Assembly (NCBI GenBank): GCA_041650835.1
Contig: JBAZKL010000001.1
Location: 440,185-504,184 of the forward strand
DNA length: 64,000 nt
Source of the DNA: Candidatus Omnitrophota bacterium
Lineage (GTDB): Bacteria > Omnitrophota > Gorgyraeia > Gygaellales > Profunditerraquicolaceae
Reading direction: 5' to 3'
Shown: piece after piece, positions 1 to 64,000 of the stretch
Layout of the letters: the number at the start of each line of letters is the position of its first letter
How positions within the stretch are numbered: the first letter of the stretch is position 1
Program-made: the position numbers and the translations under genes
Notes under the pieces: model-generated
Told to the model about the DNA's origin: nothing
The model's database searches: none
The model's input: only the letters and a program-made list of their open reading frames with translations

Positions 1-221
1 GCCAATAATCCGGAAGTCTTGCCGACATCCTGAAAAACGATCGTGATCGTGCCTTTTTCACGGTCGTAATCAGAGATAGTCAAAGGCACGCGTTCGCCCT
101 TTTCGTGAAGCTTGACCATCACGAATTGGCCGGCACGAGCTTTTGCGGCGATAGACGGCACATCTACCACAATACTATAGATCTTCGGGCCGAGGTTGAA
201 TTTCTCTAAGATTACGGGCAT
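1..221 (-). CDS. N-terminal part of an FAD/NAD(P)-binding oxidoreductase subunit of the PyrK / NfnA (sulfide dehydrogenase / ferredoxin-NADP reductase small subunit) family; the gene continues beyond the window start
   Basis: The reverse-strand ORF starts at the ATG at 221 and translates MPVILEKFNLGPKIYSIVVDVPSIAAKARAGQFVMVKLHEKGERVPLTISDYDREKGTITIVFQDVGKTSGLL. This resembles the FAD-binding beta-barrel N-terminus of PyrK/NfnA-type subunits. It starts 2 nt after the rex stop. Confidence 0.55.
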   Translation of the reverse strand, partial: MPVILEKFNLGPKIYSIVVDVPSIAAKARAGQFVMVKLHEKGERVPLTISDYDREKGTITIVFQDVGKTSGLL

Positions 222-222
222 A

Positions 223-861
223 TTATGAAAATCCTCTTTTTAATTTATAAACCAGGCTCTCCAATTCAGAAGCCATATCAACATTCGAAACATAAATATC
301 GGCAGGCAGCACCAGGTTAACCGGAGAAAAGTTCAATATCGATTTAATACCGCATTTTACCAATTCGTCGCTCACCCTTTGAGCGGATGCCGCGGAGACC
401 GAAAGCATCGCGATCTTAATTGCTTTCTGGGCGATGATTTCCCTGATCCGCGCGATATGCTCTATCTTAATGCCTTCCCTGGTCTTACCGATCTTCGCGG
501 GATCGTTATCAAAAGCAACGGCGATCTGTAAATTAAATTCCCGGAACCCCTTGTAACCCAAAAGCGCGCTCCCCAACCTCCCGATGCCCACCAGCGCGAT
601 CTTCCAAACCACATCCGTCCCTAATATCTTCTCGATCTCGCCTTTAAGGATATCGACATCATAACCTACTCCCCGGCGGCCGAATTCCCCGAAATACGAC
701 AGGTCCTTCCTTAATTGGACGGAAGAGATATTCAAAAAACGGGTGATATCCGCGGATGAAGCGACAGCCACTTTTTCCTGGCCAAGCCTGCGGAGGCTGC
801 GCAGATATAAACTCAAACGCCTTGCCGTTTCCTGGGGGATATATTTTTTTACTTCATTCAT
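223..861 (-). CDS. rex: Redox-sensing transcriptional repressor Rex
   Basis: 212 aa with an N-terminal winged-helix region (YIPQETARRLSLYLRSL) and a C-terminal Rossmann NADH-binding fold (ALVGIGRLGSAL). A Rex-box-like palindrome lies upstream. Confidence 0.9.
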   Translation of the reverse strand: MNEVKKYIPQETARRLSLYLRSLRRLGQEKVAVASSADITRFLNISSVQLRKDLSYFGEFGRRGVGYDVDILKGEIEKILGTDVVWKIALVGIGRLGSALLGYKGFREFNLQIAVAFDNDPAKIGKTREGIKIEHIARIREIIAQKAIKIAMLSVSAASAQRVSDELVKCGIKSILNFSPVNLVLPADIYVSNVDMASELESLVYKLKRGFS

Positions 862-870
862 AGCGCCACT

Positions 871-888
871 TTGTTACGTTTTTCACAA
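871..888. promoter_or_regulatory. Rex operator-like inverted repeat TTGTTAcgttttTCACAA upstream of rex (putative autoregulation)
   Basis: The sequence ttgttacgtttttcacaa matches the Rex box consensus TTGTGAnnnnnnTCACAA with one mismatch. It sits 10-27 nt upstream of the rex start. Confidence 0.5.
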
Positions 889-957
889 ACCAATAAAATA
901 TACCACCAAAGCGCGATCTTGTCAAATCCGCGGGAATTCCCTGCTCCGACAACCGCT

Positions 958-1917
958 CTATGCCTTGAATTCGGAAAGCTGCTTAATACGCTTAAGCATA
1001 TTCGGATGGGTACTCAAAAGCTCCATGAGCTTATCGCCAAAACCTAAAGTGACCTGTTTATTGCGTAACTGCTCCAATTCATGGGTATCAATGGTCCCGC
1101 TTTTATCCAGATCAAGCTGTTTTAATTCTTTTATTTCAGTTAATGCCCGGGATGGATCATTGACAAAGAAAGCCTTCAACCCTTCAACCTCCTTCAAAGA
1201 TTCCTTGTCGATACGGGCAGACCCATAGACGAGCTTATATAAGCTCGAGGCAAGCGCGGCGGGTTTATTCCCCAAAAGCATCGAGCCGCGGTCGGCGAAA
1301 TATTCCCTGATACGCGAGGCATATAATACCAGTAAATTAGTAATAAAATAAAAGAGCATCGCCACGATCCCGATCAAAACGGTATTGCCTCCCCGCTCAT
1401 TCCTGCGGCGGCCGTAAAAAAGGAAATTCCAGGCAATGCGATACATGATCATCGGGATGACCGAAAGGAGCGTAATGGTCAAAACGTCCCTGTTCTTTAA
1501 ATGGCTCAATTCATGGCCGAGCACCGCCTTTAATTCATCGTCATTGAGCAGCTGCATAATGCCTTCGGTAACGCAGACCCTGCCGTCTTTTATCGACCTG
1601 CCGAACGCGAACGCGTTCGGGATGCTTATTTGAGCGATGCCCACCTTCGGCATCGGGATCCGGGCCTGGTTACTTAAGCTTTCTACCATCTGAAATAAAC
1701 GGGGATTATCCTGGCGTTTAATATAGCGTATGTGCATCGTCCATTCGATGATCTTAGGCCCGACCAAATACTGAATAAACATCACCCCCAGGGATATCAC
1801 CAGGTAAAAGTAAAAATTAGACACCCCCATATACGAACCAACCATCACGATGACCGCGTAAATAATCGCGAAGAGCGCGACGATCAATAAATTCATTCTT
1901 AACTGAAGCAACCACAT
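958..1917 (-). CDS. htpX: Zinc metalloprotease HtpX (M48 family)
   Basis: HELSHLKNRD contains the HExxH motif. There are multiple TM helices and M48/HtpX-like architecture. Confidence 0.85.
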   Translation of the reverse strand: MWLLQLRMNLLIVALFAIIYAVIVMVGSYMGVSNFYFYLVISLGVMFIQYLVGPKIIEWTMHIRYIKRQDNPRLFQMVESLSNQARIPMPKVGIAQISIPNAFAFGRSIKDGRVCVTEGIMQLLNDDELKAVLGHELSHLKNRDVLTITLLSVIPMIMYRIAWNFLFYGRRRNERGGNTVLIGIVAMLFYFITNLLVLYASRIREYFADRGSMLLGNKPAALASSLYKLVYGSARIDKESLKEVEGLKAFFVNDPSRALTEIKELKQLDLDKSGTIDTHELEQLRNKQVTLGFGDKLMELLSTHPNMLKRIKQLSEFKA

Positions 1918-1944
1918 AGGAACCCCCTTCTCTGATTTAACCTG

Positions 1945-2394
1945 TTACTCATTAGTTGAAGCTGCTGATCCTGTATCAAGCTTGGCGCCGAAAACATCGG
2001 CCTTAACTATAAATCTCATGACCGGATTTTGCGCGTCATCGGTGTCAACGTAGACAAACTGGCGGACCGGCCCGTGATACCCCTTTGAATTAAATTTCAC
2101 ATTAAGCCACGTAGACTCACCCTTCTGCAATACATTTCTTCTTACCTCTGAAACCGTACATCCGCAGGATGAAGAAACATCTTTGATCTGTAAAGGCGCG
2201 CGACTGTCATTTTTGATCGTAAAATCATGCTCCACGACCTTACCTGCCTCCACCATGCCGAAATCCCAGATATTCTGCTCTTGGGCTTGCGCCTTTTGGG
2301 CGGGAGTATCGGGATCACCCGCAGGCTCAGAAAAACAACCGGACAAAGGAACCAGCAAGAACAAACCCGCCAATATCAAATGCCGCGTATTCAT
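1945..2394 (-). CDS. DUF1573-domain lipoprotein
   Basis: Signal peptide plus lipobox (LSGC). DFGMVEAGKVVEHDFTIKNDSRAPLQIKDVSSSCGCT is typical of the DUF1573 beta-sandwich domain. Confidence 0.6.
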   Translation of the reverse strand: MNTRHLILAGLFLLVPLSGCFSEPAGDPDTPAQKAQAQEQNIWDFGMVEAGKVVEHDFTIKNDSRAPLQIKDVSSSCGCTVSEVRRNVLQKGESTWLNVKFNSKGYHGPVRQFVYVDTDDAQNPVMRFIVKADVFGAKLDTGSAASTNE

Positions 2395-3572
2395 TATGCC
2401 CTCCAGATCAAATAAACCCCCAGGCCCAGGAAAAGGGCCACCATCGCCATTTTAACCGCTAAAAAATGCTTTTTAAAGAACCGGGCGAATTGCTCTGAGG
2501 TTGCGCCAAAAAGCGCGATCAAGAAAATAATACCTAACGGAACAACAAACATCAAATTATACAGCACCAGGTAAGTCAACGCCTCAAGTTTCAACTGCGT
2601 GCTTTTCAGGATAAAGGTGATGGTCGGTAAATACACCTGCCCCGTACATACCGCTTCCAATATCGACACCAGAAATCCCGTAACAAAGGTATTGACGGCT
2701 AAAGAGGCGAGCTTTATTTTTTCCGGCCCTCTATCTTCGGTTTTTTGCTTACGGTAACGCGCGCCGATAGCGGCATGTATCTTATTTTTCAAGCGTTCCG
2801 GCAGCTTTAGCGCAAGGCCGTCGGTGCTCAGGGTCCTTTTGTATTTCAGGAAATCTGAAAAAGCGAATACCCCCAGGATAAGACACATGAGCCCGATAGC
2901 GTAATTAATGACCTTAGTGGCCAGCCAGAATCCTTTCAAACGATAAAGAAACCCGAAAAGCCCCAGCCCGATCAAAAAATACGCCAAATACACCGCGGCG
3001 ATAAAAACCAGGCCGATAACCGACAATTCTCTTTTCCTATACCCCTGGAGTGAAAGATACGATATAAAGAAAATGATCACCGCGAAAGCGCACGGATTGA
3101 TACCGTCGATCAACCCCGCGCTTATAACGGCCCAGGGAGTGAACGAAAGAAAAAGCGCGACCAGGTCCTGCAGCGAATATTTACTTTCGCCGACAGGCGA
3201 GGCGCTTAAAGAACGCTCAATAAACTCAATGATCCCCGAACAGACCTCTTTCTCTCCACTCAGGAGATTCCCGTTCAAATAAACGATCGGCAACCCCAGC
3301 GATTTGGTTATCTTAAGCCTGCTCTTAAGGCTTGCCAGAAGCTTATACGTCTCAATATCTCCCATATCACGGTAAACAACAGTAAGCCGCCCTTTGAATT
3401 TTTCTTCAATTCCCGGCATACATTCCGCTTTTGCTTTTACGCAGGAATGACAGCTCGGAGAATGAAAGAAAATGAGCTCCGGGACACTTCCCGCCGGTTC
3501 ACCGGCGATAGAGATAATCGGCATACCAAACATACAAATAATACCGATAAATATATTTTTAAGTTTTCCCAT
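2394..3572 (-). CDS. Thioredoxin-fold domain fused to a DsbD/CcdA-type transmembrane thiol:disulfide electron-transfer domain
   Basis: The N-terminus has a signal peptide and CxxC (SPSCHSC). The C-terminal polytopic region carries GINPCAFAVI, which is typical of the DsbD_2/CcdA family. Confidence 0.7.
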   Translation of the reverse strand: MGKLKNIFIGIICMFGMPIISIAGEPAGSVPELIFFHSPSCHSCVKAKAECMPGIEEKFKGRLTVVYRDMGDIETYKLLASLKSRLKITKSLGLPIVYLNGNLLSGEKEVCSGIIEFIERSLSASPVGESKYSLQDLVALFLSFTPWAVISAGLIDGINPCAFAVIIFFISYLSLQGYRKRELSVIGLVFIAAVYLAYFLIGLGLFGFLYRLKGFWLATKVINYAIGLMCLILGVFAFSDFLKYKRTLSTDGLALKLPERLKNKIHAAIGARYRKQKTEDRGPEKIKLASLAVNTFVTGFLVSILEAVCTGQVYLPTITFILKSTQLKLEALTYLVLYNLMFVVPLGIIFLIALFGATSEQFARFFKKHFLAVKMAMVALFLGLGVYLIWRA

Positions 3573-3610
3573 GCCTTCCTTACAGGAATTTTTTATCAGG
3601 GTTGGTTTAT

Positions 3611-4108
3611 TTATACGGGGGAGATGCTCTGCATTTCAAAATTTGAAATAATCTTTAATATCTCTTTCTTGGTCTTTACTTTCTTGAGGTATTCAACAGT
3701 GAACTTATCCTTCACCAGCCGTGATATCTGGGCAAGGATCTTCAAATGGTTCCCGACATCGACTTCAGGAGAAGCCAGCACAAAGAATAAAAATGTTTTT
3801 TCACCGTCTAAAGCGCCGAAATCGACCCCCTCATCCCGCCGCGCGAAGGCAAGGATAAAATCTTTGACTTCCGCAGACTTCGTATGAGGGATAGCCACAC
3901 CGTTCCCAATACCGGTCGACCCCAGCTTTTCCCGCTTATAAAGCGCGTTCAAAAACACCTTTTTATCTTTTAGCCTGCCCGATTGAGCGATCAATTCAAC
4001 CAATTCACTCAATAATTTCTTCTTATTTTCCTCTTTGAGGTCAAGTTTAATGTATTTTTCTTTAAGAATACGTGATAAGCTTAATTCGCTTCTTTTCTTA
4101 ACGCCCAT
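3611..4108 (-). CDS. ptsN: PTS EIIA(Ntr)-type nitrogen regulatory protein PtsN (fructose-type IIA domain)
   Basis: 165 aa carrying the PTS_EIIA_2 signature around the phosphorylatable His (GIGNGVAIPH). Confidence 0.75.
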   Translation of the reverse strand: MGVKKRSELSLSRILKEKYIKLDLKEENKKKLLSELVELIAQSGRLKDKKVFLNALYKREKLGSTGIGNGVAIPHTKSAEVKDFILAFARRDEGVDFGALDGEKTFLFFVLASPEVDVGNHLKILAQISRLVKDKFTVEYLKKVKTKKEILKIISNFEMQSISPV

Positions 4109-4169
4109 CTTGAAGAGCTCCCGATCATATTAATAAAACAAAGGATTTATCTCTTAAGTTATTGTATAT

Positions 4170-4197
4170 ATTATACTTAAACGGCATAGCTTGTCAA
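4170..4197 (-). promoter_or_regulatory. Near-consensus sigma70 promoter (TTGACA-16-TATAAT) reading into ptsN
   Basis: The minus strand reads cTTGACAagctatgccgtttaagTATAATat, about 60 nt upstream of the ptsN ATG. Confidence 0.45.
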
Positions 4198-4250
4198 GTG
4201 TTTTCAAGATTTGAGGTTGCCGGTTACCGGCTTTCGATGGCCGCGAACTG

Positions 4251-6287
4251 TTAACCGCCGAGCACTTTCTCAGCCGCAGCTATGACTTCTTCAACAGTTA
4301 TGGCCTTCAAACAGGCAAACCCCTTCTTACAATAATGGGCCAGGCATTCAAAACACCCTGCCTCTTTATGTAAAACCTGATCTTTAGGCCCGAGCGGCCC
4401 CCAGCGCTTCGGGCCTAACCCCGGTTGGTTCCTTCCATAAATAACCACGACCGGCGTCTTGAGCGCCGCGGCAACATGCACCGGGCCGGAATCATTAGAA
4501 ATAAAAAGCCGGCAGCGCTGCAATACGACTGCCAGTTGGGCAACAGAGGTTTTCCCCGCCAGGTTCAACGCTTTATGGCGCATCTTTTTCATCACAGCTT
4601 CAGCGATTGCAGCGTCTTTGGCCCCTGCGACTATCAAAACAACAACATTATATTTATCAATTAACCTATCAGCCACCTGCGCGAAGCGCTCAGGCATCCA
4701 AAACTTTGAAATACAACTGGCAGCAGGATGGATCGCTATAAGGCCGGCGTTTTCTTTAACTCCATTCTGAACGAATAATTTACTTACCCAAACCTCTGCC
4801 TCCGGAGTTAAAGGCACATACAATCCGCTATGCCGCGGCACAACGCCGAGATACCTGACCAGATCAAGGTTGTATTCCATTTCATGCTTTTGCCCTGATT
4901 GTTTTGTATGCTCCAGCCGGTCGGTAAGCAGGAACCCCATTTTACGGTTATAGCCGAGGCGCTTTGGTATCCCGCTCAAATATGCCACCAGATGCGCCCT
5001 ATTGCTGGGATGCAGCACCACTACCAGGTCAAAGCGCAGCTTGCTTAATTGCCGCGCGAATAAGATCGTGCCGCGCCAGCTTTTTTGCAAATTATCTTTA
5101 TCATAAACAATGACTTTATCCAAATACGGATTACCATCGATTATATCTTTCGCGTGCGGGGCGACCATCATCGCCAAATACGCAGAAGGGAAGCCGTTCC
5201 TTAAAGCCTCGATAACCGGAGTCGAGAGCACCACATCCCCGATCTTATCGGTACGCACGACCAAAATGCGTTTAAACTCCTTACGCCCGGGAATTTCCCG
5301 CCGTTGCGCGGGAGCCCCGGACAGCACTTCCCTTACCGCCCTTACCACATCCTGGACCTTGATCAATTCCATACATTCAACCGTTCCATATAAACACTGC
5401 GCCTTCTGGCAGGGGCGGCAGGTGACCTCTTTTTTAACCACACGGTATTTTTCCGACCAGGGGCCGTACTTTATATCATCGCTGGCCCCAAAAAGCGCGA
5501 CGATAGGCTTATTTAAATAACTTGCCAATTGCAATGTGCCGGTATCGGCGGTTATCATTAAAGAGGCCTGTGTTATCAAATATACTAATTGGCTTAACGT
5601 GGTTGATCCCGAAAGATCGACGATCTTCCCCTTTGCCGGTGAGGGGCCGCCCGGGAAGCCCAAAGCTTGTTTTTTACTTCCTATAATTACAACAACATAT
5701 TCATTACTTAAAACCCGGCAAAGGCCCGCAATTTTTTCCAGCGGCCATTTCCTGTTCGCCCCTCCGGTTTCAGGGCTTATCAGGACAATCTTATCCCCGG
5801 GGATTATATAATGCTGTTTTAAAAGCCCCTGAACAAGCGCTTTATCTTCATCACCGGTAAAAAGCATTCCGGGCTGCGGCAAGACAAGCGGGCCGGGCTG
5901 TTTTAAAGCCCGTTGTAAACGGTAAAGGTGGCGGTCTTTGGCGCGTATCAACTCACGCGGCATGACCAGAAAAGGCGAGGTTTTATAGCGCGCCGGCAGA
6001 AGCGCGCCATACAGGGTATTACGCAAATCGATAACAATGTCAAAGCGCTCTTTTTTAAGCGCAAAGAATAAAGCTAATTTTACGCTCCAGGAAGAATATT
6101 TATCATAAATAATGAGGTTATCGATAAACGGATTCTGAGCAAAGATCTCTTTGGGCCGCGGGCCGACCATGACCGTAAGGCGCGCCCCGGGAAAACGCTG
6201 CCGCAGATGATCCAAAACAGGCAAAGTCAAAACGACATCGCCGAAATTACTTAAAGTAATGACCAGTATTTTTTGAACAGTTTCCAT
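4251..6287 (-). CDS. Tandem-duplicated glycosyltransferase family 9 protein (two heptosyltransferase-like GT9 domains in one 678-aa polypeptide)
   Basis: Two N-terminal GT9 signatures are present: KILVITLSNFGDVVLTLPVLDHLRQRF and RILVVRTDKIGDVVLSTPVIEALRNGF. Each is followed by a GT-B C-terminal half. Confidence 0.8.
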   Translation of the reverse strand: METVQKILVITLSNFGDVVLTLPVLDHLRQRFPGARLTVMVGPRPKEIFAQNPFIDNLIIYDKYSSWSVKLALFFALKKERFDIVIDLRNTLYGALLPARYKTSPFLVMPRELIRAKDRHLYRLQRALKQPGPLVLPQPGMLFTGDEDKALVQGLLKQHYIIPGDKIVLISPETGGANRKWPLEKIAGLCRVLSNEYVVVIIGSKKQALGFPGGPSPAKGKIVDLSGSTTLSQLVYLITQASLMITADTGTLQLASYLNKPIVALFGASDDIKYGPWSEKYRVVKKEVTCRPCQKAQCLYGTVECMELIKVQDVVRAVREVLSGAPAQRREIPGRKEFKRILVVRTDKIGDVVLSTPVIEALRNGFPSAYLAMMVAPHAKDIIDGNPYLDKVIVYDKDNLQKSWRGTILFARQLSKLRFDLVVVLHPSNRAHLVAYLSGIPKRLGYNRKMGFLLTDRLEHTKQSGQKHEMEYNLDLVRYLGVVPRHSGLYVPLTPEAEVWVSKLFVQNGVKENAGLIAIHPAASCISKFWMPERFAQVADRLIDKYNVVVLIVAGAKDAAIAEAVMKKMRHKALNLAGKTSVAQLAVVLQRCRLFISNDSGPVHVAAALKTPVVVIYGRNQPGLGPKRWGPLGPKDQVLHKEAGCFECLAHYCKKGFACLKAITVEEVIAAAEKVLGG

Positions 6288-6307
6288 AAGGTCAAGCCGC
6301 GAAAGGA

Positions 6308-7345
6308 TTATGCTTCAGCTTTGAATAAGCGTATCTGAGCTAAAACATCTTCGGGTTTAATCGCGTCCATACAACGGTTATTGCCGCAATCAACGCAATA
6401 ACAGGGGATCTGGCAGCCTGTTTTCTTCTGTATGATGACCACGTTATCTTGAGGGAACGGCCCGGTGATCAATGGATGAGTCGGGCCGAAAAGCCCGATT
6501 ATTTTCTTCGTGCCGACCGCGTTGGCAATATGGAGCGGCCCGGTATCGGCGCTGATAAACACGTCAAAGCGCTTGCACAAAGCGGCAAATTCTTTCAGGT
6601 CAAGCGCCCCGCAGGCAAAAATAACCTTTGTTTTCATAAGCGCCTGTATCTCATGCGCCAAAGAGATATCATCGTGGCTTCCGGTAATAATAATTTTAGC
6701 GCCGAATTCACGCGCCAGCGCGTCAGCCAGCAGCGCGTAATGCTCTTTGCGCCAACGCTTAGGCCCCCAATTGCCGCCCGGATTGATGCCGGCCACAAAA
6801 TCATTTTCAGTTACGGCATTTTTCCGCAGGAAGCCGTCAATAACCTCATGAGAGTAGGCCGGCAGGAAAAACTGGGTAAACCGGTCTTTCACCTTTAACC
6901 CGGAGCGTTCGATCAAATTTAAATAATAATCGATCCGGTGCACGGTATCCTGGGGAGCAGGCATAATATTCTTAGTCAAGAACAAACTGCGTTTTTGCGA
7001 ATAATAACCGATTCGAACCGGGATACCGGCAAGCCAGGTGATCAAAGCCCGGGTTAACGAACGATGTAAAAGAAAAACCATGTCGAACTTCATGCTCCGC
7101 AGCAGGAAAATAAATTTCAGCTTCGAGATAAAACTTTGATGCTCCTTACCTTCATCAAAAATGACGATCTGATCGATATACGGATTCCCCTCTAAAACCG
7201 GATAACAACGGCTCGGGATGACACAAGCGATAAAACTATCCGGATAATTATACTTAATATTACGGATCGTCGCTGTTGAGAACAAAACATCCCCTACCCA
7301 ATTCACATTAAAAATAAGTATACGCTCACTCGCGGAAGCAGACAT
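6308..7345 (-). CDS. Glycosyltransferase family 9 (LPS heptosyltransferase-like)
   Basis: ILIFNVNWVGDVLFSTATIRNIK is a GT9 N-terminal motif. The 345-aa GT-B fold fits a heptosyltransferase. Confidence 0.8.
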   Translation of the reverse strand: MSASASERILIFNVNWVGDVLFSTATIRNIKYNYPDSFIACVIPSRCYPVLEGNPYIDQIVIFDEGKEHQSFISKLKFIFLLRSMKFDMVFLLHRSLTRALITWLAGIPVRIGYYSQKRSLFLTKNIMPAPQDTVHRIDYYLNLIERSGLKVKDRFTQFFLPAYSHEVIDGFLRKNAVTENDFVAGINPGGNWGPKRWRKEHYALLADALAREFGAKIIITGSHDDISLAHEIQALMKTKVIFACGALDLKEFAALCKRFDVFISADTGPLHIANAVGTKKIIGLFGPTHPLITGPFPQDNVVIIQKKTGCQIPCYCVDCGNNRCMDAIKPEDVLAQIRLFKAEA

Positions 7346-7466
7346 CGGTACTCCTGGTTAATGAGATAGTAGAATAGTGGACTATAGCCTATAGTCCACA
7401 GTCAACGGTCGATGGTCCATAGACTATGGACTGTTGACCATCGGCTATGGACAATTCTCAATACTC
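7346..7466. repeat. Intergenic palindrome-rich repeat (GGACTATAG / CTATAGTCCA / GTCGATGGTCCATAG module family)
   Basis: The sequence tggactatagcctatagtccacagtcaacggtcgatggtccatagactatggactgttgaccatcggctatggac contains nested short inverted repeats. Related TAGTCCATAG / GTCGATAGTC modules recur at ~39811-39870, 40141-40170, 42941-42975 and 49791-49850. Confidence 0.7.
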
Positions 7467-8276
7467 TTACTTACCTTTATTCTTACCTTTTTTCTTACCT
7501 TTACTCTCCCGCATCATATTATAATAGCCGCTTGATTCAACCCAGAAAACGAATAAATTCGCGGCATTTTCCGATATCCTCAGCCGCTTAAACGCGAAAA
7601 GATCGTCATCGGCAAAGTCCCTGCCCGGATTGGTGGCTAACGCCATTGAATATCCCGCGTCAATCACGGCCTGCCTTACACCCGGATTAAACCCGCCGGC
7701 GGGATAACAAAAAGCATTCACCGGCCGTCCCAATTTCTCTTCCAGGACTTTCCGGGAACCAATAAGTTCTTTTTTCAGTTCTTCCGCAGATGTAACGTCA
7801 ATTAAATAAGGATGATTGAGCGTATGGCTGCCAAAGGAGATCAAGCCGGAATCCCGCATAATGCTCACCTGTTCCCACGTAAGCATACCGGGCCGGCCGA
7901 TCTCGTTGACAATGAGAAAGACCGTCGCGGGGAGACCGTATTTCTTTAAAACAGGGAACGCGACGGAATAATTGTCGAGGTAGCCGTCATCGAACGTAAG
8001 GGCAACGGTGCGCTCAGGCACAGGCTGCTTATCCCTGATGAGGCGCACGATCTCATCCAAAGGCACCACGTTATAATGATTGCGTTTTAAGAACTCCATT
8101 TGCCGGTCAAATGCTGCCGACGAAACGATCAATCTGTTTCCCTGAGGGACTTGCGGCTTGACCGAATGATACATAAGCACCGGCACAACATAATGATGCC
8201 GCAGGTAATTCACCGCGAAAACCGCCGCCACGGCAATGACCGCTAAGATTACAGCTCTTTTTTTATTTCTAAACAT
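7467..8276 (-). CDS. Polysaccharide deacetylase (NodB homology domain, CE4)
   Basis: LTFDDGYLDNY and HTLNHPYL are NodB motifs, and there is an N-terminal TM anchor. The start is trimmed to MFRNKK at 8276, because the longer ORF start overlaps the upstream GT gene. Confidence 0.8.
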   Translation of the reverse strand: MFRNKKRAVILAVIAVAAVFAVNYLRHHYVVPVLMYHSVKPQVPQGNRLIVSSAAFDRQMEFLKRNHYNVVPLDEIVRLIRDKQPVPERTVALTFDDGYLDNYSVAFPVLKKYGLPATVFLIVNEIGRPGMLTWEQVSIMRDSGLISFGSHTLNHPYLIDVTSAEELKKELIGSRKVLEEKLGRPVNAFCYPAGGFNPGVRQAVIDAGYSMALATNPGRDFADDDLFAFKRLRISENAANLFVFWVESSGYYNMMRESKGKKKGKNKGK

Positions 8277-9358
8277 TCCGCGTAAACCTCTTGAGTTTGG
8301 GCCGCCATCCGGCGGTGCGAAAAATCCTTCCTGATAAAAGCCTGGGCGCGCCGGGAAAAAAGCTGCCGCTTCCCGGCATCCTGAAGCAACGTTATTATAG
8401 CACACGCCAGCCCTTGCGGGTCCGCCGGTTCAACCAAAATACCGTTATAATCGTTTTGGATCAAACTTTTAATGCCGCCGACGTTAGAGCCGATGACCGG
8501 ACACCCCAAAGCCATAGCTTCCATCAAACCCAAGCCCAGCCCTTCATGAAGCGACGGCATTACAAACACATCCATGACCGACAAGAACCGTACTGTTTCA
8601 GGGACATTAGGAAGGAAAATAACCTTATCGCTGATCGCCAGTGAATCGGATAAACTCATAAGGTCTTTTTTGATCTTCCCTTCACCGATGATCAATAACC
8701 GGGCAGATGAGATCTTCTCGCTCACCTGCTTCATCGCTTCTATCAAATAGCGGTGCCCTTTTACCTCGGAAAGCCGCGCGAGTATCCCCACGATCAAACT
8801 ATTTGCTACCCCAAGCTCTTTCCTGGTTTGAAGGCAGGTTTGCTCGTCAGAACGGCTAAAGCGCTCCAGGTCGATACCGTTATGGATAAGCCTGATACGT
8901 TCAGGGGCGAGTTTAAGATCACCCGCGAGGTGATCGCGAACCTGAGCGCTGATCGCGATACACAAACGCCCCCAACAGGGCATAAGCATACGAAAAAGCC
9001 TCTTCTTGAAAAAACCATGGCACGTCGATACATAGGGCCGGCGGCAGCTCCAGGCAAGCAGGCAGCCGACAACCTGCGTGACACGGGTCTGCGCGTGAAT
9101 AATATCAATATCGTATTCTTTAACTTTCCGCGCTAATATCAAAAAAGTCCTTAAAACCTGGAGGCTTATTTCCTGTTTTGTGTTGATCGGCACGGGTATA
9201 TACTTGATCCCCGCTTTCTGAAAGCGCGGAAGAAGGTCTCCGGGGCCGGCGGCAATATAAACAGCGTGCCCCTTTTCCTTCATCGCTGCGGACAAGGTCA
9301 AAAGGTAGCTCGAAATGCCTCCGGTATTTAAATGAGTCGTAATATAAAGGATGTTCAT
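8249..9358 (-). CDS. Glycosyltransferase family 4 (GT1 group) protein
   Basis: MNILYITTHLNTGGISSYLL at the N-terminus and a C-terminal EGLGLGLMEAMALGCPVIGSNVGG motif, which is the GT4 retaining glycosyltransferase signature. Confidence 0.8.
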   Translation of the reverse strand: MNILYITTHLNTGGISSYLLTLSAAMKEKGHAVYIAAGPGDLLPRFQKAGIKYIPVPINTKQEISLQVLRTFLILARKVKEYDIDIIHAQTRVTQVVGCLLAWSCRRPYVSTCHGFFKKRLFRMLMPCWGRLCIAISAQVRDHLAGDLKLAPERIRLIHNGIDLERFSRSDEQTCLQTRKELGVANSLIVGILARLSEVKGHRYLIEAMKQVSEKISSARLLIIGEGKIKKDLMSLSDSLAISDKVIFLPNVPETVRFLSVMDVFVMPSLHEGLGLGLMEAMALGCPVIGSNVGGIKSLIQNDYNGILVEPADPQGLACAIITLLQDAGKRQLFSRRAQAFIRKDFSHRRMAAQTQEVYAECLEIKKEL

Positions 9359-11478
9359 GCGGTTGTTTTTATGATCTGCATAAGCGCTTCTAAGACTTCT
9401 TCCGGCTTAATAAGCTCCATACACTTCAAGCTTTCGCACTTTGACCGGTAACAGGGGCTGCACGGCAGGTCTTTTCTTAAAACGGCCAGCCTTTTTGCCG
9501 GCGGGACATGGCGCCGGGGGTCCGTCGGGCCGAACAACGCGATGACAGGAGTATCAACGGCGGCGGCAATATGCAACGGAGCGGAATCAGCGGAAATATA
9601 AACATTGCACCGCTTCACCAGGCACGCCAATTGATTAACCGTCGTTTTACCGCAGCCGTTAATGAGCTTGGAATTCTTAACCGTATTCAAAAGCTTCTGA
9701 GCGAGGCCTGAGTCGGCTTCAGTTCCCGTGATCACCACGCGAATATCCCTGCGGCCGAGCTCTTCACACAATTTCACCAAATGATGGTATGGCCATGCCT
9801 TGGTTTCCCAGCGACGGCTGGCGCTCACATTGATCCCGACGACCTTCTGATGAGGGCTCATCCAATGAGAGGCAAAGAACTCCTCAATATATTTTTCATC
9901 CTGCTGAGACGGCCAAAGCTCTAAACCGCGGCCCTTAAGCTCAATGCCCAGCATCTTTAATATCCTGAACTGATGGGTCACCGGGTCCAAAGCCGGTTTT
10001 TCATCCTTAATACGGTGATTAAGCAAAAAACCGTATTTCTTGTTATCATAACCGTAGCGGTTCATCGCTAAGCTCAACCGGGAAAGAATATGGCTTTTAC
10101 GGTTATTCTGCAGGTCGATGACCACATCAAAATGCTTCTTCCTTAAGAAACGGGCGAGCCTCAGGAATCCGAAAAGCCCTTTATCCCTGTTCTTAAAATC
10201 ACACACGAGCAGCTCATCAATATAGGGGCATACCATCAAGAGCTCTTTTGACTCATCGCCTACCAGAAAACTAAGCTTGTGATTCCGGGTGAAGCCGCTC
10301 CCTGCATCACTGCTGAAGCTTTCCCGGACCGCTTTTATCGCGGCGCTCGACAGGATAATATCTCCTAAAGAACTGAATTTGATCATCAAGATCTTGAGGT
10401 CTTCCAGCGCTTCTTTATAAACACCCAGAGTATCTTCAACCATACGTTTTACGTCGTATTTTTCCTTCACTTTTTGATACGCCGCTTCCGAGAACTTATG
10501 AGCGAGCTCTTTATCGTTATATATCTTCAGGACTGCTTCAGCCATATGCACCGGGTCAGCCGGAGGCACCAGTAAGCCGGTTTTCCCGTCATCGATAATA
10601 TCAACAACGCCGCCGACGCTCGTCGCCACTACAGGCACGCCGCAGGCCTGCGCTTCGATAACCACCCTGCCGAAAGCCTCATGCGTTGTCGTCGATAAGA
10701 CCAGCAGGTCCAGGTGTTTTAAGATCTCAGGGATGTTTTTCTGGGTCCCCAGGAATTCGGTCGAATTCCAAAGCCCCGTTCTCTTGACTAACACCTGCAG
10801 CTGTTCTTTATACGCCGCCTTGGAAACAGGGGCATCGCCTACGATCCATACCTTAAGGTTCGGGACCGAGCGCATCACCCGGGCCATCGCTTTGATAAAA
10901 TACAAATGCCCTTTAAGAGGAGTGATCCTGCCGATGATCCCGACATTGAACTCCTTGTTCTTCTTTTTATCAAACGGGATAAATTTAAATTTCTCAAGGT
11001 CAACACTGCGCGGGATCAGGCGTATCCGGGAATGGGGGACGCCGAAGTCGTCGATCATATGGCGGCCGATCACGTTACTGGGGACAATGACCCTCTTTGC
11101 CCAACCCATCACATAGCTTAGCAGGTGCTTTTTATAATACCCGTGACAGGTAGTGATAAACACTTTACGGGTCTTTCGGCAGGCAAAATAAGCGATCCAG
11201 GCGGGGATACGGGAACGGGCATGGACGATATCCACCTTTTCCTTCTCGATGATCTCGACCAATCGGGGGACCATCTTAACCATTTGAAAGATCGATTTCT
11301 TGTGTACGGGAAGGCAATAATGGAGGGCACCCGCTGCCTCAAGGTCTTTTACCAATTCACCGCCGTTTGAAACCACCACGACTTTATGGCCCAGCTTAAC
11401 CGCGTATTTTGCCAGGTCCACGGTGCCGGTTTCAACCCCCCCTACCCTCAATTCAGGTAATATTTGCAGTATATTCAT
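9355..11478 (-). CDS. Bifunctional glycosyltransferase: N-terminal GT4 domain fused to a C-terminal GT9 heptosyltransferase-like domain
   Basis: Residues ~1-350 are GT4 (MNILQILPELRVGGVETGTVDL ... EAFGRVVIEAQACGVPVVATSVGG). Residues ~360-707 are GT9 (LKILMIKFSSLGDIILSSAAIKAVRESF ... SADSAPLHIAAAV). Confidence 0.8.
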   Translation of the reverse strand: MNILQILPELRVGGVETGTVDLAKYAVKLGHKVVVVSNGGELVKDLEAAGALHYCLPVHKKSIFQMVKMVPRLVEIIEKEKVDIVHARSRIPAWIAYFACRKTRKVFITTCHGYYKKHLLSYVMGWAKRVIVPSNVIGRHMIDDFGVPHSRIRLIPRSVDLEKFKFIPFDKKKNKEFNVGIIGRITPLKGHLYFIKAMARVMRSVPNLKVWIVGDAPVSKAAYKEQLQVLVKRTGLWNSTEFLGTQKNIPEILKHLDLLVLSTTTHEAFGRVVIEAQACGVPVVATSVGGVVDIIDDGKTGLLVPPADPVHMAEAVLKIYNDKELAHKFSEAAYQKVKEKYDVKRMVEDTLGVYKEALEDLKILMIKFSSLGDIILSSAAIKAVRESFSSDAGSGFTRNHKLSFLVGDESKELLMVCPYIDELLVCDFKNRDKGLFGFLRLARFLRKKHFDVVIDLQNNRKSHILSRLSLAMNRYGYDNKKYGFLLNHRIKDEKPALDPVTHQFRILKMLGIELKGRGLELWPSQQDEKYIEEFFASHWMSPHQKVVGINVSASRRWETKAWPYHHLVKLCEELGRRDIRVVITGTEADSGLAQKLLNTVKNSKLINGCGKTTVNQLACLVKRCNVYISADSAPLHIAAAVDTPVIALFGPTDPRRHVPPAKRLAVLRKDLPCSPCYRSKCESLKCMELIKPEEVLEALMQIIKTTA

Positions 11479-11590
11479 ATGGTCATCTAAAGTATTGCGG
11501 AACTATTAAACTGTTACAACTGCTCCGCCCTGTGAACGCCGGCGCAAGGATAATACTTTATTTTATATTAAAACTTGGTATAATAAAAAC

Positions 11591-11842
11591 ATGTCAAAAG
11601 AAAAAGACCTGCTCAACATTTTACTGTTTGTCGTTACGATCTTCATTATCGCGATACTTATTAATTACGCGATGTTTATTTTTGCCAGGCTCGGAAAAAC
11701 TCCTGAAAGCCGGCCCAAGCCGCACCTCATGAAGATCGAAGAAAAAAAAGCCTTTAAGGATGACCGGGATTACCGTAAAGTGATCGACAGCTCTAAAACC
11801 GATTATAAAGACTTCATGCAGCAAAAAATGATCTCACCGTAA
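11591..11842 (+). CDS. Small hypothetical membrane protein (one TM helix, charged C-terminal tail)
   Basis: 83 aa. A TATAAT-like box sits immediately upstream (ttggtataataaaaacATG). It is a plus-strand gene in a minus-strand block and shows no recognisable homology. Confidence 0.35.
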   Translation: MSKEKDLLNILLFVVTIFIIAILINYAMFIFARLGKTPESRPKPHLMKIEEKKAFKDDRDYRKVIDSSKTDYKDFMQQKMISP

Positions 11843-11856
11843 TACCGCTCCTTTCA

Positions 11857-13806
11857 TCACATAATACGGCGCAGCTTTTCCTCAATCACCCTTTTATTCT
11901 CCAGCCTTAAGACTGCCGGATCACCTTGAAACAACCGCTCGATAAGCCCGGAAAGCTCAACGGGATGACAAAGATGAATATATCCGTCTTGGGACATTTG
12001 TTTCAGGAATGCTCCGTGGCGGCGGCGTAACCCCGCCGCCTGGAAAACAATGACATGCTTACCGCTGCCGGCTGCTTCGGAGATCATAGAAATACTTTCA
12101 GGAGAAACAACGACCAAACGGCTCAACCCCAATATCCCGCCCACTGCTTCAGGGATATTACGTTCATTAGCGATCACTTGCAAGAGGCAGCGCGGTTCAT
12201 CGCGCAATTCGCTCTTGATAAGCGCTTCCACTGTTTTTGACGTCCGCCGGGATGTGGATACCAGGATAGAAAAACCTTTCCCGGCGGCAAGAGCTTTAAC
12301 CTGAGCGAATACCTCAGCCACGGCCTTCGGCTCTAAACAAAAATTTTTTGTGTCTCCGCCGATTAAAATCCCGATAGCAGGGCCCGGCGGGGTGGAAGAA
12401 GACGGCATCAGCCGCTTTAATGCTTGAGCCTGGCTTTCAATATATTCCCGGTCGATCAAATTAAGCGCCCCTGCTGTTACGGCGATATTCTTACCCCGCG
12501 GGGGATTATCATGGCGGGGCATCACGACCAGATCAAAACCTCCTAAATCCAGTATTGACGGCCGCATAACTACCAGAGATTTGGCGAGTGATTCCCGGGA
12601 AAGGACCCGGTTCACGGCCGCCCCTGAAGAACCGCATGAAATAATAATATCCGGGGTTTGGCTCTTGAGCTGCCGGTAACAGGAAGCCTCTAAAGAAACC
12701 TTCAGGCAGGATAAGCATCCCTGACAGACCCACCCCGCCGAAAAACAGCTGGCCAGCGTTAACGCCTGGCGTAAAAATACGCTTTTATATTTTAACCGCA
12801 CGCACCCGGTATTGACACGAATGCCTTTATCCGCCAGATACCCGCAGGTGATCTTGGCAAGTGATTCCGACTGGCGAAGATGTCCCGTTTTGCCGTCATC
12901 CAGGATCAGGAGAAAACGCTCCCGCGAATATTTCCAGATCTTATATATCCAAAGGTATTCCTGGGGATAACGGGTAATATATTTTTCGAAAACATGCGTC
13001 AGCGCCTGCACATTATCCCGGATATCGGCATCAAGGTCGCCGGTTTCCTTAAGCGCGAAAGCAGGCTCTATAAAGACCGTAATCACCGGCCCCGCTACGC
13101 GCGTAAAGAAAACGGGGACTATTGCTACACCGTATTTTAACGCCAGGCGGACCGCCCCGCTCGACATTGAAGCGCCTTTACCGAAGAAGCTCACTTCCAC
13201 GCCGGCCTTGCCTCCCTGGTCCAGCGTCATACCGACCGCCTGATTACGCTTCAGGATTTCTATCAGCTGCCGGATCTCATTCTTTCTCTGAAGAATTGAG
13301 CAGCCTTTTTGGCTGCGATATGAATTCAACAAACGGTTCAGGCGCGGCATTTTCTGGTCGTTGACAAACATATGGAACGGCACTCCTAAATTGGCGCTGA
13401 GTATATTGGAAAGCTCCCAACTGCCTTCATGAATGCCAAGGAAGATGAGCCCCTTGCCTTTTTGCAGGCTTTCCTGAATATGCCCCAACCCTTCAAAACG
13501 GATATACCGGTTAATGTACTTTCTATCGACCTGGGGAATAAAGAATATCTCAATGAGGTTCTGCCCAAAGCTGCGGTAGAAATCATGAGCAAGCCTGAAC
13601 AATTCTCCGGGGGAACGCTGAGCGCCGAAAGCCGACTTAAGATTCGCGTAAACGCGCTGGCGGTGCTTACCGTCACAATAAAAGACACACGTTCCCAACA
13701 GCCTCCCTAAAGCAAGGCTCACCCTTTTGGGCAGGCTTCGTAAAAGCGGGCCGCAGGATCTAAAAACTATACAGCCGAAGTAATCGATTAAGGAATCTTT
13801 GTTCAT
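11857..13806 (-). CDS. Lipid A biosynthesis LpxL/HtrB-like acyltransferase fused to a C-terminal ELM1/PF06258-like (predicted nucleoside-diphosphate-sugar-binding) domain
   Basis: The N-terminal half has the LPLAT HX4D-like motif (LGIHEGSWELSN) and LpxL-like length. The C-terminal half (DIIISCGSSGAAVNRVL...FDLVVMPRHDNPPRGKNIAVTAGALNLI) resembles bacterial ELM1-family proteins. The start is set at MNKDSL (13806); the longer ORF overlaps lpxK. Confidence 0.6.
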   Translation of the reverse strand: MNKDSLIDYFGCIVFRSCGPLLRSLPKRVSLALGRLLGTCVFYCDGKHRQRVYANLKSAFGAQRSPGELFRLAHDFYRSFGQNLIEIFFIPQVDRKYINRYIRFEGLGHIQESLQKGKGLIFLGIHEGSWELSNILSANLGVPFHMFVNDQKMPRLNRLLNSYRSQKGCSILQRKNEIRQLIEILKRNQAVGMTLDQGGKAGVEVSFFGKGASMSSGAVRLALKYGVAIVPVFFTRVAGPVITVFIEPAFALKETGDLDADIRDNVQALTHVFEKYITRYPQEYLWIYKIWKYSRERFLLILDDGKTGHLRQSESLAKITCGYLADKGIRVNTGCVRLKYKSVFLRQALTLASCFSAGWVCQGCLSCLKVSLEASCYRQLKSQTPDIIISCGSSGAAVNRVLSRESLAKSLVVMRPSILDLGGFDLVVMPRHDNPPRGKNIAVTAGALNLIDREYIESQAQALKRLMPSSSTPPGPAIGILIGGDTKNFCLEPKAVAEVFAQVKALAAGKGFSILVSTSRRTSKTVEALIKSELRDEPRCLLQVIANERNIPEAVGGILGLSRLVVVSPESISMISEAAGSGKHVIVFQAAGLRRRHGAFLKQMSQDGYIHLCHPVELSGLIERLFQGDPAVLRLENKRVIEEKLRRIM

Positions 13807-14845
13807 CTTTGACGATTTTAAGTTCAATGCGCAAAGCATAGAGCGCGCACAATGGATTTCTTTCGTATAAAGACAAAAAACGCGCCGCGTCCTTTTCCGT
13901 CGTAATAATAGCTTCGATATTCTTTTCTTTCGCGCGCGCGCACAGCAACTGCCAATCCCGGAGAGAATAACAATGATGGTCCTGATACCTGACCGATAAA
14001 GCGCTCTGTATCCCCAAAGTGCCGGTAAGCTTCTCAAAAGCATCAGGATTCCCGATGCCCGAGACCAAAACAGCCGTTTTTCCCTTGAAAAAAGACGGCG
14101 CTAACAGTTCAGCAGGGTTATCGATACGGTAAAAACCTGCCGCTTGGGGTAGCGCTTCCACGATCAACGCCCGGGGGTTAAGCTGCGCCAATGAATCGCG
14201 TAAAGCAGACGTCTCTGCGGTTATATGCGTGTTATTCAGGACAAAAATGTCCGCGCGTTTCAATGATACGAGAGGCTCACGCAGGATCCCCCGCGGGATC
14301 ATCTTTCGGTTCCCAAAGCAAACGGCAGCATCGATCACCACGATCTCTAAATCCTTGGCGATACGCCATTGCTGAAAGCCATCGTCGAAAATAACCGTAT
14401 CGGCTTTATGCTCGTTTATTGCCCGCAGGCTGCCGGCTACCCTGTCAGCCCCGACTATAACGGGAACGCCTTGAAGGTTCTGCGCGAGCATCTTTGCCTC
14501 ATCCCCCATGGACGCGTAACCGGGGAGGGAATTCTTTTTAAGCCTTTTATAACCCCTGGTTATTATCGCTACGGCAGAACCCCGCCCTTTTAAATACCGG
14601 GCGATATATTCCACGAGCGGTGTTTTTCCTGTCCCTCCGAGAGTAATATTCCCGACGCTGACCACTTTACAGGGCAAGCGGTACGGCCTGAGGGAGCACC
14701 ACCGGCTCAACACCCGTACAATCGCCCCGTAAAGAATGGATAAACCAAACAAGACAGCTTTGAAGATGCCGGCAGGAGCCCCTTGTTTTTTATCCGTTGC
14801 CAGCTCTAAAAGATATTCTTTTATCATACGCTTAAACACGCTCAA
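13760..14845 (-). CDS. lpxK: Tetraacyldisaccharide 4'-kinase LpxK
   Basis: The Walker A motif sits in the LpxK context (VSVGNITLGGTGKTPLVEYIARYL). The size is ~360 aa. Confidence 0.85.
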   Translation of the reverse strand: MSVFKRMIKEYLLELATDKKQGAPAGIFKAVLFGLSILYGAIVRVLSRWCSLRPYRLPCKVVSVGNITLGGTGKTPLVEYIARYLKGRGSAVAIITRGYKRLKKNSLPGYASMGDEAKMLAQNLQGVPVIVGADRVAGSLRAINEHKADTVIFDDGFQQWRIAKDLEIVVIDAAVCFGNRKMIPRGILREPLVSLKRADIFVLNNTHITAETSALRDSLAQLNPRALIVEALPQAAGFYRIDNPAELLAPSFFKGKTAVLVSGIGNPDAFEKLTGTLGIQSALSVRYQDHHCYSLRDWQLLCARAKEKNIEAIITTEKDAARFLSLYERNPLCALYALRIELKIVKDEQRFLNRLLRLYSF

Positions 14846-14893
14846 GTCGCGCGCGCTTTCATTATATCGCTAAAACCGCCGGTTCCCAAACCC

Positions 14894-15568
14894 TTAAAAA
14901 TCTATTTTCTCTCCCTTGATGATACCGGGTAAATTCTGGGCGTCAATACGCATACCGCCGTCATGTTCGATCTTTATCGTATAAAGTAACCCCGGGAGAA
15001 ACCTCGTTCCCGGAGCTTCTATCTGAGCATTTTTAACACCAGCCCTTTTTGATCGGCGGGGTTCAAAAGCGTATTGCCAGAATTTCCTCCAAAGTTTCTT
15101 TTCAAAACCATTCCTCCCCCCCGTTACCGCATAGCCGCCCGGGACCTCATTTACCCGGGTGATCTCGAACTCCTCCACTCCCGGGCCGGTAAACGCGAAA
15201 GCCTTGAGGAAAATATAGGCGCTCTTTCCCCTAAAGGGATCAGCCGACTTCACGTAAAGATCATCAAACCTGATAACCAAAGACTGGAACTGTATAATAT
15301 TCCCGGAAAAGGTAAAATAACGCGGGGAAAGCGGGTTATTGCGGGTATCATACTCTAAGAATTTAATGGTCGTAAACACTTTATTCAGCTTCTGATCGGG
15401 TTTTACCTCAGTAACCAGGACTTCGGCGATCCTGGTTTCCGCTGTCAGGCGTTCGATAACCTTAAGCAAGAGGGACCTTTCCCGCATATACCTGGCCACC
15501 AAAAAGACCACGAGGGAAAAAACGGCCAAAACAACGATAGCCTTAAATCTTTGCCCCGTCAAGCGCAT
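14894..15568 (-). CDS. Hypothetical membrane-anchored protein
   Basis: An N-terminal TM helix is followed by a ~190-aa soluble domain with no recognisable motif. Confidence 0.45.
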   Translation of the reverse strand: MRLTGQRFKAIVVLAVFSLVVFLVARYMRERSLLLKVIERLTAETRIAEVLVTEVKPDQKLNKVFTTIKFLEYDTRNNPLSPRYFTFSGNIIQFQSLVIRFDDLYVKSADPFRGKSAYIFLKAFAFTGPGVEEFEITRVNEVPGGYAVTGGRNGFEKKLWRKFWQYAFEPRRSKRAGVKNAQIEAPGTRFLPGLLYTIKIEHDGGMRIDAQNLPGIIKGEKIDF

Positions 15569-15589
15569 AGCATCCTTTTTTAACTTAAA

Positions 15590-16330
15590 TTACAGATGGA
15601 ACAGCCGTATCCTTGCCAAAGACAAAATATCCTGACGGCTGGTGACCTTTTGAATATCCGACACATACTTACCGATAGAAGGCTTCATCCCCAGGGTCTC
15701 CTGCGCGGCGATAAGCAGCGAATTTTCTCCCGGGGGGACAAAAGCGAAAAATAAGAATACCAGGATAAAATACATACCCTGAGAGACCAGGAACATCTTC
15801 AGGCTTTCCGCGAATTGCAGGCCGAATGCCCGCGCCTGCAGCCAAATATAAAAAACAACGGCAATAAACAAAATACCCACGGTAAGCTGCTGGCTGAAAA
15901 CACCCGCCAGGTCAGTCTGGAATTTAAAAACAAGCGCGTTCAACATTTCCCACAATCCCCGGGAAAGCAACAAGACGACAAACCAGCCGATATTCAGGTT
16001 CAGGAAAAAAGAAAGAAATTTCTTCCAATCCTGAGCCACGATCCTTACCGAGAAGAAAAACGCCAGCCACACGCACGCTAATGATACTAACAGGTCGATC
16101 ACGGACAAGACTACCGTATCCTGTAATTCGACAACAACAGGGCCTTCTTTTTTGTCAGGACCCGTATAATTAAGAAGCCATTGGTAAAAGCTTACCGCCT
16201 TCACCGGCGCCTCCGTTGCCGCAACTGCCGTCACCCGGCGGGTCGGCTCCTGTGCCCGCAGGCTCACCTGCCACAACAACCCTCCCAGCGCCATAAACAA
16301 AACTGGAACAAAGATCCATATCCGCTTCAT
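15590..16330 (-). CDS. Hypothetical polytopic membrane protein with signal peptide
   Basis: A signal peptide, then a ~60-aa soluble segment, then 5-6 TM helices. No known motif is recognisable. Confidence 0.45.
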   Translation of the reverse strand: MKRIWIFVPVLFMALGGLLWQVSLRAQEPTRRVTAVAATEAPVKAVSFYQWLLNYTGPDKKEGPVVVELQDTVVLSVIDLLVSLACVWLAFFFSVRIVAQDWKKFLSFFLNLNIGWFVVLLLSRGLWEMLNALVFKFQTDLAGVFSQQLTVGILFIAVVFYIWLQARAFGLQFAESLKMFLVSQGMYFILVFLFFAFVPPGENSLLIAAQETLGMKPSIGKYVSDIQKVTSRQDILSLARIRLFHL

Positions 16331-16468
16331 CGCAGCCTCCGGCTTTCTAAAACCCCCCTTAAAACCATGGGGTCTTCCATATACAAGATACTATTATATC
16401 TCATTTTTTATGATATGGAGAAAATCAAAACTTTATTGTTACGGCTCAATGATGAGTGGTGATACGCG

Positions 16469-19084
16469 TTACGTCAGATACACAAAAAGCGTATTTTCTT
16501 TTTTCCTGAGGCTTTCCTTGGTGATGATAAATTTACCCTGCGTAGGCTGAAGCTCTGTTTTCTCCAGTAAAACTTTCTGTATGGCGTATGTTCCGCTCTG
16601 ACGGCTTTCCCGCAAGAAAATGACCCGCACCGTTTTACCGTGAGCGGTAAAACTGACCTTGATCTGCCGGCTGCAAAAAGAAGTATCCAGCAGCTTCGGG
16701 TCGAGTAAAATATCGCCTAAAACAAACTTTATCCCTAAAACTTCTTCCATCAAGGTATAAATATACCAGCTGGCTGAACCGGTCAAATACAAATAGAGGC
16801 CGCGGCCGGCATTATCGAAATATTCGGGGACAAGCGGATAGATCCTGGCTTTGTCATCGGTTGCCATGGTGTAAATGGAGTTGATGACTTCAAATCCTTC
16901 TTTCACAAAACCGCGCCGATATAAAGCGTTTGCCAACATGACCACCATATGGTTGAAAAAAGCGCCGTTTTCCTTTTCCCCATACGCAAATCCAAACGCC
17001 CTGCCCAGCTCAAGCATACAAGAATTAAAATTCGTGTTTAAACGAAACCCGCCTAACCCGGCGTCATATAAGTATTTTTTCACGGAATGCCAGGCCTCAT
17101 CAACCTGCTGATCTGCCGCGCCGCCGCTCATGATCGCGAACACCTGAGAAGCAAGCATCATACGCGGGCCGCTGCCGCCAAGCCCTTCTACCGCCTTCCC
17201 CCGGTTGTCATAATAACCGTTAAAAAAGCCTTCCCGCAGCCATTCTTTTTCTTTAAGCCAGGAGAACAAATGAAGCGCTTTCCGCTCCAGATCACGGATC
17301 AAGTCATCGATCTTGATCGTAACTTTGCGTCCGCCAAACTCAATTGTTTTCCCGAAATATTCTTCAAGCCGCGCTTGTTTTGCTTTATAATTTTTATAAT
17401 TAACGGGAGCGCCCCCGAGCGTATCCAGGAGGATCTTTAATTCCTTAAATACGGCTACCGTTGCGGACTTTTGCTTCAAGGCTTCTAAGAAGCCGCACAT
17501 ATCCTTAAGATTGTGGGCGTACATAAAGCTGAAAGGGACACTTTCTCCCCTCTCTGCTGCCATATCCAAGCCGTCATTCCAATCCGCATTCTCCAGCCGG
17601 ATAATATTATGTTCCCCCACATTAAAAAACGGGACAAGATTCTGAACCAGGAGATGCTCTAAAATACTCCCCCGATACACGGTTTTTTCTTTCGTCCGTA
17701 AAAGATAATCCTTCTGCGAAAAAGCGGGATCGACTTCCCTGGCGCGTTTAAGCTGTTTGTCCCTGAAATACGTTGCCTCTTTTAATAAAAAGTTTATATC
17801 AGCGGTTTTATTTAAGTACAGCCGCAGCGTCAGGTACGGCCATACGCCGTGGTCCATCCAAACCCTGCTGATACGGTTCCTGTCCGAAACAAAACCGCCG
17901 TCTTGGGTTATGATCGTCGCGTTAGAACCGTCGATACGCACGCCCTGAAAGCTCTTAGAGATCATTTCCCCGGCTTTCTGCGGTTCAGTCAAAAGAAGGG
18001 CCAAAGCATCCTGCCAGAGGTCGCGCCACCCCCGGCCGCCTTTACCATAATCGAAATGCGGGAGGAACGAACAACCGAATAATTTACGTAATGTCGGCTG
18101 CAATTTTACCCACAACAGCCAGTTATTAAACTCTTTGTCCGCGAAATCAAAATCCAGGCGGGAAAGATAATCGCTCCAGTAGCGCTTGGTATCACCTAAG
18201 CTCTGCTTGACCTTTTGAGGGGTATTGAGCTTCCGGAAAACAGATTCGATCTTCCGGGCATCTTCGGCGATCCCCATGACCAGGAAATAATCCACTTCCT
18301 GGCCTTTACGCAAGGTCTTTTCTTTAAAACGCAGCGCCGCGCACGCTTCTTTGCCGTCGAATCGGCTGAGTTTTTTAGTCGCCGCGGGGACATTTTTAAA
18401 GACGGCATCGGGTGAAAAAATATCCGAATCACCGCAGAAATAATCCATGGCGGGGAATTGCCCCTCGGGAGGCAGCGTATCATCTTCGTAGCCTAAAACA
18501 AAATAAATAGATTCATTGAGACTGTGGCCTTTTTCATCAAAGATCATCGTCGGCTGCAAAAGGGTACCATAGGGATGAAGTTCGACGCGGTTAAGCAGCG
18601 CGCTGACATGGCGATGGTCTCTCAGATTCTTTTCCGATCTGCCGAACAAAGGGATAAAAGAAGTCGGCGTGAATTTTACCGGTTCACTTGCTTCATTACG
18701 CACTTTAACCCACATAACCTCGACATCGCGGTCATAGGGGATAAAATTCACAACCTCAACAGAGAGCTTACCGGTTTTTTTGACGACCTTATGATACAGA
18801 AGCCCCGCTTCCAGACTATCGTTATCGGTATAAGCCATACGCAGGATAGTCTTTCCCGTTTTAATAAAGAAATCCCTGCGGCAAAGAGGGTTATTTTTAA
18901 TGTCTTCAATACTGGCAGGAGGAGTGAGGAAATGATCGTTATCACGCTTAATATCGCCGGCTAAATGAGGGCTGATAGAACTCAAAAGCGTGCCGTTTTG
19001 ATTGGTAAGCGGGAAATAGAGGCCGCAATCAAGCGGCTTTTCTACGACAAATGTCCCTTTATCGTCAATAAATCGATACATCAT
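16469..19084 (-). CDS. GH94-like glycoside phosphorylase family protein (cellobiose/chitobiose phosphorylase-like (alpha/alpha)6-barrel catalytic domain)
   Basis: 871 aa. The ENADWNDGLD motif resembles the catalytic-acid region of GH94 phosphorylases. The overall length and the N-terminal beta-sandwich plus (alpha/alpha)6 layout fit the family. Confidence 0.6.
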   Translation of the reverse strand: MMYRFIDDKGTFVVEKPLDCGLYFPLTNQNGTLLSSISPHLAGDIKRDNDHFLTPPASIEDIKNNPLCRRDFFIKTGKTILRMAYTDNDSLEAGLLYHKVVKKTGKLSVEVVNFIPYDRDVEVMWVKVRNEASEPVKFTPTSFIPLFGRSEKNLRDHRHVSALLNRVELHPYGTLLQPTMIFDEKGHSLNESIYFVLGYEDDTLPPEGQFPAMDYFCGDSDIFSPDAVFKNVPAATKKLSRFDGKEACAALRFKEKTLRKGQEVDYFLVMGIAEDARKIESVFRKLNTPQKVKQSLGDTKRYWSDYLSRLDFDFADKEFNNWLLWVKLQPTLRKLFGCSFLPHFDYGKGGRGWRDLWQDALALLLTEPQKAGEMISKSFQGVRIDGSNATIITQDGGFVSDRNRISRVWMDHGVWPYLTLRLYLNKTADINFLLKEATYFRDKQLKRAREVDPAFSQKDYLLRTKEKTVYRGSILEHLLVQNLVPFFNVGEHNIIRLENADWNDGLDMAAERGESVPFSFMYAHNLKDMCGFLEALKQKSATVAVFKELKILLDTLGGAPVNYKNYKAKQARLEEYFGKTIEFGGRKVTIKIDDLIRDLERKALHLFSWLKEKEWLREGFFNGYYDNRGKAVEGLGGSGPRMMLASQVFAIMSGGAADQQVDEAWHSVKKYLYDAGLGGFRLNTNFNSCMLELGRAFGFAYGEKENGAFFNHMVVMLANALYRRGFVKEGFEVINSIYTMATDDKARIYPLVPEYFDNAGRGLYLYLTGSASWYIYTLMEEVLGIKFVLGDILLDPKLLDTSFCSRQIKVSFTAHGKTVRVIFLRESRQSGTYAIQKVLLEKTELQPTQGKFIITKESLRKKENTLFVYLT

Positions 19085-19178
19085 AGTTATAATAGGAACC
19101 CCGCTCTTTTTACGCGATCAAACTATTGGGAATCGTAAAAGGAGCGGGGTTATTCACAAAGTAAACGCCTGCAAATAC

Positions 19179-19859
19179 TTATTTCTTTCCCTTCATTTTT
19201 TCCACTAACTCAGCTGTAAATTTCCCGGCCAGGTCTTTGCAGCCTAAACCAAACGCCAACGCAAACCCCAGACCAAGCGAAGCTAATACGATACTGATGG
19301 TAAGCTCAATGATCTGCGCTTTAATGTTCAACTGCTCAAGGGTAACCAGGATAGCGAATACAATGACGACAATTTCAACGACCTGGGCCAATAACTTTGC
19401 CTGAGAGAGCCCCGTGTTATTAGCAGCAGTCAAAACGATATTACGTAAGATCGTGGCGACAAACATGCCAGATATCATAATAAAGATCGCGGCAATGATA
19501 TTAGGAACGTATAAAGCGACTTTATTCAATAATTCAGCGGCAATCGGCAGCCCTATAGAATTGATCGCGACCACAAACGTAACCAACAGTGCCAGCCAAT
19601 AGACAATAATACTGATCAATTCGGAAAGCGGATAGGTAATTCCGCCTTTTGCCAATAATTTATTCAATTCAATCTTATCAGAGAGTTCATCAAGCTTGAC
19701 TGTTTTCAAGAGTTTCGCGATAACCGTTTTGATGAATTTCGAGATGATCCAACCGATAATAAGGATGATGATCACCAAAAGCACGTTTACCAAGAATTGA
19801 CTTACCTGGGAAACAACTGTTTTTGCCGGCTCAACAAAGATTGCCTGCCATGTATTCAT
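19179..19859 (-). CDS. Conserved membrane protein with repeated TM-helix motifs (possible small mechanosensitive-channel-like / TM_helix repeat protein)
   Basis: 226 aa, entirely hydrophobic helices with a short KMKGKK tail. Confidence 0.45.
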   Translation of the reverse strand: MNTWQAIFVEPAKTVVSQVSQFLVNVLLVIIILIIGWIISKFIKTVIAKLLKTVKLDELSDKIELNKLLAKGGITYPLSELISIIVYWLALLVTFVVAINSIGLPIAAELLNKVALYVPNIIAAIFIMISGMFVATILRNIVLTAANNTGLSQAKLLAQVVEIVVIVFAILVTLEQLNIKAQIIELTISIVLASLGLGFALAFGLGCKDLAGKFTAELVEKMKGKK

Positions 19860-19984
19860 CGCTCCACCTCCTTACAAGGTTAACAAAACCATAAGAAAAA
19901 CCTTTCTTATGGGAAAAACCAAGCTGACTTCAAGCTTTAAACGGGTCATCAATATTTTTATAACTTTATCATAAATATCGAGTT

Positions 19985-20165
19985 ATGTCAATAGTTATCA
20001 TGCTCGGCTGCGCAGCACCCCAGCTTAATAGGAATGCTGGGTGCGCCCGTTCCGGGCAGCAAGCGCGCACCGGCGCAATTCCGCGGCAGAAAGCCGCGCA
20101 CCCGCCTCTCCAATAAGGCGGGGTGCCGATTAGCGCCGGGTGTAATCAGTTATCGTTGGGCAAAG
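19985..20165. repeat. GC-rich structured interspersed repeat, family B, copy 1 (GCACCCAGC...GCTGGGTGC / GCGCAATTCCGCGGCAGAAAGCCGCG / CAATAAGGCGGGGTG modules)
   Basis: It contains several perfect short stem-loops. The same ~150 nt element recurs at 23815-24044 (same orientation) and 40655-40828 (reverse complement). Confidence 0.8.
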
Positions 20166-20189
20166 TCATCGATAACCGACTATTACTTC

Positions 20190-20864
20190 CTATAGACACC
20201 TTGAATCGATGAATCCCGATATTTCTTTTAGCTCATTAAGCACCATATCAGCGCCGGACAAATACTCCCGGGATAAACTCGTAGTAAGCGCGATACAGAA
20301 CATATGAGCCCGTTTTGCCGATTCAATGCCCAAAGGCGCGTTTTCAATGACCACGCATTCCTTCGGCGCGACCTTCAAGGATCTCGCGGCTTTCAGATAA
20401 GGTTCGGGATGGGGCTTGCCCTCTTTTACCTGGTCGCCGGCGACAATATGATCGAACAAGCTCCTGATCGAAACAGGCAGAATCCGCTCGACTTCCCGCA
20501 GCGGAGTGCCGGTCACTAACCCTAAAAGATACCCCTTCCCTTTAAGGCAAGCCAGGAGTTCCATAACATCATTAAAAATAAACCGTTTAAAATATTTCTT
20601 AAATATCTTCTGGCGTAAAGAAAATATTTTTTTCAGTAACACCGGAGTAGGCAGGCAGCCGGAGCGGATCAAGAGATGGTTTAAGGTCTTATCCCAACGC
20701 TCTCCTTCTTTTAAATAAACATCAAAACAGCTCACCCGCACGCCAAACTGCCGCAATGATTCATACCAGGCGATAAAATGATACGGCATGGAATCAATAA
20801 TAACCCCATCCATATCGAAAATAATGGCTTTCGGCTGTGACTTAAGCTTATTTTTATTGGTCAT
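20190..20864 (-). CDS. HAD-superfamily hydrolase, beta-phosphoglucomutase-like subfamily
   Basis: HAD motif I (IIFDMDGVIIDS), motif II (GLVTGT) and a C-terminal motif with conserved Asp. Confidence 0.8.
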   Translation of the reverse strand: MTNKNKLKSQPKAIIFDMDGVIIDSMPYHFIAWYESLRQFGVRVSCFDVYLKEGERWDKTLNHLLIRSGCLPTPVLLKKIFSLRQKIFKKYFKRFIFNDVMELLACLKGKGYLLGLVTGTPLREVERILPVSIRSLFDHIVAGDQVKEGKPHPEPYLKAARSLKVAPKECVVIENAPLGIESAKRAHMFCIALTTSLSREYLSGADMVLNELKEISGFIDSRCL

Positions 20865-20904
20865 ATTTTAAGAAACAATAACTGAATTATCATTAACAGA
20901 TACT

Positions 20905-21075
20905 TATATAATGTTAATGATAAAGTCTAAAGTCTAAATAACAAAGGAAGATTAAAGGTTAAAGGTTAAAGGTTAAAGGTTAAAGGTTAAAGGTTAAAGG
21001 TTAAAATTTAATCTTTATTCTTTGAATTTCCTTTGTTATTTAAGCTTTAAACTTTAGACTTAACTTATTATATCT
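20905..21075. repeat. Hairpin interspersed repeat, family A copy, with an expanded (GGTTAAA)7 heptamer tract in the loop
   Basis: Arms gtctaaagtctaaataacaaaggaa ... ttcctttgttatttaagctttaaactttagact flank a 7x AGGTTAA tandem tract at 20953-21005. Confidence 0.85.
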
Positions 21076-21171
21076 GATTCCCGGATGTTCAGATCACCCG
21101 ATCTCCTAATCCCTGATTACCTGTTCTCCGGATAACCGACCGTCGACTATAGACCCGTTGCGACCTGTGCC

Positions 21172-22989
21172 TCAAGCCCTGCCTGTTTCGACTACCATAT
21201 GCTTTATCTTCTTACAGACGGGGTCATTGAGAAGTTCATCTAATGCCGCCGGAAGCGTTAAAGACCAGTTCAGAGGGCTTACCGTGCCGGGAGTATTGAT
21301 CCTATATTGATAGGCATCGCCTTTTAATAGATCGGTAATTCCTAACCAATCAATAAGCAACTGGATAGCGAATATCGAATTTGATTTAAGCGTCAAATGC
21401 AGTATTTTCGAGATGATCTGCACATCAGATTTTTCTCTCATGCACCCGGAAATACCCAGGTGTTTCCACAACTTCTCTTTTTCCCGATACGTGTTCGCGT
21501 ACATATCGACAAAATCCATAACTTCCTCTTTGCGCTTGTTTAAAACCGCCAACAGCTTGTCGACAGAATCGATACTATCAAGCCAGCGCAGCCTCCCGTG
21601 ACGGGAACGCTTATGGTCGAAAAGATCATCTTTAACGCTATGATAATCGATCCAGCGATCCTGGCATTTCCTCAAAAAAAGCGCTTCATCCACGGTCCCT
21701 GCCTCATTTTCCCACCAAGCCGCCCAATTCGTTGTATCATGCGTTGACAACATGGATACGGAAAATAACCGGTAATCCTGCGGCTCCAAGAAATCATGTT
21801 TGACATCCCAATCTTTAACCCAGCGCTGAACTTCATTACCGGGAATACCAAACTCTTTTAACGCCTCAGTACACACCCTTGGAACCACCCCCAGGTCTTC
21901 AGCGCACAAAAGCATCTCTGTATTCTCTAATATCACGGCTAATAGCTTCCTGCCCTGCTCTGCCCACTTACTTTCATCCCTCGGGTCGAAAAAACCATGC
22001 AACCCTTTATTTTCCTGAGGCTCCTGCGCCGGGATACTCCAGATCCGGAATAAACCCACCACATGGTCGATGCGTAAAATATCATAAAAATTCTGGGCGT
22101 AACGCAATTTCTCTTTTAAATACCGGTAACCATCGGCTTCGATCCGCTCCCAATTGTACGTCGGAGTCCCCCAACGCTGGCCTTTTTCACAATACATATC
22201 GGGCGGAGCTCCCGCGGTAAGTTCAAGATTGAAAAATTCAGGATGCGCCCAAACATCTGCGCTGTCCAACGAAACCAGGATAGGCAGATCGCCTTTCAGC
22301 AAAACATTCTTTTGCCGGGCATAAGCCTTGACCTCTTTAAACTGGCCGTATAAAAGCCACTGGGCCCATATTTCGAAGGCGATCTTCTCGGGATGATCTT
22401 TACCGAAACTTTCCAGGGCCGGGCTCTCGCGGTTTTTATATTTCTCTTCCCATTCATACCAGGGGCTACCGTGATGATATTCTTTGAGCGCCTTAAAAAA
22501 GGCGTAATCATACACCCAATAGGCATTCTCTTCCCTGAATTTATCAAAGCCCGCTAAATCATTCTCAGTCTCCAGATTAAAAAGTTCATTTAACAAGCCG
22601 GCCTTTTCGCCTTTTATTTTATAATCCAGATGCTTCTTCCCGCAGGGAAAGGCCTTGCGGATGGCTTTTATCTTTGACTGAAGCGGCTTTACGTCGCCCT
22701 CAGGCATCATCGCAAACGACACATACATCGATTCCAAGGCAAAAGAACTGACGGAGTCATACGGGCAAAACGTACTGCCGACCTCATTCATCGGTAAAAG
22801 CTGCAGGAGCGAATTACCGGTCTTATGGGCAAATTCAACAAGCAGCTTCATATCGCCGAAATCCCCTATCCCCAGGCTTTCTGAAGAATACGCGGAGAAC
22901 AACGGGACTAAGATACCGGCGCGCTTTTCAACACCGGTCTTTTTCCACTTCTCACCCGATAAAGTATTAAAAAAAACAGCTCTCTGCAT
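21172..22989 (-). CDS. malQ: 4-alpha-glucanotransferase (amylomaltase, GH77)
   Basis: The N-terminus reads RAGILVPLFSAYSSESLGIGDFGD. LRIDHVVGLFRIW is a GH77 signature. The start is trimmed to MQRAVFF (22989), because the longer ORF runs into the repeat. Confidence 0.85.
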   Translation of the reverse strand: MQRAVFFNTLSGEKWKKTGVEKRAGILVPLFSAYSSESLGIGDFGDMKLLVEFAHKTGNSLLQLLPMNEVGSTFCPYDSVSSFALESMYVSFAMMPEGDVKPLQSKIKAIRKAFPCGKKHLDYKIKGEKAGLLNELFNLETENDLAGFDKFREENAYWVYDYAFFKALKEYHHGSPWYEWEEKYKNRESPALESFGKDHPEKIAFEIWAQWLLYGQFKEVKAYARQKNVLLKGDLPILVSLDSADVWAHPEFFNLELTAGAPPDMYCEKGQRWGTPTYNWERIEADGYRYLKEKLRYAQNFYDILRIDHVVGLFRIWSIPAQEPQENKGLHGFFDPRDESKWAEQGRKLLAVILENTEMLLCAEDLGVVPRVCTEALKEFGIPGNEVQRWVKDWDVKHDFLEPQDYRLFSVSMLSTHDTTNWAAWWENEAGTVDEALFLRKCQDRWIDYHSVKDDLFDHKRSRHGRLRWLDSIDSVDKLLAVLNKRKEEVMDFVDMYANTYREKEKLWKHLGISGCMREKSDVQIISKILHLTLKSNSIFAIQLLIDWLGITDLLKGDAYQYRINTPGTVSPLNWSLTLPAALDELLNDPVCKKIKHMVVETGRA

Positions 22990-23418
22990 AACACCCCGTC
23001 TTGTTAAGATTATTGAAAAACAATACGTTAATTTTAAAGGATAAAGGTTAAATATCAAAGGAAGGTTCAAGGTTTAAGACTAAAGAATTAATCTTAAACT
23101 TTCCTGCCTGCCGGCAGGAACCTTTATTCTTTGAATTTCCTTTGTTATTTGAGCTTTGAATGAACCATGCCTCAGGCGCTTATGGTTCATTCATCCCGAG
23201 CTCTGTCGAGGGGTTAAACTTTGGACTTTTCCGTCACCCTGATATCCAGAATTTATGTAGTTGGGTTAGGGTTAAGATTTTAGTTTGGTTGTTAGGAATG
23301 GTTGTTAGGTTACTAAAAACCCAACTACTCAACCAAACTACCAAACTAACCGCTTAACCATGACCTAACTACTATTTAGGTCAAACCAAGGAATATACTC
23401 TATCACTTTTTCCTGAAA
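22990..23418. repeat. Composite repeat island: a family A hairpin copy (with CCTGCCTGCCGGCAGGAACC core), plus a GAACCATGCCTCAGGCGCTTATGGTTC...CCCGAGCTCTGTCGAGGGG module, plus GGTTGTTAGG / CCTAACTAC modules
   Basis: It lies between doxX and malQ. The second module recurs at 58491-58560 and, reverse-complemented, in CCCCTCGACAAGCTCGGGG at ~39785 and ~40115. Confidence 0.8.
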
Positions 23419-23814
23419 TTACAACTTTTTCGTGATACACAATTTATCAGGGCCGCTTAAGAGTAACGCCAGGCAGACACAAAGGATCACCAGGTTATAT
23501 TCAAAACCGCCCGACGACAAGAATAAACCCTTTGCCAGATGCACCTTAACGGTTGCCACTACCATCAACACAAATATCAAAGCAGACGATACCCTGACAC
23601 CTATCCCTAAAATCAAAAAAAGCCCTCCCAAGAGCTCCACATACGCGGCCACGTATGCCCAGAATGACGCGGGAGCAAACCCCATCCCGGCTAACATCTT
23701 TGCGAATCCCGGGATCCCCGGTCCTCCGAACAAACCAAAAGCTTTTTGCAACCCATGCCCCAAAAACACAACACCTAAGCCCAAGCGCAACGGTACACTC
23801 GCCCAGTCTTTCAT
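23419..23814 (-). CDS. DoxX-family membrane protein
   Basis: ~130 aa with four TM helices in a DoxX-like pattern (LRLGLGVVFLGHGLQK). The start is trimmed to MKDWASV, because the upstream extension lies in a repeat. Confidence 0.65.
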   Translation of the reverse strand: MKDWASVPLRLGLGVVFLGHGLQKAFGLFGGPGIPGFAKMLAGMGFAPASFWAYVAAYVELLGGLFLILGIGVRVSSALIFVLMVVATVKVHLAKGLFLSSGGFEYNLVILCVCLALLLSGPDKLCITKKL

Positions 23815-24044
23815 GCTTAACCTCCTGCCGCACAAAGCGGCACACCGGCGCAATCCCGATCTGCGCCGGGTGTAACTTGCATACACATACCAACGCAATT
23901 CCGCGGCAGAAAGCCGCGTACCGGCGCAATTTTGCCGCAGTAAGCGGCATACCCCGCCATTCCAATAAGGCGGGGTGCAATCTGCGCCGGGTGCTCGGCA
24001 TACCCAGCAATCTCATATGCTGGGGTGCTCTTAAGCGTTGGGCG
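23815..24044. repeat. GC-rich structured interspersed repeat, family B, copy 2 (longer, with internal partial duplication)
   Basis: It contains gcaattccgcggcagaaagccgcg, ccattccaataaggcggggtg and ctgcgccgggtg twice. It generates overlapping spurious ORFs on both strands. Confidence 0.8.
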
Positions 24045-25181
24045 TTACTTACTATTTTTCCCTTTTCCTATTAAAGCTTTAATGATCCCCCAGCGATTGC
24101 GCAGCCCATACGAACGAAAAACGCACATAAGAAAATGCAGCATCGTCGCCGCTAAGCCTTTGACCTTAACCCCCAGGACAATACCGCAAGACTGATTATT
24201 GGCCATCGGGATAATATACCCCAGGTCAACCGGCCTGTATTTCTTTAACGGCCTGCCATGGATAAGATTCAAGATATTATCAGCCGCGGCCTGCCCTTGC
24301 GTTATCGCGAATTGGACCGCCATGCGCAGCGCGTTATTCTGATAACTGAACGCTGCCGCGTCGCCGGCCACAAAACAGGCGTCCCGGAACATAAGATTAT
24401 CATCGACCAATATCCTGCCCTGCGGATTCTTTTTTATCGCCAAGTGCTGCGTAAAATCCACTCCCCGCACGCCTGCCGCCCAGATGAACATCGCGCGGCG
24501 AAAAACCTCACCGCTGGAAAGCGCGACAGCATCATCATCGATCTTCTCAACCGTCGCCGGACAGATCACCTCCACGCGTAAACGCTTAAGGTTATCCATA
24601 ACATACTGCCTCATCCATTGCGGAAGCGGCCCTAAGATCGCGGGGGCTCTTTCGACCACAACAACCCGGTTTGCTTTATTTTTCGCATCCAGCCACCTGC
24701 GCAAGGACGTCGCGATCTCAATACCGGTATAACCGCCGCCGCAGATAAGGTATGTTTCATATTCATTCCGCGCGAGTGAGCCGGTAAGCTTTATCGAATC
24801 CGCCGCGCTGTCTAAGGTAAAGGCGCGTTTTTGTATTTCCTGGTTCGCGTAAAAATTGGTTTCCGAGCCGCTGGCAATGACCAGATAATCAAAGGCGAGC
24901 CGCTGGCTCACCGTAATAACCTCTTTCTTCTCCAGATCTATTGAACTGACATTTTCCTGAACAAACCGGAAACGATAGCGCCGGGCGTATGTTGCGATAG
25001 GGCAGGCCAAATTCTCAGGGTCGATGCCCCTGCCCAAAGTATCCGGAAGCAAAGGAAGAAAACTTGACGCCGGCTGTTTATCGATCACTATTACTTCAAG
25101 CTGCTCTTTACCCCGCAAGAGCCGCTTCGCGGCTGACAACCCCGCGAAACCACCGCCGATAATGACGACCTTCTTCATCAA
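24045..25181 (-). CDS. FAD-dependent pyridine nucleotide-disulfide oxidoreductase, type II NADH dehydrogenase (NDH-2)-like
   Basis: N-terminal GxGxxG (KVVIIGGGFAGLSAAKRL), a second dinucleotide-binding motif (ICGGGYTGIE) and ~378 aa. Confidence 0.7.
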   Translation of the reverse strand: MMKKVVIIGGGFAGLSAAKRLLRGKEQLEVIVIDKQPASSFLPLLPDTLGRGIDPENLACPIATYARRYRFRFVQENVSSIDLEKKEVITVSQRLAFDYLVIASGSETNFYANQEIQKRAFTLDSAADSIKLTGSLARNEYETYLICGGGYTGIEIATSLRRWLDAKNKANRVVVVERAPAILGPLPQWMRQYVMDNLKRLRVEVICPATVEKIDDDAVALSSGEVFRRAMFIWAAGVRGVDFTQHLAIKKNPQGRILVDDNLMFRDACFVAGDAAAFSYQNNALRMAVQFAITQGQAAADNILNLIHGRPLKKYRPVDLGYIIPMANNQSCGIVLGVKVKGLAATMLHFLMCVFRSYGLRNRWGIIKALIGKGKNSK

Positions 25182-25190
25182 TTGACTCCT

Positions 25191-26114
25191 CTATCGTTTC
25201 AAGATAAGGTCCAGGACCACAACGATACTTACCAGAGCATGTACGGCTATCGTCAGCTGTGATGATTCCATTAATCGCAACTTATCTTTAACCGATCCCT
25301 TTAATATTCCAGCGGCTTTCACTGCCGGGATAAGCGCCGCAAAAGATGCCCACGCGAAAGCACCCAGGAACCCTCGCGCGATATTGATGCCGACGAAAAC
25401 CAAGGCCAGAACGATCAGCGCGCAGTAAACCCGGTAGGCATGTTCAGGCCCCGAAGCACTGACCCAGTTGTATTTTCCCACGGCTATATCAACCGGGTAA
25501 TCAGGCACTTCATTGGCGAATAAGATCGCGGCAGTCAGGAACCCAAACGGAAGAGATACCAGAAAACTCTTGAACGCCGGAAAGAGGCCTGACTGAATGA
25601 AATACCCGCCCATGACGCAAACCGGCCCAAAGAGCGTAAAGATCACTACCTCTCCCCATCTGCGATAGGAAAGCCTGGCCGGCCGCGCGGAATACCCCCA
25701 GGCCAGTAAAAGGACCACAGCAAACAACCAAAGTACCAGGATGCTTTTTAATACCGCCGCAAGGAAGAAAACACCGGCAGATGAAACAAGCGCGAAAGAA
25801 ACCGCAGCGTACAAGTAAAAGCGTTCTGAAAGGATATTCTCCTGAATAAGCTTGGAGCCGCCGAAAAACGAATAAAATGTTTTATCCTGCCAGTCATTGC
25901 CGCTCTTTGAATCGGCAAAATCATTCAAAAGATTAGCGCTGAGATGCGTGGAAATCACTATGACGAGACCCAAGAAAAACCCAAGGGCGTTAAACTGCGG
26001 TTTTGCCAAAAGAGAACCTGCCAGGTACGGAAAAAGGCTGGCGGTAATGAACGCGAGCCTCAAAGCTCTGATAAAATTCAATATGCCCATTTGAGAACAA
26101 GAGGATTTTACCAT
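25191..26114 (-). CDS. UbiA-family prenyltransferase (MenA-like 1,4-dihydroxy-2-naphthoate polyprenyltransferase candidate)
   Basis: 8-9 TM helices and an Asp-rich NDFADSKSGND motif. It is divergently paired with the polyprenyl synthase. Confidence 0.65.
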   Translation of the reverse strand: MVKSSCSQMGILNFIRALRLAFITASLFPYLAGSLLAKPQFNALGFFLGLVIVISTHLSANLLNDFADSKSGNDWQDKTFYSFFGGSKLIQENILSERFYLYAAVSFALVSSAGVFFLAAVLKSILVLWLFAVVLLLAWGYSARPARLSYRRWGEVVIFTLFGPVCVMGGYFIQSGLFPAFKSFLVSLPFGFLTAAILFANEVPDYPVDIAVGKYNWVSASGPEHAYRVYCALIVLALVFVGINIARGFLGAFAWASFAALIPAVKAAGILKGSVKDKLRLMESSQLTIAVHALVSIVVVLDLILKR

Positions 26115-26157
26115 ATAATTATTTGCAAATCATTTCCTTATATGATAACATAAAAAA

Positions 26158-27198
26158 ATGCTGAATAAAATCAAAATCGCCATTGACCGCGAATTACCGA
26201 TCTTCCTCGACCGTCTTAACAGGTCTTTTTCCCTTAGAAAACTTTCTCCTATCCTCTACGAATATATCCATGATTATGTGTTACGGCCCGGCAAGCGGGT
26301 ACGCCCCACGCTCCTGATCATGGGGTACCTCGGCTTCGCGCGCCGCAAAGCCCGCGGGCTCTATACCAGCGCGCTTTCCCTGGAACTCCTCCATGACTTC
26401 ATGCTCGTGCACGACGATATTATCGATAAATCGGATTTAAGGCGCGGCAAACCCGCCATGCACACCATGTTCCGGGCCTATCTGAACAGCGCTAAAGACA
26501 TCAAGTTTAACGGCGAAGACCTCGCGATCGTCGCCGGTGACATCATGTACGCGATGGGCTTGCACGCCTTCCAGGCGGTTCGCGTCGATCTGACAGACAA
26601 AGAAAAAGCGATGAAAAAGCTCATCGAAGCCGCTATCTATACCGGGTGCGGCGAGTTTATCGAACTTTTATACGGGACAAAGGATATCTCTGAAATAACC
26701 AAAGCCGACATCTATACTATTTACGACCTGAAAACAGCGCGCTATACCTTTTCTTACCCCCTGGCTATCGGAGCTACGCTTGCCGGAGCAAACGACAAAC
26801 AAATACAGGTACTTTTTGATTTTGGCGCGCGCCTCGGCAGGGCATTTCAGATCAAAGATGACGCCTTAGGGATATTCGGGACAGAAGAAGAGATCGGAAA
26901 ATCGATCCTGACAGACCTGCAGGAAGCAAAGAAAACGATCTTTATCTGGCATGCGTATAATCACGCAGACAGGAAAAACAAAGGAACGATCAAGAGAATT
27001 CTCCTGAAGGAAAAAATAACCGCGACAGACCTCAAAGCGATCAGGCAGATCATCTCCGCTTCAGGCGCCTTAGAATTTGTCAGAAAGGAGATCAAGGACT
27101 TGATCGGCGAGGCTCAAACGCTTTTGAGATCATCAAGCATAAAAAAACAATACCAGTCATTGCTGCTTTCCTATTCCCAGCAGATCCTCAGCGTATGA
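26158..27198 (+). CDS. Polyprenyl diphosphate synthase (trans-isoprenyl diphosphate synthase family)
   Basis: First DDxxD motif in LVHDDIIDKSDLRRGKPAMH and second in FQIKDDALGIFG. Confidence 0.85.
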   Translation: MLNKIKIAIDRELPIFLDRLNRSFSLRKLSPILYEYIHDYVLRPGKRVRPTLLIMGYLGFARRKARGLYTSALSLELLHDFMLVHDDIIDKSDLRRGKPAMHTMFRAYLNSAKDIKFNGEDLAIVAGDIMYAMGLHAFQAVRVDLTDKEKAMKKLIEAAIYTGCGEFIELLYGTKDISEITKADIYTIYDLKTARYTFSYPLAIGATLAGANDKQIQVLFDFGARLGRAFQIKDDALGIFGTEEEIGKSILTDLQEAKKTIFIWHAYNHADRKNKGTIKRILLKEKITATDLKAIRQIISASGALEFVRKEIKDLIGEAQTLLRSSSIKKQYQSLLLSYSQQILSV

Positions 27199-27249
27199 TC
27201 CGCTCCCCCCAAGCCTACCGGTAATTCAAGATGAATTTACTATTCGAAG

Positions 27250-28368
27250 TTAGAAATTAGACTGCAGCGTTTTATCTTCCAAAGCTTCAATTTCTTTTTT
27301 CAATACGTCAGGCAGGCCGAGAATATCGACATCCATAAAACCGCGGATGATTATCGACTGGGCCTGCTCCGCGGAAAAACCGCGCGAACACAGGTATTCG
27401 ATCTCTTCCTTGCTGATCTTTCCGATCGCGGCTTCATGGGACATATCTACGTCCCGGAAATCCGTCTCTAATTCAGGGATCGCGTGTATCGTGCCTCTCT
27501 CGGATAAAACCAACCCCCGGCATTCCAGATGGGCCTTCACATGATCGGCCTCGGCCTTAAGATGCCCGCGGGCAATGAATTTACCGCCTAAACTTACCGA
27601 ACGCGCGATTATCTCCGCCTGGGAATTCGGGGCGCGAAAGATAACCCGCGACCCGATATCCTGAAGGCTGCCGGGATGGGACATAACCAAAGAATTAAAA
27701 CTGGCGCGCGCGCCCTCTCCCTCCAGGACTGCCGTGGGGTACATCGTGATCTCCTTGACCGGCTTCAGGCATACATAATTAGAAATAAACGTCGCCCCCT
27801 CATCAACGACCGCGATACTCATGGGCTTGACTGAAACATCCTTCTGCCAGTTGTGGATCATGGTAAAATTCAAATACGCGCCCTTTTTCACAAAGAACTC
27901 CGAGATCCCCAGATGAAAGCCTTCATGCGCGGAAGCGGAAGCGGAGCATCCGGTTATCAAATATACTTTCGCGCCTTCTTCAACAATGATCAAATTATGC
28001 ACTTTTTGCTTGAAGCCCTGCGATTTTAAGAATAGGCAGGCCTGAACGGGCAACGCGACGGTTACCCCCTTTTTCACCCGGATAAAATAACCTCCGTCGG
28101 TATCCCGGGGGAATTCCCTGTTCAAATACCGGAAATTCCTGCCGTAATATTCTTTGGCTTCGGGAATAGTCTCCAAGGCTTCAGCGATACTGAGGGTATC
28201 GACACCCTCCAGGAAGCTGCGGGAAAACAAGTTAGTATTATCCTGCTGCATAAAACTGGCAGAGCGGGTCTTCTCCGACAAGTCCATCCCGGAAGAAGTG
28301 ATCCCCTCAAGGTCAGCGGGCTCTATATTCTTATTTAGCTCTTTTGCGGACATTCGCACACCTTGCAT
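27250..28368 (-). CDS. Fe-S cluster assembly scaffold protein SufB/SufD family
   Basis: The UPF0051 SufB/D C-terminal beta-helix region (e.g. GSRVIFRAPNSQAEI...GHLKAEADHVKAHLECRGLVL) lies immediately downstream of sufC. Confidence 0.8.
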   Translation of the reverse strand: MQGVRMSAKELNKNIEPADLEGITSSGMDLSEKTRSASFMQQDNTNLFSRSFLEGVDTLSIAEALETIPEAKEYYGRNFRYLNREFPRDTDGGYFIRVKKGVTVALPVQACLFLKSQGFKQKVHNLIIVEEGAKVYLITGCSASASAHEGFHLGISEFFVKKGAYLNFTMIHNWQKDVSVKPMSIAVVDEGATFISNYVCLKPVKEITMYPTAVLEGEGARASFNSLVMSHPGSLQDIGSRVIFRAPNSQAEIIARSVSLGGKFIARGHLKAEADHVKAHLECRGLVLSERGTIHAIPELETDFRDVDMSHEAAIGKISKEEIEYLCSRGFSAEQAQSIIIRGFMDVDILGLPDVLKKEIEALEDKTLQSNF

Positions 28369-29054
28369 TTTTCGTAGCCGGATTCCCGGATACTGTTAAA
28401 CATCTCTTTAGGTTCGCCGACGCACCAGAATTTCCCCCCCATCATAACACATCCGTTTTTCGCCTTGATATAATCAAGGATATAACCGGTATGCGTGATA
28501 ACCAGGGCGGATTTACCTTTTTGGCTCAAATATTTGTTCAATACGCTGCCCATGAGCGAAATATTCTCCAGGTCAACGCCTGATTCCGGTTCATCCAAAA
28601 GCAAAAGGTCGGGATCCTGCAGCATCAATTGAAATAATTCGGAGCGCTTCATCTCGCCTCCGGAAAAACCAAGATTAATATCCCGGTTCAAATGCTCTTG
28701 AAGCGACAGGTGCTCTGCCATTGATTTGATCTTTTCGGCATCGCTTGACAAAAAAGAAGCGATCTGCGCGAGCTTGACCCCCCTGATCTGGGGAGGATGC
28801 TGATACATGATACCCAGGCCGCCCCTTACGCGTTCTTCGGTAGGAAGGGTATCGATACGTTTATCCTTGAAAATAATCTCTCCCTTTATTACTTTAAAGC
28901 CGCCAAACCCCATAACGGCTTTAAGCAGCGTGCTCTTACCGCTGCCATTAGGGCCGAAAAGGATCATCGCTTCATCCTTCTTAATGTGCACATTCACATC
29001 TTTAAGAATGATCTTCCCGGCAACCTCAACTGATAGATCTTTAATATGCAGCAT
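28335..29054 (-). CDS. sufC: Fe-S cluster assembly ATPase SufC
   Basis: Walker A (GPNGSGKSTL), ABC signature (LSGGEMKR), Walker B (LLLLDEPESGVD) and ~240 aa. The start is at MLHIKDL. Confidence 0.9.
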   Translation of the reverse strand: MLHIKDLSVEVAGKIILKDVNVHIKKDEAMILFGPNGSGKSTLLKAVMGFGGFKVIKGEIIFKDKRIDTLPTEERVRGGLGIMYQHPPQIRGVKLAQIASFLSSDAEKIKSMAEHLSLQEHLNRDINLGFSGGEMKRSELFQLMLQDPDLLLLDEPESGVDLENISLMGSVLNKYLSQKGKSALVITHTGYILDYIKAKNGCVMMGGKFWCVGEPKEMFNSIRESGYEKCKVCECPQKS

Positions 29055-29823
29055 TGTTAGCCCCTCTGGCCGCAACGACCTGGTTCCTCAACCTTCCTAT
29101 ACCTTCTATCTCTATTTCTATTATATCACGATTCTTCATTTTGCCAACACCGGGTGGAGTCCCCGTAGAAATGATGTCCCCCGGCAGGAGCGTCATGACC
29201 CGGGAAATATACGAAACCAGAAACGGCACCGCGAAGATCAAATTGGAAGTTGAAGAAGCCTGTTTGACACGTCCGTTCAAATACGCTGTTATTAAAAGTT
29301 CCCGCGTTTGCAATTTTGTCTCCAGCCACGGGCCGAAAGGGCAAAAGGTGTCAAACGACTTTGCTCTCGTCCACTGGCCGTCTCTTTTCTGCAGATCACG
29401 GGCAGTAACATCATTGAGGCAGCCATACCCTAAGATATGATCGCAAGCGTCCTTTTCTTTAATGAACCTGCCTTCTTTCTTAATGACCAGCGCCAATTCA
29501 GCTTCATAATCCAACCGCTTGACCCCGCGCGGATATATGATATTCTCCCGATGGGCGATAAGGGCGCTCGGAGGTTTCAGGAAAATAACCGGCTCCCGGG
29601 GGACATCCATCTCTAATTCCCGGGCATGGTCGCGGTAATTAAGGCCGACGAGGATGATCTTGGAAGGGCAGGCGGGTGAGCATAACAGGACTTTCGATAA
29701 AGCGATCCTTTCACCCGTAAGCTCAAATCTTGCGAAAGGGTGGTTTTTCAGCACAGAGATATCGTTATTCTCTATAACACCCCAGGAGATCCGCCGTTTA
29801 TATAAAAATCGCGCAATACGCAT
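29041..29823 (-). CDS. Fumarylacetoacetate hydrolase (FAH) family protein
   Basis: 260 aa in which YEAELALVI and the GTPPGVG metal-binding fold are typical of FAH/HpcE-like hydratases/isomerases. Confidence 0.8.
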   Translation of the reverse strand: MRIARFLYKRRISWGVIENNDISVLKNHPFARFELTGERIALSKVLLCSPACPSKIILVGLNYRDHARELEMDVPREPVIFLKPPSALIAHRENIIYPRGVKRLDYEAELALVIKKEGRFIKEKDACDHILGYGCLNDVTARDLQKRDGQWTRAKSFDTFCPFGPWLETKLQTRELLITAYLNGRVKQASSTSNLIFAVPFLVSYISRVMTLLPGDIISTGTPPGVGKMKNRDIIEIEIEGIGRLRNQVVAARGANNAAY

Positions 29824-29836
29824 AGCAGCTTCTCAA

Positions 29837-30133
29837 TTAAGCGATGATCTTGAGGACTTCTTTAACAAGCTGGCCTTTTCTAATACCAAGCTTTGCCGCA
29901 GCGGGAGAACAGGAATGAACGCTCGCCTTTAAGGCATCATCGATAGTTTTTATTCCGGTGACCTTGACCGCAACTTCGCGGAACCTGCGGGCGGCATTTA
30001 AATTAAGGTAGCCGCACATAATATACCCTCGAGAGCCTTTCAAGAGAATAAGGTTCTTTTCCAATAAGGGGATCAAGAACGCTTCAATCATTCTTTTCCC
30101 GGCTTTGATCTGGCGATGTTGTATCATAACCAC
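29837..30133 (-). CDS. DUF1805 (YunC-like) family protein
   Basis: ~98 aa with RGYIMCG and a ...TIDDAL...SCSPAAAKLGIRKGQ pattern that matches Bacillus YunC-like proteins. Confidence 0.55.
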   Translation of the reverse strand: MVMIQHRQIKAGKRMIEAFLIPLLEKNLILLKGSRGYIMCGYLNLNAARRFREVAVKVTGIKTIDDALKASVHSCSPAAAKLGIRKGQLVKEVLKIIA

Positions 30134-30633
30134 CCGCAGAGCGCAAAAGCGCTGATCGTCTTGGCATCGGTGATCTCACCCGCCCGGAACAATTTTTCCA
30201 ATTCCTCCCGGGTAACCACAGCTGCGGCTATAATTTCATCCGCCTCAAGGCGCGCTTTTTGTTTTCTTAATCCCTGCGCCTTGAATATCGTGATCTTTTC
30301 CGTTGAGTAACCCGGCACCGGATAGATCACGCCTAACCTGGTGAACCGGGCTGCGGCGTAGCCGGTTTCTTCGATGACCTCCCGCTTGGCGCAGGCTAAG
30401 GGAGATTCACCCCTGTTAAGCGTTCCCGCGGGCAACTCGTATAAATACGCGTTGATGACCGGCCGGAACTGTTTTAACAAAACCACTTTATTCTCACTCA
30501 CCAAAGGGATAACCAGGGCCGCTCCCGGATGACGGATCGTATCCAAATGAACAAGCCTGCCGTTTGGCAGCAACGTCTTTTTCGTCATTAAACTGATAAG
30601 CCTGCCCTTAAACCTGACGCCATTGTTACCCAT
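30124..30633 (-). CDS. NUDIX hydrolase (ADP-ribose pyrophosphatase-like)
   Basis: Nudix box GESPLACAKREVIEETGY. Confidence 0.8.
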   Translation of the reverse strand: MGNNGVRFKGRLISLMTKKTLLPNGRLVHLDTIRHPGAALVIPLVSENKVVLLKQFRPVINAYLYELPAGTLNRGESPLACAKREVIEETGYAAARFTRLGVIYPVPGYSTEKITIFKAQGLRKQKARLEADEIIAAAVVTREELEKLFRAGEITDAKTISAFALCGWL

Positions 30634-30648
30634 AAAACAAAGCCTTTC

Positions 30649-31371
30649 CTAATCGTTAGAACAGCTCAACGGAAGGTTACGCTCGACGAACTCGAGGATC
30701 TTCTTCTGCGTCTGGTTGTCTAATTTGTAGAACTCCAGGCCCATTCCCGGATAAAGCTGCGGTTGCAGCTCTTTCTGCACCAGCCAGGACACCTTGCAGT
30801 CAAGTTCAATGAGCCCGGGGCTGGGCAGAAGCGTAAGTTTAACGCGCAGCAATTCTCCCAACGGATAATTCTTATCGGCAAAAACGAGCAGCCCAACGGC
30901 GCTTAAATTAAAGACTTTACCGCGGATAAAATCTTTTTCGCGCGTTTTTGACCTAAGCTCTATATGAATATCCAGCGGCAGGCGTTTAAACCGGCGGCGC
31001 AGCTTCTTTTTCTGGATCTCGAGCATAGAACGCTCTCCCTCAAAGCTTTTCAGGGCTTCCTCAAGGCTGTCGTAAACATCCAGCACCCGGTCAAGATAAA
31101 CCAGGCACAAAATTTTTTTCAGGTGCGCGGAAATATTACAAAGCTTCATGTGCGCCTGATGGTTAAGCACATTCTTGTAGGCGATCGTCAACACGGTCAA
31201 ACCGGGGTAATCGATCATACTGACATCCTGAAAATCACAGACGATATTCTTAAAACCGTTATCCAGGCACCAGCCGATCCTTTCGATAAAATTAGCGGCA
31301 TCGATATCGATAGTCCCGGACAGCTCAAGGACCATACCCGACTTTTCCTTGCGTAATCTGATCTCTAACAT
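30649..31371 (-). CDS. STAS (anti-sigma-factor-antagonist-like) domain fused to a C-terminal PilZ (c-di-GMP-binding) domain
   Basis: The N-terminal ~110 aa form a STAS fold (MVLELSGTIDIDAANFIERI...MIDYPGLTVL). The C-terminal ~110 aa form a PilZ beta-barrel with an RxxxR-like segment (KKLRRRFKR) and D/SxSxGG-like FNLSAVGLLV. Confidence 0.6.
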   Translation of the reverse strand: MLEIRLRKEKSGMVLELSGTIDIDAANFIERIGWCLDNGFKNIVCDFQDVSMIDYPGLTVLTIAYKNVLNHQAHMKLCNISAHLKKILCLVYLDRVLDVYDSLEEALKSFEGERSMLEIQKKKLRRRFKRLPLDIHIELRSKTREKDFIRGKVFNLSAVGLLVFADKNYPLGELLRVKLTLLPSPGLIELDCKVSWLVQKELQPQLYPGMGLEFYKLDNQTQKKILEFVERNLPLSCSND

Positions 31372-32639
31372 AAGATTTCCTTAATTGAACTTAATATTGC
31401 GGCAGTCGCGCCTCGCTGCTTTGTAATGAGCTCTTGAGCGCGCCGTCCGAGCTTCATTAATTGCTCGGGATCATTTAATAAGCGAGTTATGCTTTCTTCC
31501 AGCCCCCCTATGTCCCTGACGGAGATCGCGGCCTGGTTTGACAAGAAGAGATCCGTAATATCGCGGAAGTTGAACATATGCGGGCCGAAAACAACCGCCT
31601 TTCCCAGCACTGCCGGCTCCAATATATTATGCCCGCCCCGGGGAATGAGGCTTCCGCCGACAAAAACGATATCCGCGGCGCGGTAAACCGATACCAGGTC
31701 CCCGATAGTATCCAGTATCACGACCGTTTGAGCGTTGAAGGAAGGCTGTTTATCCGCCAACCGGGAAAAACGAGCAGGTAAAAGCCCAAAACCTGCGATA
31801 ATTTTCTCTATTTCCGCTGCCCTGTCGGGATGGCGCGGAGCCAGGAGCAGGCGCAATCCCGGGAACATAGGCCTCAGATGCGTATAAACCCGCAATAATC
31901 CCTCTTCTTCGCCGGGATGCGTGGAACCGGCGACTAAAAACTTTTCCCGGGGGCTCAACCCCAAACGCAGACGGTAATCCCGGCCTTTCTTCTCCAAGGG
32001 CGCAGGAGGCGCCTCTACGTCAAACTTCATATTCCCCGCGACTTTAATTTTTGCACTCCTTACCCCGATGTCAGCGAATCGCTCGGCATCACGCCGGCTC
32101 TGGACACAAAACAACATAACCTTATTCAAGAATGGCGCGAGCAGGAATTTAATTGAACGATATCCCTTATAAGAAGCGTCCGAGATCCTCCCATTGACCA
32201 CGATCACCGGGACCTTTTTCCGGTACAGGCAGCTGATCAGGTTCGGCCAAAGTTCGGTCTCCACAATGATAAAAAGCCGGGGATTGATCCGCGTAATGAC
32301 TTTGTTGACGATAAAGCTAAAATCAAGCGGCAGGTACAAGACCTTGTCCCCATCCCGGGAAATATTCCGGGCGATAGTATTGCCGGTAGGTGTCACCGTA
32401 GAAATGACGAATTTGACGCCGGGGATTCCTTCGCGTAAAGCTTCAACCAAATTCTTCACCGCCATCGCCTCGCCGACACTCACCGCGTGGATCCAAACCG
32501 GACGTTCCTTGAATACGTCTGTCCCCGGCAGGAAGCCAAAACGCATCAGGAATCCCGGATGAAACTTATTCTTAAGAATATACCTCGGCAAATAAACGAG
32601 TGTCACAAAAAAAGCGATAATATCATAAATGATAAACAT
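31365..32639 (-). CDS. waaA: 3-deoxy-D-manno-octulosonic acid (Kdo) transferase WaaA/KdtA
   Basis: N-terminal TM anchor, VWIHAVSVGEAMAV (KdtA N-domain signature), GT-B fold, 424 aa. Confidence 0.85.
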   Translation of the reverse strand: MFIIYDIIAFFVTLVYLPRYILKNKFHPGFLMRFGFLPGTDVFKERPVWIHAVSVGEAMAVKNLVEALREGIPGVKFVISTVTPTGNTIARNISRDGDKVLYLPLDFSFIVNKVITRINPRLFIIVETELWPNLISCLYRKKVPVIVVNGRISDASYKGYRSIKFLLAPFLNKVMLFCVQSRRDAERFADIGVRSAKIKVAGNMKFDVEAPPAPLEKKGRDYRLRLGLSPREKFLVAGSTHPGEEEGLLRVYTHLRPMFPGLRLLLAPRHPDRAAEIEKIIAGFGLLPARFSRLADKQPSFNAQTVVILDTIGDLVSVYRAADIVFVGGSLIPRGGHNILEPAVLGKAVVFGPHMFNFRDITDLFLSNQAAISVRDIGGLEESITRLLNDPEQLMKLGRRAQELITKQRGATAAILSSIKEILC

Positions 32640-32647
32640 GCGATCCT

Positions 32648-33511
32648 TTAAGCCCGGGGATGAGCTTTATCATATACGCTCTTAAGCCGGTCAGTGGTCA
32701 GGTGCGTGTAGATCTGCGTCGTTGAAAGGTTCACGTGCCCCAGGAGCTCCTGCACGCTGCGCAGGTCCGCCCCGCGGTTTAAAAGGTGCGTGGCGAATGA
32801 ATGGCGCAGCGTATGCGCCGATACCCCCTGCTTTATCCCGCACATGCGTATATATTTCTTGACTATATTGCGCACGCCCCGGTCGCTGATACGGCTATTG
32901 TTTTTATTCAGGAACAAGACATCCGTCTGTTTCTTCCTGTTCTCAAGATACGCCCTGAGCGCCGCGAGCGCCGTATCGCCGACAGGGACGATCCGTTCCC
33001 TTCTTCCTTTACCCATCACCTTAACGACACAGCTGAAGAAATCGACATCGGGAATGCTTAACCCGACGAGCTCGCCGATACGCATCCCGGTACTGTAAAA
33101 CATCTCCAGGATCGCCCGGTCGCGGTGCCCCCGCTCATCATCAGTCGCCGCCGCGTCTATCAGCCTGCTTACCTCTTCTTCTGTCAAGAAAGAGGGAAGA
33201 TGCTTATCCTGCTTGGGGCTTGATATCGCCAGAATCGGGTTATTCTTCAAAAAGCCTTCCCGGACCAGGAATTTAAAGAATGAACGCAGCGAAGAAAGCC
33301 GGCGGGAGACCGTCCGGGCAACCAACTTTCTTTCTTTTAATGTCGCCAGATATTTACGCAGGGTGAGATAGTCGACTTTTTCCAGATCAGACTCACCCAA
33401 AAAAAGCCGGAAAGCCTCAAGGTCCAAATGATAATTCAGGATGGTATACTTAGAATAATTCTTTTCGATCTCTAAATACCTGATAAACTTCTCGATGTAT
33501 TTATCAGTCAT
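32648..33511 (-). CDS. Tyrosine site-specific recombinase XerC/XerD
   Basis: Catalytic R..HxxR..Y signature (HTLRHSFATHLL ... LLGHVNLSTTQIYTHL) and an N-terminal SAM-like core-binding domain. Confidence 0.9.
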   Translation of the reverse strand: MTDKYIEKFIRYLEIEKNYSKYTILNYHLDLEAFRLFLGESDLEKVDYLTLRKYLATLKERKLVARTVSRRLSSLRSFFKFLVREGFLKNNPILAISSPKQDKHLPSFLTEEEVSRLIDAAATDDERGHRDRAILEMFYSTGMRIGELVGLSIPDVDFFSCVVKVMGKGRRERIVPVGDTALAALRAYLENRKKQTDVLFLNKNNSRISDRGVRNIVKKYIRMCGIKQGVSAHTLRHSFATHLLNRGADLRSVQELLGHVNLSTTQIYTHLTTDRLKSVYDKAHPRA

Positions 33512-35497
33512 TTAAGCTTGGGTTTCCGGCAATGCCTTTGAGGTATAGGTGCATTGCGGATATTTTGAACAGCCGTAAAAATACCCGCGGATCGAGCGGC
33601 GTTCGATCAATTCCCCGTCACAGCCGGGAGAAGGGCACTTTACCCCGCTGGTTATGGATTTAGAGCTCTTGCATTCCGGATATCCGGAACAGCTCAGGAA
33701 TTTGCCTTTTCTGCCCCACTTCAAGATCATCGGCTTGCCGCAAAGCTGACAGACCTCATCCGTGGTTATCACTTCCTTCTGGATATTCTGCTGGGCGAAA
33801 TCAACGCTCGTTTTAAACGGCCCGTAGAATTCAGATAATATTTTTATTTTATCGGCATTGCCTTGCTCGACCTCATCAAGCATTTCTTCCATATTCGCGG
33901 TAAACTTAACATCCATGACCTTAGGAAAATACTCGACCAGGAGGTCGCAGACTTTAAAGCCCAGTTCCGACGGATGAAAATACCCTTTGATCCTGCGTAT
34001 ATAATCCCGCAGGATAAGGGTAGCGATGATCGGCGCGTAGGTCGAAGGCCTGCCGATGCCCTCCTCTTCCAACGCCTTGACCAGGGAGCTGTCGGAAAAT
34101 CGAGGCGGCGGCTTGGTAAAATGCTGGGAGGGCAGAAGCTGCAGCAGCTTCAATATTTCATCTTTCTCCAAAGCCGGGATCTCGTTCTTCGCTTTAGGCT
34201 TCTCCTCTTCTTCTTCATTTGTTTTGCTATAGACTTTCATAAAACCTTCAAAGATAAGGGAACTGCCGCTTGCCGCTAAGCCGTATTTTCCCGCTCCGAT
34301 AGCCACCGAAGTAACCGCGTAACGCGCGGGCATCATTTGACTGGAAACAAAACGGTTATAGATCAACTCATACAGCCTGAATTGTTCGGCGCTCAAGAAT
34401 TGCCTGATACTTTCAGGATGACGGCTCACGTCGGAGGGCCTGATCGCCTCATGCGCCTCCTGGGCGAATTTCTTGACCTTATAAACAGGCGGCGCCTCCG
34501 GAAGATACTCCTGCCCGAAACTCTTTTGGATATATTCGCGGACATAAGCTACCGCTTCCTTGGATACCGCGGTAGAATCCGTACGCATATACGTGATCAG
34601 CCCCACGGGGCCGTCCTCCCCGATATCGATACCTTCATAGAGTTGCTGCGCGACGATCATAGTCTTCGTCGCGTTAAATTTCAATTTATTAAACGATTCC
34701 TGCTGCAGGGTACTGGTAATGAACGGAGGGTCCGGGTTACGTTTTTTTTCGCTCTTTTTGACGTCAAGCACGACAAACTGCTCTCCCTGCAATTCCCGGA
34801 TGATCGCGTCTGTTTCCTCTTTACTCTTAATTTCAATTTTTTTATCTTCACGTTTATCGAGCTTCGCGGTAAAAACCCCCGCATTTTCAACCGAGGGCTT
34901 AGAAAGCTCCGCTTCTACCTCCCAGTACTCCTGAGGGATGAAAGCATTGATCTGGCGTTCCCGGTCCACGATCAGGCGCAGTGCCACCGACTGGACCCTG
35001 CCGGCGCTTAAGCCCCGGACGATCTTCTTCCATAATAACGGGCTCAAGAAATATCCGACGAGCCTGTCCAGGATCCTCCTGCCGATCTGCGCTTCAACCA
35101 TATGCATCTTAAATTCACGCGGATGCTCAAATGCGCTTTTAACCGCGGAAGCCGTGATCTCGTGGAACTCAACGCGGTGAACCTCTTTATCTTTAAAAAG
35201 CCTGTTCTTCAAATGCCAGCCGATAGCCTCTCCTTCCCGGTCAGGGTCGGTAGCGATATAGATCACGTCTTTGTTCTTGGCCTCTTTCTTCAGGTCAGCA
35301 AGCATCTTCTTCCTGCCGAAAATAACGACGTAATGAGGCTCGAAATTATGCTCAATATCGATCCCCAGGTCTTTCTTGGGAAGATCGATCAAATGCCCCA
35401 TGGAAGAAACAACCGAATATCCGCTGCCGATTATCTTGCCGATCGTTTTAGCTTTGGTGGGAGATTCAACTATAACTAAGCTTTTTTTCTTCATCAT
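33512..35497 (-). CDS. topA: DNA topoisomerase I with C-terminal zinc-ribbon domains
   Basis: Toprim N-terminus (SLVIVESPTKAKTI), active-site Tyr region (GLITYMRTDS) and C-terminal CxxC zinc ribbons. Confidence 0.9.
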   Translation of the reverse strand: MMKKKSLVIVESPTKAKTIGKIIGSGYSVVSSMGHLIDLPKKDLGIDIEHNFEPHYVVIFGRKKMLADLKKEAKNKDVIYIATDPDREGEAIGWHLKNRLFKDKEVHRVEFHEITASAVKSAFEHPREFKMHMVEAQIGRRILDRLVGYFLSPLLWKKIVRGLSAGRVQSVALRLIVDRERQINAFIPQEYWEVEAELSKPSVENAGVFTAKLDKREDKKIEIKSKEETDAIIRELQGEQFVVLDVKKSEKKRNPDPPFITSTLQQESFNKLKFNATKTMIVAQQLYEGIDIGEDGPVGLITYMRTDSTAVSKEAVAYVREYIQKSFGQEYLPEAPPVYKVKKFAQEAHEAIRPSDVSRHPESIRQFLSAEQFRLYELIYNRFVSSQMMPARYAVTSVAIGAGKYGLAASGSSLIFEGFMKVYSKTNEEEEEKPKAKNEIPALEKDEILKLLQLLPSQHFTKPPPRFSDSSLVKALEEEGIGRPSTYAPIIATLILRDYIRRIKGYFHPSELGFKVCDLLVEYFPKVMDVKFTANMEEMLDEVEQGNADKIKILSEFYGPFKTSVDFAQQNIQKEVITTDEVCQLCGKPMILKWGRKGKFLSCSGYPECKSSKSITSGVKCPSPGCDGELIERRSIRGYFYGCSKYPQCTYTSKALPETQA

Positions 35498-36605
35498 GAT
35501 CCCTTATAAATTGTTTGCCCGGAAGTTGTTTAATTAATTTCTGGACCTGTAGCCGTAAGAGTGCCCCCAGCACAAAAGCAGTATCCAGATTCACCCGTCC
35601 TGCTATCTCATCCAAAGAAACAGGATAATTCGATATAAGGCCATACACCATCATCTCCTCAGGGGACAAAGAAAGAGGCTCATTGCTCCCCATATCGCGC
35701 CGGGCCGGCCGCAGGGTTGAGCGTTGATCCAAGTTTTGCGCAAAGGCAAACTCTTCAATAATCTCCTCGGCGCAAGAAACTAATTTCGCCCCTTGCTTGA
35801 TCAATTCATGCGTCCCGTAGGAATTGCGCGCGCCCAGATTTGCCGGTAACGCGAAGACTTCCCGCCCCTGCTCTAACGCGAAATCAACCGTGATCAATGC
35901 TCCGCTGTTCCGGGCTGCTTCAACTACCAGAACGCCTTGCGATAACCCGCTGATAACGCGATTGCGGCGGGGAAAGTTTTGCCTCCACGGCCCGGTCTCC
36001 ATGGAGAATTCAGAAACAACTACTCCGGATTGAATGATCTTTTCCAACAACGCGCGGTTCTCGGGAGGATAGATATGGTTAAACCCGCTGCCCATGACCG
36101 CGATGGTCCGGCCTCCCCGCGTTAACGCGGCCGTGTGAGCGGCCGTATCGATACCCCGCGCCATCCCGGAAACAATAGTGAAGCCCCGTTCAGATAACTC
36201 GCCGGCGAACTTTTGCGCGTAGGTTATCCCATAATAAGATGCCTGGCGGGACCCTACTAAAGCCAGGCTCCGTTTATCTTCCGGGACAAACTCACCGCGC
36301 ACGTACAAAACGATCGGCGGATCAGGTATGCACGATAAATTCCCGGGATACCCGCGCTCTCCCAGCGTCAAAAGTTTGATCCCTGATCTTCTGATCAGCC
36401 GGAATTCCCGTTGTAGATCTCCCGCTTTTAACGAGCCTATACGGCCGGCGATATTGGCGCCTATTCCACAGACGGATATGATCTTCTCCCGGGGCGCCTT
36501 TAAAATATTCTCCGGCTTTCCGAAGGCATCGAGCAGCTTCTTTAAACGGATGCTGCCGACGTCACAAACCATATTTAATCCTACCAAAGCTTCTAAATCA
36601 TTCAT
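35466..36605 (-). CDS. dprA: DNA-processing protein DprA (Smf)
   Basis: Rossmann-like DprA core (ALVGSRQASYYG...TIVSGMARGIDTAAH) and a C-terminal winged helix. Confidence 0.85.
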   Translation of the reverse strand: MNDLEALVGLNMVCDVGSIRLKKLLDAFGKPENILKAPREKIISVCGIGANIAGRIGSLKAGDLQREFRLIRRSGIKLLTLGERGYPGNLSCIPDPPIVLYVRGEFVPEDKRSLALVGSRQASYYGITYAQKFAGELSERGFTIVSGMARGIDTAAHTAALTRGGRTIAVMGSGFNHIYPPENRALLEKIIQSGVVVSEFSMETGPWRQNFPRRNRVISGLSQGVLVVEAARNSGALITVDFALEQGREVFALPANLGARNSYGTHELIKQGAKLVSCAEEIIEEFAFAQNLDQRSTLRPARRDMGSNEPLSLSPEEMMVYGLISNYPVSLDEIAGRVNLDTAFVLGALLRLQVQKLIKQLPGKQFIRDHDEEKKLSYS

Positions 36606-37107
36606 GATCTGCGGTGGCCAGGGAGATCTTCTCTGCTGCCTCCTGAATGGATACGCCTGAAGTATCGATACTCACATCCGCTAACGCGTACGCGGCAGCC
36701 CGGATTTTCAACAAAGATTCGATTTTCGCCTTTGGGTCGGGGACATTCAATAAAGGACGATGGGCAAACCTCCTCGTCCTCTCAATGATCACTTCCGCGG
36801 AAGCAGTCAAACAAACAAGGATACCTGCTTTTTTCATGATCTCGATATTCTCCGGATCGGTCACGATGCCTCCGCCGCAGGCGATCACGCAGGAGCTTTC
36901 TAAAACAGCTTCGCGTAAAGCCTGTTTTTCCAGCTGCCGGAAATACGGCTCTCCGTCGCGGGCGAAGATATCGGCGATCTTTCTTTTCTCACTTGCTTCG
37001 ATACGATCGTCAAGATCGACAAACCGCCAGCGCTTCTTCCGGGCAAGCGCCTTGCCCACGGAAGTCTTGCCTGTCCCCATAAATCCTACGAGAAAAATAT
37101 TCTTCAT
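36598..37107 (-). CDS. aroK: Shikimate kinase
   Basis: IFLVGFMGTGKTSVGKALA Walker A motif, ~170 aa. The start is trimmed to MKNIFL (37107), because the longer ORF overlaps spoVG. Confidence 0.8.
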   Translation of the reverse strand: MKNIFLVGFMGTGKTSVGKALARKKRWRFVDLDDRIEASEKRKIADIFARDGEPYFRQLEKQALREAVLESSCVIACGGGIVTDPENIEIMKKAGILVCLTASAEVIIERTRRFAHRPLLNVPDPKAKIESLLKIRAAAYALADVSIDTSGVSIQEAAEKISLATADHE

Positions 37108-37159
37108 TCTGCGTTCGATAAAAGCTCTAAAGCGAAAGCCGCTTAAAGCCGTAACGGGA

Positions 37160-37417
37160 TCATTCCTGGTACGCGGACAAAACCACCCCGGTAAGTTCAA
37201 CAAGCGCTTGCTTGGTCGCGGGATAAAAAACATTATACCATTTCCCGTCCTTAGACTTTTCCTGGGGCATCCCCAGAAACAAGCCGTTTTTTCCTTTCAC
37301 CACGCGCAAGCCTTTAACGATAAAATCGCCGAAAGACACATCGACAAAAGCCTTTAAACTGGAATCGCCTTCCAAACGGAACAACCGCACTACCGTAACA
37401 CCTGTTTCCCCGGACAT
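37160..37417 (-). CDS. spoVG: Septation/regulatory protein SpoVG
   Basis: FVDVSFGDFIVKGLRVVKGKNGLFLGMPQEKSKDGKWYNVFYPATKQALVEL closely follows the SpoVG consensus (...IRVIEGKNGLFVAMPS.KT.DG.F.DIAHPI...). Confidence 0.8.
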   Translation of the reverse strand: MSGETGVTVVRLFRLEGDSSLKAFVDVSFGDFIVKGLRVVKGKNGLFLGMPQEKSKDGKWYNVFYPATKQALVELTGVVLSAYQE

Positions 37418-37570
37418 ATCGTTCCTCCTTTTAAAGCGCCTTTTGAGCAAAAGGCACGTCTTTTAGTAAGGCATTAAGCTTAAGCGCACCCTCTTGGCGC
37501 CATACTATGCCCTCACTAACAATAGACGTTTGAGGAACGATTTTCTAACAAAAATATTTTTAATATCCCG

Positions 37571-37876
37571 CTAAAGCGACTGTAATTTCGTCAGGATCTC
37601 AGTGACACCGACATACTGCGCGCCTTCTTCACGCACGACTAATTTGTAGAACTCGCAGACCATGCAATTGCCCACTTTCGCGGCGAATGCCCCCTGGACC
37701 TTGCCGCCGCAAAGCGTTCCCGATACCGCCCAACAGGCACGGCCGGCATTCTTGCCGCTATTGATCTTATCCACCCGTATCTCAAGAGCTACGGGGCACG
37801 CCCCTAATTCAGAGACTTTAATGCCTCCCGGCTCCCGGCCGCATTTCTTGAACTCCCAGCAGTTTTGTTTTGCCAT
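37571..37876 (-). CDS. Small cysteine-rich protein with two Cys-Trp motifs (two-CW-like domain)
   Basis: 101 aa reading MAKQNCWEFKKCGRE...GRACWAVSGTLCGG...CMVCEF, i.e. seven Cys and two CW motifs. It resembles N-terminal two-CW sensor domains (inference). Confidence 0.45.
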   Translation of the reverse strand: MAKQNCWEFKKCGREPGGIKVSELGACPVALEIRVDKINSGKNAGRACWAVSGTLCGGKVQGAFAAKVGNCMVCEFYKLVVREEGAQYVGVTEILTKLQSL

Positions 37877-37933
37877 AAAATCTTCTCCTTTTAGAGCATT
37901 TCTGACCCGGCAAAGAACGGCACTTTACCAAAC

Positions 37934-38980
37934 TTACGCTTTCTTGAGCCTTAATAAATACGCTTTATAGGCGCTCTTAATATCCACAAGGTTATCCTCG
38001 CCGAACTTCTCTAAAAACGCGCGAGATATCTCGAAAGCAGCCGCGCTTTCCGCGACAACGCCGGCAGCCTCCACGACGCAAGTATCCGAACGCTCGACCG
38101 CCGCTTTGGAAGCTTTCTTCGAAATGATATTCACCGAATCCAACGGGTCCATGAGCGTGCAAATAGGCTTCATACACCCCCGCAGGATAATATCTTCTCC
38201 GTTGGATATCCCGCCTTCTATGCCACCGGCATTATTCGTATTACGGTAATATCCTTTTCCACGGGAATAATAGATCGCGTCGTGCGTCTGTGAACCCCGC
38301 TTTCCGGCATAACCAAAACCTAAGCCGATCTCAACCGCTTTAATACCGGGTATTGCCATGACAGCCTGAGCCAGGCGGCCGTCAAGCCTGCGGTCAGGAT
38401 GAGCATAGCTGCCTAAGCCGACAGGAATACCGGTGATCCCGATTTCGAAGATCCCCCCCAAAGTATCTTTTGCTTCCTGCGCCTGAATGATCTTAGCAAT
38501 GATCCCTTCCTTACTACTTTCCCCCCCCACTGATATGACACTACTGGAAATAGAAATATTGAACTCCCGTAAGAATATCTTACAAAGAGCGCCTATCCCA
38601 ACGGTAGCAACTGTGCTGCGCGCGGAAGCCCGCTCCAAAACTTCCCTGATATCGCTTAACCCGTATTTTAATATACCCGGCAGGTCCGCGTGCCCGGGAC
38701 GGGGACAAACTACTTTCGCTAATCTCTCGATACTGGAATCTTTATTTAAGACCAAAAGCGAGACCGGACTGCCCAGGGTTACCCCGTTCTTTAAACCGGA
38801 AATGACCTGAGCGCTATCCTGTTCGATTTGCATGCGTTTTCCCCGGCCAAATCCCTGTTGACGGCGCTTTAATTCCTTATTAATCGCTTCAACATTTATT
38901 TTTAAACCTGCCGGCATCCCTTCCAGAATAACCACATTACCCTTCCCATGCGATTCACCGGCAGTTAAATAACGTAACAT
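37934..38980 (-). CDS. aroC: Chorismate synthase
   Basis: MLRYLTAGESHGKG N-terminus and GRSSARETAMRVAAG-like internal signatures, 348 aa. Confidence 0.9.
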   Translation of the reverse strand: MLRYLTAGESHGKGNVVILEGMPAGLKINVEAINKELKRRQQGFGRGKRMQIEQDSAQVISGLKNGVTLGSPVSLLVLNKDSSIERLAKVVCPRPGHADLPGILKYGLSDIREVLERASARSTVATVGIGALCKIFLREFNISISSSVISVGGESSKEGIIAKIIQAQEAKDTLGGIFEIGITGIPVGLGSYAHPDRRLDGRLAQAVMAIPGIKAVEIGLGFGYAGKRGSQTHDAIYYSRGKGYYRNTNNAGGIEGGISNGEDIILRGCMKPICTLMDPLDSVNIISKKASKAAVERSDTCVVEAAGVVAESAAAFEISRAFLEKFGEDNLVDIKSAYKAYLLRLKKA

Positions 38981-39101
38981 AATAAGGCCTCCTCTTCTTT
39001 CACTTTTTCACTTACTGCGGATATAATTGTTAATTATTACATAGCAATATATTACATGAACATCTAAACACTGTAAAGAAACTTTTACTTGTATCGCGAT
39101 C

Positions 39102-39665
39102 CTATTGCCAAAGGCCGCGCTTATTTTCGCGCGCGTCCTGGTATAATTTCAGGAATAGATCAGCATATTTCACGTTTGGAGGATATGTCATTAAAGAAGC
39201 ATACCCCTGTTTTACGATCTCGGCATTTATAAAGGTACCATCCGGTAAATAAGCATACCCCAAGAGCCTTCCGTATTTATCCTTTTTTTCCACGTCAAAT
39301 TCCAATTTGACGCGCTTTCCTTCCACCAGGCCCCGGGTAAATTGATACGAGCGCTTCCCCAATTTCTTAATGGTTTCAACGTTCTGGCTCATCCGCTGGC
39401 TATCCCGGTATAACTTTTTAGACTCATGCATCTCAGGAGTATCGATGCCGATAAGCCTAACCCGTTGCCCGCCTTCTAGTACCAGAGTATCGCCATCAAC
39501 CACTCTATCTACAAGTATATCATAATACTTATCTTCAGCGCCAATTGGCGCGTTCGCCTTATTACTGCTTTGATTACCTATCCAACCTGCCTGCTCACAA
39601 GCAGCAAGGCAAAGCGAAAGAAAGATCGCGGATAAAAGTAACCCTTTCTTAAACATCTTTTTCAT
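39102..39665 (-). CDS. Secreted thermonuclease (SNase/micrococcal nuclease-like) lipoprotein
   Basis: Signal peptide with lipobox (LAAC). VVDGDTLVLEGGQRVRLIGIDTPE, YGRLLGYAY and LMTYPP are SNase-fold signatures. Confidence 0.8.
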   Translation of the reverse strand: MKKMFKKGLLLSAIFLSLCLAACEQAGWIGNQSSNKANAPIGAEDKYYDILVDRVVDGDTLVLEGGQRVRLIGIDTPEMHESKKLYRDSQRMSQNVETIKKLGKRSYQFTRGLVEGKRVKLEFDVEKKDKYGRLLGYAYLPDGTFINAEIVKQGYASLMTYPPNVKYADLFLKLYQDARENKRGLWQ

Positions 39666-40170
39666 TCTTAACTCCTTTATTACACTATATTTACTTAGAA
39701 ATAATTATTGGTGATCCGCTTATCCGGGTACCCCAGTCGCCAGAGCCCCAGTCACAAGTCGCAAGACACAGGTCACATGACACCCCTCGACAAGCTCGGG
39801 GCAAGCAAGTAGTCGATAGTCTATAGTCAATGGTCGATAGTCCATAGTTATAGGTTATGGTTAAGGTTAAGATGTTAGTTTAGTTGTTAGGTTAAGGAGT
39901 TGGGTTATTTAACGTTAATGATAAAGTTTAAAGCTCAAATAACAAAGGAAATCCAAAGAATAAAGTATAAAGTTTAAAATTTCCTGCCTGCCGACAAACA
40001 GAAAACTTTAAACTTTAACCTTCCTTTGTTATTTAGCCTTTACCATTTAGACTTAACTTGTCATATACCTAACTACCAATAATAAAGTCACAAGACACAG
40101 GTCGCAAGACACCCCTCGACAAGCTCGGGGCAAGCAAGTAGTCGATAGTCCACAGTCCATAGACGGGAGA
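39666..40170. repeat. Composite repeat island upstream of the helicase locus: CCCCAGTCGCCAGAGCCCCAGTCACAAGTC module, TAGTCCATAG modules, GTTAGGTTAAGG module, a family A hairpin copy (39901-40060), then a ~95 bp segment (40061-40166) that reappears as a direct repeat at 42881-42975
   Basis: Direct sequence comparison of 39901-40166 with 42717-42975. Confidence 0.8.
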
Positions 40171-40436
40171 AACTTTACGGTTTTTGCTTTAAGCGCACAT
40201 TTGAAAACTTTTGCCAAAAGTCTGCGAGGAATTACGAATCGCCGTAGCACTCGCGACCACGAAAGTCAACTGGCGAAGGCGATGAGTAAACCGAAGCAGA
40301 CGGCAAAATGTTTTTTGTGCGCGTAAGCAAAAAGCGTAAAATTTCCCGGCTACTACCGACTAGTTGCAACATGCGACTGTTCAAGTTTCTCAATATTCAC
40401 TTGCACGCTCACTTGGCACTATTCTATTCTTTTTTA

Positions 40437-40466
40437 TTAGATAAATCAATGGTTTTGGACTATAAT
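40437..40466 (+). promoter_or_regulatory. Candidate sigma70-like promoter (TTAGAT-18-TATAAT) upstream of a small ORF and the helicase
   Basis: The sequence is ttagataaatcaatggttttggactataat, followed by GGAG and an ATG at 40497. Confidence 0.3.
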
Positions 40467-40654
40467 AGTGATGCCACAACTTATGGAGCGAATGAAATGA
40501 GCGAACATAAGTTGTTTGACCGAACTATCCTGCCGAGTACGTCAAAATTATGGAACAGAATTTTGACGTATCTTACGAGGCAGGATGCATATTCGGTTAT
40601 CGGAGGCTCGGTTATCGCTAACCGAGAACCAAGACCCGAGAACCAATAAGCAAA

Positions 40655-40828
40655 AACTGACAACACCCGGCGCAGATCGCACCCCGCCTTATTGGAATGG
40701 CGGGGTATGCCGCTTACTGCGGCAAAATTGCGCCGGTGCGCGCTTCCTGCCCAGCAAGGACGCACCCAGCATTCCTATTAAGCTGGGGTGCTGCGCAGCC
40801 GAACACCAAGAACCGAGCACCGATAACC
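40655..40828. repeat. GC-rich structured interspersed repeat, family B, copy 3 (reverse-complement orientation), abutting the helicase start
   Basis: The reverse complement aligns with 19990-20150. Confidence 0.8.
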
Positions 40829-42703
40829 GTGATATACGACCGCTTTCAAGAAGAAGCCATAAACTACATTAACCAGGGATACTCGGTAATTGTATCAGCT
40901 CCTACCGGCGCCGGAAAAACTGCGATCGCCGAGCATATTATTGAGAATGCCTTACGGCTTAAGCAGGGAGTCATCTATACCGCTCCCATCAAAGCCCTTT
41001 CCAATCAGAAATTCCGTGATTTCCAGCATCAATACCGGGAAGATATCGGCATTTTAACCGGCGACGTATCGTTGAACGCCCATGCCCCGGTACTGATCAT
41101 GACCACAGAAATATTCCGCAACAAGATCCTCGATGAACCCGAGAGCCTGAAAAAATATTCGTGGGCGATCTTTGACGAGATCCATTATATTGACAACTAT
41201 GAACGCGGGACTGTCTGGGAAGAATCCCTGATATTCCTGCCGAAACACATCAATCTGCTGGGTCTTTCGGCGACCATACCGAATATCAAGGAATTCGCCC
41301 AATGGATCGAATCGATCCATGAAAAACCGATCAAGATCGTCATTGAAGACAAGCGCCCGGTGCCCTTGCATTTTTTCTTCCAGTGCCAGAACCAGGTGGT
41401 CGATAAGATCGAAGCGCTCAGGAGAATCCGCTTCAGCAAATTCAACAAGCTCGTCTCCCTGGTCAATTATATCCAAAGAAATAACGGGCTTCCCTGCATC
41501 TATTTTGTCTTCGGCAGGAGAAAAGCGGAAGACCTCGCTTATGAATTATACAGCTATAATTTTCTCACCCCCGAGGAACAGGCGAAGATCACTTTACTCT
41601 TTGATTCTCTCTGCGAACGCTTTGATTTAAAGAACGAAAAAAGCGCTGTTGCCATGTACCCGCTGGTCAAACACGGCATTGCCTTCCATCACGCGGGCAT
41701 GCTTCCGACATTAAAAGAAGTGATCGAACGGCTTTTTACCAGCAAATTGCTGAAAGTGATCTTTACCACGGAGACCTTTGCCCTGGGCATTAACATGCCC
41801 AGCCGCAGCGTCGTATTCGATGAACTGCGTAAATTCTACGGCCGCTACGTGCGCAACCTCAAAACCCGGGATTTTTACCAGATGGCCGGCCGCGCGGGAA
41901 GGCGCGGCATGGATAAAGAAGGTTTCGTCTATGTCCGGGTGAATTTGAACAGGATCAAGCATGAAGAAGTAAGGAATATCCTTTACGGCAAACCCGAAGA
42001 GGTCAAAAGCCAGCTTAACAATTCCTACGCGACGATCCTTAACCTCTACCAGCGCTATAAAGACGAACTGTACCGGATATACTCCTTCTCATTCCATTAT
42101 TTCCAGACCAAAAAATACCAGCAAAAAGAAGCCCTCAGGTTAATGCAGGCAAAGCTGTCGCTGTTGAAGGATTCAGGATATATTGCCGACGAAGCCTTGA
42201 CCGCCAAGGGGCAATTTGCCAAGAATGTTTACGGCTACGAGCTGCTTTTATCCGAACTCTTCGCGCGCAACTGTTTTGAAGAGCTCGACGAATTCGGGCT
42301 GGGGATACTGGCGGCGGCAATCGTTTTTGAACCGAGGAAAAACCAGCAGGCCCATCAACTTCCAAAGGCAGCGCGGGGGATACAGGAACTCTGTGAAGAC
42401 GCCTTTGAAAAAATATACCACAAAGAATCGAAGTATAAGATTTACCCCATCAGCAAAGCGCCGTTTTTCCACCTGGCAAAACCAATGGAATGCTGGCTGC
42501 AGGGTATGCAATTCAGCAAGATACTACAATACAGCGATACTGATGAAGGTGAAGTCGTGCGCTATTTCAGGATGAGCATCCAAATACTGCGGGAAATCAA
42601 CAAAACCCCCATCTCCCCTGCCTTAAAAGAAAAGATCAAAGAAACGATCCGTGTTATCAACCGGGGCATCATCGACGCGGAAAAACAGCTCAGAGAAAGC
42701 TAA
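40829..42703 (+). CDS. Ski2-like superfamily II DEAD/DEAH-box helicase (HelY/Mtr4-like core)
   Basis: Q-motif (FQEEAI), motif I (SAPTGAGKTAIAE), Ski2-type motifs (YTAPIKALSNQKFRDF, ILTGD, FDEIHYI, LSATIPN) and RecA2 motifs (HHAGMLP, MAGRAGRRG). The six-frame ORF begins at 40697 inside a repeat and no in-frame ATG precedes the Q-motif. A GTG at 40829 is proposed as the start (uncertain). Confidence 0.7.
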   Translation: MIYDRFQEEAINYINQGYSVIVSAPTGAGKTAIAEHIIENALRLKQGVIYTAPIKALSNQKFRDFQHQYREDIGILTGDVSLNAHAPVLIMTTEIFRNKILDEPESLKKYSWAIFDEIHYIDNYERGTVWEESLIFLPKHINLLGLSATIPNIKEFAQWIESIHEKPIKIVIEDKRPVPLHFFFQCQNQVVDKIEALRRIRFSKFNKLVSLVNYIQRNNGLPCIYFVFGRRKAEDLAYELYSYNFLTPEEQAKITLLFDSLCERFDLKNEKSAVAMYPLVKHGIAFHHAGMLPTLKEVIERLFTSKLLKVIFTTETFALGINMPSRSVVFDELRKFYGRYVRNLKTRDFYQMAGRAGRRGMDKEGFVYVRVNLNRIKHEEVRNILYGKPEEVKSQLNNSYATILNLYQRYKDELYRIYSFSFHYFQTKKYQQKEALRLMQAKLSLLKDSGYIADEALTAKGQFAKNVYGYELLLSELFARNCFEELDEFGLGILAAAIVFEPRKNQQAHQLPKAARGIQELCEDAFEKIYHKESKYKIYPISKAPFFHLAKPMECWLQGMQFSKILQYSDTDEGEVVRYFRMSIQILREINKTPISPALKEKIKETIRVINRGIIDAEKQLRES

Positions 42704-43333
42704 AAGTCCAGCCATAGGTTAAAGTTTGGGTTATTCAACGTTAATGATAAAGGTTAAAGTCTAAAGAACAAAGGAAATTCAAAGAATAAAGGTTAAATTT
42801 TAAAATTACCTGCCTGCAGGAACCTTAAACCTTTAAACTTTAATCTTCCTTTGTTATTTATCCTTTAGACTTTAGACTTAACTTGTCATATACCTAACTA
42901 CCAATAATAAAGTCACAAGACACAGGTCGCATGACACAAGTAGTCGATAGTCCACAGTCCATAGTTATAGGTTAAAGAGTGGGGTTATTTAACGTTAATT
43001 TAAAAGTCTAAAGTTTAAAAAACAAAGGAAATCCAAAGAATAAAGTATAAATTTTAAAATTACCTGCCTGCAGGAACCTTTAAACTTTAACCTTTAATCT
43101 TCCTTTGTTATTTATCCTTTAGACTTTAGACTTATCTTACTATTTATTATTTTAAACCAAACTCCTTTACCCAACTACTAAACAAACTTCTTTACCCTTA
43201 CCTAACTACCAATATTAAAGTAGCATGACACAAAACACAGGTAATCGATAACGATAAATTTAGGTTTGCGACTTGAAACATGTGACTTGAGACTGGGACG
43301 ATGGGACTCTGGAGACTGGGGCACCCGTGACTT
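42704..43333. repeat. 630 bp non-coding repeat island with two family A hairpin copies (42717-42890, 42967-43140), a direct repeat of 40061-40166, and a reverse-complement copy of the CCCCAGTCGCCAG...GTCACAAGTC module (43240-43330)
   Basis: Direct comparison. It lies between the helicase stop and the Macro-NUDIX stop. Confidence 0.85.
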
Positions 43334-44275
43334 TTATCTTTTGATTTTTTTTGATCTTATATAATCGAGGATGATCTTCTTGTGGTCGAAGGCAAAGGAT
43401 AACGCGTTGATCTTACGCAGCGGAACGACTTTGACTGCCGCGGCGTCATCACCCGCGCGGGGAACACCCGAGGCTCTGGCTGTGAAAACCGTGCCTATGG
43501 TGTGAAAGCGGGGGTCACGGCCGGGATCGGAATAAGTATGGAACTGTTTTACATCGAACAGGTCCAATCCGGTTTCTTCTTTAGCTTCACGCACGGCCGC
43601 TTTTTCTAAACTCTCTCCATAATCGACAAACCCCCCTGGCAATGCCCAGCCAAACGGAGGGTTGCTTCTTTTTATTATCACGATACCTTCTTTTAACTCG
43701 ATGATCGCGTCCACGGTAACAAAAGGGCTTTTGAGCTTATTGACAATATAATCCAGGTAGCCGAACATATTGCGCTCAAAAGCATCAAAGGTTTCTTTAT
43801 CCGGCAGGCAAAAAATTATTTCTTTTAAAGAAGGCTGCGGCTCTTGCCGTATATACCGATAGACTTCCTGGGCCATGATCTTTGCGCAGGCAAGCGGGCT
43901 TACCCCTTTTAAACCATCCCCTAAAGAAGGGAAAGCAATAGAGATCATTTTTAACTGCTGCGCCAGGCGCAAACAATTACCGGCAGCACTTCTTATTTTC
44001 ATTTCATCGCTCCGAAGCGCCCCATTCGCCGTCACCGCATGTATCACCGCCCGGGCTTTCAAACTCCCGCTATCCGTCAAACAAACCTCTCCCGCGGGAA
44101 ACGGGCTCATCTTGATCGCCTGATCTTCTATGATCCTGCCGCCTTTTCTTTTTATTGACGCCGCAATGCCGCGGTTCATCATAAGGCTCTTATCGGCAAC
44201 AGACACAAGCGCGTCCGCGGCACAAGCGGTAATATCACCCTGTATCACAGAAATATTAATATTATTGATCTTCAT
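43334..44275 (-). CDS. Macro domain (ADP-ribose-1''-phosphate/O-acetyl-ADP-ribose processing) fused to a C-terminal NUDIX hydrolase domain
   Basis: The N-terminal ~170 aa form a macro fold (VIQGDITACAADALV...NAANSSL-like...AFPSLGDGLKG). The C-terminus has a Nudix box (GGFVDYGESLEKAAVREAKEETGL). Confidence 0.75.
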   Translation of the reverse strand: MKINNINISVIQGDITACAADALVSVADKSLMMNRGIAASIKRKGGRIIEDQAIKMSPFPAGEVCLTDSGSLKARAVIHAVTANGALRSDEMKIRSAAGNCLRLAQQLKMISIAFPSLGDGLKGVSPLACAKIMAQEVYRYIRQEPQPSLKEIIFCLPDKETFDAFERNMFGYLDYIVNKLKSPFVTVDAIIELKEGIVIIKRSNPPFGWALPGGFVDYGESLEKAAVREAKEETGLDLFDVKQFHTYSDPGRDPRFHTIGTVFTARASGVPRAGDDAAAVKVVPLRKINALSFAFDHKKIILDYIRSKKIKR

Positions 44276-44450
44276 GGGGATTGTTTAAATAAAAATTCAA
44301 AGGCTAAAGATTAAATAACAAAGGAATTTAAAAGGTTTAAGGTTAAATTTTAAAATTTCCTACCTGCCGGTAAGCAGGAACCTTTAGCCTTAAACCTTCC
44401 TTTGTTATTTAGACTTTATCCTTTAACATTATCGTATTATAACAGACTTT
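44276..44450. repeat. Family A hairpin repeat copy
   Basis: aaataacaaaggaa ... cctacctgccggtaagcaggaacc ... ttcctttgttatttagactt. Confidence 0.8.
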
Positions 44451-44472
44451 GTGACACCGGTGAGCATCATTT

Positions 44473-45039
44473 TTATTGCTTCAAATACCCTTTTTCCTCT
44501 AATTTCTTGCGCAGTTGTTCAAAAGCGACCCCTACTTCCTTAAATTCGTCATATTTCCGGAAATGGAACGGCGGGGTGTTTTTCCCCTCACTGAGCAAAT
44601 TTAAATGCTTCTCAAGCCGGTACAAAGGCCCGGCGATGCGATGAGAATACAAAAGCGCTAAGATCCCTACGCACATCAAGACTACCGGCAAAACAGTCAA
44701 CAATATCACCTTCGTATTGATCCAATCCAGGAGGTCCTTGTAATGTTTCATCTCCAGGGTATGCTGCAGGATAAAAAGTTCCCGCTTCATCACTTCTATC
44801 TTATCGCTCAAGGTCACCCCCAAATCGGGATTCTCAAGTTTTTTCAGCGTCATATGGAGCGAAGCCGTTTCCTGCGCGAGTTTAAGCTTCTCATTATTCA
44901 TCAGGTTTTCGCCGCTTTTAAAGAGAAGAAAAATACTAAAAATACTCATGATCAACGCCGGGATGATCGTCATAGCGATATACTTGACCTGGCTTGACGG
45001 GTGGACAAAATAAGCGCCTCTCTTACCTTTTTTCTTCAT
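44473..45039 (-). CDS. Small membrane protein with two TM helices and a HAMP-like linker
   Basis: TM1, a ~100-aa periplasmic segment, TM2, then RIAGPLYRLEKHLNLLSEGK...EFKEVGVAFEQL (HAMP-like amphipathic helices). There is no output domain. Confidence 0.45.
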   Translation of the reverse strand: MKKKGKRGAYFVHPSSQVKYIAMTIIPALIMSIFSIFLLFKSGENLMNNEKLKLAQETASLHMTLKKLENPDLGVTLSDKIEVMKRELFILQHTLEMKHYKDLLDWINTKVILLTVLPVVLMCVGILALLYSHRIAGPLYRLEKHLNLLSEGKNTPPFHFRKYDEFKEVGVAFEQLRKKLEEKGYLKQ

Positions 45040-45089
45040 AAACGCCCTCTCCTGTTTTAAAATATTCTCCTAAAGCTTTTAACCGGTAA

Positions 45090-46055
45090 TTAATAAGAAA
45101 GTGTCACGATAAAATCCTGAAAATCCTTATCACCGCCGCTCCTGGTATCTTCGCAGCCTATGGTGATCTTACGCAAAGAGGTATTCATATAAATCTTCAT
45201 GTGGTCTGAATTATCAGAATTACTGTTTGTTTCGGAATAATAGGTATACCCGGGTCCTTGAGGGGTCGTCATATAAAACCCCACAATTTCACCGCTCTCG
45301 GTGGGAAACGATGCCTTGGCACCTGTTGTATCAGCGCCTTTAAAAAGCTGATGCAGCACTTTATTGCCTGTTGCCGGGTCGATGGTATAATAACCGAACT
45401 TGATCTGAGGGGCCCATCCGGCGTATTCTCCGGTTATTTCCGCGTTTAAAGTCCCGTCAAAAGAGCTGAATTTCTCAATAGAGGTATCCGTACCGGAGAG
45501 CTTCGGTTCACCGGAAGACTGCGGAAGGATGACCGCGCAGCCTCCGACTAATTTTTTCCCGTCTGCTAAAGTAATAAGGTTCTTACTGCTGAGTTGATTA
45601 ATAAAGTCCATAGTGATATCTTTTCTGGACATTCCCAACAGCGCAAGGATAGCGTCATCAATGATCTGTGTCCCGTTAAAATCGCCGGTCAAGGGGTCAT
45701 AAACATAAAAATTACCCGCAGGGCTTTGGTATAACACACTGCTGAGCTTTCTCCACTCGCCGTCAATTACCCCGGGAGCAGCCAGCACATTGATAAAAAA
45801 AGCGTTCGAGGCGGAAGCATACGCGGTTGAAGCAGAATCCAGGATCGCCGGGTACAAAGGAACCCTGCGGTTTATGGTTGATTTAACATAATACGCGTTG
45901 ATCCCCACGCGCGTGCTGGCAATAGCCTGCTTTTCCGCGGCAAGTTGCGCTTCCTGGCGCAAACTCACGATCTTAGGGACGGAAATACTCCCCAAGATCC
46001 CCAGGGAAAGAATAACGATCACTACTTCCAGAAGCGTAAAGCCTTTGTTTTTCAT
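45090..46055 (-). CDS. Prepilin-type N-terminal cleavage/methylation domain protein (type IV pilin/pseudopilin-like with large C-terminal domain)
   Basis: MKNKGFTLLEVVIVILSLGIL is the class III signal peptide / N-methylation motif (G|FTLLE). Confidence 0.7.
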   Translation of the reverse strand: MKNKGFTLLEVVIVILSLGILGSISVPKIVSLRQEAQLAAEKQAIASTRVGINAYYVKSTINRRVPLYPAILDSASTAYASASNAFFINVLAAPGVIDGEWRKLSSVLYQSPAGNFYVYDPLTGDFNGTQIIDDAILALLGMSRKDITMDFINQLSSKNLITLADGKKLVGGCAVILPQSSGEPKLSGTDTSIEKFSSFDGTLNAEITGEYAGWAPQIKFGYYTIDPATGNKVLHQLFKGADTTGAKASFPTESGEIVGFYMTTPQGPGYTYYSETNSNSDNSDHMKIYMNTSLRKITIGCEDTRSGGDKDFQDFIVTLSY

Positions 46056-46171
46056 ACTTTAAGTATAACACAACCAACGACTATTTCCCACACCAGTAGC
46101 GGTATTCGGTGTTCGGTTATCGGCCGGCATGGTCACCGAAAACCGAACACCGATAACCTATAACCGAAAAA
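46056..46171. repeat. Intergenic inverted-repeat element (GGTGTTCGGTTATCGG ... CCGAACACCGATAACC)
   Basis: Related CGAACACCGATAACC / GAACCAAGACCCGAGAACC motifs occur at 40600-40640 and 40795-40828. Confidence 0.6.
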
Positions 46172-46588
46172 TTACTCCCCTATTATCTTGACCAATACCC
46201 GCTTTTGCCTCTGTCCGTCAAATTCACCGTAAAAAACCTGTTCCCACGGCCCAAAGTCAAGCTTCCCCCTGGTTATCGCGGCCACTATTTCTCTTCCCAT
46301 GACCGTTCTTTTCAAATGAGCGTCCCCATTATCCTCGCCTGTCCGGTTATGCTGATACGCGCCTTTACCGTAGGGAGCTAACTTTTCCAGCCAAGCGCTG
46401 AAATCTTTATGCAATCCGCTTTCATCATCATTGATGAAAACGCTCGCGGTAATATGCATGGCATTGACCAGACAAAGGCCTTCTTGCACGCCCGATTTTG
46501 TAACGGCATCATCAATTAAAGCGGTAATATTAATAAATGCCTGGCGGGTTTTTGTATTAAAATTCAAATACTGAGTATAGGATCTCAT
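46172..46588 (-). CDS. YjbQ/UPF0047 family protein (secondary thiamine-phosphate synthase-like)
   Basis: 138 aa with the conserved YjbQ pattern ([14 protein letters not shown] ... HLKRTVMG...). Confidence 0.75.
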
Positions 46589-46590
46589 CT

Positions 46591-47334
46591 CTATCGCGAT
46601 TTCTCCAGTATCAATTTCTTATTAGCGGCATCGATCTTAAAACTGAAATTTTTCAAAAAAGACATCCCCAAAAGCCCGTCTTTCAGGTTGGATTCCATCG
46701 TGGAATCCATAAGCACGGCAACATCGACATTGCGGGCAGACATCCCCTGAACGCTGATACTCTCAACGACAAAATGCCGCGCCTGGATCTTGCGGCCGTC
46801 AGCCACGATCGTTTCCAGGATATCATTCTTATTAACGGCTTTTTGGTCGATTTCCAAGCCAAGCTGGAGAGCGATACTGCGCGAGAGCATGACCAGGGAC
46901 GCGCCCGTATCTAAAATAAGGGAGGCCTGCACTTTATTATTCAACAAGGCCTTGACCACTAACTGTCCGCCGTTACCTTGAAAAACCTCGACATGTTTCG
47001 GGGAAGACTCTTCCTGCAGCCGTAAAGCCTCTGCCCGCCGGGCTGATTCCTCTTTCTGCCTGCCCCAATGCTCATGGATATCAAACGTCTCTTCCGCAGT
47101 AGATCGATAGATCCGCTCTATCTCCTTGCGGTTAAATCCCACGACGCCAAAACCTATCTCCAATTCGACCCGGTCATCATTTTCGCTTTTGATCACTCCC
47201 TCAACCGAGCGGCCGTTTTTAAGATATATCGTATCGGCGCTCGCCTGACGAATAAAACAAAACAGGGCAGCCGACAAGAACACCGCCTCAACGAATAACC
47301 GCACATAGGCGTTTTTCTTTTCCATAAAGATCAT
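46591..47334 (-). CDS. Retropepsin-like (clan AA, TIGR02281-type) aspartic protease, membrane/secreted
   Basis: Signal/TM N-terminus and the D-T/S-G-A active-site motif in [13 protein letters not shown]. Confidence 0.65.
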
Positions 47335-47612
47335 TTAAAATTATAATGCTTCTTCACTACTTCTTTAATATCCCAGACGCACGACAAACCCCGGGGAAAG
47401 CTCACGAAATCGCCCTTTCCAAAACTCACCTTTTCCCCATCGGAAGTTTCCACAACCGCTCTCCCCGAGAGGATATAACACTCCTCAATGCTGTCATAGT
47501 GCCACTTAAACCGGGAAGCCTCTTTTTCCCATACCGGCCAGCTCAAAACTCCGCGCTCATTTAACTCATCCTGCGTCAATTTTTGCACTTTGATTTCCAT
47601 AGGCACCTCCAC
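47331..47612 (-). CDS. Cupin-domain protein
   Basis: 93 aa small-barrel cupin_2-like motif pattern (G..V.W..K...W.Y...E.CYIL.G...V). Confidence 0.55.
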   Translation of the reverse strand: MEVPMEIKVQKLTQDELNERGVLSWPVWEKEASRFKWHYDSIEECYILSGRAVVETSDGEKVSFGKGDFVSFPRGLSCVWDIKEVVKKHYNFK

Positions 47613-47614
47613 GC

Positions 47615-48130
47615 TTAAACCTTATTCTGATAGATCCCCTGATAACCATGCGATGTTTCATTGATGCCCTGAAAAATAAGCTGCACCAGGCGCGCGTTCT
47701 GTTTGATCCTCGCCCCGCGGGTATTTTCAACGACTAACACAAACTCGCTTCTCCCGCTAAAACCCGCGTCCCAAACTCCGGTATGCGTCAAGATCCCCAT
47801 CCGTAAAAGCGAACTCCGGGGAAAAGAAACAGCCAGGATATCTTTAGGCAAAGTTACGGTCTCATTGGTCGTTATTTTATAAATGCCTTTTTTTAAATGC
47901 CACCAGCCGAATTCGTCCCGCTTATTCTTTTTACGGGGAATAACCTCTTTACACGCGGGGAGCTTTCGCTCCTTATTGGAAAAATCAAGGCTTCCAGCCG
48001 AAGAAAACGAATGGATACAGGCGGCAGTCAGGTCGAATCCATTAGGAGTAAGCTGGGTGTTTAAATCGATATACCCGGCAACCAGGCGCTTTTCTTTGAT
48101 CAATTTCCCGATTTCCTGACGATTAAGCAT
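47615..48130 (-). CDS. dCTP deaminase / dUTPase-fold (Dcd family) protein
   Basis: PRSSLLRMGI and VWDAGFSGRSEFVLVVEN...ARLVQLIF match Dcd trimeric dUTPase-fold motifs, 171 aa. Confidence 0.6.
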   Translation of the reverse strand: MLNRQEIGKLIKEKRLVAGYIDLNTQLTPNGFDLTAACIHSFSSAGSLDFSNKERKLPACKEVIPRKKNKRDEFGWWHLKKGIYKITTNETVTLPKDILAVSFPRSSLLRMGILTHTGVWDAGFSGRSEFVLVVENTRGARIKQNARLVQLIFQGINETSHGYQGIYQNKV

Positions 48131-48131
48131 C

Positions 48132-48530
48132 TTATACCCCTTTGATCTGCTGAAGCGCTAATTTCATCCTGACCTCATCCGGTATCGGGCTCGGCTTAAA
48201 GGCCTTATCGATACAAACCAGGAGCGTCCTGGCTTTGGCGATCAGCTGGTTATTCTGATTACGGAGCTCGTTCTCAAACCACATCTTAACACCGGTTATC
48301 TCGGAGACCGAGGTTTTTACCTCCAATATATCCCCGTAAACCGCCGGCAGCTTATAATCGATCTCCTGCCGAGCCACGACAAACAAGATCCCTTGAGCCT
48401 CCAGGTCCTTAATAAACAAGCCTCGCTCCTCAAAATATCCGGTCCGCGCCTCTTCAAGGAACTTCAAATAGTTAGCGTAATAAACAACGCCTCCGCAATC
48501 AGTGTGATGGTAGAAAATCTTTACTTTCAT
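48132..48530 (-). CDS. Acyl-CoA thioesterase, 4HBT/YbgC family (hotdog fold)
   Basis: MKVKIFYHHTDCGGVVYYANYLKFLEEARTGYFEERG carries the YbgC-type catalytic Asp/His context. Confidence 0.75.
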   Translation of the reverse strand: MKVKIFYHHTDCGGVVYYANYLKFLEEARTGYFEERGLFIKDLEAQGILFVVARQEIDYKLPAVYGDILEVKTSVSEITGVKMWFENELRNQNNQLIAKARTLLVCIDKAFKPSPIPDEVRMKLALQQIKGV

Positions 48531-48546
48531 CGTATCAACTCCTTTT

Positions 48547-49695
48547 TTACCCCGATATTCTTTTCATGATAGCGCTGCGCTGTGAATAAGAGATCTTCAT
48601 TTTCTGAACGATGCGCGCAAAAAACTGGATAGTTGAATCATAGGTCTTCAGGTCAACCGGATACGGTGTCGCGTCTTTTCCTCCGTGAGCGAAGGAATAC
48701 CGGGCAGGGTCTTCATGCGAAGCAGGAGCGCCGTAGATCACTTCAGACACCAGCGCCAATGCCCGCATCGTCTTAGGGCCGACCCCTTCAAGCGATAAAA
48801 GTTTCTCGTAATTCTCCGGCTTTCGTTCGCAAACCTTTAAGAGGATCTTCTCCAGATACGCGCTCTTTGAAAAATCTTCCGCTACGACCGGATGCCGGCG
48901 AAATTCCGTATTTTCAAGATTCAGCAACGTTGTCGTAGCGCCCTCTCCGGCAACCGACACCATTTGTGACAGATTCGAAGTATGCTTTCTGATGATCCGG
49001 ATATCTTTCATCAACCCCTGATAACTGCCCTGCACCAGTTCAGTGCTCATCGCGCGGGTCTTCTGGCTGTCTTTAGCGGTAAGGTCCAGAACAGGCACAC
49101 GCACCTGGCTGATAATGCCGGAATGCGGCTCACACACCAGATCAGTGATCTTATTGGAATACCAATGATACCGCCGGGCAGTCTGATTCCCGGTATTCAT
49201 CCCCTGCTGGACAACAGACCAGGTCCCGCCCCGGGAAAAGAAGAAACTATGATGATAGATCTGAAAGCCGTCCTGAACAAGCGCGCTATCTACCTTTGCC
49301 GCCATTTTTGAATTATACACCAGATTATCGACTTTGGGCGTCTGCAGGCTCAGGATATTTCCCCAGTTTTTTATTTCATCGGGGGTCTTACGGGAAGTCT
49401 TTCCTTTACCGCCGCAGATAAAAATACCCAATGTCCTTTCATTACCGCGTATCGCCTCTTTTAAAGCCGCGGTCAGTATCGTCGTTAAACCGGAGGCATT
49501 CCAGTCAAATGCCAGGACCGTCCCCAAAGATTGGAACCAAACAGGATCTGCGATCCTGCGGATGAATTCATCAGGCCCGTATTCCTCGATGATCACTCCC
49601 ATCATCTGCCGCCCCAATGAAACCATCCGCTCAAAAAGCCAGCGGGGGCATTTACCGCTATCTAACGTGAAAGTCGCTATTCCTCGGTGGATCAT
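48547..49695 (-). CDS. Conserved hypothetical protein, DUF763-like
   Basis: 382 aa with an N-terminal ...GKCPRWLFERM... pattern recalled for DUF763-family proteins. No catalytic motif is assignable. Confidence 0.4.
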   Translation of the reverse strand: MIHRGIATFTLDSGKCPRWLFERMVSLGRQMMGVIIEEYGPDEFIRRIADPVWFQSLGTVLAFDWNASGLTTILTAALKEAIRGNERTLGIFICGGKGKTSRKTPDEIKNWGNILSLQTPKVDNLVYNSKMAAKVDSALVQDGFQIYHHSFFFSRGGTWSVVQQGMNTGNQTARRYHWYSNKITDLVCEPHSGIISQVRVPVLDLTAKDSQKTRAMSTELVQGSYQGLMKDIRIIRKHTSNLSQMVSVAGEGATTTLLNLENTEFRRHPVVAEDFSKSAYLEKILLKVCERKPENYEKLLSLEGVGPKTMRALALVSEVIYGAPASHEDPARYSFAHGGKDATPYPVDLKTYDSTIQFFARIVQKMKISYSQRSAIMKRISG

Positions 49696-49898
49696 GGATA
49701 TGAAGTTTAGTGTTACAAAAAAATTTATAAATTACGGGTGCCCCAGCCTCCAGTCGCCAGCGTCCCAGTCACAAGTCTCATGCCTCATATCGCAAATCTA
49801 TAGCTATTTATTGCTATGGACCATGGACCGTAGACTATCGACTACGCGTGTCATGTGACTTGTGTCTTGTGACCTATTTCCCCGGACTTGTCGAAAGC
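49696..49898. repeat. Composite repeat: CCCCAGCCTCCAGTCGCCAGCGTCCCAGTCACAAGTC module plus CTATGGACCATGGACCGTAGACTATCGACTA module plus GTCATGTGACTTGTGTCTTGTGAC
   Basis: It shares modules with 39731-39800 and 43240-43330. It generates the spurious N-terminus (MSCDLCLVT) of the antisense ORF at 49848. Confidence 0.75.
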
Positions 49899-50930
49899 TT
49901 ACTTCTTACTTTTACTTTCTTTTTGTATATATTTCTCCGTGAACGCGATGACCTGGTTCATCATCTCGACTGCCTGCACGGGGTAACGGCCGACCGCGGT
50001 CTCAGCGGAAAGCATCACATAATCCGAGCCGTCGAAAATAGCATTGGCGACATCGCTCACCTCCGCCCTTGTCGGACGGAGATTTTCAACCATGCTTTCA
50101 AGCATCTGAGTGGCGGTTATGACGAATTTACCGGCGCGGTTACATTTTTGAATGAGCTCTTTCTGCCGTACCGGGACCTCATATATCGGCAGCGAAACCC
50201 CCAGGTCGCCGCGGGCGACCATGATCCCGTCGGAAACCTCCAGGATCCCGTCAATATTCTGAATGCCCATGCGGTTCTCGATCTTAGCGATAAGCTTGAT
50301 GCCTTCGCCCGCGCTTCCAGACATGTCCCGCACCCGCGCCATATCAAGCTTCGTGCGCACGAATGACTGCGCGATAAAATCAACCCGGTTTTGCACGCAC
50401 CAAGCGATATTCTCCTTATCTTTCTGCGTAACGCCGGAAAATTCCAGGTTTGCCTCCGGGATATTAACCCCTTTATGGTTCTTAAGCGTGCCTCCCACGA
50501 CAACCTTTGTCTTTAAATATTTACCGCGGCAACTTTGCGCCTGTAAAGCGATAGTCCCGTCATCAATGTATATCGATTGCCCCGGACGGATAACTTTTAG
50601 ATCGCCTTCATAATCAAAAGGAACAGTAAGGGATTCTCCGGTAATTTTTTCTTGAGTCAATAAAACAGTCTGGCCTTTTTTGACCGGCAGGGGCATTTTC
50701 AAGTTACCAAGCCTGATACGATACCCCTCGAGGTCTCCGAGGATCAACAAACGCCTGCGGTATTTCTTATTGATCTCTCTAATTAAAGCAATAAGGCCAT
50801 TTACTTCAGGGATCTTTGCGTGCGAAAAATTCAAACGCAGAACATCCAAGCCAGCAAGCATCATCTGCCTGATAATTTTTCTATTAGCCGAAGCAGGCCC
50901 AAGAGTAGCTATAATTTTAGTTTTTACCAT
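49899..50930 (-). CDS. pyk: Pyruvate kinase, short form lacking the C-terminal regulatory domain
   Basis: [19 protein letters not shown], the K+/Mg2+ site, the [11 protein letters not shown]-like GDLGVSLP motif and EAE...RAE are all present. The protein ends at ~343 aa just after the A-domain, and a stop codon is read directly. Confidence 0.8.
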
Positions 50931-51029
50931 TTTAACCCCTTTTCACGTATAAAGTTATACTATCACGCCCTTAGAGCAGAGGCAATATATTTCAATTTCT
51001 CACACACTATCTAAAACGGAATCGGAGGA

Positions 51030-51165
51030 ACAAGTTAATAACAAAGTCTAAAGGATAAATAACAAAGGAAGCTTAAAGGTTTAATTTTAAAATTTGACCT
51101 TTAAAATTAAACCTTTTTTTGTTATTTAAACTTTTACCTTTAGAATTAGCTTGTCACTCTTATAT
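51030..51165. repeat. Family A hairpin repeat copy (degenerate right arm)
   Basis: aaataacaaaggaagcttaaaggtttaattttaaaatttgacctttaaaattaaacctttttttgttattta. Confidence 0.7.
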
Positions 51166-51214
51166 TTTTATTACGGGGGTAAATCTTCCGAGCAGGGGGA
51201 GGAACTGACATTCA

Positions 51215-51703
51215 CTACATCTCAGAAACCAAGAATGTTTCTTCAATATAAAATTCCAATCCATTGCTAAAATCGACTGTGGGACTTACTTCTTCAAGGA
51301 CATTCAATTCCTCCAACAATGCTTTATCAAACCGCTCGGAGCTGTTTTTCCGATGGAATTGGACGGAAAACGCCATGATCAAGACTAACAGGGAAACTGC
51401 AGGGACAAAAACAAGAGATTTCACGCGGGAGGCGCCCCAAAACCCCGGTTTATACGCAGGCACCAATACTTCATTAAGTTTATCATCAAGCTCGCCTTGA
51501 AATTTCCGCCAAAATTCTTCAGTAGGATGCGGGACACGCTTGCTCCGGGCGATATCCACGACATTCTTGATTTTCATGAGATTATTCCTGCATCCCGAAC
51601 AAATATCCAAATGTTCTTTGATCTGAGCGTGTTCTACCTCTGAAAGGCTGTTATCAAAATAGTCATATAACTTTCTTTTAATCAATAGGCATCTGATCAT
51701 CAT
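51215..51703 (-). CDS. Putative zinc-finger (zf-HC2) anti-sigma factor, single-pass membrane
   Basis: The N-terminal HxxxCxxC motif (EHAQIKEHLDICSGC), a central TM helix and its position directly downstream of an ECF sigma factor. Confidence 0.6.
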   Translation of the reverse strand: MMIRCLLIKRKLYDYFDNSLSEVEHAQIKEHLDICSGCRNNLMKIKNVVDIARSKRVPHPTEEFWRKFQGELDDKLNEVLVPAYKPGFWGASRVKSLVFVPAVSLLVLIMAFSVQFHRKNSSERFDKALLEELNVLEEVSPTVDFSNGLEFYIEETFLVSEM

Positions 51704-51715
51704 ACACCTCGCTTG

Positions 51716-52297
51716 TTAAGCCGAATGAACGGATAATTTACCCTGCAACGCTCTCACCGCCCTGAAAAGATGCACTTTTACCGTTGACAAACTGCATCCT
51801 ATTGTTTGGGAGATTTCCTGGTTTGACAGGCAATTTTGATGCTTTAAAATAAAACACACTCTCTGTTTTTCAGGTAATTCCCCGATACGCAGGTCTAAAT
51901 GACGAACGAATTCCTGTCCGGACAATACACGGGCCGGTTCATTACGCGTATCGGCGATATCCTGCTCTTGCCCCTCTTCATCAAGCAAGGGCCCCGTAAA
52001 ATGCTTATTCAAGACTTTTTTCTTCCTTAAGAAATCGAGGGAACAATTAGTCAGGATACGGTAAAACCAAGTCGCGAAAGCGGAATCTTCCCTGAAATTC
52101 TTAATATTCCGGTAGACCTTTATAAAAGCATCCTGCAAAACATCCTGGGCGTCTTCAGGATTCCCGACAAGATTATAACAAATAGCAAAACCCTGCTGGC
52201 GGTAGCGTTTGACTAAAACATCAAAAGCAGAGCGTTCGCCCTGCTTGAGACGTAGAATGAGCAGCTTTTCTTCCTGCTTATCCGACTCAGTAAGCAT
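51716..52297 (-). CDS. ECF (sigma-24 type) RNA polymerase sigma factor
   Basis: Sigma70 region 2 (AFDVLVKRYRQQGFAICYNLVGN...DAFIKVY) and a region 4 HTH (LSNQEISQTIGCSLSTVKVHLFRA). Confidence 0.85.
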   Translation of the reverse strand: MLTESDKQEEKLLILRLKQGERSAFDVLVKRYRQQGFAICYNLVGNPEDAQDVLQDAFIKVYRNIKNFREDSAFATWFYRILTNCSLDFLRKKKVLNKHFTGPLLDEEGQEQDIADTRNEPARVLSGQEFVRHLDLRIGELPEKQRVCFILKHQNCLSNQEISQTIGCSLSTVKVHLFRAVRALQGKLSVHSA

Positions 52298-52302
52298 ACC
52301 TT

Positions 52303-53220
52303 TTAAAGGGCCCCTTTCTTATCTTCAGCGCGGCCTTTACCCGCGGCTCCGGGAATCTCACCCCTGTTCTGCCTCATCTTTTCACGCCGCCCGGTCATTT
52401 TCTCTTTCAGCTCAGGATGATCATTCATATATTGCTGAAATTTTTCCGGTTCTTCCCGGCGTAACTGACGCAGCTTCTGCAGCTCTTCCTTCTTTTTCAT
52501 GACCTGCTGATATTTCTCAGGATCCTCGGTTTTCAGCTTTTCCAGGCGGTCCTGCATCTGTTTCTGCCGGGTCTCCATGAGCTTTTTATATTCTTCAGAG
52601 TTTTCTTTTTTCAACATTTCTATTCTTTCTTTGCCTTCCTCTAAACGCTGTTTCAATTGCGGGTGTTCATTTAAGTATTGCTTAAACTTTTCAGGATCTT
52701 TCTGCTGTAATTGGCGTAATTTCCTAACCTCTTCCTGCCTTTTCATGATCTGTTGATATTTCTCAGGATCCTCGGTTTTCAGCTTTTCCAGGCGATCCTG
52801 CATCTGTTTCTGCCGGTTATCCATCAATTCTTTGAATTTCTCCGGGTTTTCTTTCTTAAGCTGTTCTAACCGTTGTAAGCGCCTTTCCCGCATTTCCCGC
52901 ATGACTTTCCTATATCTTTCAGGTTCTTTTTGTTTTAAATCTTCCAGACGTTCTTTGATCTGCTTTTGACGCTCTGACACTACTTGCTTAAACTTCTCCG
53001 GATTTTCCTGTTTTAACTTTAACAACTCCTCTTTATTCATCCCTTTATGCTTACCTTTATCCCATCCTTTATGTAGCCCCTTATCAGCAGAACCCTCATT
53101 TGCTTTTACCGCCGCGGAATTCGCCTCATCTGCATAAGACAAAGCCGGCAACATACACAAAGCCATAATTACCACGCCGAGCGCAACACCGTTTAATTTA
53201 GTATTCATCGTATCCTCCAT
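52303..53220 (-). CDS. Secreted low-complexity K/E/Q-rich coiled-coil repeat protein (possible periplasmic stress protein, first gene of an ECF sigma operon)
   Basis: Signal peptide, then repeated units such as (QKQMQDRLEKLKTEDPEKYQQ[IV]MK..EE..KLRQL...PEKFKQY(L/M)N(E/D)HP(Q/E)LK). An underlying ~240 bp tandem DNA duplication is visible at ~52440-52560 versus ~52680-52800. Confidence 0.5.
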   Translation of the reverse strand: MEDTMNTKLNGVALGVVIMALCMLPALSYADEANSAAVKANEGSADKGLHKGWDKGKHKGMNKEELLKLKQENPEKFKQVVSERQKQIKERLEDLKQKEPERYRKVMREMRERRLQRLEQLKKENPEKFKELMDNRQKQMQDRLEKLKTEDPEKYQQIMKRQEEVRKLRQLQQKDPEKFKQYLNEHPQLKQRLEEGKERIEMLKKENSEEYKKLMETRQKQMQDRLEKLKTEDPEKYQQVMKKKEELQKLRQLRREEPEKFQQYMNDHPELKEKMTGRREKMRQNRGEIPGAAGKGRAEDKKGAL

Positions 53221-53289
53221 TTTTGCCCCTCACCTATATTAGACGATTGAACGGTTAGAAAGGTTTACTGAGCTGCCTCGCATATAAAA

Positions 53290-53435
53290 ACACGGTGTTA
53301 ATTTTAAAGGACAAAGGTTAAAGAACAAAGGAATTCTAAAGGCTTAAGGTTGAAATTTTAAAATTTAACCTTAGAACTTAAACCTTCCTTTGTTATTTAG
53401 ACTTTGGACTTTAAACTTTGTTATCAGCTCACTCT
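53290..53435. repeat. Family A hairpin repeat copy
   Basis: aaagaacaaaggaattctaaaggcttaaggttgaaattttaaaatttaaccttagaacttaaaccttcctttgttatttagactttggacttt. Confidence 0.8.
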
Positions 53436-53534
53436 TTCCTTTTCCTAAATTTCTTAATTAATTATCCTATCACAGCATAAATAGGTAAACAACTATTTTC
53501 AAGGTTGCATTCAGAATCGAATTAGTCTATACTA

Positions 53535-54563
53535 ATGGGTATGAAAAAACCTATTCTTAATATTCTTTTGACCGGCATCATCGGTACCTGCCTTATTGCC
53601 GGCGGCGCGTATTATTACACGCTCAGCAACCCCCGGCATTCTTTCTACCAGGTCGCAAAAGCGCTCAAAACCCATGATATCGAACTATTCAATAAGTATG
53701 TCGATGTTGACGCGGTTATCGATGAATGGGTGCTCTGGGGAAGTGAAAAAGCGAAATCAGACCTCAAACAGATAAAGGGCTCGCACGCCAACCCCATAGA
53801 AGACGGCTTTGTGGAACTGCTTATGCCCAATATGCGTTTAAAGCTTAAAGAAGAATTCAAGAAAACGATCGCTGAAAATATCAGGAATTCAAAAGACGGC
53901 TCGATAGCTTCCGGGATGCCTATCATGAGCATGGTCTTCCTCCCGATAAAAACTGTCAGTGTTCAAGGGACTACAGCGGCAATTTCAGTCGATCACCCCA
54001 GGAGTAACGATGAAATCATCTTCAAAATGCGCCGTGTGCGCCGGCACTTCTGGAGAATATTCAGCATCCAAATACCTTCTTTAATGGAAAGAGAGAGAAA
54101 ATTACCCTTACCCCCGGCGCGTAAAGAAACGGCAGAGGCAGAGCCCGAGGCGCCTAACATCCCCGACACCCCGATCGCCCCGGGGATCACCCTCAACAAA
54201 GAAGCTATGGAAATAACCGTCCATCCCCAAGAAACCTCAAAAGTCGCCCAGGAGCGGGAAGATATCCTGACGAAAACCATACTTTACACCGAATATGCTC
54301 AGGCAATAAAGGATAAAGTCACTCAAACAGTCGCTCAGAATTATAAAGGCGCGGAAACCGGCAAAGTCGCCCTGGAGCTGGTCATTCTATCAAATGGGAA
54401 ATTTAAAGAAGTAAAAATAGTGGAAGAGAAATCAGAGGCAAGCCAGAAATTAAAAGATACAGCACTCAGGTCGGCAAAAAATGCCGCCCCTTACCCGGCG
54501 TTCCCCGAAGCATTGCACTCCAGCGAATTAGGCTTTAGTATCCTCATTGCTTTTGAAAAATAA
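53535..54563 (+). CDS. TonB-like protein (N-terminal TM anchor, Pro/Glu-rich linker, C-terminal TonB_C domain)
   Basis: N-terminal TM helix, a linker (LPLPPARKETAEAEPEAPNIPDTPIAPG) and a C-terminus (GKVALELVILSNGKFKEVKIVEEKS...LGFSILIAF) matching the TonB C-terminal fold. Confidence 0.55.
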   Translation: MGMKKPILNILLTGIIGTCLIAGGAYYYTLSNPRHSFYQVAKALKTHDIELFNKYVDVDAVIDEWVLWGSEKAKSDLKQIKGSHANPIEDGFVELLMPNMRLKLKEEFKKTIAENIRNSKDGSIASGMPIMSMVFLPIKTVSVQGTTAAISVDHPRSNDEIIFKMRRVRRHFWRIFSIQIPSLMERERKLPLPPARKETAEAEPEAPNIPDTPIAPGITLNKEAMEITVHPQETSKVAQEREDILTKTILYTEYAQAIKDKVTQTVAQNYKGAETGKVALELVILSNGKFKEVKIVEEKSEASQKLKDTALRSAKNAAPYPAFPEALHSSELGFSILIAFEK

Positions 54564-54569
54564 CTTTCT

Positions 54570-55220
54570 TTAACGCTGCCGGCTGACTCCCGCTTTCCGG
54601 CAGCTGCGGGCGGCAAGACAACGGCTGCAAAACGGGGACACCGGCACGCAAATGTTCTGCCCGAAAGCAACCAGCAACGTATTAAGCTCGATCCAATATT
54701 TCCGCGGCACTATTTTTTTCAATGCTTCTTCAGTCTCATCCGGATGGCTCGTCTTGACCCAGCCGAGCCGGTTGGAGATCCTGTGCACATGGGTATCGAC
54801 GCAGATAGCGGGGATATGAAACCCTAACCCCAAGACTAAATTCGCGGTCTTTCGGCCTACGCCTTTAAAAGCAAGCAGCTCTTCCAGGCGGGAAGGAACA
54901 GACCCGCCATACTCATTAACGACCTTTCTGCTGGCCTCAAGGATAACTTTCGATTTATTACGATAAAACCCGACCGGATAGATCAATTTCTGCAAGACAG
55001 GCAAATCAAGTTTCAACATATCTTTCGGATTATCCGCGGCCGCGAACAAGCGCTTACTGGCATCAAGAGTCGTCTTGTCTTTGGTTCGCAGGCTCAAGAT
55101 ACAAGAGATCAAAACCAGATAGGGATCATTATGGAAAGACACTTCGGTGACAGAAGGCACCGCGACGCCCTTAATTTGTTTTCGTATCAACCGGATCACG
55201 TTTACAACAGGACTACTCAT
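54570..55220 (-). CDS. nth: Endonuclease III (DNA glycosylase/AP lyase, HhH-GPD with [4Fe-4S] cluster)
   Basis: HhH-GPD motif (LLAFKGVGRKTANLVL ... catalytic K/D) and a C-terminal C-x6-C-x2-C-x5-C (CVPVSPFCSRCLAARSC). Confidence 0.85.
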   Translation of the reverse strand: MSSPVVNVIRLIRKQIKGVAVPSVTEVSFHNDPYLVLISCILSLRTKDKTTLDASKRLFAAADNPKDMLKLDLPVLQKLIYPVGFYRNKSKVILEASRKVVNEYGGSVPSRLEELLAFKGVGRKTANLVLGLGFHIPAICVDTHVHRISNRLGWVKTSHPDETEEALKKIVPRKYWIELNTLLVAFGQNICVPVSPFCSRCLAARSCRKAGVSRQR

Positions 55221-55278
55221 AGGTATTCAAAAGCAGGACAGTGCTTATTCACTCGCACTGTCCTGCTTTGCCCCGATT

Positions 55279-56580
55279 TTAATCTCGTTTAAACAACCTT
55301 TTGACCAGGCCTTTTCCAACCAAAACCGCCACAATAAGGCACACGCCTCCAATAAGGACCATGATCGTATTGGGGAGAGCCTCGACGATAAACTTAAGCG
55401 TTTTTATGGCCGAACGCAGAATACGCTCTTTAAGCTCCTGCCGCATTTCTTTCAAAAGCTTCCCTGAAACTTCAGCCTCACGGAAACGAAGTTCGATAGT
55501 AGTAAATGAAACGGCGTTATGAAGGGATTCCAGTCTGTTCTTGATGCCATTGATCCTTGCCAGCACCGGGGACAACTGCGATTCCAACCTTACGGCTTCG
55601 GGAATGGTCACCTGTCTTTTCTGTAATGTTTCAAGCATTTTGTTATAGACGACCATAGCCGCATCGAGCTGCGATTTAAGATTGGCGTATTCCTGCCGGA
55701 CATCCTGGCTGGAAGTAGAGCTGTTTTGAACTTTGCCCAAAAGGGAGAACTTATCAAGTGCGGCGAGGAATTTATCCCGGGGAATACGCATCGAGATGAC
55801 ACCGGCGTCCCTGCCTTGCTCATCCTTATAGAATTGAGATGAAGCAATATAACCTCCAAGAGAATTACAGAGAGCTATCGCCTCTTTATACGAACGACCG
55901 CCGTCCTCCACTTCCAATTGTATTTGAGCGGTACGGATGATCATATCTCCCTCACCTGTAGCCGGCAAGGCAGGCTGCACCACGATCACCGCTGAATTAG
56001 AATAATCCCCTACTCCCGCCTGTTCAACAGAGCGTTCATTCCACCCCTCTTCGGTCTGACTGCTGGAACGGGTAGGAACGGCCGAATGTAACGGCATTGC
56101 TTTTCCCGGGGAAAGCCTGTCGGAGCGCGTGTAATAGGGTTCATACTCTACAGGCTTGTTCTTTCCTTCATCAAACGCGAACCTTTGTAGACCGGATTGA
56201 TCCCCGACATCATCAGCGGCCTGCCTGAGCCGCCCCTGCAAGCCTCTGTGTGTATACATCTGGCCAAAGAACATAACGATCAAGAGCGTTACCGCCACAC
56301 CCGAAGGAACTAAAATTGATAAAGCGTGCTTCTTCATTTTCACTGCGCCCCTTTCAGTTTCCCGGCGCACAGCTTCTTTGATCACCGCGTTCTGGAAATC
56401 AGCATCAAGGTCAGGGACATGCCAACTTTTGAGCTTTTCGGAAAGCGCCTGCAAACGCGCCAATTCCCTTCCGCACAAAGCGCATTCTTTAAGATGTTTT
56501 TCAATAACCTCTTTTTCTGCGCCTCTTAATTCATTATCCACATACCTGCTGATCTCTTCAAACATAAAGCATTTATTCAT
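55279..56580 (-). CDS. Anti-sigma factor with N-terminal zf-HC2 motif, TM helix and C-terminal DUF4349 domain
   Basis: HLKECALCGRELARL (zf-HC2), a central TM helix, a C-terminal DUF4349-like region and a terminal TM helix. It overlaps the upstream ECF sigma gene by 8 nt. Confidence 0.6.
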   Translation of the reverse strand: MNKCFMFEEISRYVDNELRGAEKEVIEKHLKECALCGRELARLQALSEKLKSWHVPDLDADFQNAVIKEAVRRETERGAVKMKKHALSILVPSGVAVTLLIVMFFGQMYTHRGLQGRLRQAADDVGDQSGLQRFAFDEGKNKPVEYEPYYTRSDRLSPGKAMPLHSAVPTRSSSQTEEGWNERSVEQAGVGDYSNSAVIVVQPALPATGEGDMIIRTAQIQLEVEDGGRSYKEAIALCNSLGGYIASSQFYKDEQGRDAGVISMRIPRDKFLAALDKFSLLGKVQNSSTSSQDVRQEYANLKSQLDAAMVVYNKMLETLQKRQVTIPEAVRLESQLSPVLARINGIKNRLESLHNAVSFTTIELRFREAEVSGKLLKEMRQELKERILRSAIKTLKFIVEALPNTIMVLIGGVCLIVAVLVGKGLVKRLFKRD

Positions 56581-57226
56581 AGGAACCTCCCTTGGATTCC
56601 GCTACATAGGGAAGAAGTTTTATCTTCAAGCTCTGCCGCGCGCGGTAAATAAGTGTTTTCACTGTGCCCAGGGATCGATTTAATATTTTTGATATCTCCT
56701 GGTAATCAAGATTTTGATACTCCCGTAAGATCAAAGCTTCTCTTTGGAGAAAGGGAAGGCTTTGTATGGAGCGCTGCACCAGAGCGGAAAAGTCGCGCTT
56801 TTCAGCCGCAGCGCAAGGAGTTGGATCCGGGCTGGGGAATTCAACGCATTCTTCAGGGCAATCATGTTTTCGCGGCCACAAAACAAACCATTTCTGTTTA
56901 CGCACTCTGCTGATATACACATTATGCGCGATGCAGAACAGCCACGTGCAAAACTTAGCGAGAGGTTTATAATCATCCTTGTGTTGATGTACCCGCAAAA
57001 AAACCTCCTGCGTTATATCCTGAGCTTCAGCGGTGTTCAGGCAAAGCCGGTAGCTAAAATGGTAGACTGGATTTTTATATCGACGCAACAACTCATCCAT
57101 CGCCCCCGGCTCTCCTTTCTGATAACTCAAGATCAATTGCTCATCTGTTAAATGCTGCATATCCCTTGCCTTTGTAGATGTTCGCCCAAACCCTTTCTCC
57201 ATCTTATTAAACGCGCGAGAAAGCAA
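56573..57226 (-). CDS. ECF-type RNA polymerase sigma factor
   Basis: Region 2 (DITQEVFLRVHQH...) and a region 4 HTH (LDYQEISKILNRSLGTVKTLIYRA). The true start may be the internal MQHLTDEQL. Confidence 0.85.
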   Translation of the reverse strand: MLSRAFNKMEKGFGRTSTKARDMQHLTDEQLILSYQKGEPGAMDELLRRYKNPVYHFSYRLCLNTAEAQDITQEVFLRVHQHKDDYKPLAKFCTWLFCIAHNVYISRVRKQKWFVLWPRKHDCPEECVEFPSPDPTPCAAAEKRDFSALVQRSIQSLPFLQREALILREYQNLDYQEISKILNRSLGTVKTLIYRARQSLKIKLLPYVAESKGGSYE

Positions 57227-57260
57227 AAAGTTTCATAATTTTTCTTCATTACATAAAAAG

Positions 57261-57776
57261 CTATGCGCCGGCAAGCAAATTCTTAAGGGGTTTTCTTGAA
57301 CCGGGGCGTATCTGTTCATCAGGATACCCCAACGCTACCACCGCCATAACTTCCAGATCAGCATCAAGTTTAAGGAAGCCGGCGACTTCCTGTTTTTTAT
57401 TTAATATCTCCCCTAACCAGCATGCGCCTAAACCTAAAGAACAGGCGGCAAGCAGCATATTCTGAATACATGCCCCCATAGCCATCAGGTCTTTATCCCG
57501 GTTATATAAAACCGTGTTATCCATACACACGACGATCACGCAAGGCGCCGATTGGATGATCGCCGCGTACTTGGTAAAACCCAACAAGCCGTCTTTCTGT
57601 TCTTGTCCCTTAATGACTAAAAACCGCCAGGGTTGATTATTTAACCCCGACGGCGCCCAGCGGCCGGCTTCCAGGATCTCAGCGATATCCGCATCCTGCG
57701 GCAGGGAAGCCGTAAATTTCCTTACCGAGCGCCTTTTTTTAATACAATCCCTGGTTTCCATTACTTCGTTTTCCAT
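57261..57776 (-). CDS. Nitroreductase-family protein
   Basis: RRSVRKF...APSGLNNQPWRFLVI is the classic FMN nitroreductase N-terminal signature. Confidence 0.8.
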   Translation of the reverse strand: MENEVMETRDCIKKRRSVRKFTASLPQDADIAEILEAGRWAPSGLNNQPWRFLVIKGQEQKDGLLGFTKYAAIIQSAPCVIVVCMDNTVLYNRDKDLMAMGACIQNMLLAACSLGLGACWLGEILNKKQEVAGFLKLDADLEVMAVVALGYPDEQIRPGSRKPLKNLLAGA

Positions 57777-58342
57777 TGCGATTGGCCTGCCGCATTAACG
57801 GTCTCAAGAGGAGTACCTGCCGGCGCATCTGCCTGCAGGCGCTGCGCGTATATCTTTTGCACCTCCTCAACCGAAGTATTATTCTTCCTGGCAAGGGCCT
57901 GATATATGACCGCCCGGTCGCTGTTTTCTTCGCTCACCAACGCGCTGACACCCTCATCCGCCTGCGCAATGGCGCGTATTTCAACCAATCCCGATCTATT
58001 CTCGCCAATAACCCCTTTTCCTTCCCACTCACTCAACGCAGCACGCCTGTCCCGCCGGCTTATTGCCGCTTTCTCAACTTCAGGAGAAAGCGATTCCTGC
58101 GCGTACGCCGCCCCCACGCGAAGATCAAGCAAGCTCCTGCCGTTGGTTTTTATATCTTTTTGAGAAGCCCCGCCTGTCACTAAATTCTCGATATCATCGA
58201 TATCTTTAGCGACGTGCTGATAAATATCCAGGCGCATGGAGATATCGACTTTAATCGGCTCGCGAGGAGCTTCAACCCGCACCCGGGCACATCCCAGCAT
58301 CACGACAAATATCACTACGGTTAAAACAAGCTGTCTTTGCAT
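57761..58342 (-). CDS. Lipoprotein fusing a YnbE-like (DUF1375) N-terminal module to a YdbL-like (DUF1318) C-terminal module
   Basis: Lipobox (MLGCA). GCARVRVEAPREPIKVDISMRLDIYQHVAKDIDDIENLV parallels E. coli YnbE. The later SRRDRRAALSEWEGKGVIGENRSGLVEI parallels the YdbL consensus (...GwvGEn.dG.l). Confidence 0.55.
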   Translation of the reverse strand: MQRQLVLTVVIFVVMLGCARVRVEAPREPIKVDISMRLDIYQHVAKDIDDIENLVTGGASQKDIKTNGRSLLDLRVGAAYAQESLSPEVEKAAISRRDRRAALSEWEGKGVIGENRSGLVEIRAIAQADEGVSALVSEENSDRAVIYQALARKNNTSVEEVQKIYAQRLQADAPAGTPLETVNAAGQSQWKTK

Positions 58343-58370
58343 GGTTCCTCCTTTTTGTGTATGTTAAACT

Positions 58371-58570
58371 AAACACTGTTAACGTTAATGATAAAGTCTA
58401 AAGGTTAAATATCAAAGGAAGGCTAAAGTTTCAAGGCTAAATCTTAAAATTTAAACTTCAGACTTTGAATTTCCTTTGTTCTTTAAACTTGAATGGGGCA
58501 TGCCTCTGGCGCTTATGCCTCATTCACCCCGAGCTTGTCGAGGGGTTACCCTTTAGACTTAATCTTTTAT
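58371..58570. repeat. Family A hairpin repeat copy followed by the CATGCCTCTGGCGCTTATGCCTCATTCACCCCGAGCTTGTCGAGGGG module
   Basis: It lies between the YdbH-like and YnbE-YdbL genes. The second module is shared with 23161-23215. Confidence 0.8.
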
Positions 58571-59713
58571 CTAGCGGGTGAGCAAGTCCTGCAAAGAGAA
58601 ATCCCTCAGTGCCACCGTAAAATCGCGTTTACCTTTTGCTCCGTTCAAAGAGACCTGGGAGATAAGGTCGGCGCCTTCGAGGGATATACGCATCCCGCCG
58701 GTATTAAACAGATAATCTTTAAAAGCGTCGCTGACAAATCCCACTGATTGCTTTGAATTCTGCGCGATATGCTCAAGGAAACGGGTATCTTTAATAGTCA
58801 AAGTTCCGCCGGGAGTTACAACAGAGAAATCGCCCCGCACAGATTGAAAGACCGCGTTCTCCCCCGAGCAGCTCATGCCGCCCTCCACAAACCCGCTCAT
58901 CTGCACTTTATCCGAAAGCTCAAGATCACGGATGAGCCGCGCCAGGTCGACTGAAACAACATTAATACGCATTTCGTAGCTGAAGGCTTTCTCAAAATTC
59001 AAGTTTATATCGGCAAATATCTTTCCTCCCAAACAATCCGCGGACAAAGACGTAAAAGAAAGAGCTTGATTTTCATAGAGCAGTTTTCCCGTAAGCCCTG
59101 AAAGGGTTAATTTCTGATAACCGGCGCTTCTCAACGTAATTTCTCCCGCGCGAGCCCCTTTGGCAAGGCTGCATAAAACCCCGTCAATCCGTACCCCTTT
59201 ACTTTCAAGGGAATCAAGCTCAAATCGAAAAGAGGAAAAAGATTTCCGGGGGACATCGGCCTCACAAGAAAAACGGGCAGCGCAAACTAAATCTTTCGTC
59301 CGAATATCAATGCCGGCGGAAGAAACCACTGCCTCACCCACAAAAACCCCTTTACCGGGGCTCAAGCGGATATGCTTTTTTAGATCGGCGATCTCCTGAG
59401 CGGGGGCATGGATAGAAAGGTACGGGCCATCGAAAGAGACGCGGTTAATTTTCGCCTTCAAAAGGCAATTGAGATCATACTCAACGGTAAGCCGCTTGAT
59501 CCGGAAGTCGAAAGCCGAAGGATTAATGATGCGGATATCGGAAAAAGCCAACCGGTGCAACACATCCAGCGAACATCCGCCGATAGAGACCTGCGCGCCC
59601 GGGAAGAACAACACAAGCCGTTTTTTTACGTACGATACGATACCGGGAACGCTCAAGTAATAAACACCAAGGATAAAGAGCAAAACGAATACTACTCTGA
59701 TATGCCGCTTCAT
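58571..59713 (-). CDS. Membrane-anchored beta-rich protein, candidate short YdbH/AsmA-like partner of the YnbE-YdbL lipoprotein
   Basis: N-terminal TM helix and a long beta-strand-rich repetitive domain. It lies immediately upstream (same strand) of the YnbE-YdbL fusion, mirroring the E. coli ydbH-ynbE-ydbL order. This is an inference from context. Confidence 0.35.
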   Translation of the reverse strand: MKRHIRVVFVLLFILGVYYLSVPGIVSYVKKRLVLFFPGAQVSIGGCSLDVLHRLAFSDIRIINPSAFDFRIKRLTVEYDLNCLLKAKINRVSFDGPYLSIHAPAQEIADLKKHIRLSPGKGVFVGEAVVSSAGIDIRTKDLVCAARFSCEADVPRKSFSSFRFELDSLESKGVRIDGVLCSLAKGARAGEITLRSAGYQKLTLSGLTGKLLYENQALSFTSLSADCLGGKIFADINLNFEKAFSYEMRINVVSVDLARLIRDLELSDKVQMSGFVEGGMSCSGENAVFQSVRGDFSVVTPGGTLTIKDTRFLEHIAQNSKQSVGFVSDAFKDYLFNTGGMRISLEGADLISQVSLNGAKGKRDFTVALRDFSLQDLLTR

Positions 59714-59722
59714 ACGTAGGCC

Positions 59723-60250
59723 CTAACCCCTGACCTGCTCAATCATCTTGGCTACAAAAACTTCTTTTTTCTGATAGATGAACCGTATCTCTTTAATCAG
59801 CATAAAGATAAAATAGCACCCCAAGATAATGATAGAAAAACCGAAACACCCCAGGATCAGGTCGATAAAATCCCTTTTCTGAACAAATATTCCTATTTTA
59901 ACCAGGATAGCGCCGAAACAGGCAAGCATGGCCGAGCTGAAGAAGCCGCACCACAAGAACACCGCCATGAAGGTGAATTGCCGGACGGCCCATTTTCTCA
60001 ATACTAAACTGTCTGCCGTATCAACGGCAGGCTTTACCTTCACGATCACTTTATCGGCGGCTTCTTTCAAGCTGAAGGCTATGATAATAACCAGCCCCGT
60101 CGATAAGCCGATGACCAACAAGACGGAGAACGCGGATAAAACAAACAGCTTATATACGACAAAAACAGCCACGCACGCCAGAAAGAGCACAACCGAGAGC
60201 GCGACGGCCTGAAACCTCGTTAACTTCGGCCTAAGATTTATTTTTCTCAT
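59723..60250 (-). CDS. Hypothetical polytopic membrane protein
   Basis: 175 aa with 4-5 TM helices and no recognisable motif. Confidence 0.4.
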   Translation of the reverse strand: MRKINLRPKLTRFQAVALSVVLFLACVAVFVVYKLFVLSAFSVLLVIGLSTGLVIIIAFSLKEAADKVIVKVKPAVDTADSLVLRKWAVRQFTFMAVFLWCGFFSSAMLACFGAILVKIGIFVQKRDFIDLILGCFGFSIIILGCYFIFMLIKEIRFIYQKKEVFVAKMIEQVRG

Positions 60251-60283
60251 TTTCCGAAAGAACTAAAGAGCGGTTTTCCGGGA

Positions 60284-60922
60284 TCATTCCCCGTCGACCT
60301 TCTTGATCATTTTTTTCGTCTTATCCAGGATCTCCCTGATCGTCATAAAATCAAAAATGATGAAAAAATGCCCCGACAAATTCCTGCGTTTATCGTCAAA
60401 AACGGCTTTGATCAAAATAGTGTCTTTATCAGCTTTATCGTGCAATCCCGCGAAAGCAAGGTTCACCAGGGAACCGGCGGCACCATTGGTCAAAGTGACC
60501 GTCGAAGGGAATGCCGGGATCCCGGTAAAGGTCGTCAAAACGGACAAATACGCTGAAATAAGGATATTGCCCATTTCTTTCAAAGAAGACATCCCGATTT
60601 CAGTCAAGCTGCTGGGTGAAGCATCGCTGGGCCCGAGCAGAAGATCGACGATCTTAAAGGCGTCCTTGGTCGGCAGGACCAAAAGCGCGTTCCCCCGGGC
60701 CCCTCCCAGGATCTGCATATGGATGCCGATAACAACTTCATCGTCGTAAGAAGCAAGGTAACGGGGAAGCTCTTTAATATTAACGATGTCAAGGGAAGGC
60801 AGGTTCAAATTGATCTTTTTACCGACCATCTGCACCAACGCGGTCGTGGCGTTACCCGCGCAGATAGAACCGACTTCCGTAAGAATATCCTTCTCCAATG
60901 CGGTCAATCTTTCCTTGCTCAT
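60284..60922 (-). CDS. CheC-like chemotaxis phosphatase-family protein (CheC/CheX/FliY fold)
   Basis: LTEVGSICAGNATTALVQMVGKK and a second pseudo-repeat (EMGNILISAYLSVL) match the duplicated CheC-domain pattern. Confidence 0.6.
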   Translation of the reverse strand: MSKERLTALEKDILTEVGSICAGNATTALVQMVGKKINLNLPSLDIVNIKELPRYLASYDDEVVIGIHMQILGGARGNALLVLPTKDAFKIVDLLLGPSDASPSSLTEIGMSSLKEMGNILISAYLSVLTTFTGIPAFPSTVTLTNGAAGSLVNLAFAGLHDKADKDTILIKAVFDDKRRNLSGHFFIIFDFMTIREILDKTKKMIKKVDGE

Positions 60923-60950
60923 GCAGCCTCCTCTTATAAATAAAAACGGT

Positions 60951-62456
60951 TCATCCTTTTACTAATGCTTTCGAATGTTTTACAAGTGCTGCCGCGGCGC
61001 GCAAGGCTTCTTCTCTGGTCTTGATCTTACCGATCGCCTGCAGCTCCTGTAACTCACTCAGTACACTGCCGATCAAAGGAGAAGCCTCTAAAGTAAAACG
61101 GCGCATAATATCATTGCCGTCAACCAGCCGTAGGGCGGGAGCGGTATCTTTTTTCGCGCAATATACCCGGATCAATCTTTGCACCAGCCGCTCATGATTC
61201 AGGCGAGACTGCGCGGTCGCTTGCGGCCCGCTCGTCGCGCGCTGGTCAGCCAAAGAAATAAGTAAAACACTCAACGCTTCAGAAGCGGTATCCCGGAAGA
61301 AACGAAAACGCGCGCGCTCACTCGGTGAGCTATCAGCCAAATATCCCGGCCGCAAATGCGCGAATATGATTTGTTTCAAACGGCGCGTTTCATCATTGGA
61401 AAGCTTCAAACGCACAGAGATATCTTCCGCCATGAACGCGCCGACGCGCTCATGGCCATGGAACATTATCTTACTATCCCTGACCCGCAGCGTCCGGGGC
61501 TTGCCCACATCATGCAATAACGCGGCCAAAATCATTAACGCGTACCTGCGGCGGCCGGAAGAGATCTCTTCGTTCAAGAAGCCATGGATCCGCGCGCGCC
61601 GGCGGAATTCCTGAAAAATCAATTCCAGATGCTTAACCGTTTCCAAGGTATGCCCCAACACGTCAAGATGATGATACTGCCCCTGATCAAGCTTCTGCAG
61701 AGGCTTTATTTCCGGAACGATCAATTCCAGCAATTTGTTCTTTTCCAGGCTCACCAGAGACTCATACGCCCGATGGCTGGAAAACACCTTAAAAAGCTCA
61801 TCGCGCACCCGCTCGGGAGAAACCGCGGATAATTTCTTACGCTTTACGATCGCCCGACGCAGCGTTTCTTTATCGATCGCGAACTCAAATATCGCCGACA
61901 GGCTGAAAGCGCGCAAGATCCGTAAAGGGTCCTCATCGTAGCCCCTCTTATTCACCAGCCTGATCACCCTCGCCCGCAGGTCTTCGATCCCATGATACGG
62001 ATCAAGCAGCATCGCGGCAAAAGCTTTCCCGGAAAGCCTGCGCTTCTCCATCCGGGACAAAAGCGCCCCCAGCTCAAGGGCCAAGCTGTTAATAGTGAAA
62101 TCCCGGTGTAATAGATCTTCCTCCAGGGTCTTTCCGCGAAAATCCGTGAAATCAAGCGTACAGATCCCTCCGGCACCGTCCGGGCGCCGGTATTTATATA
62201 CGACGCGGGCGCAGCCGTGTATCCTGTCCAAAACGACAAAACCCGACTTTAATTCACTGGCCGCCAAACGCCCGAAATTGATCGCTCCCTTACGAAGGCA
62301 AAAATCAATGTCAGGATTGTCTTTTTTCCTGCCCAGCAATGCATCACGCAGTACCCCGCCGACAAGATAAAGCTTTATATTCTTATTTTCGGCAAGAGCG
62401 CTTATTTTCTTGAATATTTCTTTATGATCATTAAATACGGCAAAAAAAGAGTCCAT
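60951..62456 (-). CDS. tRNA nucleotidyltransferase (CCA-adding enzyme)/poly(A) polymerase-family protein with C-terminal HD domain
   Basis: PolA head domain (LYLVGGVLRDALLGRKKDNPDIDF...) and an HD motif (ALLHDVGK...HGHERVGAFMA). Confidence 0.8.
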   Translation of the reverse strand: MDSFFAVFNDHKEIFKKISALAENKNIKLYLVGGVLRDALLGRKKDNPDIDFCLRKGAINFGRLAASELKSGFVVLDRIHGCARVVYKYRRPDGAGGICTLDFTDFRGKTLEEDLLHRDFTINSLALELGALLSRMEKRRLSGKAFAAMLLDPYHGIEDLRARVIRLVNKRGYDEDPLRILRAFSLSAIFEFAIDKETLRRAIVKRKKLSAVSPERVRDELFKVFSSHRAYESLVSLEKNKLLELIVPEIKPLQKLDQGQYHHLDVLGHTLETVKHLELIFQEFRRRARIHGFLNEEISSGRRRYALMILAALLHDVGKPRTLRVRDSKIMFHGHERVGAFMAEDISVRLKLSNDETRRLKQIIFAHLRPGYLADSSPSERARFRFFRDTASEALSVLLISLADQRATSGPQATAQSRLNHERLVQRLIRVYCAKKDTAPALRLVDGNDIMRRFTLEASPLIGSVLSELQELQAIGKIKTREEALRAAAALVKHSKALVKG

Positions 62457-62464
62457 AGGAAAGG

Positions 62465-62938
62465 TTAAATCTTGAAAAGCTCTGCTCGTAACGCAGGCAG
62501 TTCAACAATAGAAACGGTAGATTCTCCGGTAAGCCAGCCGCCGCATTCTCCGGGATTAATGACCGTCACCTCAGGCTGAATGATGATTTCCGGCTTATGC
62601 GTATGGCCGCAGACCACCAGCCGCGAGCCTTCCCGCTTGAGGTCAAGCTGTTTAAGGTCATGGACGAGCGTTATCGCGATCCCGCCGAGTTTGAGGCGCA
62701 AAGGAGCTTCAGTGATCTTACCCTGCGATACGCCGGTGAGCCCCGTACGTTCCCCGTCATTATTACCGAATACGCCCCTCCAATCGCAGTGAAGCGTTTT
62801 TAACCGCAGGACGCTAAAAGGCGCGACGAAATCTCCGGCATGAAGGACAAAATCCACTTTCTGCCGGTTAAAAAATAGTACCGCTTTATCAATATGAGGC
62901 AGGTTATCGTGCGTATCAGAAAGAAGTCCGATCTTCAT
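62465..62938 (-). CDS. Metallophosphoesterase, YfcE/MJ0936 family
   Basis: MKIGLLSDTHDN ... FVLHAGDF ... VCGHTHKP metal-ligand motifs, 157 aa. Confidence 0.8.
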   Translation of the reverse strand: MKIGLLSDTHDNLPHIDKAVLFFNRQKVDFVLHAGDFVAPFSVLRLKTLHCDWRGVFGNNDGERTGLTGVSQGKITEAPLRLKLGGIAITLVHDLKQLDLKREGSRLVVCGHTHKPEIIIQPEVTVINPGECGGWLTGESTVSIVELPALRAELFKI

Positions 62939-62949
62939 GCTTTCACTAT

Positions 62950-63360
62950 TTATTGTCCTTGATTAAACACCTGGGACTGCTCGACGATCGCGTCTTCCAC
63001 AAATATCGGGACATGCGCCCTGACCGCCAAAGCGATGCTGTCCGAAGGGCGGGCATCAATAACTTTGATCTCGCCTTTTCCTGATTTAATGAACAGCTTG
63101 GCGTGAAAGGTATTTTCTTCAAGTTTATCGATGATCACTTTTTCCACGCTCGCTTCAAGACTCTCGATCGCCGCCTGCAGCAGGTCGTGCGTCAAAGGAC
63201 GCGGGGGCACAAAACCGCTGAGCTTTAATTTGATCGCGGAAGCTTCATGCAGCCCGATCACGATAGGCAGAAGCCTGCTGCCTCCTTTTTCCTTAAGCAC
63301 GATCAGCTGATCATGGCGTTTTTCATCAATAACTATCTTATTAAGCTCCATCTCTATCAT
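62950..63360 (-). CDS. Bifunctional nuclease family protein (DUF151/BFN domain)
   Basis: LLPIVIGLHEASAI...LTHDLL pattern of the BFN domain, 136 aa. Confidence 0.65.
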   Translation of the reverse strand: MIEMELNKIVIDEKRHDQLIVLKEKGGSRLLPIVIGLHEASAIKLKLSGFVPPRPLTHDLLQAAIESLEASVEKVIIDKLEENTFHAKLFIKSGKGEIKVIDARPSDSIALAVRAHVPIFVEDAIVEQSQVFNQGQ

Positions 63361-63405
63361 TGCATACTCTCCTCAAAAGAAAACATTTGTTTACGAGGGG
63401 CTGTT

Positions 63406-63894
63406 TTAATGGCCATGGCCGCGCTTCTTGCTCTTGCGCGGGCCCTGGTTAAGCATATACTTCAACTCCGCCATAAATTGGCCGACATCCTTAAATTGAC
63501 GGTAAACCGAAGCAAAACGGACATAGGCGACATCATCAAGGGTTTTGAGCTTCTCCATGACCAGCTCCCCGATCTTGGCAGCCTGAACTTCCCGGTCAGA
63601 CTTCTTCTGGATCGCGTGTTCAACCTGTGTTACCAGCTCTTCCATCTTATCGATGCTGATCGGCCTTTTCTCGCAGGCTTTGACGATCCCGGAAAGGATA
63701 CGCTTGCGGTCAAACGGCTGGCGCCTGCCGTCTTTTTTAATTACCATAAGCGGGACGTCCTCGACATATTCATAGGTGGTAAAGCGCTTAGCGCATCCTA
63801 AACATTCGCGCCGGCGCCTGATCGCGGTTCCATGCTGGGTAGTGCGGGAATCCACGACCTTATCTTCCTTGTAATTACAAAAGGGGCATTTCAT
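63406..63894 (-). CDS. nrdR: Transcriptional repressor NrdR
   Basis: [17 protein letters not shown] zinc ribbon followed by an ATP-cone domain. Confidence 0.9.
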
Positions 63895-64000
63895 CGGTTG
63901 TTACTCCTTACCATAAGCTTCTCAAAGGCTCCCCCGGCGCTTATTTATGAAGCGTCCGTAATTTAATTTTTGCCTGTTTCAAGAAATCCATTGCCATCTT

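Follow-up and report, generated by a model that had tools for sequence, protein, structure and literature searches.

Heptad-phased hairpin repeats in the intergenic spacers of a Candidatus Omnitrophota bacterium

Among the small palindromic repeats of bacteria, Correia elements are marked by a TA target-site duplication. Promoter, RNase III and RNase E effects have been described among Correia and ERIC elements: Correia hairpins in transcripts are cleaved by RNase III, and ERIC elements have been reported to affect mRNA stability (PMC10969869). An internal unit that varies in copy number is described both for BOX elements of Streptococcus pneumoniae, where it is boxB, and for BrickBuilt, a Porphyromonas gingivalis MITE, where it is a 23-bp minisatellite (PMC4596501, PMC10969869). 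TAACTGA and STRR repeats consist in essence of one unit arrayed directly (with one indirect repeat among 170 sets), often lie just upstream of start codons, and have had Csp, S1 or CsrA-type proteins proposed as their readers (PMC4679880). Here we describe a heptad-built hairpin repeat from an uncultured Candidatus Omnitrophota bacterium, 110-150 nt long and AT-rich (about 30% G+C), which joins the small palindromic repeats of other bacteria as a new and unusually regular relative. We read it, with a probability of roughly 0.55, as a lineage-specific family of non-coding, AT-rich imperfect palindromes carried by a small Candidatus Omnitrophota clade, non-autonomous and dispersed in the manner of ERIC, Correia or BOX elements, whose heptad phasing is under constraint.

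Distribution and architecture of the repeat

The nine stretches that an earlier note on this DNA had assigned to one family all align with each other, and a profile built from them and run against the 64-kb stretch of DNA analysed here (the window) returned exactly the same nine places, the next match having E=0.026 (Table 1). We counted 16 occurrences of the arm core AACAAAGGAA, where shuffles give an expectation of 0.18; none of 100 shuffles reached 16. There are no copies in the first 20 kb of the window; between 20.9 and 58.6 kb, copies occupy eight of the ten gaps of at least 190 nt. All nine are intergenic, as the note had it, after correction of the starts of malQ (22989) and the helicase gene (about 40829), and its view that this is not a CRISPR array is also supported. 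Its claim of a density far above that typical of bacteria fared less well: the window holds one copy per 7 kb, to which the density in REP- or Correia-rich genomes appears comparable, and a related genome is seemingly less dense, with about nine strict-pattern matches in about 800 kb.

Table 1. Copies of the repeat in the window and their associated modules.
Feature	Position	Strand	Arm-type orientation	Fold z	Context and remarks
Copy 1	20913..21064	.	minus	-5.35	full element, termini GTTAAT and CTTAAC; between malQ (stop 21172) and HAD phosphatase gene (start 20864)
Inner-heptad AAGGTTA expansion, copy 1	20948..21005	+			8.3 tandem units (TRF, 98% matches)
Copy 2	23027..23157	.	minus	-5.01	38 nt upstream of malQ start (22989); GC hairpin module in place of right outer arm
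Nested GC mini-palindrome, copy 2	23103..23118	.			CCTGCCTGCCGGCAGG
GC hairpin module joined to copy 2	23158..23213	+			GAATGAACCATGCCTCAGGCGCTTATGGTTCATTC plus CCCGAGCTCTGTCGAGGGG
Copy 3	39914..40057	.	plus	-5.66	SNase-helicase divergent spacer; degenerate GC insert 39983-40003
Outer heptad extensions, copy 3	about 39860-39913 and 40058-40110
Copy 4	42740..42882	.	plus	-5.81	37 nt downstream of helicase stop (42703); GC insert 42809-42820; orthologous copy in related MAG (L037)
Copy 5	42994..43136	.		-6.26	tandem duplicate of copy 4 (254-nt spacing, 90% identical); GC insert 43063-43074
Copy 6	about 44290..44433	.		-6.04	GC insert 44359-44378
Copy 7	51034..51150	.		-5.91	short form without GC insert; right core degenerate (TTTTTTTGT); between anti-sigma gene stop and pyruvate kinase start
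Copy 8	53297..53421	.		-5.43	short form; divergent spacer (52303-53220, minus strand; 53535-54563, plus strand)
Copy 9	58384..58490	.	minus	-2.11	short form, truncated; GC hairpin module in place of right outer arm
GC hairpin module joined to copy 9	58491-58545

Each element runs from a GTTAAK terminus through four heptads of the form nTAAAGn, a core (ACAAAGGAA) and at least two further heptads to a centre (AATTTTAAAATT), which is followed by the mirror-image half. The TAAAG blocks keep an invariant, strict seven-base phase, the four outer heptads span exactly 28 nt, and a terminus-to-core arm of exactly this length recurs at unrelated loci. This phasing is the organising principle of the element and was missed by the earlier note, whose variable loop actually consists of further heptads and the conserved centre. 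The TAAAG/CTTTA heptads form a direct array on one arm and an inverted array on the other. Because the two arms are of two conserved types, the stem contains fixed 2-nt mismatches every seven bases, at the variable dinucleotides between the TAAAG blocks.

The element is modular. A solo arm, the product of a deletion, is present, copy 3 has additional heptads outside its termini, and the AAGGTTA expansion, confined to one arm of copy 1, is a sign of slippage. The GC-rich sequence that had been described as the core of the repeat is instead an optional nested insert, a palindrome of 12-20 nt with the form CCTGCC(TGCC)GGCAGG(CAGG), present in only five of the nine copies and on either side of the element centre; it also stands alone outside the family, even within a gene of a distant relative. 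The GC hairpin module joined to copies 2 and 9 accompanies copies in two other genomes as well.

Folding, conservation and possible function

Every copy folds as one long hairpin, in agreement with the original description of long imperfect hairpins forming a true interspersed family; as single-stranded DNA, z scores against dinucleotide shuffles lie between -5.0 and -6.3 in eight of the nine copies and at -2.1 in the truncated copy at 58384. Should the elements work primarily as RNA, transcribed from one strand as structured RNAs, RNase III targets or factor-independent terminators or attenuators, such stability would be expected (-40 to -57 kcal/mol predicted as RNA, z about -5 to -6 as DNA), and the filling of intercistronic spacers by copies and the three transition differences between arm types, each of which pairs as G.U on one strand and mismatches as A.C on the opposite strand, would fit as well. 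We nevertheless consider a primary role as RNA quite improbable. The stems show no covariation: observed pairing is 71.1%, shuffling of the partners gives 73.2 ± 0.5%, and 492 of 500 shuffles score higher for covariation. The stronger-folding strand is the sense strand in some copies and the antisense strand in others, no orientation bias of the copies relative to genes was found, and divergent spacers, with their promoter regions, also hold copies. No U-tract follows the stem in the copies, and a search of Rfam with the elements matched no family even at E up to 1. All of this speaks against the structured small RNA or terminator that had been suggested.

The copies do not decay as neutral relics, a pattern from which we infer a constraint as the cause. 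Of 106 arm columns, 52 show no variation across 21 copies, where 5.4 such columns would be expected, and the column variance of the arms is 13.9 rather than 2.3 ± 0.3; in the single orthologous pair compared, a copy has kept 135 nt without mismatch beside a gene that is 80.2% identical at third codon positions. What does not change is the TAAAG blocks, the 28-nt arm length and the core, whereas the dinucleotides between blocks vary freely. Such strong position-specific conservation is not expected of a purely selfish, decaying MITE family, and the phased blocks of each arm would be read by something.

The elements could then be host cis-elements rather than selfish DNA, their phased TAAAG/CTTTA heptads serving as a protein-binding platform in dispersed operators, nucleoid sites or sites of translation or stability control. 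The omega repressor binds heptad operators, and a ribbon-helix-helix protein like omega of plasmid pSM19035, with one duplex heptad per dimer, is a candidate reader. A second candidate is a cold-shock/OB-fold protein, each domain of which covers a single-stranded nucleic acid stretch of about 7 nt; CspB occupies heptamer repeats at one protein per heptamer (review PMC4679880). No individual protein was identified as a candidate reader. The alternation of invariant TAAAG and free dinucleotides, the fixed arm, the invariant columns, the 135-nt identity between species and the proximity of gene starts to the elements agree with such a role, and since the stem mismatches are conserved and not compensated, it is the arm sequence rather than the pairing that has been kept. 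Against it, the family is absent from the same loci in more distant Omnitrophota, so that the function would have to be dispensable and of recent origin; a convergent spacer, in which a promoter or ribosome site would be unexpected, holds copies as well; exchange of units, through slippage or gene conversion, could hold TAAAG invariant without selection; and the interspecies identity comes from one orthologous pair. On balance we regard a host cis-element as unlikely, though deserving of some weight, and prefer dispersed, non-autonomous repeats with constrained phasing.

An effect of these dispersed repeats on their host is inferred. As they fill spacers within co-directional gene strings (copy 6 takes up almost all of a 197-nt spacer flanked by a pair of co-directional genes), they are probably co-transcribed. 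Such copies would form long, mismatch-punctuated hairpins in the mRNA, which would punctuate its processing or stability in the way of ERIC, Correia or REP sequences. Nearly every arm also has an outward promoter-like geometry (TTGTTA-16 nt-TAnnnT), which, judged from its sequence, could be a weak promoter; these arms point toward gene ends as often as toward gene starts, and the 39 promoter-like matches in the region are a modest excess over the 28.6 ± 5.6 found in shuffles.

Spread among spacers and genomes

The elements have been copied, and genome comparison suggests that they are mobile. A profile search of syntenic Omnitrophota loci (58-66% protein identity) found the family absent. The spacer upstream of the macro-Nudix gene, 197 nt with copy 6 in the window, measures 0-15 nt in distant relatives, and the convergent spacer, where the window has 630 nt and two copies, is 0 nt in one distant relative and in another is 273 nt long and free of the repeat. 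Because these syntenic relatives do not have the family and, at two of the occupied sites, have spacers no longer than 15 nt, the copies must have been inserted. A closer relative, a MAG with 88% identity, has no copy 6 (the spacer is 77 nt there) and a single copy where the window has copies 4 and 5; at the one polymorphic orthologous spacer, a clean empty site was not found. The proposed kinship with MITE or REP/BIME elements survives as a broad resemblance but not in its formal hallmarks, since the flanks of the copies show no target-site duplication and there is neither a transposase nor a GTAG/CGTC tag. The window ORFs include no transposase gene, and no RAYT gene turned up in the DNA available. 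In the 207 kb that bear the family, where loci outside the window were examined for arm geometry only, there is no long element with the same ends, and nowhere do paired ends enclose a coding element.

In our reading, copies were inserted in the intergenic spacers of the clade's ancestor, and four processes have altered them since: slippage of heptads, duplication in tandem, exchange among the copies, and the nested insertion of an independent 12-20-nt GC palindrome. The copies show no clustering by genome, and subfamilies are common to several genomes. The repeats could alternatively be a local by-product of heptamer-generating mutation, slippage producing arrays and inverted duplication producing hairpins with no copy-and-paste. 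The fresh 8-unit expansion in copy 1 would fit, as would the period-7 arrays and heptad-armed hairpins of quite different units found in other window spacers and in distant Omnitrophota. Heptad-armed intergenic hairpins, of which this family is one elaborate member, are a wider class; of three Omnitrophota lineages sampled, two have them. However, the core region, the two arm types, the centre and the 28-nt arm are common to unrelated loci in three genomes, which implies common descent from one sequence, and the sharing of subfamilies between genomes also disagrees with a local origin. For the window family, purely local mutation is largely refuted by the shared core and arm types, and we hold it to be very doubtful.

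The three genomes are those of the window, MAG GCA_964588175.1 and Ga0265297, and JGI Ga0105098 contigs carry the same copies as the MAG. As two related genomes carry the same family, the repeats are not an artefact, a possibility raised by the earlier note and ruled out by an NCBI MAG and JGI metagenome contigs that also carry them. The window does derive from a metagenome assembly. The same ENA assembly has another contig, 99.965% identical, that contains one extra tandem copy and whose colinearity with the window stops inside the repeat cluster, which shows that the repeats can disturb assembly. Yet the two contigs carry identical copies over 14.4 kb, independent NCBI, ENA and JGI assemblies all yield the family, and the copies, since they differ from one another, are not collapsed duplicates; nor would mere AT-rich low complexity be expected to give an arm-core count so far above shuffles. 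A chimeric, misassembled or low-complexity origin is already refuted by the independent assemblies and has a negligible chance of being correct.

Comparison with known palindromic repeats

The enterobacterial ERIC/IRU and YPAL elements, imperfect palindromes of about 127-170 nt, resemble the window family in size and in forming a single long hairpin, in being intergenic in both orientations with internal-insertion variants, and in the unexpectedly high conservation of copies retained at orthologous sites. They belong to another phylum, share no sequence similarity with the window family, which is known from DNA alone, and do not have its phased heptads, its stem mismatches every 7 nt or its arm fixed at 28 nt. 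Correia/NEMIS, a Neisseria MITE of roughly 100-150 nt, is similar in that it has terminal inverted repeats, reaches a comparable density, occurs in long and short forms differing by an internal segment, lies just upstream of genes, and has outward-facing sigma-70-like hexamers in the arms. Unlike Correia elements, the window family has no detected target-site duplication and its promoter-like arms are not associated with gene starts, whereas Correia arms have no heptad periodicity. The likeness to BOX and BrickBuilt is one of modularity, as in copy 1 with its expanded heptads, but here the unit is 7 nt and builds the whole arm, and there is no sequence similarity.

REP/BIME sequences are also intergenic palindromes without target-site duplication, sometimes in mosaic clusters with other motifs, and the nested GC palindrome is REP-like in size and composition. 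The main element, in contrast to the GC-rich, 20-40-nt REP, is 110-150 nt long and AT-rich, and does not have the GTAG or CGTC tag (PMC3733652). Finally, the cyanobacterial STRR and the TAACTGA repeats of Beggiatoaceae, Cyanobacteria and Bacteroidetes share with the window family the use of seven-base intergenic units; the latter differs from them in its nTAAAGn unit, in arrays inverted around a conserved core, and in being dispersed with a fixed geometry.

Anatomy and heptad phasing of the hairpin family

The nine stretches that an earlier note had grouped together in the window form one family: all are mutually alignable (alignment A1), a profile made from the nine copies matches exactly nine places in the window (the next match has E = 0.026), and the arm word AACAAAGGAA occurs there 16 times against 0.18 expected, with none of 100 shuffles coming near 16. 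Copies in the window are 107-152 nt long, the main element being 110-150 nt with about 30% G+C, and none of the nine contains an ORF; across three genomes the family has at least 25 copies. The long hairpin proposed in the earlier note is borne out, as a single one is predicted for each copy, with RNA folding energies of -40 to -57 kcal/mol, and as single-stranded DNA eight copies have folding z scores of -5.0 to -6.3 against dinucleotide shuffles (-2.1 for the truncated copy at 58384). The intergenic position claimed for the family also stands: after correction of gene starts (malQ at 22989, the helicase gene at about 40829), nine of nine copies lie between genes. Between 20.9 and 58.6 kb the window has 10 spacers of 190 nt or more, and 8 of these contain copies; the tightly packed first 20 kb has none. 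A CRISPR array, already rejected in that note, is ruled out by irregular spacing (254 nt to 19 kb), a divergence of 10-35%, the palindromic nature of the copies and the genes between them. Another contig of the ENA assembly to which the window belongs (ERZ27247363), 99.965% identical across 14.4 kb, has the same copies, and the family was also recovered from an NCBI MAG and from metagenome contigs of JGI; the probability of an assembly artefact is practically nil.

Read from copies anchored on the arm core, the element runs from a GTTAAK terminus through four nTAAAGn heptads to the core ACAAAGGAA, then through two or more heptads to the centre AATTTTAAAATT, and returns as a mirror image to a final MTTAAC. 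Terminus and core are exactly 28 nt apart on both sides of every window copy in which the terminus is present. Terminal inverted repeats (GTTAAK...MTTAAC) are part of the plan, with the 28-nt arms mirrored at the TAAAG/CTTTA blocks and the pairing imperfect. Lag-7 identity is 0.50 within copies versus about 0.25 in coding DNA, and TRF detects period-7 arrays whose unit is nTAAAGn, inverted around the core. The core-to-core span is 67-69 nt in short forms and 84-91 nt in long forms, which carry an additional 12-20-nt GC palindrome, CCTGCC(TGCC)GGCAGG(CAGG), beside the centre. This motif, taken for the core of the family in the earlier note, is an optional insert of five of the nine window copies, placed on either side of the centre irrespective of arm type.

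Several copies depart from this plan (positions of all features are collected in the table). One outer arm is swapped for a GC hairpin module in copies 2 and 9 and in copies of both other genomes, and the module is thus joined to an end of certain hairpin copies in each of the three genomes; in its second copy both stem sides are changed (AACC..GGTT versus GGGC..GCCT). Copies 3-5 have extra outer heptad arrays with a different unit, and a single arm of copy 1 carries a tandem heptad array. Tandem runs of this kind are what a local origin by slippage would leave behind; the same fixed plan, with its exact 28-nt arms, recurs at dispersed sites in three genomes, and we hold such an origin to be highly improbable.

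Positions of the hairpin copies and of related or neighbouring features
Feature	Locus	Position (strand)	Remark
Hairpin copy 1	window	20913-21064	minus by arm type
Hairpin copy 2	window	23027-23157	minus by arm type
Hairpin copy 3	window	39914-40057	plus by arm type
Hairpin copy 4	window	42740-42882	plus by arm type
Hairpin copy 5	window	42994-43136	plus by arm type
Hairpin copy 6	window	~44290-44433	weakly plus by arm type
Hairpin copy 7	window	51034-51150	
Hairpin copy 8	window	53297-53421	weakly plus by arm type
Hairpin copy 9	window	58384-58490	minus by arm type
Copy 1 variant, one arm only	window	20948-21005	8.3 tandem AAGGTTA units
GC hairpin module	window	23158-23213; 58491-58545	GAATGAACCATGCCTCAGGCGCTTATGGTTCATTC, then CCCGAGCT(n)GTCGAGGGG
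Motif related to GC hairpin module	window	39783-39800; 40112-40129	
Period-7 arrays	window	39750-39848; 40062-40172; 42887-42975	
Identical run in orthologous copy	window	42794-42928	
Stretch shared with sister contig	window / L038	39833-54275 / 14443	5 mismatches, no gaps
Solo arm	L033	11266	
Other heptad-armed hairpins	window	7401-7452; 23257-23372; 46101-46158; 49768-49873	different units
Heptad-armed hairpins	L046	6390-6466; 7003-7077; 15892-15969; 20835-20925	
20-nt palindrome outside family	L005	6561	clean 20-nt insertion in outer heptad flank
20-nt palindrome outside family	L044	20178-20218	two tandem in-frame copies inside kdtA
20-nt palindrome outside family	L046	4144	plain spacer
20-nt palindrome outside family	L046	5404	tip of octamer-armed hairpin
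20-nt palindrome outside family	L001	3090; 3137	
20-nt palindrome outside family	L007	131	
GC-rich family, ~85-nt core	window	20001-20151 (+); 23905-23993 (+); 40655-40805 (-)	
GC-rich family, ~85-nt core	L001	3009-3090; 5709-5798	
Treponema hairpin family	L011, L015, L016, L022, L028, L030, L031, L032, L036		Ga0268262 contigs
Pyruvate kinase	window	49899-50930 (-)	343 aa
ORF of unknown function	window	52303-53220 (-)	305 aa
Internal duplication in that ORF	window	52402-52622; 52648-52868	246 nt, 78% identical

Arm types, pairing and sequence constraint

Each element combines one type 1 arm (ACAAAGGAA-ATYCAAAGAATAAAGG) with one type 2 arm (ACAAAGGAA-GRTTAAAGGTTWAAGG). Because the two arms differ in type, complementarity at variable sites is lower within a copy than between copies: when 27 copies are compared in an ungapped arm alignment, pairing is found in 71.1% of cells versus 73.2 +/- 0.5% after partners are shuffled between copies, changes on both sides affect 34 cells versus 51.8 expected, and the covariation score falls under that of 492 of 500 shuffles. 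The check for compensatory substitutions thus came out negative, and nothing indicates selection for base pairing in the stem. Taken with the two arm types, these pairing data describe the stem as a series of 4-5-bp TAAAG/CTTTA helices and one 10-bp core helix, separated by fixed 2-nt mismatches.

The arm sequence itself is strongly conserved. An alignment of 21 copies, drawn from three genomes, has 106 arm columns, of which 52 never vary, against 5.4 expected if the same mismatches were spread evenly; the column variance is 13.9, and in 2000 permutations it is 2.3 +/- 0.3 and never exceeds 3.5. It is the TAAAG blocks and the core that are invariant, and the dinucleotide separating one block from the next varies almost at random. 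In the one orthologous pair compared, 135 consecutive bases contain no mismatch next to a helicase gene that is 80.2% identical at third codon positions. Judged by these comparisons, the copies do not look like decaying relics, and their conservation could be caused by purifying selection on the phased blocks or by homogenisation as units or whole copies are exchanged.

The family is built with unusual regularity: its invariant TAAAG blocks at seven-base intervals, its arms of exactly 28 nt and its conserved, uncompensated mismatches point to a reader of heptads rather than to a hairpin maintained by pairing. This phasing is also what would be expected if the family were a host protein-binding array, a reading that we regard as unlikely. 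More speculatively, the phased heptads could be a code bound unit by unit by a protein, whether a single-strand-binding OB-fold/cold-shock-type protein or a heptad-reading binder of the duplex; the nTAAAGn arrays would offer such a protein four units per outer arm, at fixed length and in direct and inverted sets, and in heptamer repeats each unit is bound by one CspB protein (PMC4679880). We consider this quite doubtful. If true, the hairpins would be dispersed switches coupling strand opening to the expression of neighbouring genes, and the same logic could lie behind other heptad hairpins of Omnitrophota, the Treponema family described below, and the heptanucleotide repeats, long without explanation, of cyanobacteria and Beggiatoaceae.

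Typed by their arms, copies point both ways in the window, and they do so too in the other genomes within the same gene-strand context. A uniform plus-strand orientation given by the first profile search was overturned by pairwise tests and arm typing; that result was circular because the profile had been built from plus-strand copies. The side of the GC insert disagrees with arm type in three or more copies and was discarded as a marker. Relative to gene strand or GC skew, orientation splits 12:4 by the GC-insert marker and about evenly by arm type, neither split being significant in a test whose copies are not independent. In the whole window the minus strand carries about 89% of the coding sequence and every 2-kb bin has a negative GC skew, which is a strong replication-linked strand bias; the same pattern of strand bias and negative skew is seen in nearly all analysed loci of related genomes.

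The copies occupy spacers within co-directional gene runs, about 15-100 nt upstream of the next start codon, and copy 6 takes up about 144 of the 197 nt of its spacer, its flanking leader extending to the start codon. Given this filling of spacers, the copies are likely to be co-transcribed, with the hairpin within the mRNA. An RNA element could make use of such a position, and the earlier note had suggested structured small RNAs or terminators; these suggestions fail on the lack of an Rfam match, of covariation and of a terminator signature after the stems, and on the mixed orientation. Across the whole window Rfam returns no match at gathering score and, at E up to 1, chance-level miRNA matches only. 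Intrinsic terminators are contradicted by stems that are AT-rich, not GC-rich, and by two copies in divergent spacers, and the only terminator-like matches inside elements are overlapping calls at the tip of copy 3. We therefore see an RNA element as very improbable. Nearly every arm also carries, facing outward, TTGTTA followed after 16 nt by TATCAT, TAAAAT or TAGACT, which in sequence would be a weak sigma-70-like arrangement, similar to one reported for Correia elements (PMC10969869). Promoter-like matches in the region show a small excess over shuffles, and the idea of outward promoters was rejected, as its strong -10 versions are directed at gene starts (12 times) about as often as at gene ends (10 times).

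Insertion, exchange and distribution among genomes

Comparison with related loci shows that the copies were inserted into spacers. In syntenic Omnitrophota loci with macro-Nudix proteins 58-66% identical to that of the window, gene order is the same and the family is absent by profile search. The spacer upstream of the macro-Nudix gene measures 0-15 nt in those relatives versus 197 nt with copy 6 in the window, and the convergent spacer after the gene, 630 nt long with two copies in the window, is 0 nt in L044 and, without any copy, 273 nt in L046 (both distant syntenic loci). The closer locus L037, from a related MAG, the relative with 88% identity, lacks copy 6 and has there a 77-nt spacer with an unrelated 8-mer array; where the window carries the tandem pair of copies 4 and 5, it has a single copy that is a mosaic of the two, which indicates exchange between copies. 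Presence/absence polymorphism is thus seen in L037, in the distant syntenic loci and in L038, the 354-kb sister contig of the same assembly, which has one more tandem hairpin copy next to copy 3 and then different genes (peptidase, PAS kinase, type II secretion). The point of divergence coincides precisely with the repeat cluster and reflects either a strain rearrangement or an assembly break or chimeric join. The family disrupts assemblies and sits at a structural difference between two near-identical contigs, which makes it relevant to binning and strain comparison.

The earlier note had likened the elements to MITE or REP sequences. They are indeed short, well within the limit of about 500 bp, non-coding, multi-copy and polymorphic and have terminal inverted repeats, but they show no target-site duplication and no GTAG or CGTC tag. 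At the borders of copies with unique flanks no direct repeat was seen, AT-rich borders being able to hide very short ones, and the polymorphic orthologous spacer offers no clean empty site. There is no transposase in the window, no RAYT (Y1 transposase) gene was seen in the annotated stretches, and in 207 kb of family-bearing DNA no arm pair encloses a coding element. The same DNA yielded no parent element: all arms form close convergent pairs except for one solo arm (on locus L033), which belongs to an internally deleted copy adjoining a GGDEF gene. We favour, with a probability of roughly 0.55, a non-autonomous dispersed repeat that would have been spread by some agent and would later have come under constraint on its heptad phasing.

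The window is part of contig k141_1924541 (868,238 nt) of ENA assembly ERZ27247363, and its topoisomerase I is about 70% identical to proteins named Candidatus Omnitrophota or Omnitrophica. When one genome per GTDB species was scanned with a strict two-arm pattern of 24 bases, the family was found in only one species representative, MAG GCA_964588175.1, which is deposited as 'uncultured Planctomycetales' and has a TopA 94% identical to that of the window; a JGI contig with the same copies as this MAG encodes a macro-Nudix protein 88% identical to the window's. A metagenome scan added a third family-bearing genome, Ga0265297, with contigs of up to 435 kb. The TopA-bearing contigs of relatives (L041, L042) stop short of every repeat site. 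Copies do not group by genome, the best match elsewhere being as good as the best match within the same genome. None of the pattern matches in Alphaproteobacteria, Balneola and two other contigs fits the family profile, and in Alphaproteobacteria the motif overlaps a ribosome-binding site and gene start. Viral contigs (IMG/VR) contain no true family match, and a viral origin was rejected. The family is a real, previously undescribed set of dispersed imperfect-palindrome intergenic repeats in a narrow clade of Omnitrophota.

Related elements and comparison with known repeats

Intergenic hairpins armed with other heptads (TAGTCGA/AGTCCAT, GTTAGGn, GGTnTTC, AGTCACA) were also found, and lag-7 identity reaches 0.37-0.54 in spacers outside the TAAAG family. 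Some of them lie in L046, a locus picked by a protein and not by the repeat. A period of 7 is more frequent than any other short tandem period in the window and in L046, and does not occur in 32 kb of Alphaproteobacteria loci that were obtained by chance. Of the three Omnitrophota lineages sampled, two contain heptad-armed hairpins, which may be widespread across the phylum. Outside the family, L044, L046 and the loci L001, L005 and L007 also contain the perfect 20-nt palindrome CCTGCCTGCCGGCAGGCAGG; within kdtA of L044 it makes a variable loop 6 residues longer. The palindrome, which is found inserted at hairpin tips and even within a coding sequence, behaves as an independent mini-element across distant Omnitrophota and is a candidate very small mobile element.

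Metagenome contigs Ga0268262 hold a Treponema hairpin family, so named after the RadA protein of locus L022, whose best matches are named Treponema sp. Its arms, (AAATAAC)n-AGGTAAC-AAAGGAAG, surround a GC-rich asymmetric centre of about 55 nt. Homology with the window family through the shared AAATAACAAAGGAAG is unproven: the shared bases are essentially forced by the search pattern, beyond which the likeness amounts to one nucleotide.

The spacers and genes around the copies have features of their own. A further interspersed repeat family is GC-rich; its core measures about 85 nt, and its outer stem CACCGGCGC/GCGCCGGGTG encloses two hairpins, with apparent compensatory changes (CCGCGGC..GCCGCG versus TTGCCGC..GCGGCA; CCCGCC..GGCGGG versus CCAGCC..GGCTGG); it has no Rfam match and could be a structured RNA or a REP-like element. 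The pyruvate kinase of the window matches positions 2-344 of a 476-position profile, and its relatives have 336-346 aa, so the clade seems to be without the C-terminal domain. An internally duplicated ORF, whose product weakly matches Rad50-like (coiled-coil) proteins, is the first gene of an ECF sigma/anti-sigma operon that has hairpin copies 7 and 8 on its two sides.

Among known systems, integron attC sites have 5'-RYYYAAC ... GTTRRRY-3' boxes at the ends of single-gene cassettes; here RYYYAAC-like words stand at both ends in the same sense and are not R''/R' partners, and the flanking genes are syntenic housekeeping genes and operons. Geometry and gene content likewise speak against an analogy with protelomerase sites. 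REP/BIME sequences are GC-rich, 20-40 nt long and tagged GTAG or CGTC, unlike the long AT-rich element described here, and its nested GC palindrome is of REP-like size but lacks the tag. With STRR/TAACTGA heptanucleotide repeats the family shares tandem seven-base intergenic units, but the published units (CCCCAGT, TTGGTCA, CAACAGT, TAACTGA) form direct arrays, whereas here the unit is TAAAG plus 2 nt and the arrays are inverted around a core. Heptanucleotide repeats with unexplained function are documented in Beggiatoaceae, Cyanobacteria and some Bacteroidetes (PMC4679880).

Full-text literature searches found nothing on heptad-type repeats in Omnitrophota, a phylum known almost only from metagenomes, and as far as the searchable literature shows this is the first repeat family described for it. 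Interspersed palindromic repeats are known in many bacteria, and a further family is unsurprising in itself. This one provides a clean comparative system for an old unsolved question, the role of bacterial heptanucleotide repeats. Closest in kind are the ERIC, Correia and BOX-type elements, and what makes the family special beside them is its strict heptad phasing with an invariant TAAAG, its conserved mismatches and its nested mini-palindrome.

Follow-up and report, generated by a model that had tools for sequence, protein, structure and literature searches.

A Ski2-like helicase of Candidatus Omnitrophota probably occupies an ancestral locus between repeat-laden spacers rather than a mobile cassette

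A gene for a Ski2-type helicase that is bracketed by direct repeats and runs against the strand of both its neighbors raises the question whether it was acquired as a mobile cassette, as an earlier note on this DNA proposed. Our analysis of the 64-kb window (the whole stretch of DNA that was analysed) indicates, with a probability that we put at roughly 0.85, that this is an ancestral locus of Candidatus Omnitrophota and not a cassette, and that its spacers were inflated by the lineage-specific non-coding elements A, X, B and C. The assignment of the gene (40829-42703, plus strand, GTG start) to the Ski2 type is borne out by Pfam (DEAD 1e-25, Helicase_C 8e-8, DSHCT 1e-25) and by comparison with Mtr4/Ski2 structures (E 1e-105 to 1e-97); none of the NCBIfam models reaches its cut-off. 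The SF2 DExH core followed by a C-terminal DSHCT domain places the protein in the Ski2-like family, and the arrangement of RecA1, RecA2 and DSHCT is shared with Mtr4/Ski2 of eukaryotes and HelY of mycobacteria. Unlike Mtr4/Ski2, the protein has only 624 aa and lacks the arch/KOW insertion, which the matches to Mtr4/Ski2 skip by falling into two stretches.

The neighborhood of the helicase is strongly conserved. Its left neighbor is a thermonuclease (SNase) gene (39102-39665, minus strand; Pfam SNase E 5e-24), which adjoins the helicase in more than 25 species, and its conserved right neighbor is a Macro-NUDIX gene (43334-44275, minus strand; Pfam Macro and NUDIX). Synteny was assessed by tblastn of the neighbor proteins against 80 helicase loci: the order aroK-aroC-SNase, helicase, Macro-NUDIX-YjbQ is kept in more than 25 Omnitrophota species and likewise in a relative with at least 90% amino-acid identity. 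At least 80 Omnitrophota species have a full-length copy of the helicase, which matches residues 1-624 with 47-88% identity; among them is Velamenicoccus archaeovorus, whose genome is complete. The identities of helicase and aroC run parallel across species (88 vs. 87, 75 vs. 71 and about 70 vs. 62-73), the GC content of the helicase is 0.476 vs. 0.46-0.49 in its flanks, and the whole locus has a uniform GC skew; neither GC nor the tracking of helicase and aroC identity reveals any compositional or phylogenetic discordance with the flanks. We regard this Ski2-like helicase as a phylum-wide core gene. The spacers on either side of it are 1,163 and 630 nt long in the window vs. roughly 15-750 nt in relatives.

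These spacers hold the direct repeats, which the earlier note described as a pair of ~260 bp copies repeated almost identically. The same-orientation pair itself is confirmed: a BLAST search of the window with the left cluster pairs 39888-40162 with 42715-42964 on one strand (81.8% identity, 275 columns, E 9e-78), with a longest exact match of 34 nt (40066-40099 = 42891-42924, family D5). The near-identity, however, was overstated, as the hairpin parts are only 68% identical without gaps. The reported indel of ~25 nt was found again, the left copy carrying CCCCTCGACAAGCTCGGGGCAAGC (about 40111-40135) and the right copy lacking it. The "composite direct repeat" is a single A-X unit of ~254 nt, where A is an AT-rich hairpin of ~160 nt embedded in degenerate arrays of 7-nt period, termed X. 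The layout of the locus is X-A-X, helicase, A-X-A-X, and thus contains more copies than had been listed. On the left, an X array with a linker (39720-39901; TRF period-7 arrays at 39750 and 39810) grades from GC-rich (CCCCAGT, CAAGTCG) to AT-rich units (TAGTCGA, TAGGTTA) and includes an extra X copy at 39756-39836, which matches 40085-40165 at 90% (family D4). It is followed by the left, AT-rich A hairpin (39902-40058, alignment A1; DNA fold -22 kcal/mol, z -5.1), in which an optional CCTGCCTGC..GG mini-palindrome sits between arms made of inverted heptad arrays, and by the A tail with the second X copy (40059-40165), which holds the 34-nt exact stretch and the 25-nt mini-element behind the indel (D4, D5). 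On the right, unit 1 (42715-42975; A 42728-42884, tail and X' 42885-42975), the partner of the left copy in the earlier note, is followed by a tandem copy, unit 2 (42967-43232), in which a second A copy (42982-43138), starting 254 nt after the first, precedes a degenerate tail and X; the two units are 89.5% identical over 172 nt. A reverse-oriented GC-rich heptad array (43233-43333), of the CCCCAGT type on the minus strand, then abuts the Macro-NUDIX stop and matches 39725-39773 and 49726-49800. The left and right A-X copies do share a special local relationship, because their mutual identity (82-85%) exceeds that with the seven remaining A copies of the window (67-80%). Local amplification of the unit by tandem duplication or unequal exchange would make them one subfamily.

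The repeats are not peculiar to the helicase. The window contains nine copies of A (fold z -5 to -7), which occupy about half of its 18 spacers of at least 100 nt; A and X recur at eight other spacers irrespective of the neighboring genes, and A is present in spacers of every gene-orientation type. The best periodicity is lag 7 in 12 of the 18 spacers, the lag-7 match rate is 0.374 in spacers vs. 0.246 in coding sequence, and TRF detects period-7 arrays throughout the window. By TRF and lag-7 analysis these tandem 7-nt units are confined to intergenic DNA, as in arrays of the short tandemly repeated repetitive (STRR) type, and A, being short, non-coding, hairpin-forming and dispersed, resembles a MITE. 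The number of A-X units varies among close relatives: on the right side, the window has two and the close relative L073 one, the counterpart of unit 2 being missing there, and the count on the left side is either one or two. In the sister species L007, A hairpins are missing from the locus, and an X array is kept downstream of the helicase. Because L007 has the gene in the same position yet lacks A, the repeats, which are lineage-specific, arrived later than the gene. Inspection of the flanks revealed no consistent target-site duplication around A or C, and there is no transposase in the window; neither of these nor an empty site was found to explain movement of A and X between spacers, and the mechanism of their spread is one that we can only infer.

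The leader of the helicase carries further insertions. A promoter-like site had been noticed there and was confirmed (40420-40466, plus strand): a -35 box TAGATA (40438-40443) and a -10 box TATAAT (40461-40466) are separated by 17 nt and match at 10 of 12 positions. It is the top promoter-like site in the region, and none lies between TATAAT and the GTG at 40829. In most of about 45 species the same motif precedes the helicase ATG by 6-9 nt, so that this core gene has a near-leaderless promoter that is conserved to a striking degree. In the window it is located 362 nt upstream of the GTG, presumably because hairpin repeats were inserted into the near-leaderless arrangement typical of most relatives, as comparison with them suggests. 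The ancestral promoter at 40438-40466 most likely still drives transcription of the helicase. Between promoter and start codon lie two leader hairpins (40476-40597, plus strand; H1 40476-40515, H2 40519-40597; fold z -7.1). H1 is retained via compensatory changes in L007, L014, L021 and L023, and the hairpin region is 92% identical to that of L007 vs. 83% for the helicase coding sequence. The start itself is predicted at GTG 40829 because every relative starts at the corresponding residue, and the NCBI annotation gives the same 624-aa protein (MFA5117644.1). The claim that no in-frame ATG precedes the Q motif is wrong to the letter, as there is one at 40697 within family B; even so, all relatives start at the residue equivalent to the GTG. 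Family B occupies 40655-40805, and from there an array of 14-nt period (40799-40829) extends to the GTG. The 50-codon ORF of the earlier note is present (40497-40649). As a gene it was rejected: its ATG sits in the loop of the conserved hairpin H1, L021 lacks that ATG and the coding sequence is not conserved. For annotation, a false mobile-element call is removed, the predicted start is set at GTG 40829 and the 50-codon ORF is read as a hairpin and not as a gene.

Element C (40160-40349, plus strand) is a rod-like structured element of 190 nt with an RNA fold of -85.5 kcal/mol (z -8.5). It has a single copy in the window, and its family is widespread in Omnitrophota and metagenomes: over 120 metagenome stretches contain it, and Omnitrophota loci carry it at several positions, so that it is dispersed as a hairpin in the manner of a MITE. 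Its homologues (n=76) display strong covariation, with 92.8% of cells paired, both sides changed in 38 of 53 pairs, and a covariation score of 0.464 vs. 0.13 for shuffles and about 0.05 for slid partners. The covariance model R1 scores it at 189 bits on the plus strand vs. 57 bits on the minus strand. G-T cells are only twice as frequent as A-C cells (64 vs. 33). Its orientation relative to the flanking ORFs is random (21 same/same, 21 opposite/opposite). Element C is a widespread, strongly covarying family that is missing from Rfam: no part of the window, element C and the hairpins included, matches Rfam at gathering thresholds, and at E up to 1 the region 39600-44500 yields merely two chance-level miRNA matches.

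How do these data bear on the proposal that the helicase was inserted, or can be excised, via its flanking repeats? One would argue for such a cassette from the single gene bracketed by ~260 nt same-orientation repeats that are each other's closest relatives with a 34-nt exact core, and from the strand of the gene, since no other gene from about 27 kb to 53.5 kb is on the plus strand. The gene and its position between the SNase and Macro-NUDIX orthologues are nevertheless conserved in more than 25 species, at least 80 have the gene in full length, and the sister species has it without the A hairpins. The cargo is not variable, as all close relatives carry the helicase, and the boundary repeats are not specific to its ends. 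Only the helicase and non-coding DNA, and no mobility gene, lie between the repeats; there is no integrase, transposase, adjacent tRNA or GC anomaly, no tRNA was found anywhere within the 64-kb window, and among the genes called over about 6.5-64 kb of it none has a transposase domain in Pfam. Variants in which the flanking repeats are joined and the helicase deleted are absent from the five closest genomes and assemblies (ENA, NCBI, L073, the JGI 63-kb contig and L007). It had been set down beforehand that conservation of the helicase at this position without structural variants, and repeats at spacers of any gene content, would speak against a cassette; we reject it, as very improbable, because essentially both were found. 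A weaker form of the earlier proposal, a hotspot of repeat-mediated recombination, keeps partial support, as unit counts vary and one assembly swaps partners at an A repeat. Nor is it likely that the hairpins are kept for a function at the locus, as bidirectional terminators, insulators or regulators in the helicase mRNA leader. All modules do fold better than shuffled sequence (z -4.5 to -8.5), H1 is preserved by compensatory change, and the core of A, a short GC stem with flanking A and T runs, was flagged as terminator-like; two A copies lie between the convergent helicase and Macro-NUDIX genes, the SNase and helicase genes being divergent. However, A occupies spacers of all orientations and is missing from the locus in the sister species, terminator-like sites are no more frequent than in shuffles (5 vs. 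4.8), and element C has no preferred orientation.

The partner swap was seen in the independent ENA assembly ERZ27247363 of an otherwise 100% identical genome: partners change at an A repeat, so that the helicase adjoins the T2SS operon and T2SSG adjoins SNase. Contigs k141_1717945 (354 kb) and k141_1924541 (868 kb) share 15.4 and 22.6 kb with the window at 100% identity, their junctions are Peptidase_MA_2-helicase and T2SSG-SNase, and the switch point between them lies at about 39882. In the NCBI MAG, aroC (MFA5117642), SNase (MFA5117643) and the helicase (MFA5117644) have consecutive accessions, followed by MFA5117646 and MFA5117647, and T2SSG (MFA5118407) adjoins Peptidase_MA_2 (MFA5118408); T2SSG also directly follows Peptidase_MA_2 in the sister species. 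Judged by these comparisons, the arrangement of the window is the ancestral one, and independently assembled. The ENA swap reflects either a true inversion or a misjoin; in the first case, some members of the population would carry a rearranged locus.

A large inversion in a clonal population, through A repeats in the SNase/helicase and Peptidase_MA_2/T2SSG spacers, is a tentative possibility. It would account for contigs that are identical to the window and yet differently joined, and both ENA spacers share an exact A segment of 116 nt oriented for reciprocal exchange. Moreover, the window and ENA diverge directly behind the unique SNase-X prefix, so that at least two haplotypes exist. Contrastingly, GC skew changes sign at each of the ENA joins (+0.11 to -0.14 and -0.13 to +0.13), the gene-strand bias is reversed there and the T2SS operon is split, while the NCBI/JGI assembly of the same proteins and the sister species keep the ancestral order. 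The same data are also fitted by a repeat-induced misjoin together with a copy-number difference of one unit, and to an assembly chimera of this kind, in which one extra left A-X unit is the only real difference, we give an even chance. Once the two ENA contigs are exchanged at the 116-nt match, the order SNase-X-linker-A-X'-linker-A1-X-C-helicase reappears, equal to that of the window with one additional unit, as does a short Peptidase_MA_2-A-T2SSG spacer; both restored junctions are consistent with GC skew, an intact operon, the NCBI assembly and cross-species synteny, and differences in unit copy number were found independently to the right of the helicase. What speaks against a chimera, and for a real inversion, is that the final k of 141 exceeds the length of the repeat: from the workings of the assembler, the joins should have spanning k-mers and a clean double misjoin is not expected. 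A true inversion through the A repeats, perhaps a recurrent one, that turns around 150 kb or more of the chromosome and acts as a structural switch in an otherwise clonal population seems doubtful to us. If true, it would alternately split and reunite a type II secretion/pilus operon and alter the upstream context of the helicase, and the repeat clusters would be a switch and not inert filler. Under our preferred reading of an ancestral locus, the A-X units would be substrates for recombination and assembly errors because of their similarity, which occasionally reaches identity over more than 100 nt, and such exchanges would produce the differences in unit number and the one partner swap, the helicase not being mobilised. 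Two public assemblies of the same strain disagree exactly at the repeats, and MAG joins at such places need caution.

The intergenic compartment of this Omnitrophota lineage is unusually laden with heptad arrays and nested hairpins, for which we found no description from this phylum in the literature. Cyanobacteria of the Nostoc/Anabaena group reportedly possess STRR heptamers with small dispersed repeats nested within them. Enrichment of heptameric repeats has been described in bacteria including Nostoc (PMC4692102). X resembles STRR in being an intergenic, non-coding array of 7-nt period with CCCCAGT-type units, lineage-specific abundance and small nested elements, here the 25-nt CCCCTCGACAAGCTCGGGGCAAGC. 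It differs in its phylum, in being degenerate and GC-rich near genes and grading to AT-rich, and in its inverted arrays forming hairpins of ~160 nt; the sequence comparison with STRR covers the shared heptamer. Element A, and especially C, is similar to MITE, ERIC, Correia and REPIN elements (PMC3116915): non-coding hairpins of 130-190 nt located in spacers in either orientation, their presence varying between related genomes. Unlike those, A and C have no identified target-site duplication and no cognate transposase or RAYT in the window, and A-X also spreads as a local tandem duplication. Family B (40655-40805; fold z -4.6, detected by TRF) is a GC-rich multi-hairpin element of a REP/BIME-like type, which shares with its proteobacterial counterparts clustered GC-rich imperfect palindromes of 30-40 nt that alternate in orientation in an intergenic unit of ~150 nt. 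It departs from them in having no RAYT gene in the window, only three copies in 64 kb, and flanks of heptad arrays, which are of the CCGAGAA type (40605-40650 and 40799-40829). The other two copies, at 20001-20151 (86%) and 23905-23993 (95.5%), are both on the opposite strand.

Comparison with related genomes identifies the Ski2/Mtr4/HelY-like helicase gene (40829-42703, plus strand, 624 aa) as an ordinary core gene within a repeat-rich spacer landscape. Its assignment to the Ski2 type, already made in the earlier note, was confirmed: the protein combines a DExH core with DSHCT, and its match to Mtr4/Ski2 reaches E 1e-105, although the arch insertion is missing; no NCBIfam model was matched at its cut-off. 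In a scan of species representatives, at least 80 genomes encode the helicase at full length (residues 1-624) with 47-88% identity; almost all are labelled Candidatus Omnitrophota, and the complete genome of Velamenicoccus archaeovorus is among them. According to tblastn searches with the window neighbours, the gene is preceded by aroK-aroC-SNase and followed by Macro-NUDIX(-YjbQ) in more than 25 of these species, and the gene order around it is identical in a JGI contig of a relative (identity 90% or higher). Across species the identity of the helicase runs parallel to that of aroC, GC content and GC skew are continuous over the locus, and no tRNA or tmRNA was found as an island anchor. In the sister species L007 (88% identity) the helicase occupies this very site and no family A hairpin (an AT-rich element of ~160 nt) accompanies it, although a heptad array of X type already exists downstream. 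L073, a closer relative (92% nucleotide identity), carries a single A-X unit downstream of the helicase against two in the window, and the spacer between helicase and Macro-NUDIX goes down to 15-90 nt in relatives. Since the locus is conserved, L007 is free of A and the spacers of relatives can be this short, the helicase is older than the repeats, and therefore the proposal that it forms an acquired or mobile cassette is rejected. The observation behind this proposal was correct and there is some real instability at the repeats, but its interpretation was mostly incorrect. Somewhat more interesting than the finding on the cassette are the by-products of the analysis: element C, the conserved promoter, the heptad architecture, and the conflict between assemblies or inversion.

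The direct repeats around the helicase were recovered by sequence comparison and repeat tools as 39888-40162 and 42715-42964, with 81.8% identity over 275 aligned columns (E 9e-78) and an exact core of 34 nt (40066-40099 = 42891-42924). Their alignment contains a single indel of ~25 nt, as had been described, which is due to the mini-element CCCCTCGACAAGCTCGGGGCAAGC, present in the left copy and absent from the right one. The two flanking copies are thus real, but a layout restricted to them is incomplete, as more A and X copies are in place. On the left, an outer X (39756-39836) and a linker are followed by A (39902-40058) and an inner X (40085-40165); on the right, A (42728-42884) and X' (42910-42964) are followed by a second A (42982-43138) and a degenerate X, and these two A-X units form a tandem pair with an offset of 254 nt and 89.5% identity. 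The mini-element itself, nested in X heptad arrays, occurs at 39782-39806, 40111-40135 and, in reverse orientation, 23185-23215, as well as at 11898-11925 in L007, and resembles cyanobacterial small dispersed repeats in its behaviour.

In most species a promoter that is highly conserved, ..TTTTTATTGGATAAATCAAT..TTTAGATTATAAT, ends 6-9 nt before the helicase ATG (compared over the last 120 nt ahead of the ATG in L008-L062), and because the motif ends so close to the start codon, the sequence suggests that the mRNA of these species is leaderless or near-leaderless. The -35/-10 spacer is likewise conserved across Omnitrophota, which hints at a putative regulator binding site. The window retains the promoter at 40420-40466, where the promoter-like site previously named was found (40438-40466); it is the best such site of the region, with no other before the start codon, which is a GTG about 360 nt (362) away. 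This interval holds hairpins at 40476-40515 and 40519-40597, a heptad array, family B (a GC-rich multi-hairpin repeat) and a second heptad array. The helicase would appear to be transcribed from a displaced promoter through a structured 355-nt leader. The claim that the gene has no in-frame ATG ahead of its Q-motif held only in part: there is one at 40697 within family B, but the conserved N-terminus begins at GTG 40829. A start at ATG 40697 (668 aa) was rejected, as no such product is on record and all relatives begin at the position of 40829.

The leader hairpin H1 (ACAACTTATG...CATAAGTTGT) has counterparts with compensatory substitutions in the helicase leaders of four other genomes, L007, L014, L021 and L023. 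The 50-codon ORF reported for this block does exist (40497-40649), but it is no gene, because the H1 loop of L021 is without the ATG. Neither this ORF nor ORF 40308-40649 has a Pfam or NCBIfam match, and both were dismissed as genes; in our own reading of the alignment, their changes relative to L007 are mostly non-synonymous and the hairpins are preserved. The leader (40416-40587) is 92% identical to that of L007, compared to 83% for the helicase coding sequence. The leader hairpin, which across the helicase leaders of several species takes the form ACAAYTTAYG...CRTAARTTGT, occurs twice in L007 (9735-9850 and 9940-9995); it could be a regulatory RNA element or, alternatively, a small hairpin that is mobile.

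Self-comparison of the window places family A hairpins at nine sites (20904, 23025, 39902, 42728, 42982, 44278, 51030, 53297 and 58379), all of them intergenic and flanked by convergent, divergent or co-directional gene pairs, and family B (40655-40805) has further copies on the opposite strand at 20001-20151 and 23905-23993. The arms of A, which enclose an optional CCTGCCTGC..GG mini-palindrome, are built of heptads, with TAAAGNN in one arm and its complement in the other, and Tandem Repeats Finder detects many period-7 arrays within and beside the repeat elements. Lag 7 is the best periodicity in 12 of the 18 window spacers of at least 100 nt; base identity in spacers amounts to 0.374 at lag 7, 0.336 at lag 14 and ~0.26 at other lags, against 0.246 in coding sequence. 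Over 61 Omnitrophota loci the lag-7 excess has a median near zero and is highest in the window (0.113), therefore the heptad-based repeats are a lineage-specific expansion. Every module folds far better than shuffled controls (z -4.5 to -8.5). In one A hairpin the central loop is replaced by a perfect heptamer microsatellite, (AAGGTTA)x8.3 at 20948-21005, whose length is likely to vary by slipped-strand events.

Known repeats that resemble those of the window are the cyanobacterial STRR heptamer arrays, in which small dispersed repeats are nested, MITE/ERIC-type hairpins and REP/BIME clusters. Neither a target-site duplication nor a cognate transposase, the features that define mobility, could be demonstrated for the window repeats, and no target-site duplications are evident at the flanks of A and C. 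Rfam returned nothing meaningful at gathering thresholds over the whole window or at E up to 1 in 39.6-44.5 kb, and a literature search on Omnitrophota intergenic repeats turned up nothing relevant. The helicase|Macro-NUDIX spacer of close relatives contains other hairpin families (L073 1505-1760; L007 11950-12260 and 12330-12500), one with terminal inverted repeats AATGAATCTGCCGG...CCGGCAGATTCATT and another with an outer stem TTGGACTGATTTCGAGCGGGGC / GTCCCCGCGAGAAACAGTCCAAG that also flanks element C in locus L081. The repeat content of the spacers changes fast from species to species.

Element C (40160-40349, plus strand) folds to a 190-nt rod (-85.5 kcal/mol, z -8.5) and has homologues at non-syntenic spacers of other Omnitrophota: three copies in L081 (2514-2706, 4131-4319 and 5287-5476), one in L036 between topA and xerC (924-1127, minus strand) and one in L053 between rdgB and rph (13945-14158). 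A core-motif scan detected it in more than 120 metagenome stretches (L087-L166) among the matches listed, and its conserved core reads ..TTTTGGCA..GTCTGCGAGGAWTTACG..GTAAACCGNAGCAGACGGCAAAA... Covariation is very strong: in 76 matches of at least 73 bits each, 92.8% of the cells are paired, 38 of 53 pairs have changes on both sides, and the covariation score is 0.464 versus 0.13 for shuffles and ~0.05 for slid partners. Apparent conservation, though not stem covariation, is inflated because the sequences were aligned to the model and because the scan pattern kept three core motifs constant. G-T cells are just twice as frequent as A-C cells, the orientation relative to flanking ORFs is random, and a AGCGGGTGG or CCACCCGCT motif lies within 80 nt on the 5' side of 20 out of 72 copies and on the 3' side of none. 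Several metagenome contigs (L094, L089, L157, L101, L161) contain paired, divergent copies 60-850 nt apart. Identification as 6S, SRP or retron RNA is not supported, given the lack of an Rfam match and of an adjacent reverse transcriptase and the several copies per locus in some genomes. There are two readings of element C, a structured RNA or a MITE/ERIC-like family, new in either case; of these, an RNA gene fits slightly less well than mobile palindromic DNA of ERIC or MITE type.

Two public assemblies of one strain disagree at the left repeat cluster; apart from this single point, their sequence is identical over more than 50 kb. Contigs of ENA assembly ERZ27247363 were located by exact-protein look-ups of window genes: k141_1717945 matches the window from 64000 down to 39833 (15.4 kb at 100.000% identity) and k141_1924541 matches 6469-39981 (22.6 kb at 100.000% identity). 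In these contigs X-A1-X'-A2 comes after the helicase, and beyond it lie Peptidase_MA_2, PAS histidine kinase, T2SSF and T2SSE; ahead of SNase there are X-linker-A and, farther out, T2SSG, pseudopilins, PilMN, SecE and NusG, an arrangement that splits the T2SS operon. The NCBI MAG (WC695_ locus tags) encodes identical proteins in the window-type order, with aroC, SNase and helicase as MFA5117642 to MFA5117644, then MFA5117646 and MFA5117647, and with T2SSG (MFA5118407) adjoining Peptidase_MA_2 (MFA5118408). The sister species has T2SSE-T2SSF-HK-Peptidase_MA_2-T2SSG-...-PilMN-SecE-NusG as a single co-directional block, and GC skew is even across the window junction (-0.13 / -0.14) and changes sign at both ENA junctions. 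On these three grounds the window arrangement is ancestral, and that of ENA differs from it by a reciprocal swap at two repeat-bearing spacers, SNase|helicase and Peptidase_MA_2|T2SSG.

Both ENA spacers have in common a 116-nt exact A segment, oriented as a reciprocal exchange needs. We put at about one half the probability that ENA contains a misjoin and that, in addition, the copy number differs by one unit; a real inversion is possible but somewhat less likely. The opposite explanation, in which the window is an assembler chimera of ENA-type contigs, was rejected: the sequences diverge (window ~39833-39883) within only ~12 identical bases, and the NCBI/JGI assembly and cross-species synteny back the window. 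Such a short identity implies that the window is not a chimera of ENA-type paths, and that at least two haplotypes exist at the cluster.

Elsewhere in the window, a direct repeat of ~164 nt with a spacing of 246 nt and 82% identity (52402-52868) falls within ORF 52303-53220 and is an internal coding duplication in a 305-aa protein without a Pfam match. A small ORF between aroC and aroK (37571-37876, minus strand) encodes a two-CW domain protein (NCBIfam NF045718, E 8e-33), which is kept in the sister species with 91% identity.
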